Assembly: GCA_963710375.1 (NCBI GenBank)
Contig: CAVPZX010000005.1
Location: 256,001-320,000 of the forward strand
From: Nitrospirota bacterium
GTDB lineage: Bacteria > Nitrospirota > Thermodesulfovibrionia > Thermodesulfovibrionales > Dissulfurispiraceae
DNA: 64,000 nt
Direction of reading: 5' to 3'
A program made the position numbers and the translations under genes. This document shows positions 1-64,000 of this stretch, piece after piece. Each line of letters opens with the position of its first letter. Position 1 is the first letter of the stretch. A model generated the notes under the pieces. The model worked only from the letters and a program-made list of their open reading frames with translations, had not been told where the DNA came from and made no database searches.

Positions 1-186
1 TTCCGCAATGCAGGTGACTACAGGTATGAATATGACATTAAAGAAGCATTGCAGGCTGCAGGGTTTGAGATTGTACTGTCGGAGAAAATAGCTGCGACGT
101 GGGACCCGAAGATTAATTTGCTGGGAGAAATGCCGTGGGGAATAATAGTCTGTAGAAAACGACCAAATAAATTTAACTCTGCGTGA
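1..186 (+). CDS. 3' end of a gene truncated by the window edge (possibly a SAM-dependent methyltransferase)
   Basis: Open frame 1 reads FRNAGDYRYEYDIKEALQAAGFEIVLSEKI...IIVCRKRPNKFNSA, stop TGA at 184-186. The 'L..AGFEIV' and 'IVCRK' ending is typical of methyltransferase C-termini. Confidence 0.45.
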   Translation, partial: FRNAGDYRYEYDIKEALQAAGFEIVLSEKIAATWDPKINLLGEMPWGIIVCRKRPNKFNSA

Positions 187-230
187 AATCCGCCAGTACC
201 GTGAGAATCAATTAAACAAAGGAGTAGAAT

Positions 231-1238
231 ATGTCTAACGCAACTGAAGCAGCATTGATAAAGAAACTTACAAAACCGGGACAGTCGCCGGATGAATACC
301 TTTCCGGCATTTTAGGCTCCGGTTATGACGAGTACCGAACGCTGTGGGCAAATGCCGGCAAGGGTGATATCGGTGATTTTCCGCTGCAACTGGATTTTCA
401 ATTGAATAACAGGTGTAACTATCGTTGTCCTATATGTTATTGGAGCAACCCGGAACAGTTACAGGACTCGCTTGAGCCGCCGACAGAATTCCCGTTTGCG
501 GAATTCTGTAGGATCGTCACTCAGGGTATGCAAAGTGGATATCTAAAGGTTATAAATTTTGAAGGTTTGAATGAGCCTCTGCTTAAAAAAGACTTGCCGG
601 ATTATATATCGTTCGCTAAAAAAGCTGGAGTTATCGATTTGACGCTCCACACGAATGGATTGCTTTTAGATGATGAATGGTCCAAAAGGCTGATACAATC
701 AGGGTTGACACGCTTGATGGTTTCTATTGACGCCTTCAGCCAGGAAACCTATTATAAGGTCCGTGGTTCAAGAAAATATACAGCTGTTTTGAAAAATATA
801 CTCAATTTTTTGAAGCTGCGCAAAGAGATGAACGCTGTGCTGCCGATATTGAGGGTAAGTTTTGTTTTTCAACCCGTGAATAAGCATGAGGTGGACGATT
901 TCAGGGAATATTGGGAACAATATGCCGATTATATTCTCATACAACCATTAATTGATATGACCAGCCTTGTCCATGACGATGACTATAAAAATGTTGAAGG
1001 CGAGTTCTGTTCTCAGCCATTTTACAGGATGTCAATAAAAGCGAACGGCGATGTCTTCCCCTGCTGCTGCTCGATCGGGCATGTTCAACTGTCAGACGGC
1101 GGAAATGTTTTCAGAGAGGACATTTCACAACTATGGAGGCGGGAATCATTCGAAAGAATTCGCCGCTTAATGAAGGCCGGACGTTATTATGAAATACCTG
1201 CTTGCAAAATCTGCCTGGACCACGTCTTCTTCTATTAA
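231..1238 (+). CDS. Radical SAM protein with SPASM/twitch domain
   Basis: CxxxCxxC motif (CNYRCPIC), GLNEPLL, HTNG and C-terminal CSQPF...FPCC...CKIC; GGAG RBS upstream. Confidence 0.9.
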   Translation: MSNATEAALIKKLTKPGQSPDEYLSGILGSGYDEYRTLWANAGKGDIGDFPLQLDFQLNNRCNYRCPICYWSNPEQLQDSLEPPTEFPFAEFCRIVTQGMQSGYLKVINFEGLNEPLLKKDLPDYISFAKKAGVIDLTLHTNGLLLDDEWSKRLIQSGLTRLMVSIDAFSQETYYKVRGSRKYTAVLKNILNFLKLRKEMNAVLPILRVSFVFQPVNKHEVDDFREYWEQYADYILIQPLIDMTSLVHDDDYKNVEGEFCSQPFYRMSIKANGDVFPCCCSIGHVQLSDGGNVFREDISQLWRRESFERIRRLMKAGRYYEIPACKICLDHVFFY

Positions 1239-1292
1239 GCGCTTGTCCGAAATGAAATGCCGCAATTTTTGATCATTGCGGAAAAATAATTT

Positions 1293-3140
1293 ATGAGCAG
1301 TAATCCACTTGTAATATTTTCCGATCCGGCCCATGCGCGGACTATTGCCTCCAGTTACCGGCCTGAAGAGGCGCTTTACATGGCATTTTCAGTGCAGGCC
1401 AAAATGGAGCTTGAGCGAATGGGGTATCCCTGTCTCTTTCCCGACGATCTTGTAGAGCTTCCGGATTTCAACCTGATGGGCCATGAAAATGAAGAGAGGG
1501 TGAGAAAGATATGCTCTTCCCTTGATGAGATATTGAGAGAGAGGATTCCTTTTCTCGGGCAAAATTCGATAAACATAATATCAGCGGTCTTTTATTACGT
1601 AAAGGTCTTTTTCGATGGCGCGTTGTCATCCTATTATGTGATGAAGCGTGTGTTGGACCATCTTGATGACAGGCCTGTAGTGGTATTTAAGACCTTTGCC
1701 GGGACCAGCAGAATGGTTTCAGGCAGGTCTGATATAGCGCTCACGCTGATCGAACAGGTTTTTGCTCCCGAATACAAAAACATCGCTGTCATCACATCAG
1801 GCAAGTCCGGACATTTAAAAGAAGCTGCGGGCCGCCTGAAGGAATTGGCCAGGGATGTCCGTACCCTTGCCTGCGCTCTTGCTGCAAACGGTCAGGCTGA
1901 AAAGCCTTCATGCATTGTCCTTTATGATAGTTACGACGTCAGGGACATCATAGATGTTATGGATGGCATTAATTTTCACACATTCCACACGCTTGACTTT
2001 AAAGCGTTCAGGGTATTTATCGCACCGCAGAACAAAGGCAAGGTCCGGTTGAGAATTCTGCATAGCGATGGGTATGAATACAAAGCGGCTGTAGGCGAGG
2101 CTTTCAGGAAAGCGGCTGAGAGTCAATCGTATCGACTGCTTTTGGGCGATAACGACAAGCTTTGCAGTTTCGTGAATATGTGCCTGGAGTCTTTTTTTGT
2201 CGAAAAGCTGGGTGAGTACCTCATGCTTGGTGACTATATAAAGGAGACTATACGGGAGCTTGGTCCGAAAATGGTGCTATCTTCTTCATGCAGATTGACA
2301 TTCGAGTGGGCATTTGTCCTTGAGATCGCACGTTCCCTATGCATCCCGGTGGTGGCCTACCAGGAAGGCGGCGGAGCGGGCTATGAGGATTGGCCGGTTG
2401 TCGGCACTGACACAAGGTTGGCCGATTACTTCCTCGTTTACGGCAACGGCGTTAAGGAAAGCCCCTTTATTGAGAAAAACTGCGCCCAGGTGGTGCCGAT
2501 AGGTTCCCTGCACCTTGAGCGAACAAAATCCAGGCTGAAGCATTTGACGCCGCCTAAAGCATCAATATACGTAATTGTGGACAATATAAGTACCGGCATA
2601 CACCAGCATTATCCGTACAATGGCGGTTTTTTTTGTCAGGCATTCAGGCGACAGCGAATGATTTTGGATATCTTGAAACAATTTAAGGACATGTCTTTTG
2701 TGATAAAGACGATAAGGGGCCGTGAATGGCTTTACGCCGGATACGCGGACGGCAAAAGGGTGCGAGTGGACACCAGACCTCTTTCCTCTATTCTGGACGA
2801 AGCGAGCGCTTTTGTCCTGCAACGTACTTCAACGGTACTGCTGGAGTGTCTATTGACAGACAGGCCGATCGCCCTGCTTTATGACGGTGAGGACGTTAAA
2901 TTTGCGCCTGATGCACACGAACTGTTGAGTCGAAGAGTACGTATGAGTTCAAATCCCGGGGAGTTCCCTGAAACGATCCGGGCTTTGACAAACGATATCA
3001 AATATGGCTCCTCAATGACCGAACATACTGAGTTTAGGGACGCATATTGTCTTGTTGAAAACACGGCCGATAGGCTGAAAAACTTTTTCGACGGGCTTAT
3101 AAGTAAGGGATCTGTCTTCCCCGGACCGGCATACGGATGA
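1293..3140 (+). CDS. Surface-carbohydrate biosynthesis protein, probable GT-B fold transferase
   Basis: 615 aa ORF; C-terminal half has YQEGG, FLVYG, PIGS and STVLLECL motifs like capsule/sialyltransferase-like GT-B proteins; operon context. Confidence 0.55.
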   Translation: MSSNPLVIFSDPAHARTIASSYRPEEALYMAFSVQAKMELERMGYPCLFPDDLVELPDFNLMGHENEERVRKICSSLDEILRERIPFLGQNSINIISAVFYYVKVFFDGALSSYYVMKRVLDHLDDRPVVVFKTFAGTSRMVSGRSDIALTLIEQVFAPEYKNIAVITSGKSGHLKEAAGRLKELARDVRTLACALAANGQAEKPSCIVLYDSYDVRDIIDVMDGINFHTFHTLDFKAFRVFIAPQNKGKVRLRILHSDGYEYKAAVGEAFRKAAESQSYRLLLGDNDKLCSFVNMCLESFFVEKLGEYLMLGDYIKETIRELGPKMVLSSSCRLTFEWAFVLEIARSLCIPVVAYQEGGGAGYEDWPVVGTDTRLADYFLVYGNGVKESPFIEKNCAQVVPIGSLHLERTKSRLKHLTPPKASIYVIVDNISTGIHQHYPYNGGFFCQAFRRQRMILDILKQFKDMSFVIKTIRGREWLYAGYADGKRVRVDTRPLSSILDEASAFVLQRTSTVLLECLLTDRPIALLYDGEDVKFAPDAHELLSRRVRMSSNPGEFPETIRALTNDIKYGSSMTEHTEFRDAYCLVENTADRLKNFFDGLISKGSVFPGPAYG

Positions 3141-3218
3141 CGGGCATCAAGAAACCCTTCCAAAACAATATAGAAACACCATAACGAGGTTAAAAGACCG
3201 GAAAGTGCTGGAGGAAAT

Positions 3219-3983
3219 GTGAAAAAGAAGTCACTTAAAAGCAGGTTGTCTGCCGGTGAGTTAACGGTAGGGTCATGGATAACCCTGGGCCACTCTTCCA
3301 TAGCGGAAATAATGGCTAAAACAGGCTTTGACTGGCTTACAGTTGATATGGAGCATTCAGCCATTACGATGCATGAGGCTCAACAGTTGATTCAGGTGAT
3401 CGACTTATGCGGCGTCGTTCCTCTTGTCCGTGTGGGAGAAAACAATCCTACTCTTATAAAACGAGCTATGGATGCAGGCGCTCACGGTGTTATTGTCCCC
3501 ATGGTCAATTCAAAAGATGATGCAATCAAGGCAGTGAAATCTGTAAAGTATCCTCCCATAGGCACACGGGGTGTCGGCCTTGGGCGTGCGCAGGGCTATG
3601 GCTTCGAATTCGAAAGATACAGAGACTGGGTCAATACGCATAGTATTGTCGTAGTCCAAATTGAACACATCGAAGCAGTTAATAATCTTGAGGATATCCT
3701 TAATGTTGAGGGTGTAGATGCTTCAATAGTCGGTCCTTATGACCTTTCGGGCTCGATGGGAAGACCGGGCGAATTTGACCATCCGGATGTTGAGGCTGCA
3801 ATAAAGCGTTACGAAGCAGTTTGCAGGAAAATGAAAAAGGCGATGGGTTTCCATATTGTGAAGCCGGATATAGAAAAATCGCTTATATACAGAGACAGAG
3901 GATATGTTTTTTTAGCGGTTGGGCTCGATACATTATACCTCGGTGAGAATTGTTTAAAAATTGTGGAATCACTTAAGAAGTAA
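3219..3983 (+). CDS. HpcH/HpaI family 2-keto-3-deoxy acid aldolase
   Basis: GFDWLTVDMEH, KRAMDAGAHGVIVPMV, YPPIGTRGVG, QIEH, VGPYDLSGSMG motifs; GGAGG RBS. Confidence 0.92.
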   Translation: MKKKSLKSRLSAGELTVGSWITLGHSSIAEIMAKTGFDWLTVDMEHSAITMHEAQQLIQVIDLCGVVPLVRVGENNPTLIKRAMDAGAHGVIVPMVNSKDDAIKAVKSVKYPPIGTRGVGLGRAQGYGFEFERYRDWVNTHSIVVVQIEHIEAVNNLEDILNVEGVDASIVGPYDLSGSMGRPGEFDHPDVEAAIKRYEAVCRKMKKAMGFHIVKPDIEKSLIYRDRGYVFLAVGLDTLYLGENCLKIVESLKK

Positions 3984-3995
3984 AGGAGTTTATGG

Positions 3996-4763
3996 ATGAA
4001 CGTTATTGGTATTATTCCAGCCCGTATGGCCTCAAGCAGGTTTCCAGGCAAGCCCCTGAAAAAAATTCAAGGGATACCAATGGTAGGGCATGTTTATTAC
4101 AGGAGCAAAATGTGCGAGGCTTTAGGCGAGGTTTACGTTGCAACTTGTGATGACGAGATTGCAGAGTATGTCAGGTCAATTGGAGGACGGGCTGTGATGA
4201 CGGCTGATACTCACGAAAGAGCATCTGACAGGGCGGCAGAAGCAATGTTAAAAGTAGAGGGTGAAACAGGGCAAAGGGCCGATATTGTAGTGATGATTCA
4301 GGGCGATGAACCGATGCTCTATCCCGAGATGATAGAAGAGGCTGTTAAACCGATGATGGAAGATGAGGGTCTGCAGATTGTGAATCTTATGTCATCCCTT
4401 AAATCAAGACAGGAGCATGATGACCCCAATGAGGTTAAAGTGGTTGTTGATTTGAACAATTTTGCACTCTACTTCTCAAGAGAGCCGATTCCATCCTGGA
4501 AAAAAGGCGCAGATAATGTGCCTATGCTGAAGCAGGTATGCATAATGCCGTTCAGACGTGATTTCCTGCTGAAATTCAATCAGCTGGCGCCTACTCCGCT
4601 CGAAATTATTGAATCTGTAGATATGTTAAGAGTGCTTGAGCATGGATACAAAGTGAAAATGGTTATCACGGGCAGGGAGACATACAGCGTGGATACGATA
4701 GCGGACCTGCAGCGGGTAGAGGGGCTTATGGCAAGCGATAAGCTGATTGCACAATACAAATAA
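3996..4763 (+). CDS. kdsB: 3-deoxy-manno-octulosonate cytidylyltransferase family (CMP-ulosonic acid synthetase)
   Basis: IIPARMASSRFPGKPL, IQGDEP, VKVV, LYFSREPIP, LEIIESVDMLRVLEHG motifs. Confidence 0.88.
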   Translation: MNVIGIIPARMASSRFPGKPLKKIQGIPMVGHVYYRSKMCEALGEVYVATCDDEIAEYVRSIGGRAVMTADTHERASDRAAEAMLKVEGETGQRADIVVMIQGDEPMLYPEMIEEAVKPMMEDEGLQIVNLMSSLKSRQEHDDPNEVKVVVDLNNFALYFSREPIPSWKKGADNVPMLKQVCIMPFRRDFLLKFNQLAPTPLEIIESVDMLRVLEHGYKVKMVITGRETYSVDTIADLQRVEGLMASDKLIAQYK

Positions 4764-4782
4764 AGGATATCCGATAGAATAC

Positions 4783-5730
4783 ATGAAACGTGCGCTGGTG
4801 ACTGGTGGAGCGGGTTTTATCGGCTCTCATCTGGCAGTAAGGCTTCTGGAAGGAGGATGGCAGGTCCGTGTTGTGGATAACCTGTCTACCGGTTTCAAGA
4901 GCAATATCCCGTCAGGCGCTGAATTTACTCTTGTAGACCTTTCCAAAGATGATTTTGTAAAGGGTCTTCCTCATGGAAAATTTGATGCAGTTTTTCATCT
5001 TGCGGCACAGTCGTCAGGTGAAATATCCTTTGATGATCCCGCATATGATCTGAAGACAAATTGCTTAAGTACCCTTTTGCTGCTGGACTGGTGCTATAAG
5101 GAAGGCATAAGCCGGTTTGTGTACACGAGTTCCATGTCCGTTTATGGTGACCAGGAGATACAGCCGGTGAAAGAGAATGCGCTTCCTGTTCCGAAGTCCT
5201 TTTACGGCACTGGAAAGCTCGCTTCCGAGTGTTATGTGAATATCTATTCTCAAATGGGACTAAATACCACCTCACTTAGACTGTTTAATGTATATGGCCC
5301 GGGACAAAATATGGGTAATCTCAGGCAGGGGATGGTGAGTATATATATGGCATATATATTAAAGGGTGAGGAACTCATTGTTAAAGGTTCCCCGGACCGT
5401 TACAGGGATTTTGTTTATATAGACGATGTAATTGATGCTTACATGAATTGCATTGAGGACCACAGGACTTTCGGGAATACTTATAACATTGCTACAGGCG
5501 TGAAGACATGTGTTAAAGAACTTGTTGATGGAGAGCTGGAGGTGTTCGGATATGATCCATTAAAGTATCCTGTAAAATACAGCGGATCAACTCCCGGGGA
5601 TACTTTTGGGATATATGCTGATGTTTCCTCTATCAACAGAGATATGGGATGGGGCTCAAGGGTCCCTCTGTCAGAAGGGTTGAAGAAGATGGCCGCCTGG
5701 GCGCGAGCCGGCCTCGGAAAGTCTATATGA
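4783..5730 (+). CDS. NAD-dependent epimerase/dehydratase
   Basis: VTGGAGFIGSH, FHLAAQ, YxxxK (YGTGK), RLFNVYGPGQ, RDFVYIDDV; start placed at ATG 4783. Confidence 0.92.
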   Translation: MKRALVTGGAGFIGSHLAVRLLEGGWQVRVVDNLSTGFKSNIPSGAEFTLVDLSKDDFVKGLPHGKFDAVFHLAAQSSGEISFDDPAYDLKTNCLSTLLLLDWCYKEGISRFVYTSSMSVYGDQEIQPVKENALPVPKSFYGTGKLASECYVNIYSQMGLNTTSLRLFNVYGPGQNMGNLRQGMVSIYMAYILKGEELIVKGSPDRYRDFVYIDDVIDAYMNCIEDHRTFGNTYNIATGVKTCVKELVDGELEVFGYDPLKYPVKYSGSTPGDTFGIYADVSSINRDMGWGSRVPLSEGLKKMAAWARAGLGKSI

Positions 5731-6563
5731 GTATACGTAAAAAAGTGTTCGACGGCATTGTTGATGCGGTGATAAGACTCTGCCGTTTTGACAAGGCAAA
5801 CGTGGTGTCGTGTGGTATTTCAGAAAAGATCGAGCCGATTTTTTGTGTCACTCACCGGAACATTAAATATTTTCTGAGCTGTCCTAATAATTTGACCAGG
5901 TGGAGAGCGGAGACTTATTTTACAAAAGAGCCGGAGACGATCGAATGGATAGATACTTTTCAGAGAGGGGATGTCCTGTTTGATATCGGCGCCAATATAG
6001 GGCTGTATTCGATCTATGCTGCGAAGAAAAACGTAAAGGTGATTGCCTTCGAACCGGAATCCCAGAACTATGCATTGATCAATAAAAACGTCTACCTGAA
6101 CAATTGTGAGGACCAGGTAATGGTCATTAACATCGCATTATCGGATACGGATTGCCTCGACTATCTTAATATCCCCAGTTTCCAGGCTGGAAGCGCAATA
6201 AATTGTTTTAAAGATACAATCGATTGGAACAGTGAAAGCTTCATTCCCAGCTTCAAGCAGGGGATTCTTTCTTTCTCACTAGATTCTTTTTTACTGAAGT
6301 ATCCGGTAGATTTCCCCACGCATATAAAGATTGACGTTGATGGAATTGAACCAAAGATCATAAGGGGGGCGCAATCCACATTGAGCAACAAGAAACTGAA
6401 GTCGCTGTCGATAGAAATTAATGAGGCATTGCCGGAGCACCTTGAAATTCTGGACAACATCAAATCTCATGGGTTTGGGCTTATCAGTAAGAGACACGCA
6501 GATATGTTCGAGGGTGGGCGATATGCAAAATGCTTTAATTATCTGTTTGTCAGGGATAAGTAA
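5727..6563 (+). CDS. FkbM family methyltransferase
   Basis: FDIGANIGLYS, AFEPE, HIKIDVDGIE; ATGA overlap with the previous gene. Confidence 0.9.
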   Translation: MSIRKKVFDGIVDAVIRLCRFDKANVVSCGISEKIEPIFCVTHRNIKYFLSCPNNLTRWRAETYFTKEPETIEWIDTFQRGDVLFDIGANIGLYSIYAAKKNVKVIAFEPESQNYALINKNVYLNNCEDQVMVINIALSDTDCLDYLNIPSFQAGSAINCFKDTIDWNSESFIPSFKQGILSFSLDSFLLKYPVDFPTHIKIDVDGIEPKIIRGAQSTLSNKKLKSLSIEINEALPEHLEILDNIKSHGFGLISKRHADMFEGGRYAKCFNYLFVRDK

Positions 6564-6608
6564 AAAATATCCTAATAAATCTTTGAAACTCAGAGCGAAA
6601 GAAATATA

Positions 6609-8153
6609 ATGAGAGTTCTGCTTTTTTATCCGAATCTTTACGGCATGAATACGTTGCCGCCTGCTATGGGACTGTTTACCGCTCTGCTGAAGGACGAGCG
6701 GCATGAGGTGAGGCTTTTTGATACCACCGTATATGAGGGTCTCTATGGGTCTATTGATACAGATAAGCAGAAATCGGAGAATTTAAATGCCCGGCCCTAC
6801 GATGACTCAATCCTGAAGCGGCATGCGAGAAATAGTTCTGCGGAGGAGGATTTCAAGAGGATGATAGGGCAATTTAAACCTGATCTAATAGCAATGTCGG
6901 CCACTGAGGATATGTATCCAAATGGAATAAATCTGCTCACATCATTGGATGAAGATCGTCCCCTCGTAGTTGCCGGAGGTGTATTCCCTACTTTTGCTCC
7001 GGAGCTGGCGTTCAAATACTCAAACGGAACAGTAGACATGGTTTTAAGGGGAGAGGGGGAAGAGACGCTGCCTGAATTATGCAGAAGACTTGAGTCCGGA
7101 GGGGATATTTCTAACGTCAACGGCATTTGCTTGCAAAAGGAGGGGACCCTGATAAAGAACAGACTCCCTCGTCCTGTAGAGATTAATGATCATCCTTTGC
7201 CTGATTATAGCCTTTTTGAAGAAAGCCGTTTTTACAGGCCTATGCAGGGCAAGCTGCGCAGAATGCTGCCTGTATTGACAATTAGAGGGTGTCCCTTTTC
7301 ATGCGGGTACTGCAATTCCCCTGCACAGAAGGAAATATACAAAAGAGAGGGCCATAGCTTTTTAAGAAAGAAAAGAATTGCCATGATTCATAAAGAGCTG
7401 AAACATTGCCTTGAAGTTTATAAGGCAGACTCGTTTTATTTTTGGGCAGATACTTTTCTGGCCTGGACTGATACGGAATTTAACGAATTCTGCGAGATGT
7501 ATTCTGATTTCCGACTCCCATTTTGGATACAGACGAGACCTGAGACAGTTACGGAATACCGATTTCAGAGGCTCAAAGAGATAGGGCTTTTAAGGGTTGC
7601 ATTTGGGATAGAACATGGTAATGAGGAATTCAGAAAAAAAGTTTTATCCAGAAAGGTCTCAAATGATATGATTATTCGGAATCTAAAGATAGTAACAGAT
7701 ATGGGAATACCTGTCAGTGTAAATAACATAATGGGTTTTCCCACAGAAACCAGGGAACTGGTATTCGATACGATAGAGTTGAACAGGCAGATAAAATCAG
7801 ACGGTATAAATGCATATGCGTATACCCCATTCCATGGCACTCCTTTAAGAAAGATGTCTGAGGCTTTAGGTTATGTTGAGAAAGGATCGCTGGCCCGATG
7901 CATAAGCAATCCGACGATGATTTCAATGCCGCATTTTCCAAAAGAGGCAATAGAAGGGATAAGGCGCTGTTTTGTTTTATATGCGAAAATGCCTAAGCGT
8001 AGATGGAAGGACATCGGGAAGGCAGAAAAACTTACCCCGGAGGGTGATACTATCTGGCGTGAGTTAAAAGATGAATGCTTGCAGAAATACATGAATTACG
8101 GCGATTATGAAAAGAATGATGATGTAGACAAAATCGACAATGAAAAGAAATAA
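6609..8153 (+). CDS. B12-binding domain radical SAM protein
   Basis: N-terminal cobalamin-binding region (AGGVFPT, GEGEETL), RGCPFSCGYC, FGIEHG, GFPTET. Confidence 0.9.
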   Translation: MRVLLFYPNLYGMNTLPPAMGLFTALLKDERHEVRLFDTTVYEGLYGSIDTDKQKSENLNARPYDDSILKRHARNSSAEEDFKRMIGQFKPDLIAMSATEDMYPNGINLLTSLDEDRPLVVAGGVFPTFAPELAFKYSNGTVDMVLRGEGEETLPELCRRLESGGDISNVNGICLQKEGTLIKNRLPRPVEINDHPLPDYSLFEESRFYRPMQGKLRRMLPVLTIRGCPFSCGYCNSPAQKEIYKREGHSFLRKKRIAMIHKELKHCLEVYKADSFYFWADTFLAWTDTEFNEFCEMYSDFRLPFWIQTRPETVTEYRFQRLKEIGLLRVAFGIEHGNEEFRKKVLSRKVSNDMIIRNLKIVTDMGIPVSVNNIMGFPTETRELVFDTIELNRQIKSDGINAYAYTPFHGTPLRKMSEALGYVEKGSLARCISNPTMISMPHFPKEAIEGIRRCFVLYAKMPKRRWKDIGKAEKLTPEGDTIWRELKDECLQKYMNYGDYEKNDDVDKIDNEKK

Positions 8154-8199
8154 TAGAAATGCATGCGAAATATATAGTTCCCCTTGGCCCTAACTGAAT

Positions 8200-8814
8200 A
8201 TGGATAATTCAATTGGATATTGTGCCGTTATATCTGACAAAGCCAGGGTGGTCCGCTCTATATTGAAAGATTACTCGAGGGTTAAAGATTTTGCAGAGGT
8301 GATAGATTGTGAACTTGGGGAATACAGTTATGTAGCACAATATTCTATGACAAACAAAAGCATTATTGGAAAGTTCTGTTCAATTGCACACGGAACGTAC
8401 GTCGGATTATGGGAGCACAATACTAATGTATCAACTCATTCGTTCTACCTTTACGAGACGAGCGGTAATTTTGTTAAAGGGTATAAGAACTACGATAAAG
8501 ACTCTATTCTGACTACTATAGAGAATGACGTATGGATAGGAGCAAACTCCGTGGTTTTAAAGGGCGTGACAGTTCATAGCGGAGCAATAATCGGTGCGGG
8601 CTCTGTAGTGACAAAGGATATTCCTGCGTATGCAATAGCTGCTGGAAATCCTGCAAAGGTCATAAAATATCGATTTGAAAAGGATGATATAGACTTTCTT
8701 TTGAAACTAAAATGGTGGAATCTGCCAAGACCTGAGCTTCAGGAGCTTGTAGATGAAGAGCTTTTTTATTCTTTTGATAAATTCAAGAGATATTTCGAGG
8801 GGAGGCAGCATTGA
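8200..8814 (+). CDS. Hexapeptide-repeat O-acetyltransferase (CatB/Vat-like family), probably acting on sugars
   Basis: [53 protein letters not shown]. Confidence 0.85.
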
Positions 8815-9731
8815 AAGTTGTAGTTTTTGGAGGTTCCGGCTTTCTCGGAAGTCATGTTGCGGACGCGCTTTCTGAAGCCGGGCACGATGTTACTATATAT
8901 GACTTGATACCATCACCATACTTAAGGGAGTCGCAGACTATGGTTGTTGGTAGTATCCTGGATGATCAGAAAGTAAGTGAAGCTCTCGAAGGCTGTGATG
9001 CAGCATATAATTTTGCAGGTATTGCCGACCTTAATGAAGCAATCCGAAGGCCCCTGGATTGCGTGAAAGCTAATATACTTGGGAATGCAATTATATTAGA
9101 GGCCTCACGCATGGCTGGAATCAAACGTTTTGTCTTTGCAAGCTCCCTTTACGTTTACAGCAAAGCAGGCTCTTTTTACAGAAGCACAAAGCAGGCATGT
9201 GAGCTGATCATTGAGAACTATAATGAAATTTTTAATATACCTTATACAATACTGCGATATGGATCTCTCTATGGGCCGAGGGCAGATGAGAAGAACTTTA
9301 TTTATAGAATACTTCGACAGGCTTTCAAAGATGGTAAGATCATAAGAGAGGGAGATGGAGAGGAAATACGGGAATATATCCATGTCCTTGATGCAGCCAG
9401 AAACAGTGTAGCAGTGCTTTCAGAGGAGTTCAAGAATCAGTATGTAATCATAACCGGCAATCAGCAGATGAAGATGAAGGACCTGCTGATTATGGTAAAT
9501 GAAATGCTCGATAATAAAATAACGATAGAATATACTCCACCAAAGGAGCATAACCTGCATTATGAGATCACGCCGTATACTTTTGCTCCTAAATTAGCTA
9601 AGAGAATCGTCAGTAATACGTATCTTGATCTTGGACAGGGCATTCTTGAATGCATCCATAATACTTACAGAGAGATTAATCATCCTACTACATGCGACGA
9701 CCTTGTCGTAAAACAAAAACTTTCTGAATAA
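8811..9731 (+). CDS. NAD-dependent epimerase/dehydratase
   Basis: [34 protein letters not shown]. Confidence 0.9.
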
Positions 9732-9822
9732 GAGGTTTATAACCAGCCTCCCAAAGATTTATGTCCAGTGTGATCGCCCTCCATTGCGGCGTTTGCTGAC
9801 GAAGGGAAAATCTTAAAAGCTC

Positions 9823-11802
9823 ATGAAGATCCTCCTTGTTTTTGACGCCTCTATAAAAGTTGAATTGTCATACAATTTCAACAAGGAATCTGTTATTGAG
9901 GGAATAGACCTCTTCCCTCTTACCGGGAATCCGGCAATAATAGATAAGGTAAAAAATACTCTCTCATCTAATGCATGCCCTGTAGAGTCCCTTAACACTG
10001 CCGATATGGTCGAGAAGCAAATTGATTATCTGAAGGGGAGGATATGCAGATGGTCAGCTGATATTGGTGAATACAGGATCAGGGAGAAAAAAATTAAGGA
10101 GTGGTTTCTCTTAAAAGGCGAGAATGTCAGTACATGGTGGTTTAGCCTGCTTTCTGAAAAGAATACGGGCAAAACAGATGCTTTTTTAAAAATGGCTCAA
10201 GTACATGCCATAGATGATATTTTAAGAAGTAAATGCTATCCCTTATGCGCCATTGCGATTTCAGATAAGGAGTTAAGAAAATCTGTTCTAAATGTTGCCC
10301 ATAAATTCGGGTCAAAAATAAGAATATTGCCGACAATCCCTCCCAAAGCCCTGAAGCTTAAAATGCAAGCTATGTTAAAGCAAATGGGGATAGCAGGTGA
10401 GCTCCTTTTGGGGATTTACATCTGGCTTCGATTTTTAAACAGAAGACATCTGGCCCTTAAGCGGTTAGGGGTTAACTGCAAACGTCTTCCAAGTCCAGAC
10501 TCTCTATTATTGGTAAGCTATTTCCCGGCTGTAGAAAAAAAACCTGCACAGAGGGGAATATTTATAAATAAATATGCTTCTGCTTTGCAAGATAAACTAA
10601 AGGAGCTTAAAATCCCGATAGTATGGGTGCTTATGTACGTTCCAATTGATGGATATAAATATAGTGATGCAGTTAATTTAACTCTTGGCTTCGCTGAGAA
10701 TGGTGAAAAGGCTTTTATAGCAGAAGAATTTTTATCAACAAAAGACGCCATTAGGGGATTATTGCTTTGGCTTAAACAAATGGTCATTAGTTTTTTTTTA
10801 TTGGGTGTTGCAAAAGAACGTTTACTGTCCGGGGTGATTGGACCTGAATGCGAACCTATTATAAAGTCATTATGGAGAGTATCTTTTTGCGGGGTTATTA
10901 ATCTTGAAGCGATACTTTACTATTTTATCTTTAAATCCGGCTTTGATCAAATTCCCGGTATAAAGGATTGTCTGTATTGGTGTGAAATGCATGCATGGGA
11001 AAAAGCCTTAAATGCTGCAAAAAATCAGAAGCATTCTTATATCCGTACGATTGGTTTTCAGCATGCTCACATTTCAAAAAACCATTTCGCCTATTTTTAT
11101 GACCCGTTAGAGTTGCGGGGAGGGCGAGGAGCTGTTGATATGCCGATGCCTGATCTGGTGGCATGCAATGGAGAATATATGTGCTCTATCCTCTCAAAGT
11201 CAGGCTATCCCTGCCTTGCCAGAGTGGAAGCCCTGAGATATCTTTATATGAATAAAATTCTACTATCCGCTCAACGGGCCAAAGGAGAAAATATCCTGTT
11301 AGTAGCAGGCTCTATCATGAAAGATGAATCCGCCACCTTGCTTTCATTTGTTCATAGCGCCTTCCCCAAGGCAAGGGAATTTGGTATATGGTTTAAAGGG
11401 CATCCTCTGTTGCCTTTTGAGCAATTGTTTGAGGAACTCGGAATTGATCTATCCGAAACAGGATATCAAATCAGGCATGATCTTATCTCAGATTTGCTTG
11501 GTGAAGCTAGGACTGTTATAGTTGGTTCAAGCGGGATTGCGATGGAGGCACTAATCTTTGGATGCGAAGTGATTGTTCCAGTCTTCCCGGATTCAATAAA
11601 TATGAATCCACTTGTTGACTTTGAAAAATATTACCATAGAGTAACCTGCATAGAAGATCTTCAATTGGTAATGGAAGAGATCTCAAAAGGTGTTCGACGG
11701 AATGACATTGACGAGACCAGGGGGCTCATTAAGCACTATTGGGAAATGGACGATGCATTGCATAACTGGGAGCGACTTTTATTGTCGAACAAGAAGGACT
11801 GA
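9823..11802 (+). CDS. Surface-carbohydrate biosynthesis protein (TIGR04326/LIC13510-like), probable GT-B transferase
   Basis: 659 aa; STWWFSLLSEKN, EMHAWEKAL, IGFQH, PMPDLVACNG, VEALRYLY, KGHP motifs. Confidence 0.6.
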   Translation: MKILLVFDASIKVELSYNFNKESVIEGIDLFPLTGNPAIIDKVKNTLSSNACPVESLNTADMVEKQIDYLKGRICRWSADIGEYRIREKKIKEWFLLKGENVSTWWFSLLSEKNTGKTDAFLKMAQVHAIDDILRSKCYPLCAIAISDKELRKSVLNVAHKFGSKIRILPTIPPKALKLKMQAMLKQMGIAGELLLGIYIWLRFLNRRHLALKRLGVNCKRLPSPDSLLLVSYFPAVEKKPAQRGIFINKYASALQDKLKELKIPIVWVLMYVPIDGYKYSDAVNLTLGFAENGEKAFIAEEFLSTKDAIRGLLLWLKQMVISFFLLGVAKERLLSGVIGPECEPIIKSLWRVSFCGVINLEAILYYFIFKSGFDQIPGIKDCLYWCEMHAWEKALNAAKNQKHSYIRTIGFQHAHISKNHFAYFYDPLELRGGRGAVDMPMPDLVACNGEYMCSILSKSGYPCLARVEALRYLYMNKILLSAQRAKGENILLVAGSIMKDESATLLSFVHSAFPKAREFGIWFKGHPLLPFEQLFEELGIDLSETGYQIRHDLISDLLGEARTVIVGSSGIAMEALIFGCEVIVPVFPDSINMNPLVDFEKYYHRVTCIEDLQLVMEEISKGVRRNDIDETRGLIKHYWEMDDALHNWERLLLSNKKD

Positions 11803-12040
11803 GGACTGAGTGGAACAGCAAGGCAAGGACTGAGAGCAAAAGGAAGGACTGAGGACTGAGTGCAAAGGCAAGGAAAGGACTGAGGGCAAAAGCAAGGACT
11901 GAGGACTGAGTGGAACAGCAAGGAAAGGACTGAGGGCAAAAGGAAGGACTGAGGACTGAGTGGAACGGCAAGGCAAGGACTGAGAGCAAAAGGAAGGACT
12001 GAGGACTGAGGGCAAAGGCAAGGCAAGGACTGAGGGCAGA
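11795..12040 (+). repeat. GGACTGA-family tandem array (five ~50-nt higher-order units)
   Basis: AGGACTGAGGACTGAG starts at 11795, 11845, 11895, 11945 and 11995; purine-rich linkers between. Confidence 0.95.
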
Positions 12041-12085
12041 AAAAGGCTTGTTAGTATGCCGCAAAATAAACTATAGTCACAATTG

Positions 12086-12115
12086 TTGACACATTCAGTC
12101 CAGGATGGGTATGCT
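12086..12115 (+). promoter_or_regulatory. Putative sigma70 promoter of the TA module
   Basis: TTGACA (12086-12091), 18 nt, TATGCT (12110-12115); AGGAG RBS before ATG 12130. Confidence 0.5.
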
Positions 12116-12129
12116 GATTTCAGGAGAAC

Positions 12130-12399
12130 ATGATGAAGATAGCAACAGTAAAAGAGTTTAGGGACAAGGCAACAGCCTATTTCAAGGATGAAGAACCTGT
12201 CCTTGTTACAAGACATGGAAAGGTGACAGGCCTATACCTGCCGATAGAACATCCGGAGAGCTTTCCTGAAGAACTAAGGAAAGATCTGCTTATCCGTATA
12301 GGGGAATTAGTAAGCCGGTCACTGGAAAGAAAGGTCTTGACCGAGGAAAAGATCCTTGCAGACTTCGACTCCTATAAGAAAGCTCGCCGCAGACGCTAA
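12130..12399 (+). CDS. Phd/YefM family antitoxin
   Basis: MKIATVKEFRDKA...EPVLVTRHGK signature, 89 aa. Confidence 0.85.
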   Translation: MMKIATVKEFRDKATAYFKDEEPVLVTRHGKVTGLYLPIEHPESFPEELRKDLLIRIGELVSRSLERKVLTEEKILADFDSYKKARRRR

Positions 12400-12536
12400 T
12401 GTAATTCTGTCCGATTGAATTACTCGCTCTTGCCATGAAATTGAATGTCCCTGTCTGGACCAATGACAATGATTTTAAGCATTCCGGTATCGAAGTATTT
12501 ACCACTGCAAGATTATTAAAAGCCCTTAAGTTATAA
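12356..12536 (+). pseudogene. PIN-domain toxin remnant (internal deletion plus frameshift)
   Basis: N-terminal KLAADANVILS stops at 12418; C-terminal ELLALAMKLNVPVWTNDNDFKHSGIEVFTTARLLKALKL is in another frame (12417-12536); the middle is missing. Confidence 0.75.
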
Positions 12537-12578
12537 AAAGACAGAGGAATAAAAGACCAGGACCAAGGAATATTCGAA

Positions 12579-13547
12579 TTGAGAAGAGTCTTTATATCTA
12601 CTACGTCTTTCGGCAAGGAAGAGGGCAGTCCACTTGAATTGCTTAGGAATGCAGGGCTGGAGATCCATTTGAACCCGTATGGAAGAAAATTGACCGAAGA
12701 TGAAGCGATGGAGCTTCTATCTGATATGGATTATCTCATAGCAGGCACAGAACCCCTAACTGCCAGGGTGCTGAATTCCGCAAAAAAACTTAAGGTGATT
12801 TCGCGCTGCGGCGTCGGGATGGATAACGTTGATATGGAAGCTGCTTCTCTGTTAGGCATAAAGGTATTCAATACTCCTTATGGCCCCACGCAGTCTGTTG
12901 CCGAACTGACTGTTGGGTTGATGCTTGACTTACTTCGCAGAGTTACGGCCATGGACCGTGACGTGAGGAGAGGGACATGGAAAAAACGTATGGGCAATTT
13001 GCTGAATGGCAAGAGAGTCGGAATCATCGGTTTCGGGAAAATAGGACAAAAAGTTGCGGGGCTGCTCATGCCTTTCGGGGTCGAACTGTCTTATTGCGAT
13101 ATATGCGCCTGCGACTGCTCGCTGCCTGCCTCAGCGATGGCGATGGATGAGCTGCTTCCATGGGCTGACATTGTTACGCTCCACTGTTCCGCTCCTCAAT
13201 CATGTGGGGCTTTAATTAGGGCTGAGGAGTTGTCCAAGATGAAAAAAGGATCGTGGTTGGTGAATGCCTCCAGGGGGGGCTTGATTGATGAACAGGCCTT
13301 GTATAATGCTTTGAAAGATGGACATCTTGCAGGAGCAGCCCTCGATGTTTTTGACAAGGAGCCATACAGCGGACCACTTGCCGGGTTGGACAATGTCATT
13401 CTTACGCCGCATATCGGGTCGTATGCAAAAGAAGGGCGTATCGAAATGGAAATTCAGGCAGCGGAGAACCTCTTAAAAGGACTGAGTGAGAAAACAAGGA
13501 CTGAGGGTAAAACAAGGACTGAGTTAAAAGACAAGGACCAGGACTGA
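12579..13547 (+). CDS. D-isomer-specific 2-hydroxyacid dehydrogenase (phosphoglycerate dehydrogenase-like, no ACT domain)
   Basis: SRCGVGMDNVD, GIIGFGKIG, VNASRGGLIDE, ALDVFDKEP, LTPHIGS; last ~20 aa are repeat-derived. Confidence 0.9.
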   Translation: MRRVFISTTSFGKEEGSPLELLRNAGLEIHLNPYGRKLTEDEAMELLSDMDYLIAGTEPLTARVLNSAKKLKVISRCGVGMDNVDMEAASLLGIKVFNTPYGPTQSVAELTVGLMLDLLRRVTAMDRDVRRGTWKKRMGNLLNGKRVGIIGFGKIGQKVAGLLMPFGVELSYCDICACDCSLPASAMAMDELLPWADIVTLHCSAPQSCGALIRAEELSKMKKGSWLVNASRGGLIDEQALYNALKDGHLAGAALDVFDKEPYSGPLAGLDNVILTPHIGSYAKEGRIEMEIQAAENLLKGLSEKTRTEGKTRTELKDKDQD

Positions 13548-13631
13548 GGACTGAGTGGAAAGGTAAAACAAGGACTGAGTTAAAAGACAAGGACCAGGAC
13601 TGAGGACTGAGTGGAAAGGCAAGGACTGAGG
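13478..13631 (+). repeat. GGACTGA-family array upstream of four-helix-bundle gene 1 (includes a 56-nt tandem duplication)
   Basis: Repeated AAGGACTGAG; 56-nt unit at 13506 and 13562. Confidence 0.92.
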
Positions 13632-13632
13632 G

Positions 13633-14040
13633 ATGAGTAAAATTGAAAGGTTTGAGGATTTGATTGCCTGGCAGAAGGCAAGGGTTTTGGTAAAAGAAAT
13701 ATACCGGATTACAAAGAACCAGTATTTTTCGAAGGATTTTGCTCTTTCTGGACAGATTCAACGTGCTGCAGTATCTGTTATGTCAAACATAGCAGAGGGT
13801 TTTGAGAGGGGTGGGCGAGCAGAGTTTCACCAATTTTTAGTTATAGCTAAGGCCTCTTGTGCTGAAGTTCGTTCGCTTTTGTATGTCGCTTTAGATATCA
13901 GATATATTACAGAAGATGAATTTAACACATTCAATAATTTAGTCGTGGAGACCGGTAGAATTATTGGAGGCATACGTGTTGCAGTGCAGAAACAAAAAGA
14001 TGGAGCTAAAACAAGGACTGAAGGTAAAGGCAAGGACTGA
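13633..14040 (+). CDS. Four helix bundle protein (TIGR02436 / 23S rRNA-IVP / bAvd-like) #1
   Basis: [48 protein letters not shown] family signature. Confidence 0.93.
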   Translation: MSKIERFEDLIAWQKARVLVKEIYRITKNQYFSKDFALSGQIQRAAVSVMSNIAEGFERGGRAEFHQFLVIAKASCAEVRSLLYVALDIRYITEDEFNTFNNLVVETGRIIGGIRVAVQKQKDGAKTRTEGKGKD

Positions 14041-14230
14041 GGGTAAAACAAGGACTGAGGACTGAGGTAAAGGCAAGGACTGAGTGGAACAACAAGGACT
14101 GAGGACTGAGCGAAAAGAGCGAAAGAATCAGGACTGAGTGAAAAGACAAGGACTGAGGACTGAGGTAAAGGCAAGGACTGAGGGTAAAACAAGGACTGAG
14201 GACTGAGTGGAAAGGACTGAGAGACAAGGA
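14008..14230 (+). repeat. GGACTGA-family array downstream of four-helix-bundle gene 1
   Basis: Dense AAGGACTGAGGACTGAG copies; one copy supplies the stop codon at 14038-14040. Confidence 0.92.
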
Positions 14231-14277
14231 TTACAGCGCATGTTTATTGTTACTTTGACTTTATTCTTGTTTTTTAA

Positions 14278-14510
14278 ACTCAGTTCTCAGTCCTGGTCTT
14301 GTCCTTTAACTCAGTCCTATATTTTAAGAGTTTTTACGCTCAGTCCTCAGTCCTGGTCTTGTCTTTTAACTCAGTCCTATTTTTTAAGAGTTTTTAAACT
14401 CAGTTCTCAGTCCTGGTCTTGTCTTTTAACTCAGTCCTATTTTTTAAGAGTTTTTTACTCAGTCCTCAGTCCTCAGTCCTTGTTTTTATTAGTTTTAACT
14501 CAGTCCTTGG
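14278..14510 (-). repeat. Reverse-complement arm (TCAGTCC) with ~60-nt higher-order period
   Basis: Near-identical 60-nt units at 14281, 14341 and 14401; TCAGTCCTGGTCTTGTCTTTTAACTCAGTCC is nearly the reverse complement of the 13516-13547 unit. Confidence 0.92.
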
Positions 14511-14516
14511 TTTTTT

Positions 14517-15170
14517 ATGATTAAAGCGACTATATTCGACTTTGACGGCGTGATTCTCGAATCTGCGGGTATCAAAACGAAGGCCTTTGAAAGGCTTTTT
14601 GCCGGTGATTATCCTGATAAGGCAGAAGAAATCCTGGCTTACCATATTCGCAATGCCGGCATATCCAGGTATGTCAAATTCGATTATATATATGAGCATA
14701 TCCTTAAACAACCGCTTATGCCTGAAGAAAAAGAAGAACTTGGGAAGAAATTCTCCGATATAGTATTTGACGAAATCCTGCATACGCCTTTCGTAGCCGG
14801 TGCGGTGGAGCTGTTAGAGGGAAGCAGGAACGACTTGCTGTTCTTCATCGCTTCCGGCACTCCTGAAGAAGAGCTTCACCGCATACTAAGCCTTCGGCGC
14901 ATTGCTCATCTGTTTCGCGAGGCGCACGGTTCGCCTAAAAAAAAGCACGAGATCATACTCGATATAATGCATAGGTACGCGCTGCAGAAAGAGGAAGTTG
15001 TGTTCGTGGGCGATGCCGAAAGTGACATGAAAGCCTCAGAGCAGGCCGGTGTTGCCTTTATTGCACGGATGACTGCCGAGAATCTGGAGCAGATACAGCA
15101 TTGTCGGTGGAAAATCCCGGACCTCTCCGCACTGGAAACCGTTCTGCACGATATCGGGCGACTCAGGTGA
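14517..15170 (+). CDS. HAD family hydrolase (phosphatase)
   Basis: IFDFDGVI, ASGTP, GSPKKK, FVGDAESD motifs. Confidence 0.9.
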   Translation: MIKATIFDFDGVILESAGIKTKAFERLFAGDYPDKAEEILAYHIRNAGISRYVKFDYIYEHILKQPLMPEEKEELGKKFSDIVFDEILHTPFVAGAVELLEGSRNDLLFFIASGTPEEELHRILSLRRIAHLFREAHGSPKKKHEIILDIMHRYALQKEEVVFVGDAESDMKASEQAGVAFIARMTAENLEQIQHCRWKIPDLSALETVLHDIGRLR

Positions 15171-15196
15171 AAAAATAAATAGGCTAAAGAGCTTGT

Positions 15197-15637
15197 ATGG
15201 ATAAGATAAAGATTGACGGCATTCTTCTTACTCCTTTAAAAATCATACCGCATCCCCAAGGCGACATTTTTCACATGATGAAAAAAAGCGACGCAGGATT
15301 TTGCGGATTTGGTGAGGCATATTTTACTACCGTAAAATTTGGGGAGATCAAAGCATGGAGGAAACATTCGAGGATGACCCTTAACCTGGCAGTGCCTGCC
15401 GGAGAAGTTAAGTTTGTGATGTTTGACGACAGAAAGGGGAGTAAAACAAAGGGGTCGTTTTTTGAAGTGATATTGTCTCCCCTGAATTATAAAAGACTGA
15501 CCATTCCTCCCGGCATCTGGACCGGGTTCAAAGGTTTGAGTGACGGGCTGAACCTTGTCCTGGATGTCGCCGACCTGGAACATGACCCTTCAGAAACAGA
15601 AAGAGCGGACATTGGCAAGTTTGCTTATGGGTGGTAG
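15197..15637 (+). CDS. dTDP-4-dehydrorhamnose 3,5-epimerase-like cupin
   Basis: FGEAYFT, KAWRKH, VMFDDR, LTIPPGIWTGFKG. Confidence 0.85.
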   Translation: MDKIKIDGILLTPLKIIPHPQGDIFHMMKKSDAGFCGFGEAYFTTVKFGEIKAWRKHSRMTLNLAVPAGEVKFVMFDDRKGSKTKGSFFEVILSPLNYKRLTIPPGIWTGFKGLSDGLNLVLDVADLEHDPSETERADIGKFAYGW

Positions 15638-15643
15638 TCAAGT

Positions 15644-16585
15644 TTGAAAATTCTGATAACAGGCGGGTTGGGTTATCTGGGATCATGGCTAACCGATTTC
15701 TTTTGCAGGCATGACCATGAAGTTCATGTTTTATCAAGTTCGGACAATAAGCACATCAAGGATATAAACTACCATTTTATTAATGCTGACATAACTGCTG
15801 CGAACGAATTGGCTGCGAAATTAAGAACGAATTTTGATTGCTGCATACACGCGGCAAGCCTCAATGATTCTTTTGTGAAAGATTATCCTCAAAGGGCACT
15901 AAATGTAAATGCTTTGGGTACAAGAAATGTTCTGGCGGTTCTTGCTGATAAGGGCATAGGAAAATTTGTATATTTAAGCACATTTCATGTATATGGGAAG
16001 GACAATAGTAACATTAATGAGAACTCTCCTTTAAATCCGTCTAATGATTATGGATCAACGCATTTGTTCGGCGAGTATTATGTCAAACAGTTCTGGAACA
16101 CGCATCGCGTTCCTTTTACGATATTAAGGCCTACAAACGGCTATGGCGCCCCCAGGCAACCAGATTCTACTAAGTGGTACCTGGTAATAAACGACCTCGC
16201 AAGGTCCGCATACGAAAGAGGCGAGATAATATTAAGTTCCAACGGCCAGGCAAGCAGGGACTTTATCTGGCTTGGAGACGTTTGCAATATTATAAATAAT
16301 ATTTTACAGACGGATAAGACATGCGGGGAAGTGTTCAATGTTTCCTCCGGGAAAATTTACAGGATTATGGATATTGCCAATATAGTGAAAAATGTTTATG
16401 AAAGGAGATATGGCAGGGCTATTGAGATACGTGTCAGAAAAGACGACAAGACTGTGTATGGAGCCGATCTGCATATCAGCAACACTAAGCTCAGGTCTTA
16501 TATAGATTTCGAAATACACGAAAGAATTCCTGAAGAAGTGGAAAATATTTTTACCCTTCTGGAGGAGTCTGCTTTAAAATTATGA
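15644..16585 (+). CDS. NAD-dependent epimerase/dehydratase (4-keto-sugar reductase-like)
   Basis: ITGGLGYLGS, STFHVYG, RDFIWLGDV, FNVSSG. Confidence 0.88.
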   Translation: MKILITGGLGYLGSWLTDFFCRHDHEVHVLSSSDNKHIKDINYHFINADITAANELAAKLRTNFDCCIHAASLNDSFVKDYPQRALNVNALGTRNVLAVLADKGIGKFVYLSTFHVYGKDNSNINENSPLNPSNDYGSTHLFGEYYVKQFWNTHRVPFTILRPTNGYGAPRQPDSTKWYLVINDLARSAYERGEIILSSNGQASRDFIWLGDVCNIINNILQTDKTCGEVFNVSSGKIYRIMDIANIVKNVYERRYGRAIEIRVRKDDKTVYGADLHISNTKLRSYIDFEIHERIPEEVENIFTLLEESALKL

Positions 16586-17406
16586 GGCCTCTTGTTTCAA
16601 TCGTTACTCCCATGTTCAATGCCGAACCTTTCATAGCGGAAACCATCGAATCTGTATTGGCCCAGACTTATGAGAATTGGGAAATGCTTGTTGTCGATAA
16701 TTGTTCAACCGACAGAAGCAGGGAAGTTGTCCTCGATTATGCGAACAGGGATACACGGATCAGGCTGGTCGAACTCGATTTCAATTCAGGTGGGCCTGCC
16801 CGGCCAAGGAATATCGGCATACGGCACGCACTTGGCGACTATCTTGCCTTTTTGGATGCCGATGATATCTGGAAGCCGGAAAAACTTGAACGCCAGGTGC
16901 GCCATATGCTCGGGCATCCTGAGGTCGGGCTTTTATATTCGCCATGTCTCCCCACGCTGGGAGGAAAAATTAAGAAACAAAGTCCCAGGCGCTGGGCAAT
17001 GAAAGCCGGCCATATTTTTGAGGCGCTCTTTCTGTCAGATAATTTTATTGTATGTTCAAGTGTTCTGCTAAGGAAAGGATCCGCTATACCGCTCGAATTT
17101 GATGAGGATAGCCGAATGGTCACAGTTGAGGACTTCGACCTTTGGCTGCGAATCTCCCAGGTTGCGGTCATCGATTTCATTGCCGAACCTCTGGTTATCT
17201 ACCGGTTGCATGAGCGAAATCTCAGTTACGGAGTGACGCAGTATGGTCGCCGGATTCTGTATATGGTTGGAAAGTGGAGAGTTCGCACTTATCCGGCACT
17301 CATTTTTGCAAAGTATGGGCGGCTGATTGTAACGGTCTCCGTGATGTGCCTTATCTTTTTGATGGAAAAGGTAAGGGGGTTGATCCATAGTCGGCGTGCC
17401 TATTGA
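16582..17406 (+). CDS. Glycosyltransferase family 2
   Basis: VSIVTPMFN, VVDNCSTD, AFLDADD, EDFDLWLR. Confidence 0.93.
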   Translation: MRPLVSIVTPMFNAEPFIAETIESVLAQTYENWEMLVVDNCSTDRSREVVLDYANRDTRIRLVELDFNSGGPARPRNIGIRHALGDYLAFLDADDIWKPEKLERQVRHMLGHPEVGLLYSPCLPTLGGKIKKQSPRRWAMKAGHIFEALFLSDNFIVCSSVLLRKGSAIPLEFDEDSRMVTVEDFDLWLRISQVAVIDFIAEPLVIYRLHERNLSYGVTQYGRRILYMVGKWRVRTYPALIFAKYGRLIVTVSVMCLIFLMEKVRGLIHSRRAY

Positions 17407-17421
17407 CCTCCGGTTCAGAAT

Positions 17422-18624
17422 ATGAAACATGACGCTAAAGAGCTAAAGCCCAGAGTGTGCGTAGTATCGCCCCTTTATCATCCATCTCTGGGAGGCCTGG
17501 GAAGGCAAGGGCAACGTCTAACCGAAGAACTGGCGGAAGATGGCGTGAGTATTTTCGTGATAGCGCGAAGGATGAAAGGCATGCCACGCGCTGAATTCAG
17601 CCCGAAAGTGAAAGTCTACCGGGCGTGGTCCCTTAAGCCTTATCTCCACACCTTTGAGGACATCACGCTTACGAACGTTCTTGTTTCCCTCTCCTTTTGC
17701 ATAAGCTGCGCAATATTGCTCATCCGCAAAAGGAAAGAGTATGATATCGTTCATTTCCACGGCGCAAGTCTCCCGCTTGTTTTTAATGTGCCGCTTCTGA
17801 AGTGTATCGGCAAAAAAATCATCGCTCTGGTAGTCAGCAGCGGCTTTGGCACAGAAGCGGGGTCTCTTCGAGGGAAACATTTCGGGCTGGGCAACCTGCT
17901 AATCAAAATACTCAGGGCTGTGGACATCTTTGTTGCTATGACCACGGAAATCGAGAACGGCCTGTTATCAGATGGGTTTTCTGGAGCCAGGATCGTAAGA
18001 ATCCCCAACTTTATCGATTTTAATGCTTTTTCGCCTGTCAGTCCGGAGATAAAAAGAAAAATGCGTACAGCAGCGAATATGGAGAGTGCAATTATAGTGG
18101 TATTTACCGGCAGGCTTATCAAGTGCAAGGGAGTGGATGTGCTTCTCGAAGCCTGGACTGATGTTGCAAAACGCCATAGCGATGTGCGCTTGTTTATAGT
18201 TGGAGATGGTCTCATGAAGACGGAGTTGAGTGAGCTGGCAGCACAATACGGCATACTGCAGTCAGTTGTATTTGTCGGCTTTTCCACCGCGGTCAAAGAT
18301 TTTCTTAATATGGCTGATATCTTTGTGTTTCCCTCTCTGCACGAGGGCATGCCCAACTCGCTTCTGGAAGCAATGGCATGCAGGCTCCCGGTTGTGGCGA
18401 CGAACATAGGCGGTGTCACTGATTTTGTAAAAGATGGAGAGAACGGCTTGCTTGCAGAGCCTGGAGATTCTGTCGGCCTTGCCAGGGGGATAGACAGACT
18501 TATTGAAAATCAAGAACTTTCGGAACATATTGCAAATAATGGATACGAGACGATAAGAAAAAGCTACAGCCTCGACTGCATTGCTCAGCGATATGCCGAT
18601 TTATACAATAGTATGGCCATATGA
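17422..18624 (+). CDS. Glycosyltransferase family 4
   Basis: FTGRLIKCKG, PSLHEGMPNSLLEAMA, PVVATNIGG. Confidence 0.93.
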   Translation: MKHDAKELKPRVCVVSPLYHPSLGGLGRQGQRLTEELAEDGVSIFVIARRMKGMPRAEFSPKVKVYRAWSLKPYLHTFEDITLTNVLVSLSFCISCAILLIRKRKEYDIVHFHGASLPLVFNVPLLKCIGKKIIALVVSSGFGTEAGSLRGKHFGLGNLLIKILRAVDIFVAMTTEIENGLLSDGFSGARIVRIPNFIDFNAFSPVSPEIKRKMRTAANMESAIIVVFTGRLIKCKGVDVLLEAWTDVAKRHSDVRLFIVGDGLMKTELSELAAQYGILQSVVFVGFSTAVKDFLNMADIFVFPSLHEGMPNSLLEAMACRLPVVATNIGGVTDFVKDGENGLLAEPGDSVGLARGIDRLIENQELSEHIANNGYETIRKSYSLDCIAQRYADLYNSMAI

Positions 18625-20109
18625 ATTTTAGTTCTAAACCCATGAACGTTAAATTCCCGCTTACCCCAATTATGACTGACAGGCGTTTCTTATTGCTCGT
18701 TCTCTGTGCTGCGGGCTTTCTTGTGTTGTTCTGGTCCCAGACGCTTAACGTCCCTTACTGGCAAGACGATTATAACTTCCTGCTCGATGCCCGTGAGGCC
18801 CGACTGGCGCACAAACCCTGGTATTCGTCTTTCTTCCCGGAAACAAAAGTCGGGTTCTGGCGGCCCTTAGGCTTTGGGACCTACTGGCGTTTTGTCGAAA
18901 CTGTTCTGGGAGGCAACGCGCAAGCGGCTCATGTCACCAATATAGTGCTGCTTATTTTCTCTGCTGCTGCTGTCGGATGGTTTGTCAGCACCCTGCTTGA
19001 CCGGCTGTATCCCGGGAAGGACAGCGTAACTGCCGGGTTAGGAGTCGCATTTCTCTACGGCATTCACTCTTCGCATTTTCTTCCGGTAGCATGGGCTGCG
19101 GCGGCAAACGATTCCATTTGTGTGCTATTTTCAGCACTGACACTGCGATTCTGGATTGTGGTTTCAGCGTGCAAACAGCCGAAGAGATGTGCTTGCTGCG
19201 CCGCTCGTTGTCATATTTTTTGTTATGGCGCTGCTAAGCAGGGACATTGCCTTTGTTTTGCCTGCTCTTGGTCTGCTGATATCGCTCTGGCTGACATCGC
19301 AGTACAAGCCTAAGGTAACTGCATGGGTAGTGGGGCTGTTGTGTATCGTAATCGCGCTGGTCTGGCTGCAACTCCGGAATTATTTCACGTCAACTGTTTC
19401 TGAAGCCTATATCTTCCGGTTTGGAGTCAACATAATCAGGAACACCTTCTGTATGGTTCTTTTTTTCTTTAATACGCCCTTTGAAGCCCTTCGTTATTTC
19501 TTTTATGTCAAGGCATCTTTTGGTACGGCATTATGGGGATGCTCATGCTTTGTGCTGCAAGTTGGGGCATTCGGAATGATGCTGCGCGGTGCTCGTGAAC
19601 AATTGGGCAAGAAAGGTATTATCATACTTGGTGCTTTCTTTGTTATTGGTTGTGCCCCCTTTTTTTTATTGAACGTCAATTGTTATCCCTATTACATATC
19701 CATAGGATTATTTGTATATGCAATTATTGCAGGGCTGGCCGCATTACGGGGAAGATTGGTTCCGGCAGTCTTATTTTTTGCGGTACTTTCTTCAACAATT
19801 TCTACACTCGGGAACTACTTTCTCGATTCTACGTCCCACATCGGACGGGCAGTCTGGGCCGAAAGACAGCTGGTGAGACTAGAAGCTATGCGGGATGTGC
19901 AGCCCCGGCTTTTTTCAAGGCCGATTCCCGTACTTGTTGAAGATGATCACAAGTTCCAGGGTTTTACGTCTGCCGGTCTTGCTTACCGGCTGGGCTTGGA
20001 GGTCGATTCAATTAAAGTGCTCACCCAGGGCAGTCAGGAAGAAGGCAAAGGGGCCGTACTCGTGGTGCCGAAACAAGGGGATGTTTATTTCCGGAAAACA
20101 GGTGAGTAA
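18621..20109 (+). pseudogene. Polytopic membrane protein, GT-C-like, split by a frameshift near 19165-19180
   Basis: ORF 18621-19313 (YWQDDY, FWRPL, TM segments) continues seamlessly in ORF 19156-20109 (LLSRD, many TM segments). Confidence 0.65.
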
Positions 20110-20150
20110 TTGTTATCGCATGAAAAAATGGGCAGAATGAGGGGATTATT

Positions 20151-20774
20151 ATGGGAACGTTTTGGAATGTGAGCAGTATAAAAGGGACTACCATAAATTT
20201 TATCGACACTCCTGTCATTGGAACAGCTTCATTTCTGATTCCTCTATATATCTTCCTGTTTGCTATCGCAGCAGTTATGTTCTTGATGATGAGTCGGAAC
20301 CACCTGCAAGTTAAAAGGCATGCAGTTGTGAGAGCTTTGCTTTTGGCCTTTGTCACAGCAGCCGTGTTGTTTGCGGCAAGAATGGATTATGGGTGGTATA
20401 AGATGTGGCAGCTTGACAGTAAGAATCCGCAGGGAAGCCTTGATGAAAGTATTGCTATGGATCTGCGGACAGTAAACTCATTTGTAGAGGCATTCAAGAA
20501 AGCAGTGCCTTTGTCCGAAAAAGTCGCAATTATTACAGACGATTCTTACGACAGGATGGTGCTGAAATACTACCTGCTGCCGATAAGAATTTCGGAGGAT
20601 GCAAATGATATTATTGTTTTCAGCAACAGGCATGTGGTTTTTGATACAGGACGTAATGCGCTTCTCGAAGATGGAAATGTCGTAGAGAATAACGTCAGCC
20701 TTGTTGCATCTTATGAAGGAAAGTTTTTTATATTCAGGAAAAAGGACAAGGACAAAAACAGGACTGAGGACTGA
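20151..20774 (+). CDS. Hypothetical membrane protein
   Basis: 207 aa with two hydrophobic segments and a YYLLP motif; C-terminus KDKDKNRTED is repeat-derived. Confidence 0.65.
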   Translation: MGTFWNVSSIKGTTINFIDTPVIGTASFLIPLYIFLFAIAAVMFLMMSRNHLQVKRHAVVRALLLAFVTAAVLFAARMDYGWYKMWQLDSKNPQGSLDESIAMDLRTVNSFVEAFKKAVPLSEKVAIITDDSYDRMVLKYYLLPIRISEDANDIIVFSNRHVVFDTGRNALLEDGNVVENNVSLVASYEGKFFIFRKKDKDKNRTED

Positions 20775-20818
20775 GTGGGAAGGACTGAGGAATAAAAACG
20801 AGGACTGAGGACTGAGTG
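20743..20818 (+). repeat. GGACTGA-family array at a gene junction with no four-helix gene
   Basis: Five GGACTGAG copies; they give the TGA stop at 20772-20774 and the GTG start at 20816. Confidence 0.9.
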
Positions 20819-22222
20819 AAAATCCTGATGCTTATTTATGCTTTTTTCTTGCCGACCGCGACGGGCTTCCTGTTTGTCAGCTATTTTTCCCGTTGCGATA
20901 ATAAAGAAAGTTTTTTTGAAAGACTATTTTTGGGGTTCGGTCTGGGTATGGGTATGCTCACTTTTGAGATGTTCATTACCGCCCTCTTGAAAATTAATTT
21001 TTCTCTGTTCGTCATATCACTAATGCAAATATTGACTGCGGCTTTATTTGCATGGCTGCTCTTCAGGTCCAAATATTCCCTGAAGGAAGTTCTCAATGTG
21101 TCGCCATTCCGCGATAAAATAACGTCAATTTTTAAAGTGTCCGGAGTGCAGTCTTTTTTCGTTTTGTTAGTAACGATCTGGATTATGCTCAAGTTCTTCT
21201 TTGTTCTTTATGAGAGCGCGACCTGGCCGGCATTCGGATGGGACAGCCTGGAAAATTGGAGTTCAGGGGCCAAATATTTCTATTACGTGAAAGGCTTGAT
21301 GCTCGATCATGGAAGCGAGCACTTTTTCGGCAAAGGATACAGGACCTTTTTGAATTATCCCCTGCATATACCATTAATGCAGGTTTGGGTTTCAGTATGT
21401 CTTGGAAACATCAATGAAGCATATATGAAATACTGGAACGTGGTTTATTTCATCAGCGTTGTCGCTTTGGTTTATTTTGCAGTGAGAAGAGAAGCTTCTC
21501 AGGTTATCGCCATCCTGGCAGCTTTTTTCCTTTCCTCAGTGCCGCTGCTTACATACCATGCAATCGATGCGTATGCGGATTTGCCTCTGAGTTATTACGC
21601 GCTCGCCACCGCCATTTGCTTTCGGAGATACATGGAAAAGTCTGAGAAACAAAGAGATGAAAATTATGGATTCCTGGTCCTCATTGGGGTATTTTCAGCT
21701 TTATGCATGTGGACGAAATTAGAAGGCATTCTGTTCGCTCTCGCTTTCAGTGCGACCCTGTTACTGTATCTTCTGCTGAAAAGGAGTTCATACAGGAATT
21801 TTATAAAAAGCCTTTTTTTCTATTCTTTACCGATTGGCATAATAGGAATATCGTGGTTCACTTTTTTGACTTTAAACGGTGTAAAAGGCCGCAGTATACT
21901 CGCCTTTGGTCTTCATTTTGAGGTTATTCCTGTGATCCTGAAACAGATATTTTTCTCGGCAAATTTTAATATTATTTTCCTGTTTTCCCCGCTAATTATT
22001 CTATTGGGCATCAGAACAATTTTGCATTCTGACTTAAAATATCTGCTTGCCCACCTATTAATGGTGATGTTGATGTTCCTTTTCATTTATATCGCAACGA
22101 ATAATTATATATTTGCAATGAATTTGACAGCGGTAAATCGCAGCGTACTGACTTTTATCCCCGCGATGTATTATATTAGCGCCCTGATAGCAGCACATAT
22201 GCTGGGAAAAGAAAAGGACTGA
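20816..22222 (+). CDS. Polytopic membrane protein, ArnT/PMT (GT-C) glycosyltransferase-like
   Basis: About 12 TM segments, WD...W loop, NYPLHIP, YADLPL, WTKLEG. Confidence 0.7.
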   Translation: MKILMLIYAFFLPTATGFLFVSYFSRCDNKESFFERLFLGFGLGMGMLTFEMFITALLKINFSLFVISLMQILTAALFAWLLFRSKYSLKEVLNVSPFRDKITSIFKVSGVQSFFVLLVTIWIMLKFFFVLYESATWPAFGWDSLENWSSGAKYFYYVKGLMLDHGSEHFFGKGYRTFLNYPLHIPLMQVWVSVCLGNINEAYMKYWNVVYFISVVALVYFAVRREASQVIAILAAFFLSSVPLLTYHAIDAYADLPLSYYALATAICFRRYMEKSEKQRDENYGFLVLIGVFSALCMWTKLEGILFALAFSATLLLYLLLKRSSYRNFIKSLFFYSLPIGIIGISWFTFLTLNGVKGRSILAFGLHFEVIPVILKQIFFSANFNIIFLFSPLIILLGIRTILHSDLKYLLAHLLMVMLMFLFIYIATNNYIFAMNLTAVNRSVLTFIPAMYYISALIAAHMLGKEKD

Positions 22223-22490
22223 GAAGGAAAGGCAAGGACTGAGCAAGAGACAAAGGGACTGAGGACTGAGAAGGAAAGGCAAGGACTGAGGACTGAGCAA
22301 AAAAGACAAGGACTGAGGACTGAGTGAGTAAAATTGAAAGGTTTGAAGATTTGATTGCGTGGCAAAAATCAAGACTTTTGGTAAACCTATGAGGACTGAG
22401 AGGAAAGAAGACGTCAAAATGACTCAGTCCTCAGCACTCGGCCCTCAGTCCTTGTCTCTCAGTCCTCAATCCTCGGCCCTCAGCCCTTGT
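22214..22490. repeat. GGACTGA arm (22214-22325, 22392-22400) and TCAGTCC inverted arm (22422-22490)
   Basis: Read directly; the inverted arm is translated as the N-terminus of the downstream GT2. Confidence 0.9.
22324..22392 (+). pseudogene. 5' remnant of a four helix bundle gene paralogous to 13633-14040
   Basis: GTGAGTAAAATTGAAAGGTTTGAAGATTTGATTGCGTGGCAAAAATCAAGACTTTTGGTAAA ([20 protein letters not shown]) versus [20 protein letters not shown]. Confidence 0.88.
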
Positions 22491-23204
22491 TTTAAGAAGT
22501 TGTCCATTGTAATGCCTGTTTATAATGAAGGCACCTACGTCCATCAAATACTGAATAAGATTAAGCAGGTTACACTTGACAATGAGATCGAAAAAGAAAT
22601 CATTATCGTCAATGACGCCTCAACTGACGACACTGCGGACGCAATTAAGGCATATATCAATAACAACCCCGAACTCAATATCCGGTATTTTAAACATGAA
22701 ACGAACCAGGGAAAAGGCGCGGCATTGCATACCGGGATAAAGGAAGCAACCGGTGATTTTTTGATAATACAGGATGCTGATCTGGAATACGATCCTTTTG
22801 AGTACAATAAGCTGTTGGAGCCTGTTTTAAAAGGTCATGCCGATGTAGTATATGGCTCACGTTTTATCGGCGGACACCCTCACAGAATTCTTTTTTTCTG
22901 GCATACGGTGGGTAACAGATTTCTTACATTTCTTTCGAATGCGTTTAATAATCTTAACCTTACCGATATGGAAACCTGCTATAAGCTCTTTAAGACCGAC
23001 ATTATCAAAAAGATCGAGTTAAAGGAAAAGCGCTTTGGTTTTGAGCCGGAAGTTACGGCTAAGATAGCGAAGATACCGGGCATCAGAATTTACGAGGTTG
23101 GAATATCTTATTACGGAAGGACTTATGCTGAAGGCAAAAAGATCAACTGGAAAGACGGGCTGAAAGCGCTTCATTGCATTTTTAAATATGGTTTGTGGCC
23201 ATAA
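22419..23204 (+). CDS. Glycosyltransferase family 2, DPM1-like (polyprenol-phosphate sugar synthase)
   Basis: [58 protein letters not shown]. Confidence 0.92.
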
Positions 23205-23392
23205 AATGCACGGAACGGGCTTAGTGCTTCAATTCATAAATACGGTTGCACATTTTGAACAAATTCAGGTTTAATAAAAATAAAGGATTTATTGATTAGT
23301 CCCTCGCAATGTCCGCAAAGAAACACTCAGAGACAGTTAAAATACATTTGCCGCTGCAGATTGCATGCGCATGGTAATAAGAGGAGGTTTTA

Positions 23393-24925
23393 ATGGTTAT
23401 GGGCAACTCAATATTTAATAAGTTATTTGTTTTTGAAATGGCCAACAATCACATGGGCGATGTTGAGCATGGTGTAAGAATAATAAGGATGTTTCGTGAA
23501 GCATGCAAAGATTTTGATTTTAGATTTGCTTTCAAATTCCAATATAGAAATCTCGATACATTTATTCATCCGGACTTCAGGAACAGGTCTGATATCAAGT
23601 ATGTAAAGCGCTTCATGGAGACCAATATAACCAATGATCAAAAGAAATATCTGAAGGAGGAGGCTAAAAAGGCAGGCTTTCTTGCTATATGTACGCCATT
23701 TGACGAAAAATCGGTCGACCTGATCGAAGAGCACGGCTATGATGTGGTTAAGATAGCAAGCTGCTCTTTTACCGACTGGCCATTGCTTGAGAGGATAGCG
23801 CGAACGGATAAGCCCATTATCGCTTCGACCGCAGGGGCTTCACTGGACGATATCGACAAGGTGGTATCTTACTTTGAGCATAGAGAAAAAAAGTTATGTC
23901 TGATGCATTGTGTGGGCGAGTATCCGACAAAAAAAGAAAACTTGCAGTTAAACCAAATCGATTTGTTGAGGATGAGATATAGCGAAATCCCTATAGGATA
24001 TTCAACGCATGAGTCGCCGGACAACACTGACGCTATCGGAATTGCTGTCGGCAAGGGTGCGAAGGTATTTGAGAGGCACGTGGGCGTTAAAACTGAAAAA
24101 TACGACTTAAATGCATACTCTTCCTCACCGGACCAAATTTCCGCATGGCTTAAATCTGCTGAAGACGCCTTCAAGATGTGCGGGATTCATGGAGAAAGAT
24201 TCGGGGGAACGGACAAGGAAAGATCGGATTTGAGAGGCCTGCAGAGGGGCGTTTTCGCCAAATCTCCCGTCAAGAAGGGGGAAAAAGTCGGTTTTGGAAA
24301 TACATTTTATGCGATACCCAATATTGAGAAGCAGATTGTCGCAAATGAAATGTCAAAATATATAGAATATACCGCCAACAGGGATATTGATACCAATGAG
24401 CCGGTTTTAGAGGCGGATGTGACAACAACAAACTTGAGAGACAAAGTATTAAAAATTGTAAACCAGGTCAAGAATATCCTGGTTGAGAGCAGGGTGGCCT
24501 TGCCGAATAAAATGGAGATGGAAATATCGCACCATTACGGGCTCGACAAGTTTGAAGAGTGGGGGGCGACTATCATTAATTGCATTAACAGGGAGTACTG
24601 CAAGAAGCTGATAATACTGCTCCCGGGACAAAACCATCCCGTACATTATCACAGTAAGAAAGAAGAGACATTTCATGTTTTATTCGGAGATGTGGGCGTC
24701 CATCTTGACGGGGAAGACAAAAAGTGCAAGGCCGGGGATATGGTAATAGTTGAGAGAGGCAAAAAGCACAGTTTCAGCTCGCAGAAAGGCGGCATCTTTG
24801 AGGAAATATCGACCACGCATTACAAAGATGATTCTTTCTACGATGACACTAATGTTATAAATAACAAGAACAGGAAGACGGCCCTGACATTCTGGGCAGA
24901 CTGGCTTCTGAAACCCATAGCGTAA
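23393..24925 (+). CDS. NeuB-family (ulosonic acid) synthase with SAF and C-terminal cupin domains
   Basis: FEMANNHMG, KFQYR, CTPFDEKSVD, KIASCS, MHCVGEYPT, GYSTHE, FERHVG; cupin HPVHYHSKKEETF...HSF; GAGGAGG RBS. Confidence 0.9.
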   Translation: MVMGNSIFNKLFVFEMANNHMGDVEHGVRIIRMFREACKDFDFRFAFKFQYRNLDTFIHPDFRNRSDIKYVKRFMETNITNDQKKYLKEEAKKAGFLAICTPFDEKSVDLIEEHGYDVVKIASCSFTDWPLLERIARTDKPIIASTAGASLDDIDKVVSYFEHREKKLCLMHCVGEYPTKKENLQLNQIDLLRMRYSEIPIGYSTHESPDNTDAIGIAVGKGAKVFERHVGVKTEKYDLNAYSSSPDQISAWLKSAEDAFKMCGIHGERFGGTDKERSDLRGLQRGVFAKSPVKKGEKVGFGNTFYAIPNIEKQIVANEMSKYIEYTANRDIDTNEPVLEADVTTTNLRDKVLKIVNQVKNILVESRVALPNKMEMEISHHYGLDKFEEWGATIINCINREYCKKLIILLPGQNHPVHYHSKKEETFHVLFGDVGVHLDGEDKKCKAGDMVIVERGKKHSFSSQKGGIFEEISTTHYKDDSFYDDTNVINNKNRKTALTFWADWLLKPIA

Positions 24926-24929
24926 GAAC

Positions 24930-25023
24930 ATATAGGCGCAAAGAGCATAGCGCATAGGGCAAAGGGCGAAACAAAGAAAAAAAGACCGCAAAGAGCATAG
25001 CGCATAGGGCAAAGGCAAAGAGG
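24930..25023 (+). repeat. GCAAAGR/GCATAGS 7-mer array upstream of four-helix-bundle gene 2
   Basis: GCAAAGAGCATAGCGCATAGGGCAAAGG occurs twice (24938, 24988). Confidence 0.9.
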
Positions 25024-25401
25024 GTGAAATTCAGGTTTCAGGATTTAGAGATATGGCGAATGGCAATAGAGATTGCTAATGAGCTTTTTGATATTGCTGA
25101 CAAACTTGAGGCAAAACGGTTATATCGTTTTGCTGAACAATTGCGCGGTGCAGGGATGAGTATGTCTAACAATATTGCTGAAGGTTCAGGGAGCGGCTCA
25201 AAGACTGAATTTAGGAATTTCTTGAATATAGCAAAGCGCAGCACTTTTGAAAATGTAAATATTATGATTCTCCTGAACATGAGGAGGCTGATAGATGATA
25301 ATATGCTGGAGAAGATGCTTGAACGACTTGATATGCTTTGTCGTAAGATAACAAACTTTCAGAAAACATTGATCGCAAAGAGCAAAGGGCAAAGTGCATA
25401 G
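25024..25401 (+). CDS. Four helix bundle protein (TIGR02436-like) #2
   Basis: FRFQDLEIW, EQLRGAGMSMSNNIAEGSG, EFRNFLNIAKRSTFEN; C-terminus and TAG stop come from the repeat. Confidence 0.92.
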   Translation: MKFRFQDLEIWRMAIEIANELFDIADKLEAKRLYRFAEQLRGAGMSMSNNIAEGSGSGSKTEFRNFLNIAKRSTFENVNIMILLNMRRLIDDNMLEKMLERLDMLCRKITNFQKTLIAKSKGQSA

Positions 25402-25475
25402 AACGAAAAACAACAAACAGAGGACAAAAAAATGCAGCCATCTGTCTTGTTTGCATTTGACGCCTTCGGCTGTTA

Positions 25476-25550
25476 CCCTATGCTCCTTGCTCTTTGCCCT
25501 ATGCGCTTTGTCTTTTGCGCTTTGCCCTATGCCCTATGCCCTTTGCGCTT
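25476..25550 (-). repeat. Inverted arm (CCCTATG/CTTTGC 7-mers)
   Basis: CCCTATGCTCCTTGCTCTTTGCCCTATGCGCTTTG...GCCCTATGCCCTATGCCCTTTGCGC is complementary to the 24930-25023 array. Confidence 0.9.
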
Positions 25551-26222
25551 AAGACTATTGCGTGGGATGTGGATGATGTTTTGAATGATTTGATGCAGTC
25601 GTGGTTTGAGCTGAAATGGCTGAAAGACCATCCTGAATGCAAAATCAAATACGAAGAACTTGCAGAAAATCCGCCCCACAGGATATTAGGGGTTGATGTC
25701 CATTCATATCTCGAATCCCTCGATGAGTTCAGATTGTCGCCTTTGTATCTGGAAATGAGACCTGTAGAAGAAGTGATGGAGTGGTTTAATAAAAATGGGA
25801 ATAGTTTTCGCCATGTGGCGTTGACTGCTGTTCCGCTCATTGCGGCTCCAGTATCTGCGCACTGGGTATTTAAGCACTTTGGGCCATGGATAAGGACATT
25901 TCATTTCATACCTTCCAGGAGGAAGGGGCAATGCATTCAGGAATACGATAGTGATAAGGGAGCATTCTTGAAATGGATAGAAAAGGCCGATGTTTTCCTG
26001 GATGACAATCCTGCAAATATACAGGCTGCAGAAAGCTCCGGCGTTATGGGCATTATAATACCTCGCCCCTGGAATAAGGCAACGGCGCAGAGAGCAAAGA
26101 GCATAGGGCAAAGAGCAGAGAGCAAAGGGCAGAGAGCAGAGGGCAAAGGGCAAAGGGCAGGGGGCAAAGGGCAAAGGGCAAAGTCAATTACCGAAGCTCT
26201 AAAAAATTTAAATGGTTTATAG
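25536..26222 (+). CDS. HAD-like 5'(3')-nucleotidase/phosphatase with an in-frame repeat insertion
   Basis: IAWDVDDVL, LTA, FLDDNPANI, PRPWN; the start ATG lies in a repeat (exact start uncertain). Confidence 0.75.
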   Translation: MPFALKTIAWDVDDVLNDLMQSWFELKWLKDHPECKIKYEELAENPPHRILGVDVHSYLESLDEFRLSPLYLEMRPVEEVMEWFNKNGNSFRHVALTAVPLIAAPVSAHWVFKHFGPWIRTFHFIPSRRKGQCIQEYDSDKGAFLKWIEKADVFLDDNPANIQAAESSGVMGIIIPRPWNKATAQRAKSIGQRAESKGQRAEGKGQRAGGKGQRAKSITEALKNLNGL

Positions 26223-26290
26223 GTCGGATTTATCTATTTTTTTGCCTTATGCCTTTAACACTATGCTCTATGCTCTTTGCGCTTTGCTCA
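26087..26290. repeat. GCAAAGG array (26087-26183, in frame inside the CDS) and inverted arm (26243-26290)
   Basis: About 14 7-mer units encode QRAKSIGQRAESKGQRAEGKGQRAGGKGQRAK; CTATGCTCTATGCTCTTTGCGCTTTGC follows the stop. Confidence 0.9.
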
Positions 26291-26306
26291 TTAAGGAGGT
26301 GTTGAG

Positions 26307-28133
26307 GTGATCAAATTATCTGATTACGTAATTAAATTCGTTTCTGATATCGGCGTAAAGCATATTTTTATGCTGCCGGGCGGCGGTTGTATGCATCTTG
26401 TGGACTCAGTGGGCAAAAACAAAAAAATCGAATTTGTGGGATGCCTGCATGAACAAGCGGCAGTGATTGCCGCAGACGGGTATGCACAATACAACGGTAA
26501 TGCCGGAGTTGCACTCGTAACCACAGGGCCGGGAAGCACCAATGCAATAACAGGTGTTGCCGGGGCGTGGATCGATTCAACGCCGGTCATGATTTTATCA
26601 GGCCAGGCCAAGCGGAAAGACCTTCTTGCCGGAAAAGGCGTTCGCCAGATGGGCGTTCAGGAAGTGGATATCGTCTCTCTGGTTAAACCAATAACAAAGT
26701 ATGCCGTCACTGTGCTTGAGCCTGAAAGCATTCGATATCATCTCGAAAAAGCTTATCATACGGCCTGTCATGGCCGCCCTGGTCCTGTGTGGCTGGATAT
26801 CCCCCTTGACGTACAGGGGTCCGTAATCGATGAAACAAAGCTGCGCGGGTTTAATCCTTCAGATGATGAATTCGCCCTATGCCCTATGCCCCATGCCCTT
26901 TGCCCTTCTACATTGCCGGAGTTGGTCGATAAGGTTGTTTCCATGCTGAACAATGCTGAACGTCCGGTGATTCTGGCCGGCCGGGGCATACGCCTTTCAA
27001 AGGCAATGGCGGAGTTCTGCAGTGTGATAGAATCGTTGAAGATCCCTGTTTTGACGACCTGGAGACTGGCGGATTCATTGCCTGAAGACAGTGAAGTTTT
27101 CTTTGGCAGGCCCGGCTCCATCACTTCCAGGGGGGCTAATTTTGTTCAACAGAATGCCGATTTTATTCTGGTTATCGGGGCACGACTCGATCTGCCGCAG
27201 GTCGGACACAGTTACGCGAATTTTGCGCGCGCCGCCAGGAAGGTTGTAGTTGATATTGATGGAAATGAAATTAAAAAGATTGACACTAAAATCGATCTGC
27301 CAATAGTAAGCGGCGCAGGAGAGTTCCTTAAAGAGCTTATCAATAAATTAAATAAGGTAAAACTCAGGGACATATCAGCTTGGACATCAAGATGCAAAGC
27401 GTGGAAGGAAAAATATCCGGTTATACTGCCGGAATACCTTGAACCTGCGGGCTATGTCAATACTTATGCCCTGATAGACGTGCTTTCAGAAGTTTTGACC
27501 AGTGATGACATTATCGTTCCGGGAAGCTCGGGCAGTTGCGCTGAAATTACTCCTCAAGCCTTCAGGGTCAAAAAGGGACAGAGAATTATAAATTCACCTG
27601 GGTTGGGGTCAATGGGATATGGCCTTCCGCAGAGTATCGGGGTCTGTCTGTCCGGGGGCAGTAAGAGGACTGTATGTATCATAGGCGATGGTGGACTTCA
27701 GCATAACATTCAGGAACTCGAAACCTTAAAAAGACTCAATATCCCCGTTAAGCTTTTCGTCCTCAACAACAACGGTTATGCAGCTATCAGGGGCACACAC
27801 AAGCGCTTTTTTGAGGGGCGACTGGTCTGCTGTGATCCATCGAGCGGACTCACACTGCCTGATGCATGCAAGATCGCCTCTGCATATGGCCTGAAAACGG
27901 TCAGGATATCTGATCAGAGGAACTTAAGAGAAGAAGTCGTTAATGTCCTTAACATGGAAGGCCCGGTTGTATGCGATGTGATGGTTGATCCTGACTTGCA
28001 GATGGCCCCAAAGCTTTCATCAATGGCAAGACCGGACGGGTCGATGGTTTCCAAGCCGCTTGAAGACCTCTGGCCTTTTCTAGACAGGGAAGAATTCAGG
28101 GCGAACATGATAATTCCTCCACTGGAGGATTAA
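26307..28133 (+). CDS. Thiamine diphosphate-dependent enzyme (acetolactate synthase/YerE-like)
   Basis: LHEQAAVIAADGYA, VTTGPGSTNA, GRPGPVWLDIPLD, GSMGYGLP, GDGG...NNNGY ThDP motif; AAGGAGG RBS. Confidence 0.92.
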   Translation: MIKLSDYVIKFVSDIGVKHIFMLPGGGCMHLVDSVGKNKKIEFVGCLHEQAAVIAADGYAQYNGNAGVALVTTGPGSTNAITGVAGAWIDSTPVMILSGQAKRKDLLAGKGVRQMGVQEVDIVSLVKPITKYAVTVLEPESIRYHLEKAYHTACHGRPGPVWLDIPLDVQGSVIDETKLRGFNPSDDEFALCPMPHALCPSTLPELVDKVVSMLNNAERPVILAGRGIRLSKAMAEFCSVIESLKIPVLTTWRLADSLPEDSEVFFGRPGSITSRGANFVQQNADFILVIGARLDLPQVGHSYANFARAARKVVVDIDGNEIKKIDTKIDLPIVSGAGEFLKELINKLNKVKLRDISAWTSRCKAWKEKYPVILPEYLEPAGYVNTYALIDVLSEVLTSDDIIVPGSSGSCAEITPQAFRVKKGQRIINSPGLGSMGYGLPQSIGVCLSGGSKRTVCIIGDGGLQHNIQELETLKRLNIPVKLFVLNNNGYAAIRGTHKRFFEGRLVCCDPSSGLTLPDACKIASAYGLKTVRISDQRNLREEVVNVLNMEGPVVCDVMVDPDLQMAPKLSSMARPDGSMVSKPLEDLWPFLDREEFRANMIIPPLED

Positions 28134-28150
28134 AGTGCCTCAGTTCATAA

Positions 28151-28188
28151 TTGACAGCGAGTGACATTTGTGTACATAATAAAGTCAC
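28151..28188 (+). promoter_or_regulatory. Putative sigma70 promoter and operator of the TA module
   Basis: TTGACA 28151-28156, CATAAT 28175-28180; inverted GTGAC (28161) / GTCAC (28184). Confidence 0.55.
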
Positions 28189-28205
28189 AGATGGAGGATA
28201 AAGCT

Positions 28206-28493
28206 ATGAAATTTTTAAGTGTTCGGGATTTGAGAAGCAAGTCGGCGCAAGTCTGGAAAGAACTTCCCGGAGAAAGAGAGATGGTTGTCACCAGCAACGG
28301 ACGTCCTGTAGCCATCCTTGCAGCAATAACGGAGGAAAATCTTGAAGAATCCCTTGTGGCATTCCGTCAGGCGCGCGCGGTTGAAGCAGTAGCTTTTCTT
28401 CAACGCCGTTCCGTCGAACAGAGGACAGACGGAATTTCAATGAAAGAGATCAATGCAGAGATAAAAGCCGTCCGTAAAAAACGCACACGATGA
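28206..28493 (+). CDS. Phd/YefM family antitoxin
   Basis: MKFLSVRDLR...MVVTSNGRPVAIL; GGAGGA RBS. Confidence 0.88.
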   Translation: MKFLSVRDLRSKSAQVWKELPGEREMVVTSNGRPVAILAAITEENLEESLVAFRQARAVEAVAFLQRRSVEQRTDGISMKEINAEIKAVRKKRTR

Positions 28494-28918
28494 ACGTTGT
28501 GATTGATACTAATGTTATTGTTGCGGGTCTTTTATCTCCGTTTGGGACTTGCGGCGAAATCGTGCGCATGATTTCATCCGGAGAGTTGATGCTTTGCTTT
28601 GATGCCCGCATCCTTTCTCAATATAATGAAGTCCTGCTCCGTCCGAAGTTTAAGTTTGAGGAAACAAAGGTTGCTGCCCTTCTTGACTATATTGTCCATA
28701 GTGGACGGACAGTAGCATCTTCACCTTTAACAAGTTCACTGCCCGATGCTGATGACGAGCCGTTTCTCGAAATTGCGATTGCAGGCCGGGCTGTATGTAT
28801 CGTTACCGGTAATCAAAACCATTTCCCGTCGAAACTGTGTCAGGGGATTAAGGTATTTTCTCCAGTGGAGTTTATAAATTTTTATAAAAAACAAAAAAGA
28901 CGCACTCCTGGGCGCTGA
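28490..28918 (+). CDS. PIN-domain toxin
   Basis: VVIDTNVIV, PDADDEPFLEIA, IVTGNQNHF; ATGA overlap with the antitoxin. Confidence 0.9.
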   Translation: MNVVIDTNVIVAGLLSPFGTCGEIVRMISSGELMLCFDARILSQYNEVLLRPKFKFEETKVAALLDYIVHSGRTVASSPLTSSLPDADDEPFLEIAIAGRAVCIVTGNQNHFPSKLCQGIKVFSPVEFINFYKKQKRRTPGR

Positions 28919-29013
28919 CCGGAAATATGAGATTGCTTTGGCTGTGCCGCCTAAGAAACTTATTGTGTTGGCTAATGAACTCAGGTTTGTCCCATTAAAG
29001 CGGAGTGCAAGTT

Positions 29014-30150
29014 ATGAAAATTCTCTCATGTAGAGTATGCGGGCATAAGTTTTTCGAGGAACCCTTGCTGCGATACGGGAATATGCCAAAGGCAGCTCAA
29101 TTTCTGCCGGACGCTGAGTCGCTTGAACGAGATAAAGGAGTTGATCTGGAAGTTTGCCAGTGTTCAGGTTGCGGTTTGGTGCAGTTAAGCAATGAGCCGG
29201 TCCCTTATTACAAGGAGGTTATACGCGCCGCAGCTTTTTCAGAGGAAATGAAGGATTTCCGGATGAAGCAATTCGGCAGCTTTGTGCAAAAGTATTCCCT
29301 CAAAGGAAAGAAAATCATTGAGATCGGCTGCGGGCGTGGAGAATATCTGTCTCTTATGTGTCAATTCGGCGCAGACGCATATGGGTTGGAGCATTCGGAA
29401 GAATCGGTGAAACAGTGTGTTAAAAACGGGTTGAAGGTTTCGAAGGGATTTATAGAAAGCAATACATATAAGCTGGACGATGCCCCATTTGATGCCTTTT
29501 TTATATTAAATTTTCTTGAACACCTGCCCGACCTGAATTCAACTTTAACCGGAATATATAATAATTTGTCGGATGATGCCATAGGCCTTGTCGAGGTGCC
29601 GAATTTTGACATGATTTTGCGAAACAACCTTTTCTCTGAATTCATACCCGACCATCTGTTTTATTTCACTGGGGAAACTCTAAATACAACATTGCGGCTC
29701 AACGGTTTTGAAGTTATCGATTGTAAAGAGGTTTGGCATGATTACATAATTTCTGCTATAGTAAAAAAACGGCAAAAGACAGACATATCTCTTTTTTATG
29801 AATACCAGGCACAACTTAAAAATGAAATCGAAGAATATATCTGTCGTTTTAAGGACAAAAAGGTGGCAATATGGGGTGCCGGACATCAGGCACTTGCAGT
29901 TATTTCTTTGATAAATTTGGCCGATAAAATTAGGTATGTTGTTGATTCAGCTCCATTTAAACAGGACAAATATACACCGGCCACACACCTTCCCATAGTT
30001 TCACCTGACGCCCTTGATTCGGATCCGGTAGAGGCAGTTATTGTTATGGCGGCCAGTTACTCGGATGAAGTTGCAAGGATTATACGACAGAAGTTTACTG
30101 GAAATCTAAATGTTGCTATATTGAGAGATTTTGGGTTGGAAGTCGTTTAA
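29014..30150 (+). CDS. SAM-dependent methyltransferase, NDP-sugar C-methyltransferase-like
   Basis: Zn-binding CRVC...CSGCGLVQL, EIGCGRG, FLEH, EVPN, C-terminal WGAGHQ...VVDSAPFKQ. Confidence 0.85.
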   Translation: MKILSCRVCGHKFFEEPLLRYGNMPKAAQFLPDAESLERDKGVDLEVCQCSGCGLVQLSNEPVPYYKEVIRAAAFSEEMKDFRMKQFGSFVQKYSLKGKKIIEIGCGRGEYLSLMCQFGADAYGLEHSEESVKQCVKNGLKVSKGFIESNTYKLDDAPFDAFFILNFLEHLPDLNSTLTGIYNNLSDDAIGLVEVPNFDMILRNNLFSEFIPDHLFYFTGETLNTTLRLNGFEVIDCKEVWHDYIISAIVKKRQKTDISLFYEYQAQLKNEIEEYICRFKDKKVAIWGAGHQALAVISLINLADKIRYVVDSAPFKQDKYTPATHLPIVSPDALDSDPVEAVIVMAASYSDEVARIIRQKFTGNLNVAILRDFGLEVV

Positions 30151-30177
30151 GTATCGCACTGTACGGGGGCTTCAATA

Positions 30178-31837
30178 ATGGATAAAATTTTGTTTATAGT
30201 TCCGCCGCATATTCAATTTGATGATTTCATCAATCCTTCTTACAATGCAAGAACAGTAATAAAGAAATACGGTAACTATGGAAGCGTGCTTACAGACATG
30301 CCTTTAGGAGTAATGGCTTTGAGTGCGTATGTGAAAAAGCATTCTGCGGCAGAAATTAAGCTTGTAGATTTTAACATTGTCTTGAATAAATTGGAGGGTT
30401 TTGAATTCAGTTCTTTTGCGGAGTTTTTCCGTGACTTTCTTTCAGCGCCTGAGTTGGTGGTGGATTATGCCCCAAGTATAATAAGCATATCCACATTATT
30501 TACGCCGTCTTATAAGAATATGCTGGATATCGCTCAGTGCTGCCGCGGCATATTCCCCAATGCTGTTATAGTTGCGGGCGGAGGTGTTCCGACAAATATG
30601 TATAACGAAATATTCAGAGACAGACTCATGTTTTGACGCTCTCTGCTATGGAGAGGGAGAAAAGCCATTGTTAGGCCTTGTGGAAGCCGATGATAAATTT
30701 CGCTACCTTGAAGAAAACCCTTCATGGATTACGAGGAAAAAAATTGAAAGCGGGCAGTCATTCCAGCACGATTTTATTGAAAACCTTGATGAGATACCTT
30801 CTTATGATTATGGCATTTGCGAAACAGATGAATATGGATTAAACCCGGCTATAACGGCTTACGCGGCTATCGACGAGAAAAAGCAGAACTTCCATGTAAT
30901 GACGTCCAGAGGTTGTACCCACCATTGTTGTTTTTGTGCATCACATACGGTCCACGGAAGAAAAATGCGCTATTACAGCATCAGCCGTGTCAGAGAAGAT
31001 TTTAAACGCCTCAGAGATCAGTACGGGGCAAAAACGATTGTTGTCCAAGACGATCATTTCATGGCGGACAAACAAAGAGCCCTGGAAATCATTCAGATAA
31101 TAAAGGAATTACAATTAATCGCCGTTTTTCAAAATTCACTGGCTTTATATGCTCTTGACAGAAAGGTGCTTGAGGCTTTGAAAAACGCCGGGGTCAATCA
31201 ACTACTTTTATCTGTAGAGTCGGGAAGCAACAGAGTTTTAAAGGAAATAATGCACAAGCCTCTCAATCTTTCCATAGTAAAACGCGTAGCCGACGATTGC
31301 CGTGATCTTGGAATATATACGAATGTGAACATATTAATCGGACTGCCCGGTGAAACTAAGCAGGATATTGAGGACACGAGATCTTTTTTAAAAACCATTA
31401 ACGGAAACTGGTTCTTGATTTTTTGCGCCAATCCTCTTGTCGGCAGTGAAATGTTCGATATATGCCGCAAGAAGAATTATCTTAAAGGTAGTTATGTCGG
31501 CAGCGATTATAAAAAAGCAGTTGTCGAAACTGAGGATTTTACCGCTGAATACATACAGGAAATGGCATACATCTTAAATCTGGAGCTTAATTTTGTTGAG
31601 AACAGTGATTTCCGTTTGGGCGATTACAAAACGGCGCTGAAAGGTTTTGAGAATGCAATAAGAGCTAAAAGTGACCATGCCCTGGCATATTACTATGCCT
31701 CAAAAAGCTACGAAAAACTCGGTGATATGGAAAAAGCGCGGCAATACATGGATAAGGCAAAGATAGCGGCAGAAACGCCTTTCTGGCGTAAGTATGTGGA
31801 TATGTTTAATGTCCCCATTTACCAAGGAGATAAATAG
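30178..31837 (+). pseudogene. B12-binding radical SAM protein with C-terminal TPR-like helices, frameshifted near 30612-30628
   Basis: ORF 30178-30636 (MPLG, AGGGVPT) joins ORF 30572-31837 (GEGEKPL, TSRGCTHHCCFC, VESG, GLPGET). Confidence 0.75.
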
Positions 31838-31838
31838 T

Positions 31839-32936
31839 ATGTTAACGCAGCAAGGTCAATTATCATCAAGCGAAACTGAAAAGAGGAACACTCTTAAAAA
31901 AGAGAAGCCTTATGTTTACGAAAAAATCATGAAATATGATGAAAAAGTAAAAAGGGGAGAGAGCATAGCCATCCTTCAATTTCAATATGATTATACCTGT
32001 AATTTCCGCTGCGAACATTGCTGTATAACAAAATTGCGGAGGAAAAAAGGGGAGAGGTGTTTTACGATTGTCGATGTCAAGGAGCTTTCACGCCAGGCCG
32101 ATGAAATGGGGCTCGCGCATATCGTAATCACTGGAGGCGAACCGCTCGTATTCCCGGATTTCGATGATATAGTCAAGGCCATCGACCCGCAGAAATTCTA
32201 CATTACCTCTGATACAAACGGATGGTTTTTGGATGCTGAAAGGGCAAAACATTTAAAAAACATAGGTATTGATAAGATCCAGTTGAGCCTCGACAGTCTT
32301 TCGGCAGCTGAACATAATGAATTCAGACACAAAAAAGGTTCGCATGAGAGAGCTGTAAGAGCTATTGATGCGTCGCTGGATGCAGGATTGAATATTATAT
32401 TAGCGACTGTGGTTACCAGGCAGAGAGTCAGATCGGAAGAATTTATTGAATTCCTGGAATTTGCTAAAAAGAAAGGGGTGGCCGTATTTGTTACGTACGC
32501 CAAACCTGTCGGGGACTGGGAAGGGAATTTTGATGTCCTTGTAACTAGAGACGACATGGACTATATGAGAGAGTTGGAGAAAAAATACAACGTGTTTACC
32601 CATTTAACGCCTTCCTACGGCATAGAAATGGGGTGTATAGCCGTCAAGCGGATGGTCTCGATCACAAAATACGGGGATGTCATGCCCTGTCCTTACATCC
32701 ATACCTCGCTGGGAAATTTTTTCAAGGAACCCCTGAAAGATATAATTGAGCGCGGGCTGAATATAAAATTCTTCGGCAAATTCTTCGATTCCTGCCTTAT
32801 AGCAGAGGACCGGACATTTATCAACAATTACGATGTGAAGAAAATCTATGGTAAGCTGCTTCCTGTGCCGTATTCGGAAGTATTCACAAAAGAGGACATT
32901 ATTGATAAAAGTCAGCGGAAGTTGTATAAGTCCTGA
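31839..32936 (+). CDS. Radical SAM protein with SPASM-like C-terminus
   Basis: CNFRCEHC, TGGEPL, DTNG, GCIAVK...GDVMPCPY; AGGAGA RBS before ATG 31839. Confidence 0.9.
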   Translation: MLTQQGQLSSSETEKRNTLKKEKPYVYEKIMKYDEKVKRGESIAILQFQYDYTCNFRCEHCCITKLRRKKGERCFTIVDVKELSRQADEMGLAHIVITGGEPLVFPDFDDIVKAIDPQKFYITSDTNGWFLDAERAKHLKNIGIDKIQLSLDSLSAAEHNEFRHKKGSHERAVRAIDASLDAGLNIILATVVTRQRVRSEEFIEFLEFAKKKGVAVFVTYAKPVGDWEGNFDVLVTRDDMDYMRELEKKYNVFTHLTPSYGIEMGCIAVKRMVSITKYGDVMPCPYIHTSLGNFFKEPLKDIIERGLNIKFFGKFFDSCLIAEDRTFINNYDVKKIYGKLLPVPYSEVFTKEDIIDKSQRKLYKS

Positions 32937-32953
32937 GCCGGTAGTGCGGCGGG

Positions 32954-34060
32954 ATGTCTGCGCAAAAAGTGGAGCGTTATTTGCGGGATAACCCTCTCGC
33001 GGGTGACTTAGATCACGTCCTGACCCATACTGAAGGCCTTTGGGAAGACCTCAGGGGGAAACGCCTGTTTATTACGGGCGGCACAGGTTTTTTTGGTTCC
33101 TGGCTTCTGGAGAGTTTTGCCTGGGCGAATGAAAAGCTCGATCTTAAAGCGTCAGCCCTTGTTCTTACAAGGGATTACAATTCATTCAAACAGAACCTTC
33201 CGCATCTAGCCGCCAATCCGGCTATCCGGTTTCATACAGGAGATGTCAGGAATTTCAACTTTCCCGAAGGGGAATTCTCTCACATAATTCACGCCGCAGC
33301 CACATCGGCTGTTGCCACATACAACAACGAAGACCCACTGGTGAAGTTCGATACCGTTGCAGGGGGAACAAGGCATACCCTCGATTTTGCTGTTCTATGT
33401 CATGCCGGGAAGTTCCTTCTGACCAGTTCCGGGGCTGTCTACGGCAAGCAGCCATTCGACCTGACTCACATTCCAGAAGATTATTGCGGCGCACCCGATC
33501 CAGCGGACGCAAGCTCGGCGTGGGGAGAGGGCAAACGGGCGGCAGAATTCCTCTGTGCGTATTATTCGAAAAAATATGGCATCGAAACAAAGATTGCCCG
33601 TTGTTTTTCTTTTGTAGGCCCCTACCTGCCATTGGATATCCATTACGCCATTGGAAACTTCATAAGGGACGCATTGAATGGCGGACCTATCCGGGTCAAC
33701 GGCGATGGAACGCCTTATCGGTCCTATCTCTATGCTGCTGATTTGACCGTATGGCTATGGACGATCCTTTTTAAGGGCGAATCATGCCGGGCTTATAATG
33801 TCGGCTCGGAAGAAGAAATTACTATAGCGGAGTTGGCCAATACAGTGGCACGGAGCTTTCAGAAGCCTGTTGATGTGAAAATAGCTGAATTACCAGCCCC
33901 CAATAGGCCCCCCGAACGATACGTGCCTTCTACAAAACGGGCGCAAATGGACTTGGGAGTTAGACAGATCATTGATCTGGGAACAGCCATTGAGCGAACA
34001 GCGGCATTTGTCAACATGATAAGCAAAAAAAGACTGAACCACAGAGGCACAGAGACATAG
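32954..34060 (+). CDS. NAD-dependent epimerase/dehydratase/reductase
   Basis: ITGGTGFFGSW, IHAAA, SSGAVYG, GEGKRAAE, ARCFSFVGP, RSYLYAAD. Confidence 0.9.
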   Translation: MSAQKVERYLRDNPLAGDLDHVLTHTEGLWEDLRGKRLFITGGTGFFGSWLLESFAWANEKLDLKASALVLTRDYNSFKQNLPHLAANPAIRFHTGDVRNFNFPEGEFSHIIHAAATSAVATYNNEDPLVKFDTVAGGTRHTLDFAVLCHAGKFLLTSSGAVYGKQPFDLTHIPEDYCGAPDPADASSAWGEGKRAAEFLCAYYSKKYGIETKIARCFSFVGPYLPLDIHYAIGNFIRDALNGGPIRVNGDGTPYRSYLYAADLTVWLWTILFKGESCRAYNVGSEEEITIAELANTVARSFQKPVDVKIAELPAPNRPPERYVPSTKRAQMDLGVRQIIDLGTAIERTAAFVNMISKKRLNHRGTET

Positions 34061-34137
34061 AGAAACAAATGAAATTTTTAAAAGAAAGCAGCAAATCTTT
34101 GACTAAAGTAGTACTCTGTGCCTCTGTGTTCTCTGTG
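34040..34137. repeat. CACAGAG(R) arm (34040-34062) and CTCTGTG inverted arm (34114-34137)
   Basis: CACAGAGGCACAGAGACATAGAG ... CTCTGTGCCTCTGTGTTCTCTGTG. Confidence 0.85.
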
Positions 34138-34151
34138 ATTATTTTTTGACG

Positions 34152-34691
34152 ATGACAACCTTTATGGGAAACGGGGTGGATATTAAACAGGCTATCAGTG
34201 CTCTTGACTCCCTGATTGGGGACCCGTCGAACGGCCTGCCCGAAGATGTCTTTTTGTTTGCCAGCAGGATCACACCCATGGTTAATGTGGACCTCCTTAT
34301 CAGGAACGAGATGAACCAGACGCTGCTGACCTGGCGTGATGATGGATATTGGAAGGCGGGGTGGCATGTTCCTGGAGGTATCATTCGATACAAAGAAACG
34401 ATTGCTCAAAGGATCAAGGCTGTCGCAAAGACAGAGCTTGGTGCGGAGGCGGAGTTTCATCCAACCCCCCTGGCAATCAATGAAATAATTTTTCCGGACA
34501 GAAGAAATCGAGGGCACTTTATGTCATTACTTTATCATTGCTCTCTTATTACAGTTCCTGATGAAGGGCTGAAGTACAAGTCAGGTGTGCCTCTACCGGG
34601 TCAGTGGTTGTGGCATGATACATGTCCTGAAAACATTATTGCAGTGCATGAAATCTACAGGGGTTATATTGATAAAACAGGCAATAGGTGA
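34152..34691 (+). CDS. NUDIX hydrolase (GDP-mannose mannosyl hydrolase-like)
   Basis: TPMVNVDLLI, WHVPGGIIRYKETIAQRI...ELG, RGHF; start uncertain. Confidence 0.8.
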   Translation: MTTFMGNGVDIKQAISALDSLIGDPSNGLPEDVFLFASRITPMVNVDLLIRNEMNQTLLTWRDDGYWKAGWHVPGGIIRYKETIAQRIKAVAKTELGAEAEFHPTPLAINEIIFPDRRNRGHFMSLLYHCSLITVPDEGLKYKSGVPLPGQWLWHDTCPENIIAVHEIYRGYIDKTGNR

Positions 34692-34701
34692 TAGGCGACA
34701 G

Positions 34702-35073
34702 GTGCTGGGTTATATTGATAATAAATTTATCAGGTTTCTGATTGTCGGCGGCATAAATACGGCTTTTGGATACGGGATATTTGCGCTCTTAATATTTCTA
34801 AAGGTCCACTATGCCATTGCAGCGTTGCTCGCTACATTTCTCGGTGTCCTGTTCAACTTCAAGACAACGGGCAGGCTGGTTTTCGACAGTAAAGACAACA
34901 GGCTCATTTTTAAATTCGTTGGCGTATATGCAATAATATATGCCATTAACACTGCCTCTTTGGGGGTATTTAATTTTTTTAAAGTCGATATGTATCTGGC
35001 AGGGGCTGTGATGATCCTGCCCATGGCCATGGTAGCATTTGTGCTCAACAAACGCCTTGTCTTTAAGGGGTAA
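34702..35073 (+). CDS. GtrA family lipid-linked sugar flippase
   Basis: FIRFLIVGGINT, four TM segments, FNF...LVF, FVLNKRLVF; start uncertain. Confidence 0.88.
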   Translation: MLGYIDNKFIRFLIVGGINTAFGYGIFALLIFLKVHYAIAALLATFLGVLFNFKTTGRLVFDSKDNRLIFKFVGVYAIIYAINTASLGVFNFFKVDMYLAGAVMILPMAMVAFVLNKRLVFKG

Positions 35074-35075
35074 AA

Positions 35076-36008
35076 ATGAAACTTGTCAGTGTTGTCACAC
35101 CGTGTTACAACGAAGAAGGAAATGTTGACGAGGTTTACAGGCAGGTGAAAGAGGTCTTTGCCGGATTGCCCGGCTACAGTTACGAACACATATTCATAGA
35201 CAATGCGTCAAGGGACAAAACGGTATCCATATTAAAAGAGATCGCAAAAAAAGACAAGAATGTAAAGATAATTGTGAATGCGAAAAACTTCGGGCATATA
35301 CGCTCAGGATATTACGCATTGCTTCAGGCTCAGGGAGATGCTGTAATAACATTAGTCGCTGACTTGCAGGACCCGCCTTTAATGATCCTGGATTTCATAA
35401 AGAAATGGGAAGAAGGATACCAGATAGTCATCGGGATTAAGAAGAAGAGCAGGGAAAATCCTTTCATGTTTATGATCAGAAAACTTTATTATAACCTGAT
35501 AGACAGGATTGCCGAAACAGAGCATATCAAGAGTTTCACCGGTTTCGGGCTTTACGATAAATCGTTTATGGATATTTTAAGGAAGCTTGACGAGCCATAC
35601 CCTTATTTCAGGGGACTTGTCGCCGAGCTGGGACAAGAGAGATTCGAAATCGAATACGAGCAGCCCGAAAGGAAAAGGGGCAAAACGAACAATAATTTTT
35701 ATACTTTATACGATATGGCTATGCTCGGGTTTGTAAATCACTCAAAGGTCCCCCTTCGTCTGGCGAGTTTCGTCGGGTTTGTCAGCGCATTTCTGAGTTT
35801 GATGGTTGCAATCGGTTATTTTATATACAAGCTTATTTTTTGGAGCGAGTTTCAACTTGGCATAGCCCCTTTGGTGGTGGGTTTCTTCTTTTTCATGTCT
35901 GTTCAATTGTTCTTTATCGGTATGCTCGGCGAATACATCGGCGCCATTTACACACAGGCTAAAAAGAGGCCGCTGGTAATAGAAAAGGAAAGAGTAAATT
36001 TCGACTGA
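35076..36008 (+). CDS. GtrB/ArnC-like GT2 (bactoprenol glycosyltransferase)
   Basis: VVTPCYNEE, KNFG, ADLQDPP, two C-terminal TM segments, GEYIGAIY...KRP. Confidence 0.92.
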   Translation: MKLVSVVTPCYNEEGNVDEVYRQVKEVFAGLPGYSYEHIFIDNASRDKTVSILKEIAKKDKNVKIIVNAKNFGHIRSGYYALLQAQGDAVITLVADLQDPPLMILDFIKKWEEGYQIVIGIKKKSRENPFMFMIRKLYYNLIDRIAETEHIKSFTGFGLYDKSFMDILRKLDEPYPYFRGLVAELGQERFEIEYEQPERKRGKTNNNFYTLYDMAMLGFVNHSKVPLRLASFVGFVSAFLSLMVAIGYFIYKLIFWSEFQLGIAPLVVGFFFFMSVQLFFIGMLGEYIGAIYTQAKKRPLVIEKERVNFD

Positions 36009-36077
36009 GCAGAATGTCCCTCCTCGTGTAAATATATTAATAATATGTGATAGGTTAGTACTCTTGAGAATGGATAT

Positions 36078-36947
36078 ATGTATTCAAAAATAATCAATTT
36101 ATTGCGAATCCGGCAGTACCTCAAGAACCTGTTTATTTTTGCGCCTCTTTTTTTTGGCGGCGAATTATTCAATATGAATATGCTGATCAGGACAGTCATT
36201 GTATTTTTCGCTTTCTCAATGACAGCAAGTTCGGTTTATATCTTCAATGACTATCACGATATTGAAGAAGACCGAATACACCCTATCAAAAGGAATCGCC
36301 CCCTGGCATCCGGCGACGTCTCAAAGAAAAAAGCACTGGGCGTGATGGTAATCTGCTTGACCATGGGTTTTGTTATTACCGGATTGCTCGACACTTCTTT
36401 GCTTAAATGGTTCCTTATCTATCTCATTCTGAACGTCTTATACACCCTTCGACTGAAGCACGTCAGCATCCTGGACGTATTCACAATAGCCATATGTTTT
36501 GTTATCAGGTTGTTTGTTGGGTCTGGTGTCACAGGCATTGGGCTTTCCATGTGGATTGTCCTGATGACCTTTCTCCTCGCGCTGTTCATCGCATTAGCCA
36601 AAAGACGGGATGACATTTTTATTTATCTCGAAAGCGGAGAGAAATCAAGAAGAATAGTTGATGGGTATAATTTGGAAATGCTTAACACGCTGATGGCTAT
36701 CATGGCCTCTATCACCCTTGTCTCTTATATCATGTATACCACGTCTCCCGAAGTGCTGGGAAAGTTTCACAGCGATAAACTTTATTTGACGGTTGTTTTC
36801 GTATTGCTCGGGATCATGCGATTTTTTCAGATATCCCTGGTCGAAAAAAGAAGCGGTTCCCCTACCGAGTTGCTGATAAAGGATAAATTCATCCAGTTTT
36901 CAGTCGCGGGATGGATATTTGCCTTCGGGGCAGTGATTTACAAGTGA
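36078..36947 (+). CDS. Polyprenyl-phosphate phosphoribosyltransferase (UbiA family, Rv3806c/NoeC-like)
   Basis: RIRQYLKNLFIF, YIFNDYHDIEEDRIHPIKRNRPLASG, KRRDD, SPTE. Confidence 0.9.
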   Translation: MYSKIINLLRIRQYLKNLFIFAPLFFGGELFNMNMLIRTVIVFFAFSMTASSVYIFNDYHDIEEDRIHPIKRNRPLASGDVSKKKALGVMVICLTMGFVITGLLDTSLLKWFLIYLILNVLYTLRLKHVSILDVFTIAICFVIRLFVGSGVTGIGLSMWIVLMTFLLALFIALAKRRDDIFIYLESGEKSRRIVDGYNLEMLNTLMAIMASITLVSYIMYTTSPEVLGKFHSDKLYLTVVFVLLGIMRFFQISLVEKRSGSPTELLIKDKFIQFSVAGWIFAFGAVIYK

Positions 36948-36954
36948 GGCATCG

Positions 36955-38289
36955 GTGAACTGCACAATTTCAGGTTGGGGAAACTTTCCGGTAATCAAAT
37001 CTGTTTTGTGCATCCCCGGATCTGCTAATGATCTGCGGGAATATGTGAAAAATGCGGAAACTCTTATTCCGAGAGGATTGGGACGGAGCTACGGAGATTC
37101 CTCACTGAACAACTTCGTTATTTCGATGCTCAAGCTCAACAGGATTCTGGGATTCGATGAAAAAACCGGAGTATTGGAATGCGAGTCAGGGGTCAGCTTA
37201 AGTGAGATTCTTGATGTATTTGTCCCGCGTGGATGGTTTTTGCCCGTAACGCCTGGAACAAAATACGTTACAGTGGGAGGCGCTATTGCGTCTGATGTAC
37301 ATGGCAAAAACCATCACAAGGAAGGATCTTTTTCCGACCATGTGGTGTCGATGACAGTTTTGCTTCCGGATGGAGAGACCATTGTCTGCTCGAAGGATAG
37401 TAATCCAGCATTGTTTACGATCATCTGCGGAGGTATGGGACTGACGGGCATTATAATAACCGCAAAATTCAGGCTAATAAGAGTGCCTTCGGCATATATA
37501 AAACAGAAAACCGTAATAGCACGCAACCTTGATGATATTATGGATCTTTTCGAGAACTACAGCGACTCGACCTATTCGGTGGCATGGATCGACTGTCTGG
37601 CAAAAGGCGACAACCTGGGAAGGAGCATCCTGATGGTTGGAGAGCATGCCGGCAGGGATGACATAAAGGGTTGGGATAACTCCCGTGATCTGCTTACATT
37701 AAGGAAAAGGAAAAAACTTAATGTACCGGCTGTCTTCCCCAACTTTGTGCTCAACAACGCGATGATTAAATGTTTCAATTTTATTTATTTCCATAAACAC
37801 CCTGGCGGTATTCAGGAGTCTATTGTGGATTATGAGACTTTTTTTTACCCTCTCGACGGCGTTGCAAACTGGAACAGAATTTACGGTGTACGGGGATTTA
37901 CACAGTACCAGTTCGTAATCCCTAAGGCTGCCGGCAAGACAGGTCTCAAGCAAATAATGCAGCACATATCCGATAGCGGTATGGGGTCGTTTCTAGCTGT
38001 TTTGAAGCTTTTCGGGAAAGGAAATGATAATATAATGTCCTTTCCTATGGAAGGTTACACGCTTGCCCTTGATTTCCCGATGAGTCTGAAACTATTAACA
38101 TTCCTGGATGAACTGGACAGAATGGTACTCGACTTTGGAGGACGGCTATATCTTACCAAGGATGCGCGAATGAGCTGCTTCATGGCAAAAAAAAGTTATG
38201 CGGGATTTATGGAATTTGCCGAGCGGAAGAACCGGCTCGACAATGAGGGTAAATTTCAATCCATTCAATCAAGGAGATTGGGGTTATAA
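36955..38289 (+). CDS. FAD-linked oxidoreductase, DprE1-like
   Basis: RGLGRSYGD, PVTPGTKYVTVGGAIASDVHGKNHH, YSVAWID, FFYPLD, GFTQYQ, GYTLALDF, GGRLYLTKD. Confidence 0.92.
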   Translation: MNCTISGWGNFPVIKSVLCIPGSANDLREYVKNAETLIPRGLGRSYGDSSLNNFVISMLKLNRILGFDEKTGVLECESGVSLSEILDVFVPRGWFLPVTPGTKYVTVGGAIASDVHGKNHHKEGSFSDHVVSMTVLLPDGETIVCSKDSNPALFTIICGGMGLTGIIITAKFRLIRVPSAYIKQKTVIARNLDDIMDLFENYSDSTYSVAWIDCLAKGDNLGRSILMVGEHAGRDDIKGWDNSRDLLTLRKRKKLNVPAVFPNFVLNNAMIKCFNFIYFHKHPGGIQESIVDYETFFYPLDGVANWNRIYGVRGFTQYQFVIPKAAGKTGLKQIMQHISDSGMGSFLAVLKLFGKGNDNIMSFPMEGYTLALDFPMSLKLLTFLDELDRMVLDFGGRLYLTKDARMSCFMAKKSYAGFMEFAERKNRLDNEGKFQSIQSRRLGL

Positions 38290-38290
38290 C

Positions 38291-39022
38291 ATGGCGTGGT
38301 TATTAGTGGCGGGGGCGAAATCCGATGTGGCGAGGGCTGTGGCTGCAAAATTTGCGCAGAATGGTTTTAATATTTACCTGGCCGCAAGGAATTATGATCA
38401 AGGCGTTCATGACGGTAATGATCTCGAAATAAGGTACGGAGTGAAGACGGCAGTGGTAGAATTCAACGCGCTGGATTATGCGGCCCATCAGGCAATATAT
38501 GATGTCTTTCCTGAGAAACCTCTGGGAGTCGTTTGCGCGGTGGGTTATCTCGGAGATCAGAAAAAAGCTGAAACAGATTTCGGCGAGACCAGGAAAATCA
38601 TAGAGAGCAATTTTATGGGATGTGTTTCACTCCTGAATATTGTTGCCCGGGATTTCGAACAGAGGAAAGAAGGGTTTATTATCGGCATCAGCTCTGTAGC
38701 CGGGGACCGGGGCAGACAGAGCAACTATACGTATGGAAGCGCTAAAGCTGCTTTTTCCGTTTATCTGTCGGGGCTCAGAAACAGGTTGTCGCATTACAAT
38801 GTGCGCGTCATTACTGTGAAGCCCGGGTTTATCAATACAAAAATGACAGAGGGTATGCAGTTGCCGCGTCTCCTAACTGCTGAACCGGCAGACGTAGCTC
38901 AGGACATTTTTAGAGCATATAAAAGCGGCAAGGATATTGTTTACACCAAATGGTTCTGGAAGTGGATTATGCTCGCTATACGCGCAATCCCCGAACGTAT
39001 TTTCAAGAAAATGAATCTTTAA
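38291..39022 (+). CDS. Short-chain dehydrogenase, DprE2-like
   Basis: GAKSDVA, SSVAGDRGRQSNYTYGSAKA, VKPGFINTKMT. Confidence 0.9.
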   Translation: MAWLLVAGAKSDVARAVAAKFAQNGFNIYLAARNYDQGVHDGNDLEIRYGVKTAVVEFNALDYAAHQAIYDVFPEKPLGVVCAVGYLGDQKKAETDFGETRKIIESNFMGCVSLLNIVARDFEQRKEGFIIGISSVAGDRGRQSNYTYGSAKAAFSVYLSGLRNRLSHYNVRVITVKPGFINTKMTEGMQLPRLLTAEPADVAQDIFRAYKSGKDIVYTKWFWKWIMLAIRAIPERIFKKMNL

Positions 39023-39029
39023 AGAAAGT

Positions 39030-39626
39030 ATGAAATTGGCCCTTTTCGACTTTGACGGCACTATAACCCGGAAGGACAGCTTTGCAGATTTCTTTCTTCA
39101 TACAGTGGGTGGTATACGTTTCTCGCTGGGATTCCTTGTCATGAGTCCGGTTATCGCTCTTTACAAGCTTGGTGTTATTGCAAATGATAAAGCCAAAGAA
39201 ATGGTCTTGTCTCATTTCTTTAAAGGATGGAACATAAACGAATTTAAAGAGACCGCCCAGCATTATTCCAACGAAAGACTGCCCGGGCTGGTCAGGAAAG
39301 AGGCCATGGAAAGGCTCTTGTGGCATAAGGAACAAGGTCATGTTGTAGTCGTTATTTCAGCCTCTATTGAATGTTGGTTGGAAGGTTGGTGTTCTATGTA
39401 TGGGGTCGATCTTATCGCAACAAAATTGGAATGCAAGGATGGAAAATTGACAGGCAGATTTTCGACGGAGAACTGTTACGGGGGCGAAAAAGTTCGGAGG
39501 CTTAGGGAAAAATATGTTCCGGAAGCTTTTGACTATATTTATGCATACGGTGACAGTCAGGGCGACAGGGAAATGTTACAGTTGGCAGATGAACCGTACT
39601 ACCAAACATTCGAAGCTACAAGATGA
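39030..39626 (+). CDS. HAD-IB family phosphatase
   Basis: FDFDGTIT, ISAS, NCYGGEKV, AYGDSQGD. Confidence 0.9.
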   Translation: MKLALFDFDGTITRKDSFADFFLHTVGGIRFSLGFLVMSPVIALYKLGVIANDKAKEMVLSHFFKGWNINEFKETAQHYSNERLPGLVRKEAMERLLWHKEQGHVVVVISASIECWLEGWCSMYGVDLIATKLECKDGKLTGRFSTENCYGGEKVRRLREKYVPEAFDYIYAYGDSQGDREMLQLADEPYYQTFEATR

Positions 39627-41224
39627 AACTGAATATTGGTTGTGGAGCAGACTATCGAGAAGGATTTATTAATATAGATGGAAGGGATGATCTTGGGAAA
39701 GTGGACAAGGTCATCAATCTTAGTGAAGAATCCCTGCTGGATTACTTCAAAGAAAGGGAAGTGGACTATATACTTGCCCATGATTTTATTGAGCATCACT
39801 TCCATTGGCAAGCGGTGGAGTTGCTGAAGTGCTTTCATGCCCTCCTAAAGCCGGGAGGAGTGCTTGAGATGCGCCTCCCCGATTTTGAGTTTATTATTTC
39901 TTCTCCGGAGATGGCGTCTGAGCCTAAAATCACCCTCCTCTTCGGTGGGCAGGATATGCCGCAGGGCGAGGCAGACCCGACTTCCAGGAAGCGGTTCCCT
40001 GAATTTTTCTGCCACAAGTACTCATATACAAAAGCAACTATGAAACGAGAGCTTGAAAAAGCCGGATTTCTTGTAACGAGGATTGAGCAGGAAGGCACTA
40101 ATTTTGTGATAAAGTCAGCTAAGCAGCCCGCCACCATAAAAGAAACATCTTCAATGATGCTCCCGGAAATGAATAGCTTACCACATATGATCAATAAGTC
40201 TGTTTCTGGTAAAATCAATACCATGAATATCCTGGTTTCTTCAACAAGGCAGTGGAATCCGGGCGACGAATTTATTCTTATGGGTGTCCGCAATCTTTTC
40301 GAAGAGGCGCTTGGACCAGTGGGAATAAATTGGGTATTGTATGACAGGAACCCGGATCTGTTTGTTGACGGATTCTCCACTCATCAGCGAAAAGAGACAA
40401 TTTGGGGGAATTCATATCACCACGATTCGCCCGAATGCTTTAATTTGGCCCTGGTGGCTGGGACTCCTGAGTGGATGGGCAGGCCCCTGGAGGGTTTCTA
40501 TAGCACGGTCAGGAGGGGGCGCCTGCCTCTTTATATTATTGGGGCGGGATATATAGATGCCCCCATAGTTTTTTCAGAAGATGAAATGTACTGCCTTAAG
40601 AACACACTTAAGTTAGCGATTACGAGGGATGAATATGCCTCTCGTGCCCTGAATGAAATTGGTGTGCAACATGAAATACTGCCATGCCCGGCCCTGTTTG
40701 CTTCAACATGGGAGAGCGTCCCTCACGTCGTTAAAAAAATAGGCTTCATTATCCAAACCAACAAGACCGTTAATCAAAAAGTAACTGAGGAGCTATCGTA
40801 TGCGTGCGCTCATACGGTCAACCAATTAAGGAAGAAGGGGTTTGAGGTCGATGTCGTTTGTCATTATATAGATGAGTTCGTGGAATTTACAAAGGTTCTT
40901 TCACCTGTCAGATATTCATACGATTCACTCGACTATATCGATATGATAGGCAGTTATGACCTCGTGCTCTCAACGCGCCTGCACGGCGCAATATTGGCCA
41001 ATTCCATGGGCAAACCGGCAATAATGCTCAACAATGATGATTCAAGGTGCACGGGCGCAGCAATGCTCTTCCCTTTTATTTATGTTTCAACCCCTGAGAA
41101 TATAATCAACGATGTCATTGCCTTTGATCCGAAGAATGCCGAGCAGCTTGTCCAATGGAAGGCCGGTATAAAAGACAGGTATCTATCTTTATTAAGGGAA
41201 GCCATTTCGCACGGTATCGAGTAA
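39623..41224 (+). CDS. Methyltransferase plus polysaccharide pyruvyl transferase-like fusion
   Basis: N-terminal LNIGCG...FIEH...LKPGG; C-terminal NPGDEFI, ITRD, CPALF, STRLHGAI. Confidence 0.8.
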   Translation: MKLNIGCGADYREGFINIDGRDDLGKVDKVINLSEESLLDYFKEREVDYILAHDFIEHHFHWQAVELLKCFHALLKPGGVLEMRLPDFEFIISSPEMASEPKITLLFGGQDMPQGEADPTSRKRFPEFFCHKYSYTKATMKRELEKAGFLVTRIEQEGTNFVIKSAKQPATIKETSSMMLPEMNSLPHMINKSVSGKINTMNILVSSTRQWNPGDEFILMGVRNLFEEALGPVGINWVLYDRNPDLFVDGFSTHQRKETIWGNSYHHDSPECFNLALVAGTPEWMGRPLEGFYSTVRRGRLPLYIIGAGYIDAPIVFSEDEMYCLKNTLKLAITRDEYASRALNEIGVQHEILPCPALFASTWESVPHVVKKIGFIIQTNKTVNQKVTEELSYACAHTVNQLRKKGFEVDVVCHYIDEFVEFTKVLSPVRYSYDSLDYIDMIGSYDLVLSTRLHGAILANSMGKPAIMLNNDDSRCTGAAMLFPFIYVSTPENIINDVIAFDPKNAEQLVQWKAGIKDRYLSLLREAISHGIE

Positions 41225-41246
41225 TGAAAATAAGATTGCCTGAGTT

Positions 41247-41275
41247 TTGACGAGAGTATAACTAATCGTCATACT
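41247..41275 (+). promoter_or_regulatory. Putative sigma70 promoter (possibly leaderless) of the antitoxin remnant
   Basis: TTGACG, 17 nt, CATACT; imperfect palindrome AGTATAAC/GTCATACT; ATG 7 nt downstream with no RBS. Confidence 0.45.
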
Positions 41276-41281
41276 ATAAAT

Positions 41282-41537
41282 ATGAAAAAAAGCTATATCC
41301 ATTCCAGACAAGGTTTTTAAGGAAGTCGAAGACGTCTCCAAAAAAAACAAATTTTCCAGGAGCGAACTGATAACCTTTGCAGTGAGAGAATATCTTGAGA
41401 GAATAAAAAACCGGCAGCTTTTGGAAGACCTTAACTGGTCCTATTCAGAAGAGGAAACGGAAAAAGAAATATCGGTGGAACTGCGAAAGAAGAAATACTA
41501 TACCCACAGGATTTTAAGGGCCTGCAACTCTAAATAA
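41282..41537 (+). pseudogene. RHH/ChpI-like antitoxin, frameshifted in the A7 run after ATG, no toxin partner
   Basis: MK(K)/AISIPDKVFKEVEDVSKKNKFSRSELITFAVREYLER...LLEDLN. Confidence 0.7.
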
Positions 41538-41627
41538 CTGCCTTGAACAATCCTAACAATTTCTTTTGAAAGCAAAACAGTGCGCTAACTATTTTGCTTT
41601 CACGCAAATTTGTTGTATAAAACTCGA

Positions 41628-42800
41628 GTGCTGAAAGATCGGTATCTCACCCAGTATATTGTAGAAGACCTGAAGGACAAAATGGTCTTTGTCGGAGGGC
41701 CCCGACAGGTAGGAAAGACGACCCTCTGCCGGAACTTTGTTGCGGCCTCTTTCAGGAGCCACGCTTACTTCAATTGGGACAACAGGGCTGACAGAAAGGC
41801 GATTATGGCAGCCTCGTGGCCGGGTAACGCCGAACTTCTTATCTTTGATGAAATCCACAAATACCGGCACTGGAAGGGGCTCATAAAGGGCGAATACGAC
41901 AAGCTTAAGGATAGGTTCAAGTTTATCGTTACCGGCAATGCCAGGCTTGACCTCTATAGAAGGGGCGGCGATTCCCTGCAGGGGAGGTATCATTACTACA
42001 GGCTTCACCCCTTTTCATTGGCTGAGATAGAAGGCATCCCTTACAGGGCCTCGGTGTTCCGCGAAATACCTTTGGGGCAGGAATTTTATCAGGATGCCCT
42101 GGTTATGCTGGACGGCTTCGGAGGCTTTCCCGAGCCTGTCACCGGGCAGAGCAAACGGCAGCTCAGGCGCTGGCACAATGAGAAGATAGAAAGGATGTTT
42201 CGGGAAGACATACTGGATGTCCAGGCAATCCGGGATATCGGCAACATGAAACTACTGAGCGACATCCTGCCCTCAAAGGTCGGCTCCCTCCTGTCGCTCA
42301 ACGCCATACGGGAAGACCTTGAGGTCAGCCATCGCGCGGTGACGCACTGGATGGATATCCTTGAAGCATTCTACTACCACTTTCGTATCTATCCTTACGC
42401 TGCAAAGAATATACGATCTCTCAAAAAAGAGCCTAAATTATACTTATGGGACTGGTCCGAGATTGAGGATGAGGCTGCACGCTTCGAGAATCTTGTCGCA
42501 TCCCATCTTCTCAAATTCGTACATTTCATAGTAGATCATGAAGGTCATAAGGCGGAACTTTACTACCTGAGAGATGTGGACAAACGGGAAGCGGACTTTC
42601 TTGTGACCATAAACAAAAAACCCTGGTTCGCTGTCGAGGTGAAGCTCAATGATACTTCCCTCTCTCCGGGTCTGCTATATTTCAGGGAAAGGCTTGCTAT
42701 CCCTTACGTGTATCAAGTGGTGAAAAAAGAAAGGACTGACATGCTTGAGAAAGGGGCAAGGACCATTTCTGCCGGGAAATTCCTTGCGGGACTTTTATGA
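41628..42800 (+). CDS. AAA+ ATPase (AAA_14 plus DUF4143)
   Basis: GPRQVGKTT, FDEIHK, DSLQGR, GGFPEP, KLYLWD, FENLVA, EADFL...VEVK. Confidence 0.9.
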   Translation: MLKDRYLTQYIVEDLKDKMVFVGGPRQVGKTTLCRNFVAASFRSHAYFNWDNRADRKAIMAASWPGNAELLIFDEIHKYRHWKGLIKGEYDKLKDRFKFIVTGNARLDLYRRGGDSLQGRYHYYRLHPFSLAEIEGIPYRASVFREIPLGQEFYQDALVMLDGFGGFPEPVTGQSKRQLRRWHNEKIERMFREDILDVQAIRDIGNMKLLSDILPSKVGSLLSLNAIREDLEVSHRAVTHWMDILEAFYYHFRIYPYAAKNIRSLKKEPKLYLWDWSEIEDEAARFENLVASHLLKFVHFIVDHEGHKAELYYLRDVDKREADFLVTINKKPWFAVEVKLNDTSLSPGLLYFRERLAIPYVYQVVKKERTDMLEKGARTISAGKFLAGLL

Positions 42801-42986
42801 ATACTTGACCGGATAAAAGGAAGAAAAGAGCATTTCTTCCCTTTAGAACTTCTCGAAAACCAGTTCAAGGCGTTGGAAGCGCCTCAAAATGCTATTACTG
42901 CGCAGATTCGCAAGGCGCCTGAAGAGATATGCTCGGAACTTATCGGTCAACTTGTAAGCAAAGGATTTGTTTTTATGCCCTCCTGA
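42801..42986 (+). pseudogene. Gluconokinase C-terminal remnant
   Basis: ILDRIKGRKEHFFPLELLENQFKALEAP...PEEI resembles the GntK R..HFMP..LL.SQF..LE.P motif; no 5' half. Confidence 0.6.
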
Positions 42987-43061
42987 AGCCGGGAGGAGTG
43001 TTTTAGATGCGCCTCCCTGATTTTGAGTTTATTATATCTTCTCCGGAGATGCCGTCTGAGC
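42975..43061 (+). repeat. 87-bp degenerate direct copy of 39837-39923
   Basis: About 6 mismatches in 87 nt by eye. Confidence 0.9.
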
Positions 43062-43088
43062 TGACTTAATGGATGCTTATGGGAAAAA

Positions 43089-43175
43089 ATGAATACGGCC
43101 TTAACATTTTACATTAAAGGGTATCCCAATCTCGATCCCAAAGATGTCAAAGAGGCATTGAGATACGTTTCCTAG
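43089..43175 (+). pseudogene. DUF433-type antitoxin C-terminal remnant
   Basis: IKGYPNLDPKDVKEALRY resembles the YP.L..EDI.EAL.YA motif. Confidence 0.5.
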
Positions 43176-43280
43176 CTCGCGAAGAAGAACTTCAATCCGT
43201 TCCCGGCCACAGTAGACTTAAGGATATCCGGTCTGATAAATTAATAATACGTCTTCTTTTTGAATTATGGCACCTTCAAT

Positions 43281-44457
43281 ATGAAAATATCTATTGATTT
43301 CAAAATATTATGGGATAGCTTCGATGAGTGTCCGGACTCAGATGTTGACCGCACAGAGCCTTTAAAATCATGCATTCATAGCGGCAATGCCGGAGATATT
43401 ATTTATTCCCTGCCGACGGTAAAAGAGTTGGGCGCCAGCCATTATGTGATAAATCTATATTCTCAACCAGAAGGCGGGTGGCGAAAAATGGATTATTCCA
43501 CTGCCAGGTCATTGGCCTCCCTTTTATTGGTACAGTGTTATATCAAGAGAGTAACGATTGTGTCCAGCAATCTCCCCCTTGAATCCGTTCAACCTAAAAA
43601 TTGAGAACATAGACTTTAATCTTGACAAGTTCCGCCTGCAGGATTGGCGCAAGCATCATTTGGCAATATGCCATTCTATGGCGTTTGGGCTTTACGTGAA
43701 TTTGTATAAAAAATGGATCGACTTAGGTGAGGATTTGCCGACCGGGGATTATGTTGTTGTTTCGTTTTCTCCCCGCTATCGTTCATTAACGAGGGAGTTC
43801 TGGATTGATGTCTTGTCCGGGCTTGACAAAGTCGTTGCAATTGGAGTCCCCCAGGAATTTTATTGTATGCAAGGCATTACCGCTGACTTTGTCACATGTT
43901 CAAACATGCTCGAAATGGCACGCATTATCGGTGGAAGCCGTCTGTTTATCGGCAATCCAGGCTTGACGTATGCCATTGCCGAAGGGCTAAAAGTGCCAAG
44001 AATTGTTGAAATGTCTGCAGAATTTCCTAATGCCTACCCCATAGGGCGGTCCGGATATCTGGCTCCGAATTCTGTTACAGAGGCAAGGAATTTAATCCAG
44101 AATCTATTATCTGATTCATCAAGGGACAACCTCCTTTACCGTAATGAAACCCTTGTACGCAATGTCCTGAAACTTGAAGAGGAACTAGGCAACAAGAATG
44201 ACCGTATCAGCGATCTTGAAGCTCAAATTGGCAATCTCGACGTAAACTCTTCTAACCTGGCAAGAGAACTTCGCCAAAATGATGAGACACTGCAAGCCAT
44301 CTACACATCCCATGGATGGAAACTCCTCTCGCTTTACTACCGGATACGGGATCGCGTACTCCCCGCAAACAGCATGAGGAGGAACGCAGTGAAATTCCTC
44401 TGGAATCTCCCTAAACATGACAGCAAATCGGCAAAAGACAAGGGAAGAAGTGAATAG
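43281..44457 (+). pseudogene. GT9-like/GT-B protein with C-terminal coiled coil, frameshifted near 43590-43603
   Basis: HSGNAGDIIYSLP in ORF 43260-43604 continues as DFNLDKFR...FIGNPG...AEGLKVPR in ORF 43558-44457. Confidence 0.6.
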
Positions 44458-47400
44458 GGCTGACTTGAAAGCTATCGCGTTTTATCTGCCCCAATTCCAT
44501 CCCATTCCCGAAAACGACCAATGGTGGGGCGAGGGTTTTACAGAGTGGATCAATGTTAAAAAAGCAAAGCCGCTCTTTGAAGGCCATTGGCAGCCCCGTA
44601 TTCCCGCTGACCTTGGATATTACGACCTCCGTGATCCCCAGGTGCGGCGTGAGCAGGCCAGGCTCGCTAAGACGTACGGTCTTCACGGGTTTTGCTATTA
44701 CTATTATTGGTTCAACGGCAAAAAACTCCTCGACTTTCCATTGCAAAAAGTCCTGGAAAGCGGAGAGCCTGATTTCCCATTTTGCATGTGCTATGCGAAT
44801 GAAAACTGGACCAGGGCATGGGATGGACTGGAACAGGATATATTAATAAAGCAGGAGCACAGTCCTGAGAATGATCTGCGTTTTATTCATGACATCATCC
44901 CTATCCTGAGGGACCCGCGGTATATTAAGGTAAATAATAAACCTTTGTTACTGGTTTACAGGGCCCACCTTTTCCCGGACCCGCGAAAAACTGCAGAGTT
45001 ATGGCGTGCAGCAGTAAAAAGTGCGGGGCTGGACGACCTGTATCTCTGCAAGTGTGAAGCTTTTGGAGATTATGTGCCTCCTGAGGAAATTGGGTTTGAC
45101 GCGAATGTGGAATTCCCTCCGCTTGGCGTAAGGGAGATTCCGAGGCTGAGCGAATATGAGGAGCGTATAAGGACATCGCAGCCTCTTGTCAGCGGTTACG
45201 TCTATGATTATGAAACTGCTGCGCACGTGATTATGAGCCGGAAGTGGCCCGATTACAGGCTGTTTAGGGGTATTATGCTCGGATGGGATAACACGGCACG
45301 GCGGCGCGAGGGACCAACTATTTACCATCATTTCTCACCCGAGGTTTATGAAGAATGGCTTGCCTTTATTTCCAAACAGTCGGTGCAACAACATCTGCAA
45401 GAAGAGAGGATCGTCTTTATCAATGCGTGGAACGAATGGGCTGAGGGGACCTACCTCGAACCTGATCAGAAATACGGATTGCGTTGTCTAGAAGCAACGA
45501 AGAGGGCAATAGAATCGGCAGAGATGATACAGCATAGGGGCGCCCGTATCGGGGATCTGAAAACGTACGGCGGTAAACTGGCAGAGGTCCTGTGGTATAG
45601 AGACGCCCGTATCGGGGATCTGGAGACGCACACCAATAACATGGCCGCTCATATTACTAATCTTGAGGCTGTGATAACGGACAAAGATATGCATATTACT
45701 CATCTTGAGGCTGCGATAACGGACAAAGATATGCATATAGGGAATCTTGAGGCTGCGATAACGGACAAAGATATGCATATAGGGAATCTTGAGGCTGCGA
45801 TAACGGACAAAGATTTGCATATAGGGCAACTTGCTGCATCTTTAGGCGAAAAAGAGGCTTATATAGAGCTTATCCATTCGGGGCACGGCTGGAAACTTCT
45901 AAACAAGTATTTCCGGATGCGCGATAAACTTTTGCCTGTCGGCTCTAAAAGAAGAACTGCGGCAAAGGTGCTTTTTAGGTTGCCATGGTTGATTTCGAAA
46001 GAGAATGCCGATAAAGCCATACAGTATGTCAAAAAATATGGTCTTAAAGCCTTTCTATTAAAGTCCAAGGAAAGAGTAATTATAGACGTTGATAATCCCT
46101 ATCAACAATGGATGGATAAGAATGAACCTAATCCGATTGAACTGAAAAAGCAGAGAGAAGTAAAATTTTCTTATGAACCAAAAATAAGTATAATTGTGCC
46201 GACCTACAATACACCGGAGAATCTTTTGAAAGATATGATCGAGTCGGTTCTGGATCAATCCTATTCTAATTGGGAGTTCTGTATTGCAGATGGGAGTATG
46301 CATGATTCACTCACAAAAGAGGTTTTAAAAGAATATTCGAGGAAAGATTCAAGAATAAAAGTGTCGTTTCTTTCTGAAAATAAAGGCATAGCAGGAAATT
46401 CTAATGAGGCTTTGTCTTTAGCAAGCGGTGATTATATTGCCTTCCTGGACCACGATGATGAACTGAGTCCCGATGCCTTGTACGAAGTGGTTTCGCTCCT
46501 TAACGAGAAGCCTGAAACTGAATTCATTTACTCGGATGAGGACAAGATGAATGAAAAGGGAGAAAGATATGAGCCCCACTTCAAACCTGATTGGTCGCCG
46601 GACACATTCCGGAGCTATAACTATATTTGTCACTTCACAGTAATCAGGAAAGCGCTGGTGGATAAAGGTGGAGGTTTTCGTCCGGGGTTCGATGGCTCGC
46701 AGGATTATGATCTGTTCCTCAGGGCTACGGAAAGAACAAAGCATATAGAACATATACCAAAAATTCTGTATCACTGGCGAAGTGTAGGGGGTTCGGCAGC
46801 AGGCGATGTTACAGCGAAGACCTATGCTTTTGAAAGCGCGAAAAAGGCCCTGAGGGAGCACTTGGAGAGGGTGGGTCTGCACGGAGAAGTGCAGGACGGG
46901 CCTTTCCTGAGGTCCTACCGGACGACATACAGAATCGAGGGGAGTCCGTTGGTATCCATTATCATTCCGACCCGCGACAAAGTGGATCTGCTGAAGACAT
47001 GCCTTGAATCCGTTGCGCAGCTTACATCTTACCCGTCATACGAAATAGTAGTGATTGACAACCAGAGCGAGAGTCATGAGACGTTCCGCTATTACGATGA
47101 GTTGAAGGAAGCTGGACGAGTGCGGCTGCTGCAGTACAGCGAGCCGTTCAATTTTGCGGCGATCAACAACTATGCTGTAAAAGAAGCGAAAGGCGACCAT
47201 CTGCTCTTCTTGAACAACGATACCGAGGTTATCACTCCTGACTGGATTGAACAAATGCTTATGTACTCACTCAGGAAAGATATCGGGGCCGTTGGTGCTA
47301 AACTGTATTATCCCGATGGCTCAATCCAGCATGCAGGCGTAATTGTTGGTCTTGGCGGGGTAGCGGGACATTCACATAAGTATTTTAGCAGAGCATCCGC

Positions 47401-47770
47401 AGGTTATTTCAGCAGGCTGGAGATTGTACAAAACCTGAGTGCAGTGACGGCGGCGTGCATTATGGTCCGCCGGGATGTATTTGATGAAGCAGGCGGATTC
47501 GATGAAAGCTTTTCCCATGCCTTTAACGATGTTGATTTATGCTTGAAAATCAGACAAAAGGGGTATCTGATAGTTTTCACGCCCTATGCGGAGCTTTATC
47601 ACCACGAATCAAAAACAAGAGGGTATGAGGATTCGGCTGAAAAGCAGGAACGCTTTAAAGGGGAGATCGCACTTTTCAGACAGAAGTGGAGACATTTTCT
47701 GGAACAGGGCGACCCATACTACAATCCTAACCTGACCCTCGATAAAGAAGATTTCTCGATAAAGCTATAA
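44450..47770 (+). CDS. Multidomain glycosyltransferase: WbsX/GH99-like domain, coiled coil and two GT2 domains
   Basis: IAFYLPQFHPIPENDQWWGEGFTEW, FINAWNEWAEG; ISIIVPTYN, FLDHDD; VSIIIPTRD, FLNND, VTAAC, DPYYNPNL. Confidence 0.92.
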   Translation: MNRADLKAIAFYLPQFHPIPENDQWWGEGFTEWINVKKAKPLFEGHWQPRIPADLGYYDLRDPQVRREQARLAKTYGLHGFCYYYYWFNGKKLLDFPLQKVLESGEPDFPFCMCYANENWTRAWDGLEQDILIKQEHSPENDLRFIHDIIPILRDPRYIKVNNKPLLLVYRAHLFPDPRKTAELWRAAVKSAGLDDLYLCKCEAFGDYVPPEEIGFDANVEFPPLGVREIPRLSEYEERIRTSQPLVSGYVYDYETAAHVIMSRKWPDYRLFRGIMLGWDNTARRREGPTIYHHFSPEVYEEWLAFISKQSVQQHLQEERIVFINAWNEWAEGTYLEPDQKYGLRCLEATKRAIESAEMIQHRGARIGDLKTYGGKLAEVLWYRDARIGDLETHTNNMAAHITNLEAVITDKDMHITHLEAAITDKDMHIGNLEAAITDKDMHIGNLEAAITDKDLHIGQLAASLGEKEAYIELIHSGHGWKLLNKYFRMRDKLLPVGSKRRTAAKVLFRLPWLISKENADKAIQYVKKYGLKAFLLKSKERVIIDVDNPYQQWMDKNEPNPIELKKQREVKFSYEPKISIIVPTYNTPENLLKDMIESVLDQSYSNWEFCIADGSMHDSLTKEVLKEYSRKDSRIKVSFLSENKGIAGNSNEALSLASGDYIAFLDHDDELSPDALYEVVSLLNEKPETEFIYSDEDKMNEKGERYEPHFKPDWSPDTFRSYNYICHFTVIRKALVDKGGGFRPGFDGSQDYDLFLRATERTKHIEHIPKILYHWRSVGGSAAGDVTAKTYAFESAKKALREHLERVGLHGEVQDGPFLRSYRTTYRIEGSPLVSIIIPTRDKVDLLKTCLESVAQLTSYPSYEIVVIDNQSESHETFRYYDELKEAGRVRLLQYSEPFNFAAINNYAVKEAKGDHLLFLNNDTEVITPDWIEQMLMYSLRKDIGAVGAKLYYPDGSIQHAGVIVGLGGVAGHSHKYFSRASAGYFSRLEIVQNLSAVTAACIMVRRDVFDEAGGFDESFSHAFNDVDLCLKIRQKGYLIVFTPYAELYHHESKTRGYEDSAEKQERFKGEIALFRQKWRHFLEQGDPYYNPNLTLDKEDFSIKL
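45650..45826 (+). repeat. In-frame 42-nt (14-aa) tandem repeat, about 4.2 copies
   Basis: HI(T/G)(N/H)LEA(V/A)ITDKD(M/L) units at 45650, 45692, 45734 and 45776. Confidence 0.95.
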
Positions 47771-47782
47771 GCGCATGCAGGC

Positions 47783-50284
47783 ATGATGATGACCAGGACA
47801 AAGCTGCAGCGGTGCATTGCTATTACCGGCGTGGTTTTTCTTGTTCTCCTTGCCCTTATCCATACACTGCCGGGATTTTTCCTCCGAACGAACCTGTATA
47901 TTGAAGTGCAATCTCGGCAAGCGGATACATACCAGGTTTTTTATGATACCGCTAAAGGTTACAACGAAGCGGAATCTGTGGTATCTTCGCTCCGGGGCAG
48001 TGGAGTTTTTGAAACAATTAGATTTAGGCTTCCGGGGAAAAAAATCAACAAAATTCGGATTGATCCGGGCACGAAGCCGGTGAATATGCTTATCCGGAAA
48101 ATATGCATAAATAGCCTTTTGAGGCAGCGCTGCTGGACAGGACAGGATTTGTTACAGTACACGCCGATGCACGACATCTCAAAATTCGAGGTGACGGATG
48201 GTCTCCTGTCAATTACATCAACTGGCGGAGATCCCTATTTTGAATTCAAAGGGGATTTCTCGCGCGACCAGAGCGTTATATCTTCGTACTATCTGTATCC
48301 CGTCGCTCTACTTCTTTCTCTGGTGCTGTTCTCCTTTCTGTACTGGGAGGATAGTATTATTCGAGTTATAGACGCAGGGCTTCCCGTTCTCAAGAAAGTG
48401 ATTCGTTACAGGTATGTCATTGCGCTGGCCCTGTTTATTATTCTGGTTGCGGCAAAACTCCACGGGTCGTCATTGCCTATGTGGGACCTTTTCATCAAGG
48501 AGAAGATTGATCCGTCTGAAAAGTCGCTTCTCCTTGGGAAGCCGAGGGGAGTCCGCTCCGATGATTGGGTGGTGCAGACCCCTATGTATCTTTCCCAGAC
48601 GCAAAGCAAGGGGTTCTTCCCTGTGATCAATCCAAACATCCGTTCAGACGGTGAGAATATGCTCGTCAGTTATTACGCGCCTGTTTTTGATATCACCCTC
48701 ATCGGAAAACCTTTCAATTGGGGTTTTCTTTTGCTGGGGAAAGAATACGGTCTTTCCTGGTATTGGTGGTCGAAGCTGTTGCTTCTGCTCCTCATCTCCT
48801 ATGAGGTATGTCTTTTACTCACGCGAGGAAATGAACTTCTTTCGGCTCTTGGTGCTTTCTGGATTGCTTTCTCCCCTTTTGTCCAGTGGTGGTTCACCAC
48901 GCCACTTGTGGACCTTATAATCTATTCCCAAGCCCTCATTGTGGCTGCATGCAGTTATCTAACAGCCGCAAACAGGCGAACGAGGCTTTTCCTCGCCGTT
49001 GCTCTGGCCAGCTGCGCTACCGGTTTCATCCTCTCGTTCTATCCGCCATTTCAGGTTTCGCTGGGCTATCTTGTGCTGCTCTTTGTTTCAGTTTACGCCT
49101 ATGTGAACAAAGCGGATATAAGACTGGGGAAGCATGATCTTGCACTTTTATCCATCTCTCTCATTGCAGTTATAGCTATCATTGTATCTTTTGCCGCTCA
49201 ATCCATGGATGCTATCAAACTGATGTATGGGACAGTATACCCAGGCAAAAGGTTTGTTACGGGAGGCGGCTACGATGCAAACTTTTTGCAGTTTTACCTG
49301 ATCAACTGGCTGACCCCTTTCAAAGAGGTCCGTTTTTTGAACCGCTGCGAGGTGGCCACTTTCCTGAACTTTATTCCTGCCGGACTCTTAGTATTTTATA
49401 GGGTGTACCGAAAGGACTCTATGTCACGGACTTTGGGTTTCGCCCTTTTATGCTATATTTTGTTTCAGTTCTCCTGGCTTTTTTTTCATTACCCTGACTG
49501 GTTTGCCCGGTGGTCTTTCTATTTTGCTGTCCCTCAGTACAGGCTGCAGGAAGTGGTAAGCCTCGCGGCTGTCTACCCGAGCATCTGGATGTTCTCCCTC
49601 CTGGCGGAGCACAAGCCATTGAAGCTGTCCGAGGTCTTCGTAATTTCCCTGTTCTCTGAGCTTTTATATGTCTATTCCTTGAAGCATACTTTTATGTTTG
49701 AGTATCTTGGCCCTCTTAATGCAGCCCTGACGCTGGTTATTTTCTTCATGGGGAATTGTTTTTTCCTCCTGGGTAAAAAAAGGCTTTTCAGTCTCTTTGT
49801 CCTGCTTTTTGTTGTTGTGGCAGGCGTAACAGTAAATCCTCTTTCGAGGGGTGTCGGCCCCATTTACAACAAAGTTATTGCACGGAAGACACTCGAAATC
49901 AACAGTGCTCACCCGGGGCAGAAATGGGCGGCTGTAAACAGTCCGGTTTTAGGGAATTTCCTGATAGCACTTGGGGTGAAGTCTCTGAACAGCGTCCAAT
50001 ATTATCCTGACCTGAAGGCATGGAAGATACTAGACCCTGGTGGTAAATACGAGCAGTCTTATAACCGGTATGCTCACGTCTGGGTACAGGTTGCGACAGG
50101 GGAAACCCATTTTGAGGTCAAGCAGGATGATGCTTTCATTCTTTATATTACTCCCGAAGATTTGAGAAAAGTGGGAGTCAGATATGTGCTTTCCAATGGA
50201 GTTTTGCCGGTACAGAGCCCGATAATGAAGGAAATAGATAAAGTGGAAGGCGACAATCTATATATTTACGAGGTGCAGGCGTGA
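47783..50284 (+). CDS. Large polytopic membrane protein, probable GT-C glycosyltransferase
   Basis: N-terminal beta domain, RSDDW motif, FSPFVQWWF, YPPFQV, TVYPGKR, YNRYAH, about 13 TM segments. Confidence 0.65.
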   Translation: MMMTRTKLQRCIAITGVVFLVLLALIHTLPGFFLRTNLYIEVQSRQADTYQVFYDTAKGYNEAESVVSSLRGSGVFETIRFRLPGKKINKIRIDPGTKPVNMLIRKICINSLLRQRCWTGQDLLQYTPMHDISKFEVTDGLLSITSTGGDPYFEFKGDFSRDQSVISSYYLYPVALLLSLVLFSFLYWEDSIIRVIDAGLPVLKKVIRYRYVIALALFIILVAAKLHGSSLPMWDLFIKEKIDPSEKSLLLGKPRGVRSDDWVVQTPMYLSQTQSKGFFPVINPNIRSDGENMLVSYYAPVFDITLIGKPFNWGFLLLGKEYGLSWYWWSKLLLLLLISYEVCLLLTRGNELLSALGAFWIAFSPFVQWWFTTPLVDLIIYSQALIVAACSYLTAANRRTRLFLAVALASCATGFILSFYPPFQVSLGYLVLLFVSVYAYVNKADIRLGKHDLALLSISLIAVIAIIVSFAAQSMDAIKLMYGTVYPGKRFVTGGGYDANFLQFYLINWLTPFKEVRFLNRCEVATFLNFIPAGLLVFYRVYRKDSMSRTLGFALLCYILFQFSWLFFHYPDWFARWSFYFAVPQYRLQEVVSLAAVYPSIWMFSLLAEHKPLKLSEVFVISLFSELLYVYSLKHTFMFEYLGPLNAALTLVIFFMGNCFFLLGKKRLFSLFVLLFVVVAGVTVNPLSRGVGPIYNKVIARKTLEINSAHPGQKWAAVNSPVLGNFLIALGVKSLNSVQYYPDLKAWKILDPGGKYEQSYNRYAHVWVQVATGETHFEVKQDDAFILYITPEDLRKVGVRYVLSNGVLPVQSPIMKEIDKVEGDNLYIYEVQA

Positions 50285-50302
50285 GTCACGGATGGCTGAG
50301 GC

Positions 50303-51475
50303 TCATGTTGATTCTACCCGCAGGATGCTCAGAAAGAAACCGGAAAAAATGATCTGAATGCCGGCTGATAATAACGTCAGTGAAGGAATAGTGAGACGCA
50401 TCATAAAAGTCGGGACAAGCGGCCCGAAAGATGACTCACTCCAAAAGACAAAGGCATAAACTGATCCGGCTATTCCTATTAACGATAATAGTCCTCCTAT
50501 GATAAGACTTCGTTCAAGGGTCAATACTGATAAGAATGATGCAGTGCGTTTATCAATGGGCAAAAATTTGACTCTGGCCGCGAACACGTTTGTGTAGAGG
50601 GCGAAGAAAACTGTCTGAAGACCCAAAATAATTGCAACAGCAGCATACAGCATTGTATGAATATCAAAAGTTACGTGACTGATAGTTTTGGGCCCGGTAA
50701 CAAGTGCGCACATCGCTGCCAGCCCAAGGGATATCAGGGCCACACCAGGATACAGGAAAAGCCAGCGCGGACTGTAAATGAGGAGAAATCTCAAATGCCT
50801 CCATCCGTCCCTCCAGGGCTTAAGGTGTGGAGGACGGCTTCGTCCATCGGGGGAAAGAGTTGTAGGAACTTCAGCGATCCGCAGTTTGTTCAGGGTTGCT
50901 TTAACTATCATTTCAGTGGCAAACTCCATCCCGCTTGTTTGCAGATCCAGCTTGATTATAGCGTCCCTACGAAATCCCCGCATTCCACAATGGAAGTCTC
51001 CCACAGGACTGCTAAAAAATAACTTTCCTATTCCTGTAAGTACAGGGTTGCCCAGATACCGGTTCAGAAAGGGCATAGCTCCACTCTTTATCCCCCCGCT
51101 GAAGCGGTTGCCCATAACGAGGTCATAACCTTCGTGAAGTTTATTTAAAAAAGGGGTCAATTCTGCAAGGTCATAACTGTCATCCGCGTCTGCCATGACA
51201 ATGTATTCCCCCTCAGCTGCTTTGATGCCACCCATCAATGCAGCGCCATAGCCGCGCACCGGAACGTCTACAACGCGCGCCCCATGCTCTACAGCGATGT
51301 ACTGGGAGCCATCATTACTTCCATTGTCTGCGATAATAATTTCTCCCGAGATATTATTTCTTGACAGAAAGGACGCGGCTTTATCAATGCAAATAGCGAG
51401 CGTTTCCGCCTCATTAAGGCATGGCAAAACTATTGAGAGTTCACACTGATGGGCTTCTGTTCCGGTATTATTCAT
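50303..51475 (-). CDS. GT2 DPM1-like glycosyltransferase with C-terminal TM segments
   Basis: SIVLPCLNEA, DNGS, GYGAAL, DADDSYD, DFHCGMRGF, GMEFATE, WRDGWRHLRF. Confidence 0.92.
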   Translation of the reverse strand: MNNTGTEAHQCELSIVLPCLNEAETLAICIDKAASFLSRNNISGEIIIADNGSNDGSQYIAVEHGARVVDVPVRGYGAALMGGIKAAEGEYIVMADADDSYDLAELTPFLNKLHEGYDLVMGNRFSGGIKSGAMPFLNRYLGNPVLTGIGKLFFSSPVGDFHCGMRGFRRDAIIKLDLQTSGMEFATEMIVKATLNKLRIAEVPTTLSPDGRSRPPHLKPWRDGWRHLRFLLIYSPRWLFLYPGVALISLGLAAMCALVTGPKTISHVTFDIHTMLYAAVAIILGLQTVFFALYTNVFAARVKFLPIDKRTASFLSVLTLERSLIIGGLLSLIGIAGSVYAFVFWSESSFGPLVPTFMMRLTIPSLTLLSAGIQIIFSGFFLSILRVEST

Positions 51476-51576
51476 GGAAACTTTGTTATGTTACTCGGAT
51501 AGCCGTCGCGATGTCAACGTTTTGCGATATCTTCGTGATACGAAGTCCTTTTTTAGATTGGTGAACTCAGAGCAAT

Positions 51577-52269
51577 TCATTTTTTCGTTGCAAACACATA
51601 ATATTGCGCCCCTAACGGCACCTGCCGGAGATATCTTTCAAAGGGCCTCAGAACTTTTAGAAAATTCGGAAAGAAAAAGTAATAATCAGGAGGATTGGCG
51701 TCGTAACCTGTCTTCTCCATCAGTCCAAACAGCCTTTTTGGCTTGACAGGTACAGCATCTTTATCAAACGGGAGTATCCTCATGTTTCTCATCATCAAAG
51801 GATTATAGGGGTTATTTTCAAAAATAAATACCTTCCCGTTCTTTTTGAGAACTCTGCTCAGCTCCATTAAAATTGCCGCATGTCTTACATGCGGGATATG
51901 ATGGAATGTGCCGTTAGAGTATATAAGGTCAAATCTTTCATTTTCATAGTGAAGACTAACGCCATCCAGGGCTGAGAATTCAACTCCTTCAAGCCCAAGC
52001 TTTTGAGCCGCCACGATAGATTCCTTTGAAGTGTCAGCGGCGCATATCACGGAATTAGGGAAGTGTTGTCTCAGATGCACTTCCGTTGCCCCTATGCCGC
52101 ATCCGAAATCGAGGATAGTGTGGTTGCCGTCGGTAAACGTCTTGCCGAGCTTTTCCTTCATAAGACGGATCCTTAAATCAATAAAAAATTCGAACTCTTC
52201 TCCAATTAATTTAGTAACTTTGTTTATAGCATCCCTGTAGTCCGATGCATATCTATCAAAATCAGACAT
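51577..52269 (-). CDS. Class I SAM-dependent methyltransferase
   Basis: LDFGCGIG, FHHIP, FENNPYNP, LGAQY. Confidence 0.9.
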   Translation of the reverse strand: MSDFDRYASDYRDAINKVTKLIGEEFEFFIDLRIRLMKEKLGKTFTDGNHTILDFGCGIGATEVHLRQHFPNSVICAADTSKESIVAAQKLGLEGVEFSALDGVSLHYENERFDLIYSNGTFHHIPHVRHAAILMELSRVLKKNGKVFIFENNPYNPLMMRNMRILPFDKDAVPVKPKRLFGLMEKTGYDANPPDYYFFFPNFLKVLRPFERYLRQVPLGAQYYVFATKK

Positions 52270-52355
52270 CGATCACCCTCTCAGTTACCGTCTCCTAGCC
52301 ATGAGTTTTTGCAGCAGATAACTTTTTTAGCCTGATTCTCGATTGCAGCGCTTTG

Positions 52356-52646
52356 TCATGCATGTCTTTTTTTACTGAAGGTTATTTTTCCTTCGTTGAA
52401 TTTGTGAATAAGCATAGAAATCAGGGATTGATATGGTATCCCCTCTTCAATTGCTTTAGCACGAATTTTCTTTAAATCCCGCTCAGTCATTCGAATATTA
52501 ATCCGCATTTGTTTGTTTAGGCTATAGCGGGCATATGCTTCATATCTCTTTTTTTCTTTCTTGTTAAGGTCGGAGGTCCATTCATTTTTTTCAAGCGATT
52601 CAGCTAATTCTCTTTCGTCTGTATCCAAATAAACTGTTCTCTTCAT
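52356..52646 (-). CDS. Antitoxin (BrnA/CopG-like RHH)
   Basis: RINIRMTERDL..I...A..EGIPYQSLI; overlaps the toxin. Confidence 0.85.
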   Translation of the reverse strand: MKRTVYLDTDERELAESLEKNEWTSDLNKKEKKRYEAYARYSLNKQMRINIRMTERDLKKIRAKAIEEGIPYQSLISMLIHKFNEGKITFSKKRHA

Positions 52647-52921
52647 TTTTTGCCTCCCAAATATTTCTTTGTTGCCTTGCTGTTAGGTATTATTGTTTTC
52701 AAAAATATGCTTTCGTCATCCTCAATATACTGTACAGAATAGACATAATCTTCAATCAGTACCAGAAAAACCTTTTGATTCGGATATTTCGCCTGGTTGG
52801 TATGTTTAACCCGGTCAAGTAAATCGCCTGATGCGATTGCCAGTTCCACCTGCTCAAATGATACATTCCGCTCTTTTTTGAGTAAATCATTTTTCTCATT
52901 ATTCCAATCGAAATATTTCAT
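52643..52921 (-). CDS. BrnT family toxin
   Basis: FDWNNEKNDLLKKERNVSFE, YPNQ, FLKTIIP. Confidence 0.88.
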   Translation of the reverse strand: MKYFDWNNEKNDLLKKERNVSFEQVELAIASGDLLDRVKHTNQAKYPNQKVFLVLIEDYVYSVQYIEDDESIFLKTIIPNSKATKKYLGGKK

Positions 52922-53148
52922 AAGCGTATGCCTATTGTATTCAATGTTTATGATATCAACTGGTCCTTGTTTCTGTCAAATTGTTGCATTTGAAATTAGC
53001 ATCGAATGTTTGGCAGGGACGGTTAGGCTTACTTACTTATGGACATTTCCTCTTTTGCCTTTTTTGAAAATCGATGACCTTCTCAGCCTCAGTTTCTAAA
53101 TACGCCCTGTCTCATTGAGTAAATATTTTCCTTTCTTGAGTCTAATGT

Positions 53149-53185
53149 TTGCTTTGTGTAATAATATGTGTAAGATATTGTGTAA
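53149..53185 (+). promoter_or_regulatory. Putative promoter/operator of vapBC
   Basis: TGTGTAA direct repeats at 53155, 53167 and 53179 (12-nt period) overlapping TTGCTT...TAAGAT; AGGAGG RBS follows. Confidence 0.5.
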
Positions 53186-53197
53186 AAGGAGGGGTTT

Positions 53198-53398
53198 ATG
53201 CCAACAAATCTGGCGATAGATAATGACCTTTTAAACGAGGCGCAGAAGATAGGCAAGCACAAAACTAAAAAGAATGCGGTCAATGAAGCACTGCGAGAGT
53301 ATATTGAAAAAAGAAAGCGGAAAGAAATTATCTCCCTGTTCGGCAATGTGGATATCGATCCTGCCTATGATTACAAAAAAGAGCGGCTGCGTAGGTGA
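53198..53398 (+). CDS. vapB: VapB-type antitoxin
   Basis: MPTNLAIDNDLLNEA...TKKNAVNEALREYI...YDYKKER. Confidence 0.88.
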   Translation: MPTNLAIDNDLLNEAQKIGKHKTKKNAVNEALREYIEKRKRKEIISLFGNVDIDPAYDYKKERLRR

Positions 53399-53802
53399 GG
53401 ATACTCGTAGATACCTCTGTATGGTCTCTTGCCTTGAGAAGGCAATCCTCAGTGGTACATGCGGAAGCGGTACTTTTGAGGACGCTTATCGAACAGGGAG
53501 AAGATATCTCCATTATTGGTGTCATACTCCAGGAGATACTCCAGGGAGTAAGGAATCTCAAAGACTTCAATCAACTGAAAGAATATTTCGCTGCTTTCCC
53601 AATCATCGAGTTAACACGGGAAGATTATATAAAAGCAGCGGAACTAAAAAATCACCTTATGAAGAATAGGAAACAAGTAGGCACGATAGACGCTCTTATC
53701 GCATCTGCGGCAATATCTCGCGAATGCTCCCTTTTTACGGCAGATCAGGATTTCACCTATATAGCAATGCACTCGAAATTGAAGCTTCTGAATAAAAAGT
53801 AA
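53395..53802 (+). CDS. vapC: VapC PIN-domain toxin
   Basis: ILVDTSVW, QEILQG, IDALIA, LFTADQDF. Confidence 0.9.
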   Translation: MRILVDTSVWSLALRRQSSVVHAEAVLLRTLIEQGEDISIIGVILQEILQGVRNLKDFNQLKEYFAAFPIIELTREDYIKAAELKNHLMKNRKQVGTIDALIASAAISRECSLFTADQDFTYIAMHSKLKLLNKK

Positions 53803-53923
53803 GCTGTATCTCATGAGGGAGTCTGAACACCGGATCCTTTTTTGATAGTAAAAACAAACAGACCTGCTGCCGCTTTTTTCACATGTCAACTCATATGTGG
53901 TAAAATATGACGTTATTTAGGCA

Positions 53924-54700
53924 ATGTGGAGAAAAATGAGGAGTTTCGAGAATTACAGGGACCTGATCGCGGTACTCACGCATAAAGAGATGAAGGTTAA
54001 GTACAAGAGCAGTGTGTTCGGTTACTGCTGGTCTGTCGCTCATCCCCTTGCCTTCGCTTTTGTCTATTTCATAGCCTTCAAGGTGGTTATGAGAATACAG
54101 ATGGAGGATTACTCCCTCTTCCTAATTGCAGGGCTTTTTCCGTGGCAGTGGTTTAGCAACTCGGTAAGCGCAGCGCCCACGATATTCCTGGCGAATGTAT
54201 CTATCATCAAAAAGGTGAACTTTCCCAGGAATATCATCCCTCTCACCACTGTGCTCCAGGACATGATCCATTTTATCCTTTCGATGCCTGTAATAGTTGT
54301 CTTCCTTTTTATATATCACCGCTCCCCCTCGCTGTCGTGGCTCTATGGGGTTCCACTGCTGCTGGTTATCCAACTCATTATGACCTATGGGGCCGCCCTT
54401 TTTATCTCGTCGATCAATCTTTTTTTCAGGGATTTCGAGAGACTCACCAGCATATTCATCACCCTTTTGTTTTATTTCACTCCGATTATCTATCCCGAGA
54501 CCATGGTGCCCGAGCGATTCAGGTCGCTGGTTTACTTCAATCCCCTTGCGCCTCTTATGGTGAGCTGGCGGAACCTTTTCCTTCACGGCAAACTTGACCC
54601 TGCTGCTCTCGCAGTCAGTTTCGCCTATTCTATTGTCTTCTTTGCAGTGGGATATTTCGTCTACGGAAAACTCTCATGGAAGTTCGCTGAAGTCCTGTGA
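53924..54700 (+). CDS. wzm: Polysaccharide ABC transporter permease
   Basis: KVKYKSSVFGYCWS..HPL, KKVNFPR, FRD, TPIIYP, NPLA. Confidence 0.92.
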   Translation: MWRKMRSFENYRDLIAVLTHKEMKVKYKSSVFGYCWSVAHPLAFAFVYFIAFKVVMRIQMEDYSLFLIAGLFPWQWFSNSVSAAPTIFLANVSIIKKVNFPRNIIPLTTVLQDMIHFILSMPVIVVFLFIYHRSPSLSWLYGVPLLLVIQLIMTYGAALFISSINLFFRDFERLTSIFITLLFYFTPIIYPETMVPERFRSLVYFNPLAPLMVSWRNLFLHGKLDPAALAVSFAYSIVFFAVGYFVYGKLSWKFAEVL

Positions 54701-55437
54701 GCGAACCGGTCATCATATTCGATTCCGTCAGCAAGAGCTATCCCCTGTATCACCACATTACAGGGGGAATCAAGAACTTCCTCTTTCACTTTCCGCGCGC
54801 GGTCAACCAGTTAAAGAACCATCGCTATGAAGCCCTGCAGGGAATATCCTTCCAGGTCAACAGGGGAGAGAGTTTCGGGATAATAGGGAAGAACGGGGCG
54901 GGCAAGAGCACTACCCTCGGTCTGATCGCCGGGGTGATCAAGCCCTCAGGAGGGACGATTGTGGTGAAGGGTAGGGTCTCACCGCTGCTTGAATTGGGCT
55001 CGGGATTCAACAGTGAGCTGACGGGCAGGGAGAATATAATGCTGAACGGCGTGCTCATGGGCCTTACCAGGGCTGAAGTGCTGCGCAAAATGGAAGAGAT
55101 TATTGAGTTCTCGGGCCTGGGTGATTTCATAGACCAGCCGCTGCGCACCTATTCCTCGGGCATGATTATGCGCCTCGGCTTTTCTGTTGTGGCGAGCCTC
55201 GACCCAGAGATACTGCTCATCGACGAGGTGCTTGCAGTAGGGGACATGGAGTTCCAGAAAAAGTGCGTGGACAAGATGAAAGGCTTCAAAGAGAATGGAG
55301 TGACTATTGTCTTTGTCTCCCATGGCCTGAATGACGTACTGGCTATATGCGACAGGGTGGTTTGGATCGAGAACCATCAGGTGCGGATGATCGGGAGCGC
55401 ACAAGAAGTGGTGAACAGCTATGCTAACCCAAAATAA
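54697..55437 (+). CDS. wzt: Polysaccharide ABC transporter ATPase (no C-terminal carbohydrate-binding domain)
   Basis: GKNGAGKST, YSSGM signature, LLIDEVLAVGD, VSH; only 246 aa. Confidence 0.93.
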   Translation: MSEPVIIFDSVSKSYPLYHHITGGIKNFLFHFPRAVNQLKNHRYEALQGISFQVNRGESFGIIGKNGAGKSTTLGLIAGVIKPSGGTIVVKGRVSPLLELGSGFNSELTGRENIMLNGVLMGLTRAEVLRKMEEIIEFSGLGDFIDQPLRTYSSGMIMRLGFSVVASLDPEILLIDEVLAVGDMEFQKKCVDKMKGFKENGVTIVFVSHGLNDVLAICDRVVWIENHQVRMIGSAQEVVNSYANPK

Positions 55438-55546
55438 AAACAGGCAGAGGGATAGGCAGAGGTAAAGTGAGAAAAAACTCGTTGATAATACATTAGGTCC
55501 TGTGATATAACTTTGTGGGGCTGAAACCCGCCTGGAATGAACGTCG

Positions 55547-57609
55547 ATGAAATCAAGTAAGGACTCTCTCAATATGAAACGTCGAAGAGTGCTGTTTATG
55601 TTTTTTGCCGTGTCTGTATTGCTCTTTTGCTATTGTGGGCTGTCTTATGCCGCCACTAGAGATGTAGGAAGCGCAGGAACGTATACAACGATTCAAAATG
55701 GCTATAACGCTGCCGGGAACGGGGATACTATCCAGGTTCAGGCAGGCACATATACGGAAAATGATAATTTCGGCACTAATAAATCAGTTGCCCTTTTAGG
55801 TGGGTATAGTAGTAGCTTTTCACCCGATAGCTCATATTCAATAATTGCGGGGACACTAACAATCAGCAATGGGACAGTGACTGTCGAGAACATAATAATT
55901 AATTCTGCAACGCTTGCGTCCATTGCGGTTACTCCGGTAAACCCCAGCATTACCCTTGGGACAACCCAACAGTTCACGGCAACAGAAACTTTTTCGGAAA
56001 ACTCCACGCCGGATATGACTACATTAGTCACGTGGAGTTCATCGAAACCGTTCGTCGCTACCATCAGCAATGCAACCGGCTCTAATGGACTGGCTTCATC
56101 CGTAGCTGCCGGCAATACACTGATAACGGCCAGATCCGGGAGCATCACAGGCTCCACTACACTTACAGTTAGTCCTCCGACACTTGTATCTATTACGGTT
56201 ACTCCGGCAAACTCCAGCATTACCCTTGGGAATACTGAACAGTTTACGGCCACAGGGACTTATTCGGACGGTACTACTCCGAATATTACTTCATCAGTAA
56301 CCTGGAGTTCATCAAATGTGTCCGTCGCCACTATCAGTAATGCGGCTGGCTCTAATGGAAAGGCTTCATCAGTATCAGACGGTGCAACAACCATCACAGC
56401 CACTTCAGGGAGTATAGCTGGTTCTACCGGACTAACGGTGACAGGTACAGGACTGACAACGTGCTTTCTTTCACTGTTAACGGTTCAACATGCAACTCAT
56501 CCTCGTCCCCCTTCACCCCATATACAAACGAACCATGCGTAAGCGTCACGGTTTGCAGCCCTACTAACACATCAAACTGTGTGACAATTAATGGCATTTT
56601 ACTGGATACGGGAAGTTTCGGACTCAGGATTTTTAAAACGGCCCTGGGCAGCGTTTCCGGTTCTCTTACGCAAGTGACTTCCGGTTCCGGCTTTCTTGCA
56701 GAATGCGTCCATTTCGGAGACGGCTCGTCGGACTGGGGGCCGGTCCAGATGGCGAACGTTACACTGGGGAACGAGCCTGCTGTGACGGTTCCAGTCCAGG
56801 TTATCGATTCCGCTTTTGGCACTGTCCCGCGCTCGTGCGGAACTCCGGATCAACGGCCCAAAGACGCAGGATTCAACGGAATACTCGGAGTTGGCCCTCT
56901 TGTTCAGGACTGCGGTTCTACATGTGAAACTTCTATCATTGGGGATTATTACACATGCAGCGGGTCGCAGTGCAGCGGAACTACAGTTGCAGTCTCTAAT
57001 CAGGTTTCGAACCCTGTCTTCTCTCTTCCCATTGATAACAACGGGTTGATAGTGCAGCTTCCCACCGTCGCTGCAAGTGGTGCGACCTCGGTGACCGGCT
57101 CCCTTGTGTTCGGGATTGGCACGCAATCGAACAATTCGCCTTCACCAAGCGTTTCTGCGTATACATTCACCGCAGAGGATGAATTGGACAACCTTGATGA
57201 ATTTAACACAACCTTTAGCAGCGCCTCTTACAACAGTTTTTTCGACACCGGTTCGAACTTCCTTTTTTTCCCTCAACCTACATCAGGCACTTACAAAGGC
57301 GATCTGCCACTCTGCAGCGGTAATTCAGGCTTTTTCTGCCCCACTACAACAAACTCGAACCCTGACGGCATTACAAACCTTTCCGCCACTATTACGGGAC
57401 TCTCCGGCTCTCCGAGCAATCCGATCTCGTTCCAGATAGGCAACTTTACCGCCCTTACAAGTTCGCCGTCCATCATGGTGTTCAGCGATATCGGCGCCAG
57501 TAGTCCTGATTTCGACTGGGGGCTTCCGTTCTATTTTGGACGAAACGTTTTTGTCGGGGTTGAGGGCACGACTTCCAGCCTTGGCACGGGTCCATACTTT
57601 GCGTACTGA
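55547..57609 (+). pseudogene. Secreted protein: signal peptide, two Big_2 Ig-like domains and a DUF3443 (aspartic protease-like) domain; frameshift near 56450
   Basis: SITVTP...QFTATGTYSDG...VTWSSS repeats; second frame DNVLSFTV...LLDTGSFGLRIF, NGILGVG, FFDTGSN, FDWGLPFYFGRNVF. Confidence 0.75.
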
Positions 57610-57636
57610 GCCAGCTCCCTATCGACTACCAAACAT

Positions 57637-57673
57637 TTGACAGCTGACGTATAATTAATTATAATATATACGT
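57637..57673 (+). promoter_or_regulatory. Consensus sigma70 promoter with palindromic operator
   Basis: TTGACA (57637-57642), 17 nt, TATAAT (57660-57665); ACGTATA / TATACGT inverted pair around the -10 box. Confidence 0.8.
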
Positions 57674-57689
57674 ATAAGGGAGGTGCAAA

Positions 57690-57938
57690 TTGCATACTAA
57701 ACTTACACTTCGTCTTGACGACGGATTAATAGAAAAAACCAAAAAAATTGCAAAGGCACGTAATTCAAGCCTTTCAGAAATGGTTGCTGAATTCTTTAAG
57801 TCTGTCACAGGCAGCTACGCCGGGGAGGTGAACAAATCGCCTGTTTTGACCGAGGTAACAGGAATTTTAGGCGGTAAATATAGCCCGAAGGCCCTGCGCA
57901 GCAGTTACAGGCGCCATATTGAGGAAAAATACCGTTGA
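57690..57938 (+). CDS. DUF6364-type antitoxin
   Basis: TKLTLRLDDGLIEKTK..A...SLSEMV..FF...SP....TGIL...EEKY; GGGAGG RBS. Confidence 0.82.
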   Translation: MHTKLTLRLDDGLIEKTKKIAKARNSSLSEMVAEFFKSVTGSYAGEVNKSPVLTEVTGILGGKYSPKALRSSYRRHIEEKYR

Positions 57939-58348
57939 AATCAGTTCTTTGCGATGTCAACTTCTTTCTTGATATATTCATGAAACGGAGGCCTTTTTAT
58001 CTCCCCGCATCTGAGCTTTTTGTTAAAATTGAGAATGAGGAAGTAGAAGGATATATCTGCTCGTTGACCTTTCCAATTCTATTTTATCTGCTCTCAAAAG
58101 AGATTGGACGTGCGCAGGCAGCTAAGATCCTTGAAAAGATTAGAATAGTGTTTAAGGTCGCTGCTGTTGATGAAAAGGTCATCGACTTATCACTCGCTTC
58201 TAACTTCGAGGACTTCGAAGATGCGGTGCAATACTATTCCGCAATGAAAACAGGTGTGACCTGCCTTATCTCGCGCGATAAAAATGACTTCGCAGATAAA
58301 AAAATCCCTGTGCTGACCCCTGAAGAGTTTGTCGCTATTAAGGGCTGA
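57935..58348 (+). CDS. PIN-domain toxin
   Basis: VLCDVNFFLD, DFEDAVQYYSA, ISRDKNDF, VLTPEEF. Confidence 0.88.
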   Translation: MKSVLCDVNFFLDIFMKRRPFYLPASELFVKIENEEVEGYICSLTFPILFYLLSKEIGRAQAAKILEKIRIVFKVAAVDEKVIDLSLASNFEDFEDAVQYYSAMKTGVTCLISRDKNDFADKKIPVLTPEEFVAIKG

Positions 58349-58364
58349 CCTTTTCCCGACAATG

Positions 58365-58546
58365 TGCAATTCAGACAGTAGATGAATCTCTGAAGCATTA
58401 GCGGAGTTTTGGAAACAGTTCTTGGCGAGTGAGCGTTAAACAGGAGCGAAACTGACCGAAGGGAATTTTGCGACTGTAGCGAGACGAGTCATAGAACTGT
58501 CAAAACGGAGCGTAGCGAAAGAGAGTCATCTACTGTCTGAATTGCA
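58365..58546. mobile_element. 182-bp palindromic element (MITE-like or structured RNA) with 27-bp terminal inverted repeats
   Basis: TGCAATTCAGACAGTAGATGAATCTCT / AGAGAGTCATCTACTGTCTGAATTGCA (26 of 27 complementary); inner stem ACAGTTCT/AGAACTGT. Confidence 0.6.
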
Positions 58547-58633
58547 GTTCCCATAATACGTTATATTTGAAAAAGTGTTAAAATTATTAAAGTGTTTATA
58601 CTATGGCTTTTCTGCAGTGTGTGAGATTATTCC

Positions 58634-59608
58634 ATGCCTAAAGTGAGCATTATCATTGTCAATTATAACGGAGAGCGGGTACTTGGGGATTGTCTCAGGG
58701 CTGTTGAGGGACAGACCTTCAGGGATTTCGAAATTGTTCTCGTAGACAACGCCTCCACTGATGGTTCACAGTCACTGGCCGGACATCTTAACTTTATCTC
58801 TTTGCCGGAGAACCGGGGTTTCACAGGAGGAAATATAGAGGGACTGCGGCATTGCGCCGGGGATTATATCGTCCTTCTTAACAATGACACGGAGCCGGAA
58901 AGGGGATGGCTTCAGGCCCTTGTGGATGCTGCAGATGCCCATCCGGAAGTCGGCATCTGCGCTTCGAAGCTGATCAAACACGGCACTAATCGTATTGACA
59001 GCGCAGGAGACCTCTTTTCCAAAGCCTTGAAAGGGTTTAAGCGCGGCGAGGGTGATGTTGACAATGGTTTTAACCGGGAGGAGTACATTTTCGGCGCCTG
59101 CGCAGGAGCGGCGCTGTACAGGCGTTCAATGCTGGATGAAATAGGCTTCCTGGATGAGGACTTTTTTTTGATTCACGAAGATACTGATTTGAACTGGAGG
59201 GCGCAGCTTGCAGGCTGGAAGGTATTGTATGTCCCATCTGCTGCGGTATATCATAAAGTAAGGTCAACTATAGGTCAGATGAGCGATCTTGCTGTTTACT
59301 ATACACTGAGAAATGCCGTATTTGTAAGGATAAAAAATATCCCCTTCCGTGTATTCCTGCGCTGCCTGCCTTCTTTTCTTGCCGGAATGCTGACGGAGTT
59401 TTTTTTGTTCGGCATAAGACACAGGCGTCCGGGGCTGTATATCAAGGCGAAAAGTGATGCTCTGCGACTGCTCCCGCGGATGTTAAAAAAAAGAACTGAC
59501 ATTATGAAGAAACGTAAAGTGTCTGATGCGTATATACTTTCGTTAATGACCTCTGTATGGGAGAAGAAATTCCTGCGGGCCAAATTCAAGAGATTGCTCT
59601 ATGGTTAG
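58634..59608 (+). CDS. Glycosyltransferase family 2
   Basis: VSIIIVNYN, VDNASTD, LLNND, GACAGAALYR, FLDEDFF..HED.DL.WR. Confidence 0.93.
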   Translation: MPKVSIIIVNYNGERVLGDCLRAVEGQTFRDFEIVLVDNASTDGSQSLAGHLNFISLPENRGFTGGNIEGLRHCAGDYIVLLNNDTEPERGWLQALVDAADAHPEVGICASKLIKHGTNRIDSAGDLFSKALKGFKRGEGDVDNGFNREEYIFGACAGAALYRRSMLDEIGFLDEDFFLIHEDTDLNWRAQLAGWKVLYVPSAAVYHKVRSTIGQMSDLAVYYTLRNAVFVRIKNIPFRVFLRCLPSFLAGMLTEFFLFGIRHRRPGLYIKAKSDALRLLPRMLKKRTDIMKKRKVSDAYILSLMTSVWEKKFLRAKFKRLLYG

Positions 59609-60515
59609 CGTTATTATTCTCACTCTCAACGCGGGTGAAAGATTGCGTTCCCTCCTGGAGGCCCTGCTGCCGCAAACGGTGCCGTTGGAGCTAATGGTGG
59701 TCGATTCCTCTTCAACAGACAGTACACTTTCTATTGCTAGAGCTTACGGGGCAAAAGTCGCAACAGTGCAGAGGAGTGATTTCGATCATGGCGCTACCCG
59801 AAATTTCGGTATCCTCCAGACTTCCGGAGACATTGTGGTATTCCTAACGCAGGATGTGGTTCCTGTGGGTAGAGATACGATGGAGAGGCTTATCGCGCCT
59901 TTTTATGCCGATGAACTGGTAGGATGTGTTTATGGAAGGCAGCTGCCTTCCCCCGAAGCCACGGTTTTTGCCGCACACTCACGGATTTTCAATTATGGCC
60001 CTACTTCACTGGTAAAGTCCCGGGAGAACGGCGAAAGGGGAATAAAGGTCCCTTTTCTCTCTAATTCCTTTGCCGCATACAGGAGAAAAGCACTTGAAGA
60101 AATTGGTCTTTTTAAAGAAGGCCTTATCTCAACAGAGGACACATACGCAGGAGCCAGGATGCTCATGGCCGGTTACAGGATCGCCTACGCATCGGACGCT
60201 GCGGTATACCATTCACACAACTATACTCTCATGGAAGAATTCCGGCGGTACTTCGATATAGGGGTCTTTCACCGGAGGGAAAAATGGATTATTGAAACCT
60301 TTGGAAGGGCGGAGGACGAGGGGAGCAGATTTCTACTGTCTGAGTTGCGGTATATAGCCAGGGAGGCTAAATATGGTCTTCTGCCCGAATTTTTGGCCCG
60401 GAATAGTTTAAAATACCTTGGCTTCTCCCTTGGACGGCAGTATGAAAAACTGCCTTTGAAAATAATTAATAAAATTGAGCAAGAACAAAAATTATTGGGA
60501 AAAAAAACAGGTTAA
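59601..60515 (+). CDS. GT2 rhamnosyltransferase-like protein
   Basis: VDSSSTD, FDHGATRN, FLTQD, YGRQLP, SNSFAAYRR, VYHSHNY, RYFDIG; possible frameshift in the last ~15 codons. Confidence 0.9.
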   Translation: MVSVIILTLNAGERLRSLLEALLPQTVPLELMVVDSSSTDSTLSIARAYGAKVATVQRSDFDHGATRNFGILQTSGDIVVFLTQDVVPVGRDTMERLIAPFYADELVGCVYGRQLPSPEATVFAAHSRIFNYGPTSLVKSRENGERGIKVPFLSNSFAAYRRKALEEIGLFKEGLISTEDTYAGARMLMAGYRIAYASDAAVYHSHNYTLMEEFRRYFDIGVFHRREKWIIETFGRAEDEGSRFLLSELRYIAREAKYGLLPEFLARNSLKYLGFSLGRQYEKLPLKIINKIEQEQKLLGKKTG

Positions 60516-60580
60516 GGTTGAGGTTGAGGTTAAGACTGGCGGTTCTTAGTTTTTCTTAACCTTAACCTTAGCCTTAACCT
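60508..60580. repeat. AGGTT(A/G) arm, unique core and TAACCT inverted arm
   Basis: AGGTTAAGGTTGAGGTTGAGGTTAAG-ACTGGCGGTTCTTAGTTTT-TCTTAACCTTAACCTTAGCCTTAACCT. Confidence 0.92.
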
Positions 60581-60603
60581 ATATGTGGATATGCGTATCA
60601 ATA

Positions 60604-62046
60604 ATGGATATAAAGAAACTGCCGGTATAGCGGGCGCTTGCCTCGCTGGACATTGCATCCTTTTATCTGTCCCTGTTTCTTGCTTATTACGCGCGCAAAT
60701 TTCTAAATACTGTTTTCCCGGGTCTCATACCTCTGGAATTCGGCCTGCGCCACTTTGTCCTTTTCTGGTGGATGCCGGTCATCTTCATCCTCGTCATCGC
60801 ATACGAAGGGCAATTCACAAAGAGGATGCCTTTCTGGGACGAAGTAAGAGAATTGATAAAGGCAATTACCGTGGCCGTCGTTGTTATCTTTGCGGTCACT
60901 AGTCTCGGAAAGTTCACCTACAAAATATCCAGGCTTACTTTCATCCTGCTATACATGTGCAGCATAGTTGTCTTTCCTTTTATGCGGCTTATGGGGAAGA
61001 AGATGCTATACCGGATGAATATCTGGAGGGAAAACCTTATTATCATCGGCGCGGGAAGGGCTGGAAAGGAAATTGCCAGGGGCATCGATAGCGAAAGTCA
61101 TATGGGGTACAATATCATCGGATTCCTCGACGACGATCCGGACAAGATAGGCCGGACAATAGAGATCAATAACAAGGAACTCAAGGTCTTCGGCAAGGTA
61201 AAGAATTTCAGGAAATTCCTCTCGCTGATGGATGTTCCAACGGTGATTATTGCAATTCCCTCCCTCATTGTGGAGGAGCTCACGAAGCTGACTGAGGATG
61301 TTCAGAAATATACCAGGCGCGTCCTTCTCGTGCCCGACCTGAAAGGCATTGCCCTGGTAAACACCGAACTCGAGAACCTGTCCGGGCAGCAACTGTTTAT
61401 GCTGAAGATCAACAACAACCTGAAGTCGGACTTCAATAAATTTGTCAAGAAGTGCTTCGACGTTGTTTTCTCCATTCTCTTGTTGCCTTTCCTTTTCGTT
61501 ATGGTGGTCATCTTTGGGATTTTGATACGCGCGGATTCCAGGGGAACTGTTTTCCTAATGCAGGACAGGATCGGCAAGGGGGGGAAGCTTTTCAAATGCA
61601 TAAAGTTCAGGACCATGTTCTCGAACGCTGACGAAATATTGGACAACTATCTTGAAAAGAACGAAGAGGTCAGGGCTGAGTGGAGCCGGTACAAAAAACT
61701 TCGTGATTATGATCCGCGCGTAACACGGGTGGGCAGGTTTCTGAGAAGGACCTCCCTGGACGAACTGCCCCAGATTTTCAATGTGCTTGCCGGCGATATG
61801 AGTTTCGTGGGCCCGCGCCCCTATCTGCCTGAGGAAGAGGAGGAGATACGGGGATATTCCGATCTGATCTTAGTCGCCAGCCCCGGGATCACCGGGCTCT
61901 GGCAGGTCTCGGGCAGAAACATACTGGATTTCGATGAAAGGGTGAGGCTCGCCGTATGGTACGTCCTGAACTGGTCCCTCTGGCTCGACATAGTCATCCT
62001 TTTCAAGACTATCAGGGTAGTCCTAAACAAGGAGGGAGCGTATTAA
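60604..62046 (+). CDS. wbaP: Undecaprenyl-phosphate sugar phosphotransferase (initiating enzyme); in-frame TAG at 60628-60630
   Basis: [73 protein letters not shown]; the frame continues upstream of ATG 60772 through a TM helix. Confidence 0.88.
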
Positions 62047-62049
62047 AAC

Positions 62050-62188
62050 AGGTTAAGGCTAAGGTTAAGGCTGAGAAAACAGAAGGGCTTATTAAGTCAG
62101 GTTAAAGGCTAAGGCTACGAAAAACTAAGGACTGTCAGTCTTAACCTCAACCTCAACCTCAACCTTAGCCTGCCTTTTTAAGGTTAAG
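62050..62188. repeat. AGGTTA/AGGCTA arm, core and TAACCT/CAACCT arm upstream of four-helix-bundle gene 3
   Basis: Read directly; 62099-62172 is an inverted copy of 60508-60580. Confidence 0.9.
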
Positions 62189-62206
62189 AAAACAAAAAAT
62201 ACACAT

Positions 62207-62572
62207 ATGTATAAAACTTTTAAAGAGATGCCAGTGTGGCAAAAGGCAATTGATGCTGCTGAAATAGTGCATGAGCTTACGATAAAATTACCTAGAAAAG
62301 AAGATTACGGATTTACTTCACAAATAAGAAGGTCTGCTCTAAGTATATCGGCGAATATAGCAGAAGCATTTGGAAGAAATCATACTATGGACAAAATAAA
62401 TTTTTATTATATGGCGAGAGGCTCTTTAACTGAGACTCAAAGCCATTTAGAATACGGTAAAAGAGTTGGCTATATTAATTCCCAAAAAGCTGATGAACTC
62501 GAAAAAGTTTTTTGCGATATTCACAACGCTATAAATAAAGTAATTTTAACCTTGCGAGGACCAAACAAATGA
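62207..62572 (+). CDS. Four helix bundle protein (TIGR02436-like) #3
   Basis: FKEMPVWQKA, LPRKEDYGFTSQIRRSALSISANIAEAFGR, FYYMARGSLTETQSHL. Confidence 0.93.
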   Translation: MYKTFKEMPVWQKAIDAAEIVHELTIKLPRKEDYGFTSQIRRSALSISANIAEAFGRNHTMDKINFYYMARGSLTETQSHLEYGKRVGYINSQKADELEKVFCDIHNAINKVILTLRGPNK

Positions 62573-62589
62573 CTGGTCGGCTTTCCCCC

Positions 62590-62833
62590 TTAACCTTAAC
62601 CTTAACCTTAACCTTAACCTATTCTTTAGGGGTGTCTGAATGACAGTTCTTTTTTACATTTTAATCTTAACCTTAACCTTAGCCTATTCTTTAGGGGTGT
62701 TTAAATGACAGTTCTCTTTTACAATTTAATCTTAACCTTAACCTTAACCTTAACCTTAACCTATTCTTTAGGGGTGTCTGAATGACAGTTCTTTTTTACA
62801 TTTTAATCTTAACCTTAACCTTAGCCTTAACCT
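62590..62833 (+). repeat. TAACCT arrays inside three tandem copies of an RBS+ATG unit
   Basis: CTATTCTTTAGGGGTGT(C/T)T(G/A)AATGACAGTTCT(T/C)TTTTACA(T/A)TTTAATCTTAACC occurs three times with variable (TAACCT)n. Confidence 0.93.
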
Positions 62834-64000
62834 ATTCTTTGGCGAGACTCGCCAAGTTAGAAGGAATGGCGAAGAGTGCTGAGGCAATTGTGGGGGAACT
62901 CAGGCAACAGATCCAGCAGAAGGAACAGGTTGCAAGTCAATTAAGGGACGTGCTTGATAGCGAGCGGCATCAGAGGATAGAGACGGTGACGCGTCTTGAG
63001 GAATCGCAGAAGCGGTTGGAAGATTCCTATAGGAGCCTTGAGCAGCAGAAAGAGCTTATCGAGGTAATGAAAAAAGAGATAACCGATACCTTCAGCGTGC
63101 TTTCCGGTGCTGCGTTGAAAAGCAGCAGTGAGGATTTTCTGAGACTCGCCTCGGAGAACCTGGAGAAGATCGTTGCCGATACAAAAGGGAAGCTCGGTGA
63201 GCACCAGGCCGCTATGGACGGTACGATCAAACCCCTTCATGAAATGCTGAAAAGATACGAGCAGCAACTCAGGGACATAGAGGAGAACAGACACAAAAGC
63301 TTCGGCAGTCTTACAGAGCAGCTCAGGTCACTTGCCGGGATGCACGAGCAGTTGCAGCGCGAGACAAACAGCCTTGTTACAGCGCTGAGAAGGCCCAAGA
63401 TCAGCGGCTCATGGGGCGAACTGGGGCTCAGGAGAGTTGTGGAACTTGCTGGCATGACGGCTTATTGCGATTTCTACGAGCAGGAATCGGTTTCGACTGA
63501 TTCGGGACGTCTGAGGCCGGACATGATTGTGCGGCTTCCAAACGGGAGGGAGATCGTGATTGATGCCAAAGCCCCTGTCGACGCTTTTATGGGCATGGTC
63601 TCAGCTGCTACGGAAGAAGAGAGGAAGAAGGCCATAGCGAATTACATCGGCAGTGTGAGGAACCATATGAATATGCTCAGTTCGAAGGCATACTGGGACC
63701 AGTTTGACCGGTCCCCCGAAATAGTGGTCATGTATCTGCCGGGCGAGTCCTTTTTCAGCGCAGCTATTGAGTATGATCACAAGCTGATCGAGGACGGCAG
63801 TGCAAAGAAGGTCATTCTTGCCACCCCTACCACCTGTATCGCATTGCTGAAAGCCATTGCTTACGGCTGGCAGCAGGAACAGGCAGCCAAGAGCGCTCAG
63901 GAGATCGGCAAACTGGGCAAGGAATTGTACGAGCGCTTTTCCGTCATGCTTGAGCATTACGCTAAGACAGGCCTCGCTATCCGCAAGGCGGTGGAATCCT
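62782..64000 (+). CDS. rmuC: DNA recombination protein RmuC (runs off the window end)
   Basis: Translated by hand: N-terminal TM segment and coiled coil, then LVTALRRPKISGSWGELGLRRVVELAGM, RPDMIVRLPNGREIVIDAKAP, LSSKAYW, VVMYLPGE, LATPTT. Confidence 0.92.
   Translation, partial: MTVLFYILILTLTLALTYSLARLAKLEGMAKSAEAIVGELRQQIQQKEQVASQLRDVLDSERHQRIETVTRLEESQKRLEDSYRSLEQQKELIEVMKKEITDTFSVLSGAALKSSSEDFLRLASENLEKIVADTKGKLGEHQAAMDGTIKPLHEMLKRYEQQLRDIEENRHKSFGSLTEQLRSLAGMHEQLQRETNSLVTALRRPKISGSWGELGLRRVVELAGMTAYCDFYEQESVSTDSGRLRPDMIVRLPNGREIVIDAKAPVDAFMGMVSAATEEERKKAIANYIGSVRNHMNMLSSKAYWDQFDRSPEIVVMYLPGESFFSAAIEYDHKLIEDGSAKKVILATPTTCIALLKAIAYGWQQEQAAKSAQEIGKLGKELYERFSVMLEHYAKTGLAIRKAVES

Follow-up and report, generated by a model that had tools for sequence, protein, structure and literature searches.

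The window analysed here, a 64,000-nucleotide stretch of the genome of a Nitrospirota bacterium, carries three intact four-helix-bundle genes, named below by their start positions 13633, 25024 and 62207, each of which is accompanied by its own tandem-repeat word (Table 1). A preliminary description had recognized these genes from the sequence, and their products matched PF05635 with E values of 4e-36, 1e-24 and 1e-33, respectively, and TIGR02436 above its curated cut-off, in agreement with their four-helix fold. The repeat arrays were recovered where they had been reported, as was the gene remnant at 22324, which matches 13633 at 17 of its first 20 residues and then ends, within a GGACTGA doublet; this unit is a cassette decaying to a gene-less hairpin. 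The three intact genes do belong to three different repeat families, as had been claimed, but the remnant is of the same type as 13633, so the window holds three gene-bearing families and not four. The CACAGAG doublet near 34 kb is gene-less; in other genomes this word flanks GxxExxY nuclease-fold cassettes, and the present genome yielded no GxxExxY gene. Among the 67 window ORFs scanned, no reverse transcriptase or transposase family was matched, as the description had stated, and the long hairpins that it had anticipated are reflected in cassettes that fold far below shuffled sequences (z −3.4 to −27). The stop codon of ORF 9823-11802 is supplied by the first GGACTGA arm downstream, that of the gene upstream of 60509 is supplied by the AGG(T/C)T(A/G) doublet, the HAD start codon lies directly 3' of the reverse-complement arms that close the 13633 cassette (14265-14515), and the arm at 26874 falls between the N and middle domains of the TPP enzyme.

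Table 1. Four-helix-bundle genes and repeat arms in the window
Feature	Position	Strand	Remark
GGACTGA purine arms, 50-bp higher-order repeat	11795..12038	+	no partner arm nearby
GGACTGA purine arm, 5' of gene 13633	13477..13632	+	overlaps end of 2-hydroxyacid dehydrogenase ORF
Four-helix-bundle gene (PF05635/TIGR02436), cognate word GGACTGA	13633..14040	+	
Further GGACTGA arms, purine (14007-14230) and reverse-complement (14265-14515)	14007..14515	+	reverse-complement arms close the cassette
Solitary GGACTGA purine arm	20760..20816	+	stop/start junction
GGACTGA doublet	22207..22490	+	loop holds the first ~20 codons of a gene-13633 copy (remnant from 22324)
Two four-unit GCA(A/T)AG arms	24938..25015	+	3' of neuB-like stop codon
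Four-helix-bundle gene, cognate word GCA(A/T)AGN	25024..25401	+	
Purine arm and closing reverse-complement arms	25375..25550	+	purine arm lies over end of gene 25024
GCAWAG doublet	26078..26289	+	purine arm in frame within NT5C-like ORF
GCAWAG reverse-complement arm	26874..26906	+	in frame in TPP-enzyme gene; also in relative G002
CACAGAG doublet, gene-less	34040..34137	+	three units per arm
AGG(T/C)T(A/G) doublet, gene-less	60509..60580	+	four units and a fifth AG per arm
AGGTTA doublet	62050..62171	+	between wbaP-like stop codon and gene 62207
Four-helix-bundle gene, cognate word AGG(T/C)(T/A)N	62207..62572	+	
AGGTTA reverse-complement arms	62588..62833	+	65-77-bp block repeated ~3 times; public contigs break here

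An assembly artefact, which the preliminary description had named as a way in which its proposal could fail, was ruled out by public contigs that span two of the gene regions, one covering 23405-27500 with 2 differences and the other 58502-62618 with 9 differences and 2 gaps. The best-matching public run may be the source sample, and a second study covers the region too. Public contigs break within the GGACTGA arrays and the 62588-62833 block, and copy numbers there are therefore approximate.

Doublets of these words are spread over the whole genome, in which approximately 224 gene-less copies have the purine arm first and 1 is reversed, so that the polarity noticed in the window holds far beyond chance. 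A stricter screen gave 137 purine-first and 0 reversed doublets, with 444 arms versus 1 in two shuffled genomes. The families had been regarded as local to their genes and the system as a feature of a glycan locus, neither of which held: 89/93 AGGTTA, 9/11 GCAWAG and 7/12 GGACTGA sites lie over 10 kb away from the cognate gene, although each family is still denser than expected near its own gene. Most doublets reside in housekeeping operons (nuo, guaA, ribosomal proteins, tuf, motAB, clpA and smpB). The genome contains six full four-helix-bundle genes, all of which lie within inverted arms of their own word and between protein genes rather than in an rRNA gene, and five of which are surrounded by glycan genes. 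This setting, the higher density near the genes and one loop that, judged by eye, is oppositely oriented at one junction in two species could reflect a recombination scaffold that shuffles glycan genes. However, most doublets occupy collinear housekeeping operons, whose gene order sister species largely share, which leaves this proposal unsupported and very improbable.

Gene orientations and distances carry some error because the calls come from a purpose-built dicodon model. Of 209 intergenic doublets, 162 are flanked by co-directional genes versus a 65% background (p 2e-4) and 47 have convergent or divergent neighbors; 14 doublets are placed in coding sequence, and the arm starts a median of 5 nt from the stop codon. 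Hairpin-bridged translational coupling was considered and rejected, as ribosome-binding motifs are no rarer after doublets (53% vs 42-55%).

The arms break off abruptly after four periods and a fifth anchor for 6-, 7- and 8-base words alike, the probability of extension dropping from 0.55-0.75 to 0-0.17 past unit 4 (periods 6, 7 and 8), and the fifth anchor is present in most four-unit arms (91/95, 52/62, 24/26, 19/19, 14/14, 8/9 and 7/7). The cap is less sharp in gene-adjacent arms of other genomes, among which a strict pattern found 127 with two units, 100 with three, 98 with four and 37 with five or more. Core positions differ in 41/624 cases versus 116/272 for variable positions, the former value being biased low by arm placement chosen on core positions. 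The arms are nearly all distinct (74/95 and 61/62), no recent identical copies occur beyond duplicated loci, units are mixed within single arms, and only 2 of 168 doublets are hybrids. Variants are mirrored between arms in slight excess in the outer register (23.7% vs 20.1%, p 0.003) and without excess in the inner register, and the arms are therefore not exact copies of each other. Flanks and loop halves are A-rich on the 5' side and T-rich on the 3' side, and no loop structure beyond composition was detected (mean z −0.18). Homologous loop pairs number 72 versus 0 expected, 66 of them within one family, and occupy sites with unrelated flanks in both orientations. Runs of three or more G are missing from most words, and the four such runs of a G-quadruplex heptamer are not found.

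Protein clade was found to predict the repeat unit, as the proposed check had asked. Both arms were present at 146 and some array at 204 of 229 homologous loci with full flanks, versus 6 and 88 of 458 control ORFs. The same word accompanies homologues of 25024 in 70/70 cases at ≥60% identity versus 4/179 below, of 62207 in 7/7 at ≥50% versus 6/242 below and of 13633 in 10/15 at ≥60% versus 1/234 below, and the word follows the protein across phyla. Nearest-neighbor unit similarity was 0.572 versus a null of 0.419 ± 0.020 with a maximum of 0.481 (2000 shuffles; 75 proteins below 70% identity), in a test of 7-mer loci only, in which 54 of 270 loci yielded no unit and the unit of gene 13633 was set by hand to the observed word after a wrong automatic call. 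The GAAG word gives 37-73 matches in the three relatives with the cognate gene and at most 3 in the other 27. On the other hand, among sister genomes, which are not independent samples, AGGT persists despite no detected gene in G001 (77 matches), G003 (117) and G019 (21), as does GCAWAG in G001 (15) and G002 (29). The present genome likewise has five or six families that lack a detected gene. A mutual-information scan of 75 proteins for a residue-to-base code gave clade-like markers only, and independent-pair tests had 2-3 pairs; the covariation could be plain co-inheritance.

The predicted model of the protein (pLDDT 94.8) resembles 2GSC (Foldseek E 5e-6) and has the same fold as the Avd structure 4DWL (TM 0.70). 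Both sequence relatives in the PDB, 2GSC and 2RLD, consist of five chains, and by homology to them and to Avd the protein is probably a pentamer; in the Avd pentamer, each of the five protomers touches an RNA stem-loop (bioRxiv 2023.10.23.563531). The repeat-specific binding role suggested earlier would fit the five-anchor arm length. Unlike the Avd of diversity-generating retroelements, the protein scores below the Avd cut-off (27.8 vs 80 bits), and RVT_1 had no match in this genome, which is 98.8% complete; two retroelement-type Avd genes beside reverse transcriptase genes have no arms. The dN/dS ratio was 0.05-0.15 in 9 of 24 pairs with measurable dS, and 0.09-0.15 for gene 62207 versus five homologues; the four-helix-bundle genes are under purifying selection.

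A passive origin, in which repeats made by slippage are kept as two-way terminators or mRNA stabilizers while the gene hitch-hikes, would account for the A-rich and T-rich flanks and loop halves and for the 22 doublets that fill convergent junctions, and polymerase slippage is mentioned for heptamers in PMC4692102. It is nevertheless difficult to reconcile with a four-period cap that is not geometric, with the mixing of units within arms, the 224 to 1 polarity and homologous loops, or with a word that follows a protein whose gene is under purifying selection. This very improbable explanation is already largely refuted.

Comparison by eye of 17 orthologous junctions showed that 15 are occupied by a different family in one or more sister species and that at least 8 are empty in one, and gene 25024 is absent at the orthologous junction of G002, where a gene-less doublet remains. 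The filled and empty alleles that had been sought are thus found, together with gene-less and other-family alleles, and the view of the gene plus its cognate repeat as a unit is supported by these alleles, the clade-word match and purifying selection. No target-site duplication was seen by eye at the 17 junctions, in relatives that are only 75-91% identical. A genome-wide search for Y1_Tnp and RVT_1 revealed no catalytic partner, and the sole Y1 transposase gene has inverted ends unrelated to the arms. Apparent DNA excision was rejected: the joints had short sides (20-39 bases), and the intervening letters, where listed, mostly match by eye the loops of other doublets here, so they were read as cross-mapping. 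Phage carriage was confirmed for one locus in one viral scan.

The same allelic changes bear on an unlikely but serious alternative, namely a host regulatory network in which a TRAP-like pentamer binds the nascent purine arm and controls hairpin formation, termination, stability or translational coupling, with host selection keeping the sites. The five-anchor cap, a purine-first order suited to a co-transcriptional switch, the arm position near stop codons, the co-directional excess and the conservation of genes and core positions would all suit such a network, and a mobile repeat-binding protein is speculated for TAACTGA repeats in PMC4679880. In contrast, the same junction carries a different family or none in sister species, no function is common to the targets, the convergent, divergent and coding-sequence doublets do not suit it, and many families have no gene. 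Furthermore, G-U wobbles are not asymmetric relative to transcription in the largest family (T/C 202/43 vs 212/38), with one position of another family skewed.

Arms also enter coding sequences. Open reading frames contain 45 of 444 arms, a count limited to called ORFs and so favoring open frames. RfbG, RfbH, TPP and TPR proteins carry in-frame arms in their variable loops; changes in length there preserve the frame, and such arms are evidently translated; one frame-shifted doublet splits its gene. These observations weaken the idea of excisable mRNA intervening sequences, whose long stem would be removed by RNase III or splicing so that the insert is harmless. The stems here are indeed very stable, and the IVS of Coxiella, excised by RNase III in vitro, has the same protein family, terminal inverted repeats and heptamers (PMC4990558). 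Frame preservation, however, would be unneeded under splicing, and these mRNAs would be broken if cleavage were not followed by ligation, which makes excision improbable. Among the three roles first offered, the mobile cassette fits best.

Several known systems resemble these elements. With REPIN-RAYT (PMC3337134) they share a single gene for each repeat family, with its own repeats on both sides, many dispersed gene-less inverted doublets with variable spacers, several family-pure sets per genome without hybrids, and A/T runs outside the doublet. In contrast to the short palindromes (REPs) of REPINs, the arms are tandem 6-8-base words, capped in length, that also enter coding sequences in frame, and the gene product is a four-helix bundle that has no known catalytic site, instead of a Y1 tyrosine transposase. 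The 23S rRNA IVS of Coxiella (S23p; PMC4990558) also has a PF05635 ORF within terminal inverted repeats and tandem heptamers 5' of it, whereas the present units are placed between or within protein genes, with gene-less relatives in the hundreds; the ORF-bearing rRNA IVS appears to be one particular landing site within this wider class. Xanthomonas GGGAATC heptamers mostly have four units, form 70-75 inverted pairs and lie on the coding strand near stop codons (PMC4692102), and a four-unit repeat overlaps the start of XCC0516 (supplement); the passages seen attribute the four units to G-quadruplexes and give no link to XCC0516, whereas words here without G runs, such as AATTANG and GTGAAT, are capped in the same way. 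TAACTGA repeats of Beggiatoaceae and cyanobacteria (PMC4679880) likewise form intergenic heptamer runs near gene ends and in ORFs, but are reported as direct, and no four-helix, S23 or XCC0516 protein is named in the text seen. In the literature searched, no published link was found between the Coxiella IVS heptamers and the four-unit Xanthomonas repeats.

Taken together, these repeats are likely an undescribed class of self-spreading elements, best read as a system that may work like REPIN-RAYT without a known transposase. With a probability of roughly 0.55, several hairpin-repeat families have the four-helix-bundle genes as their gene-carrying members, the scattered gene-less hairpins are likely non-autonomous miniatures, and a predicted pentameric ring would read five anchors per arm. 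Each subunit of the protein may bind one anchor of the single-stranded purine arm, and the protein may act as a sequence adaptor for a probably host-encoded enzyme that would copy the hairpins to new sites. Points against this reading are that no catalytic partner, target-site duplication or recent identical copy outside duplicated loci was seen, and that words persist where no gene was detected. Insertions would survive mainly directly after stop codons or in tolerant protein loops, and cassettes may travel between species inside glycan islands.

More tentatively, and at somewhat less than even odds, transposase-free mobile hairpins could be widespread, a small oligomeric protein setting both word and arm length (pentameric bundles with five anchors; GxxExxY with three-unit arms). 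Its ring would guide or write arms at gene ends, which would yield the long-unexplained heptamer repeats, with the ORF-bearing rRNA IVS as a special case. If this is true, a very common orphan protein family would gain a function and provide a natural library of repeat-specific nucleic-acid-binding rings, and three puzzles would be joined: bacterial heptamer repeats, the ORF within the rRNA IVS and the origin of Avd. These puzzles become testable through six protein-word pairs in one genome and a predicted five anchors per ring, and the elements also illustrate how core enzymes can gain in-frame peptide inserts and how operon junctions can change rapidly.

Profile searches placed ORFs 13633, 25024 and 62207 (words GGACTGA, GCAWAG and AGGTTA), which had been described as four-helix-bundle genes, above the cut-offs of PF05635 and TIGR02436; the Avd cut-off was not reached. 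The predicted structure of 13633 matched XCC0516 (2GSC) and BT0352 (2RLD) and, more weakly, Avd. The remnant proposed at 22324 shares 17 of the first 20 residues with 13633 and lies within a GGACTGA doublet, i.e., a purine arm of tandem words followed by a loop and the reverse-complement arm. The arrays of the preliminary description were found in their places in the window, which spans G000:C5:256001-320000 and consists largely of glycan-biosynthesis genes. With regard to assembly artefacts, the region is nearly identical in public contigs from two studies, but these contigs end within the longest arrays, where copy numbers are unverified. Small differences from the public contigs, including a base at 19169 missing from three contig sets, may reflect small indel errors or strain differences in the window assembly.

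Coordinates of features accompanying the four-helix genes and doublets (G000, source genome; L258-L260 and L263, extracted loci)
Location	Position	Feature	Remark
Window	18621-20109	ORFs, probably a single 496-residue gene	Frame continuous once one base at 19169 is removed
Window	56451, 60466, 60631	One- or two-base differences	Common to public contigs
Window	12130-12540, 28161-28918, 52356-52921, 53198-53802, 57690-58348	Toxin-antitoxin-like pairs (Phd/PIN, BrnT/CopG, DUF6364/PIN) amid the glycan region	First pair follows a GGACTGA array; its toxin frame appears broken
Window	45659-45833	Tandem repeat of a 42-bp unit (4.2 copies) in the coding sequence of a WbsX/GT2 gene	Unrelated to the hairpin system
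G000:C5	211100-218091 (L263:11100-18091)	Three paralogous membrane/TPR genes with GGACTGA doublets in frame	One split by a frame change within a doublet; possible phase-variation site
G000:C2	686597-687202, 1070228-1070311	AGGTTA doublets beside tRNA genes and in a duplicated spacer	Spacer probably of an rRNA operon
G000:C2	219442-220386	Sole Y1 transposase gene	Own inverted ends of ~25 bp, unlike doublet arms
L258	15011-15195	Dispersed 125-400-bp repeat
L259	14240-14430, 15148-15273, 18390-18563	Dispersed 125-400-bp repeats
L260	1760-2150	Dispersed 125-400-bp repeat

The feature is real and is larger in extent than first reported. The source genome contains six full four-helix genes and one weak match, and each of the three located elsewhere than in the window is likewise flanked by inverted arms of its own, with the words GTGAAT, GGCAAT and an 8-mer GAAG. 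A strict screen of this genome yielded 444 arms versus 1 in two shuffled genomes, and the AGGTTA pattern forms 73 clusters. The consistent purine-first polarity noted initially was borne out by a wider screen, in which 224 doublets from 11 families had the purine arm first and 1 was reversed; these 224 are located at co-directional (162), convergent (22) and divergent (25) junctions, within coding sequence (14) and at a contig end (1). The purine arm begins a median of 5 nt from the upstream stop, and the stop codon falls within the arm at 46 of the 162 co-directional junctions. Among 45 flanking ORFs scanned, the neighbors include nuoB/C, guaA, rplL, tuf, rpsH-rplF-rplR-rpsE, motA/B, clpA and smpB, and another AGGTTA doublet lies directly upstream of a tmRNA-like gene after smpB. 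A recombination scaffold that shuffles glycan genes, as suggested in the preliminary description, fits poorly. The families are not confined to their genes, since for the majority of sites the cognate gene is over 10 kb away; every family is nonetheless denser in the vicinity of that gene, which matches the local clustering reported earlier.

The commonest arm comprises four full periods for words of 6, 7 and 8 bases alike. The probability of another unit is 0.55-0.75 and drops to 0-0.17 past the fourth unit, and nearly all four-unit arms then show a fifth anchor (AG, G, GG or AAT); the single-G anchor was seen in 52 of 62 cases, against a chance expectation of about a quarter. The four-period cap fits less cleanly for GGACTGA, whose arrays within the window are longer and form higher-order repeats. 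Arms combine variants at fixed positions, and nearly every arm is distinct; orthologous arms differ at 41 of 624 core versus 116 of 272 variable positions, a comparison biased by the use of the core in placement. Passive slippage fits poorly as the origin of the arms. According to one report, Avd contacts an RNA stem-loop through all five protomers (bioRxiv 2023.10.23.563531), and five chains are present in both solved relatives (2GSC, 2RLD). By analogy, four periods between five anchors could be what a five-subunit ring would read.

For the pairing of word and protein, 264 distinct homologues were collected from relatives, the phylum, and one scan each of species genomes, metagenomes and viral contigs. 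Both arms were present at 146 of 229 homologues with full flanks versus 6 of 458 control ORFs. Protein clade predicts the repeat unit: the cognate word accompanies 70/70 homologues of 25024 at ≥60% identity (4/179 below), 7/7 of 62207 at ≥50% (6/242 below) and 10/15 of 13633 at ≥60%, in several phyla (1/234 below). A nearest-neighbor test of 75 proteins exceeded every one of 2000 shuffles, and dN/dS was 0.05-0.15 in the 9 pairs, out of 24, for which dS was measurable. These sequence comparisons show a stable protein-word pairing, which does not in itself demonstrate recognition; no residue-to-base code emerged among the homologues. Among 30 relatives, abundance of the GAAG word is limited to the three that have the gene, whereas the AGGT word is abundant in all four with the gene yet also in several without it; GCAWAG is common in two relatives lacking the gene, and GGACTGA is nearly restricted to the source genome. 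Arms were absent from two DGR-type Avd genes adjoining reverse transcriptase genes. DGR-like loci with Avd-type, RT-like and target-like genes (L285, L289) occur in the relatives G002 and G014.

Homologous loops were found at unrelated sites in 72 pairs (0 expected; 66 within one family); these loops occur in either orientation, and their flanks are unrelated. Comparison by eye of filled and empty alleles at 17 junctions in up to five sister genomes showed that one or more species carry a different family at 15, and at least 8 were empty in one sister species; the empty guaA junction of the relative G003 is a plain stop/start overlap, and no target duplication was evident at the 17 junctions. 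At the G002 junction orthologous to that of gene 25024, the same arms enclose a loop without a gene, and hybrid doublets number 2 of 168. Some loops of relatives contain separate MITE-like 125-400-bp repeats, with many copies in sister genomes, which are unrelated to the tandem-word doublets. A host regulatory network would suit the unit count and position of the doublets, but it is at odds with the family swaps and is considered unlikely. Furthermore, loops of the RfbG, RfbH, TPP, NT5C and TPR proteins hold arms or whole doublets in frame, and these inserts differ in length among species; one frame-shifted copy splits its host gene. Excision from mRNA conflicts with inserts that keep the frame and is more doubtful still.

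The CACAGAG doublet at ~34 kb is gene-less, and its family has three-unit arms (8 of 8). GxxExxY genes, whose products probably have a PD-(D/E)XK nuclease fold to judge from the Pfam name PDDEXK_3, are absent from the source genome. Of 30 GxxExxY loci, 22 were extracted; most of these 22 have inverted 8-10-base arms, and CACAGAG-type arms were seen by eye at 6 (5 of 30 by a strict pattern); the design is therefore common to an unrelated protein family, with another count. Four-helix cassettes at loci L018 and L034 presumably lie within CRISPR-cas operons, as judged from their neighbors, which would explain the listing of the four-helix family among cas-locus genes. In the literature, the family is recorded in cas loci (PMC3936711) and CPR rRNA insertions (bioRxiv 2024.02.27.582315), heptamers precede S23p in the Coxiella IVS, which is cut by RNase III (PMC4990558), and TAACTGA repeats are proposed as binding sites of an unidentified protein (PMC4679880). 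Likewise, Xanthomonas GGGAATC repeats consist of four units in inverted pairs, interpreted as G-quadruplexes of unknown function; XCC0516 had been predicted beforehand to lie at such a repeat, which overlaps its start in one supplement row (PMC4692102). In the full-text literature covered, which takes in few subscription papers, no paper connects the gene with its word, the unit count and the scattered doublets.

The genome-wide catalyst search covered reverse transcriptase, which was not found in the source genome, and, among transposase families, Y1. The fixed purine-first order is compatible with a switch acting during transcription and equally with extension that starts from two 3' ends. 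The feature differs in at least one defining respect from each of IVS, REPIN-RAYT (features from PMC3337134) and DGR. We favor, at a probability of roughly 0.55, a selfish system working like REPIN-RAYT, in which gene-bearing cassettes and gene-less miniatures would be parts of one system and the predicted pentamer may serve as a sequence adaptor for another enzyme.
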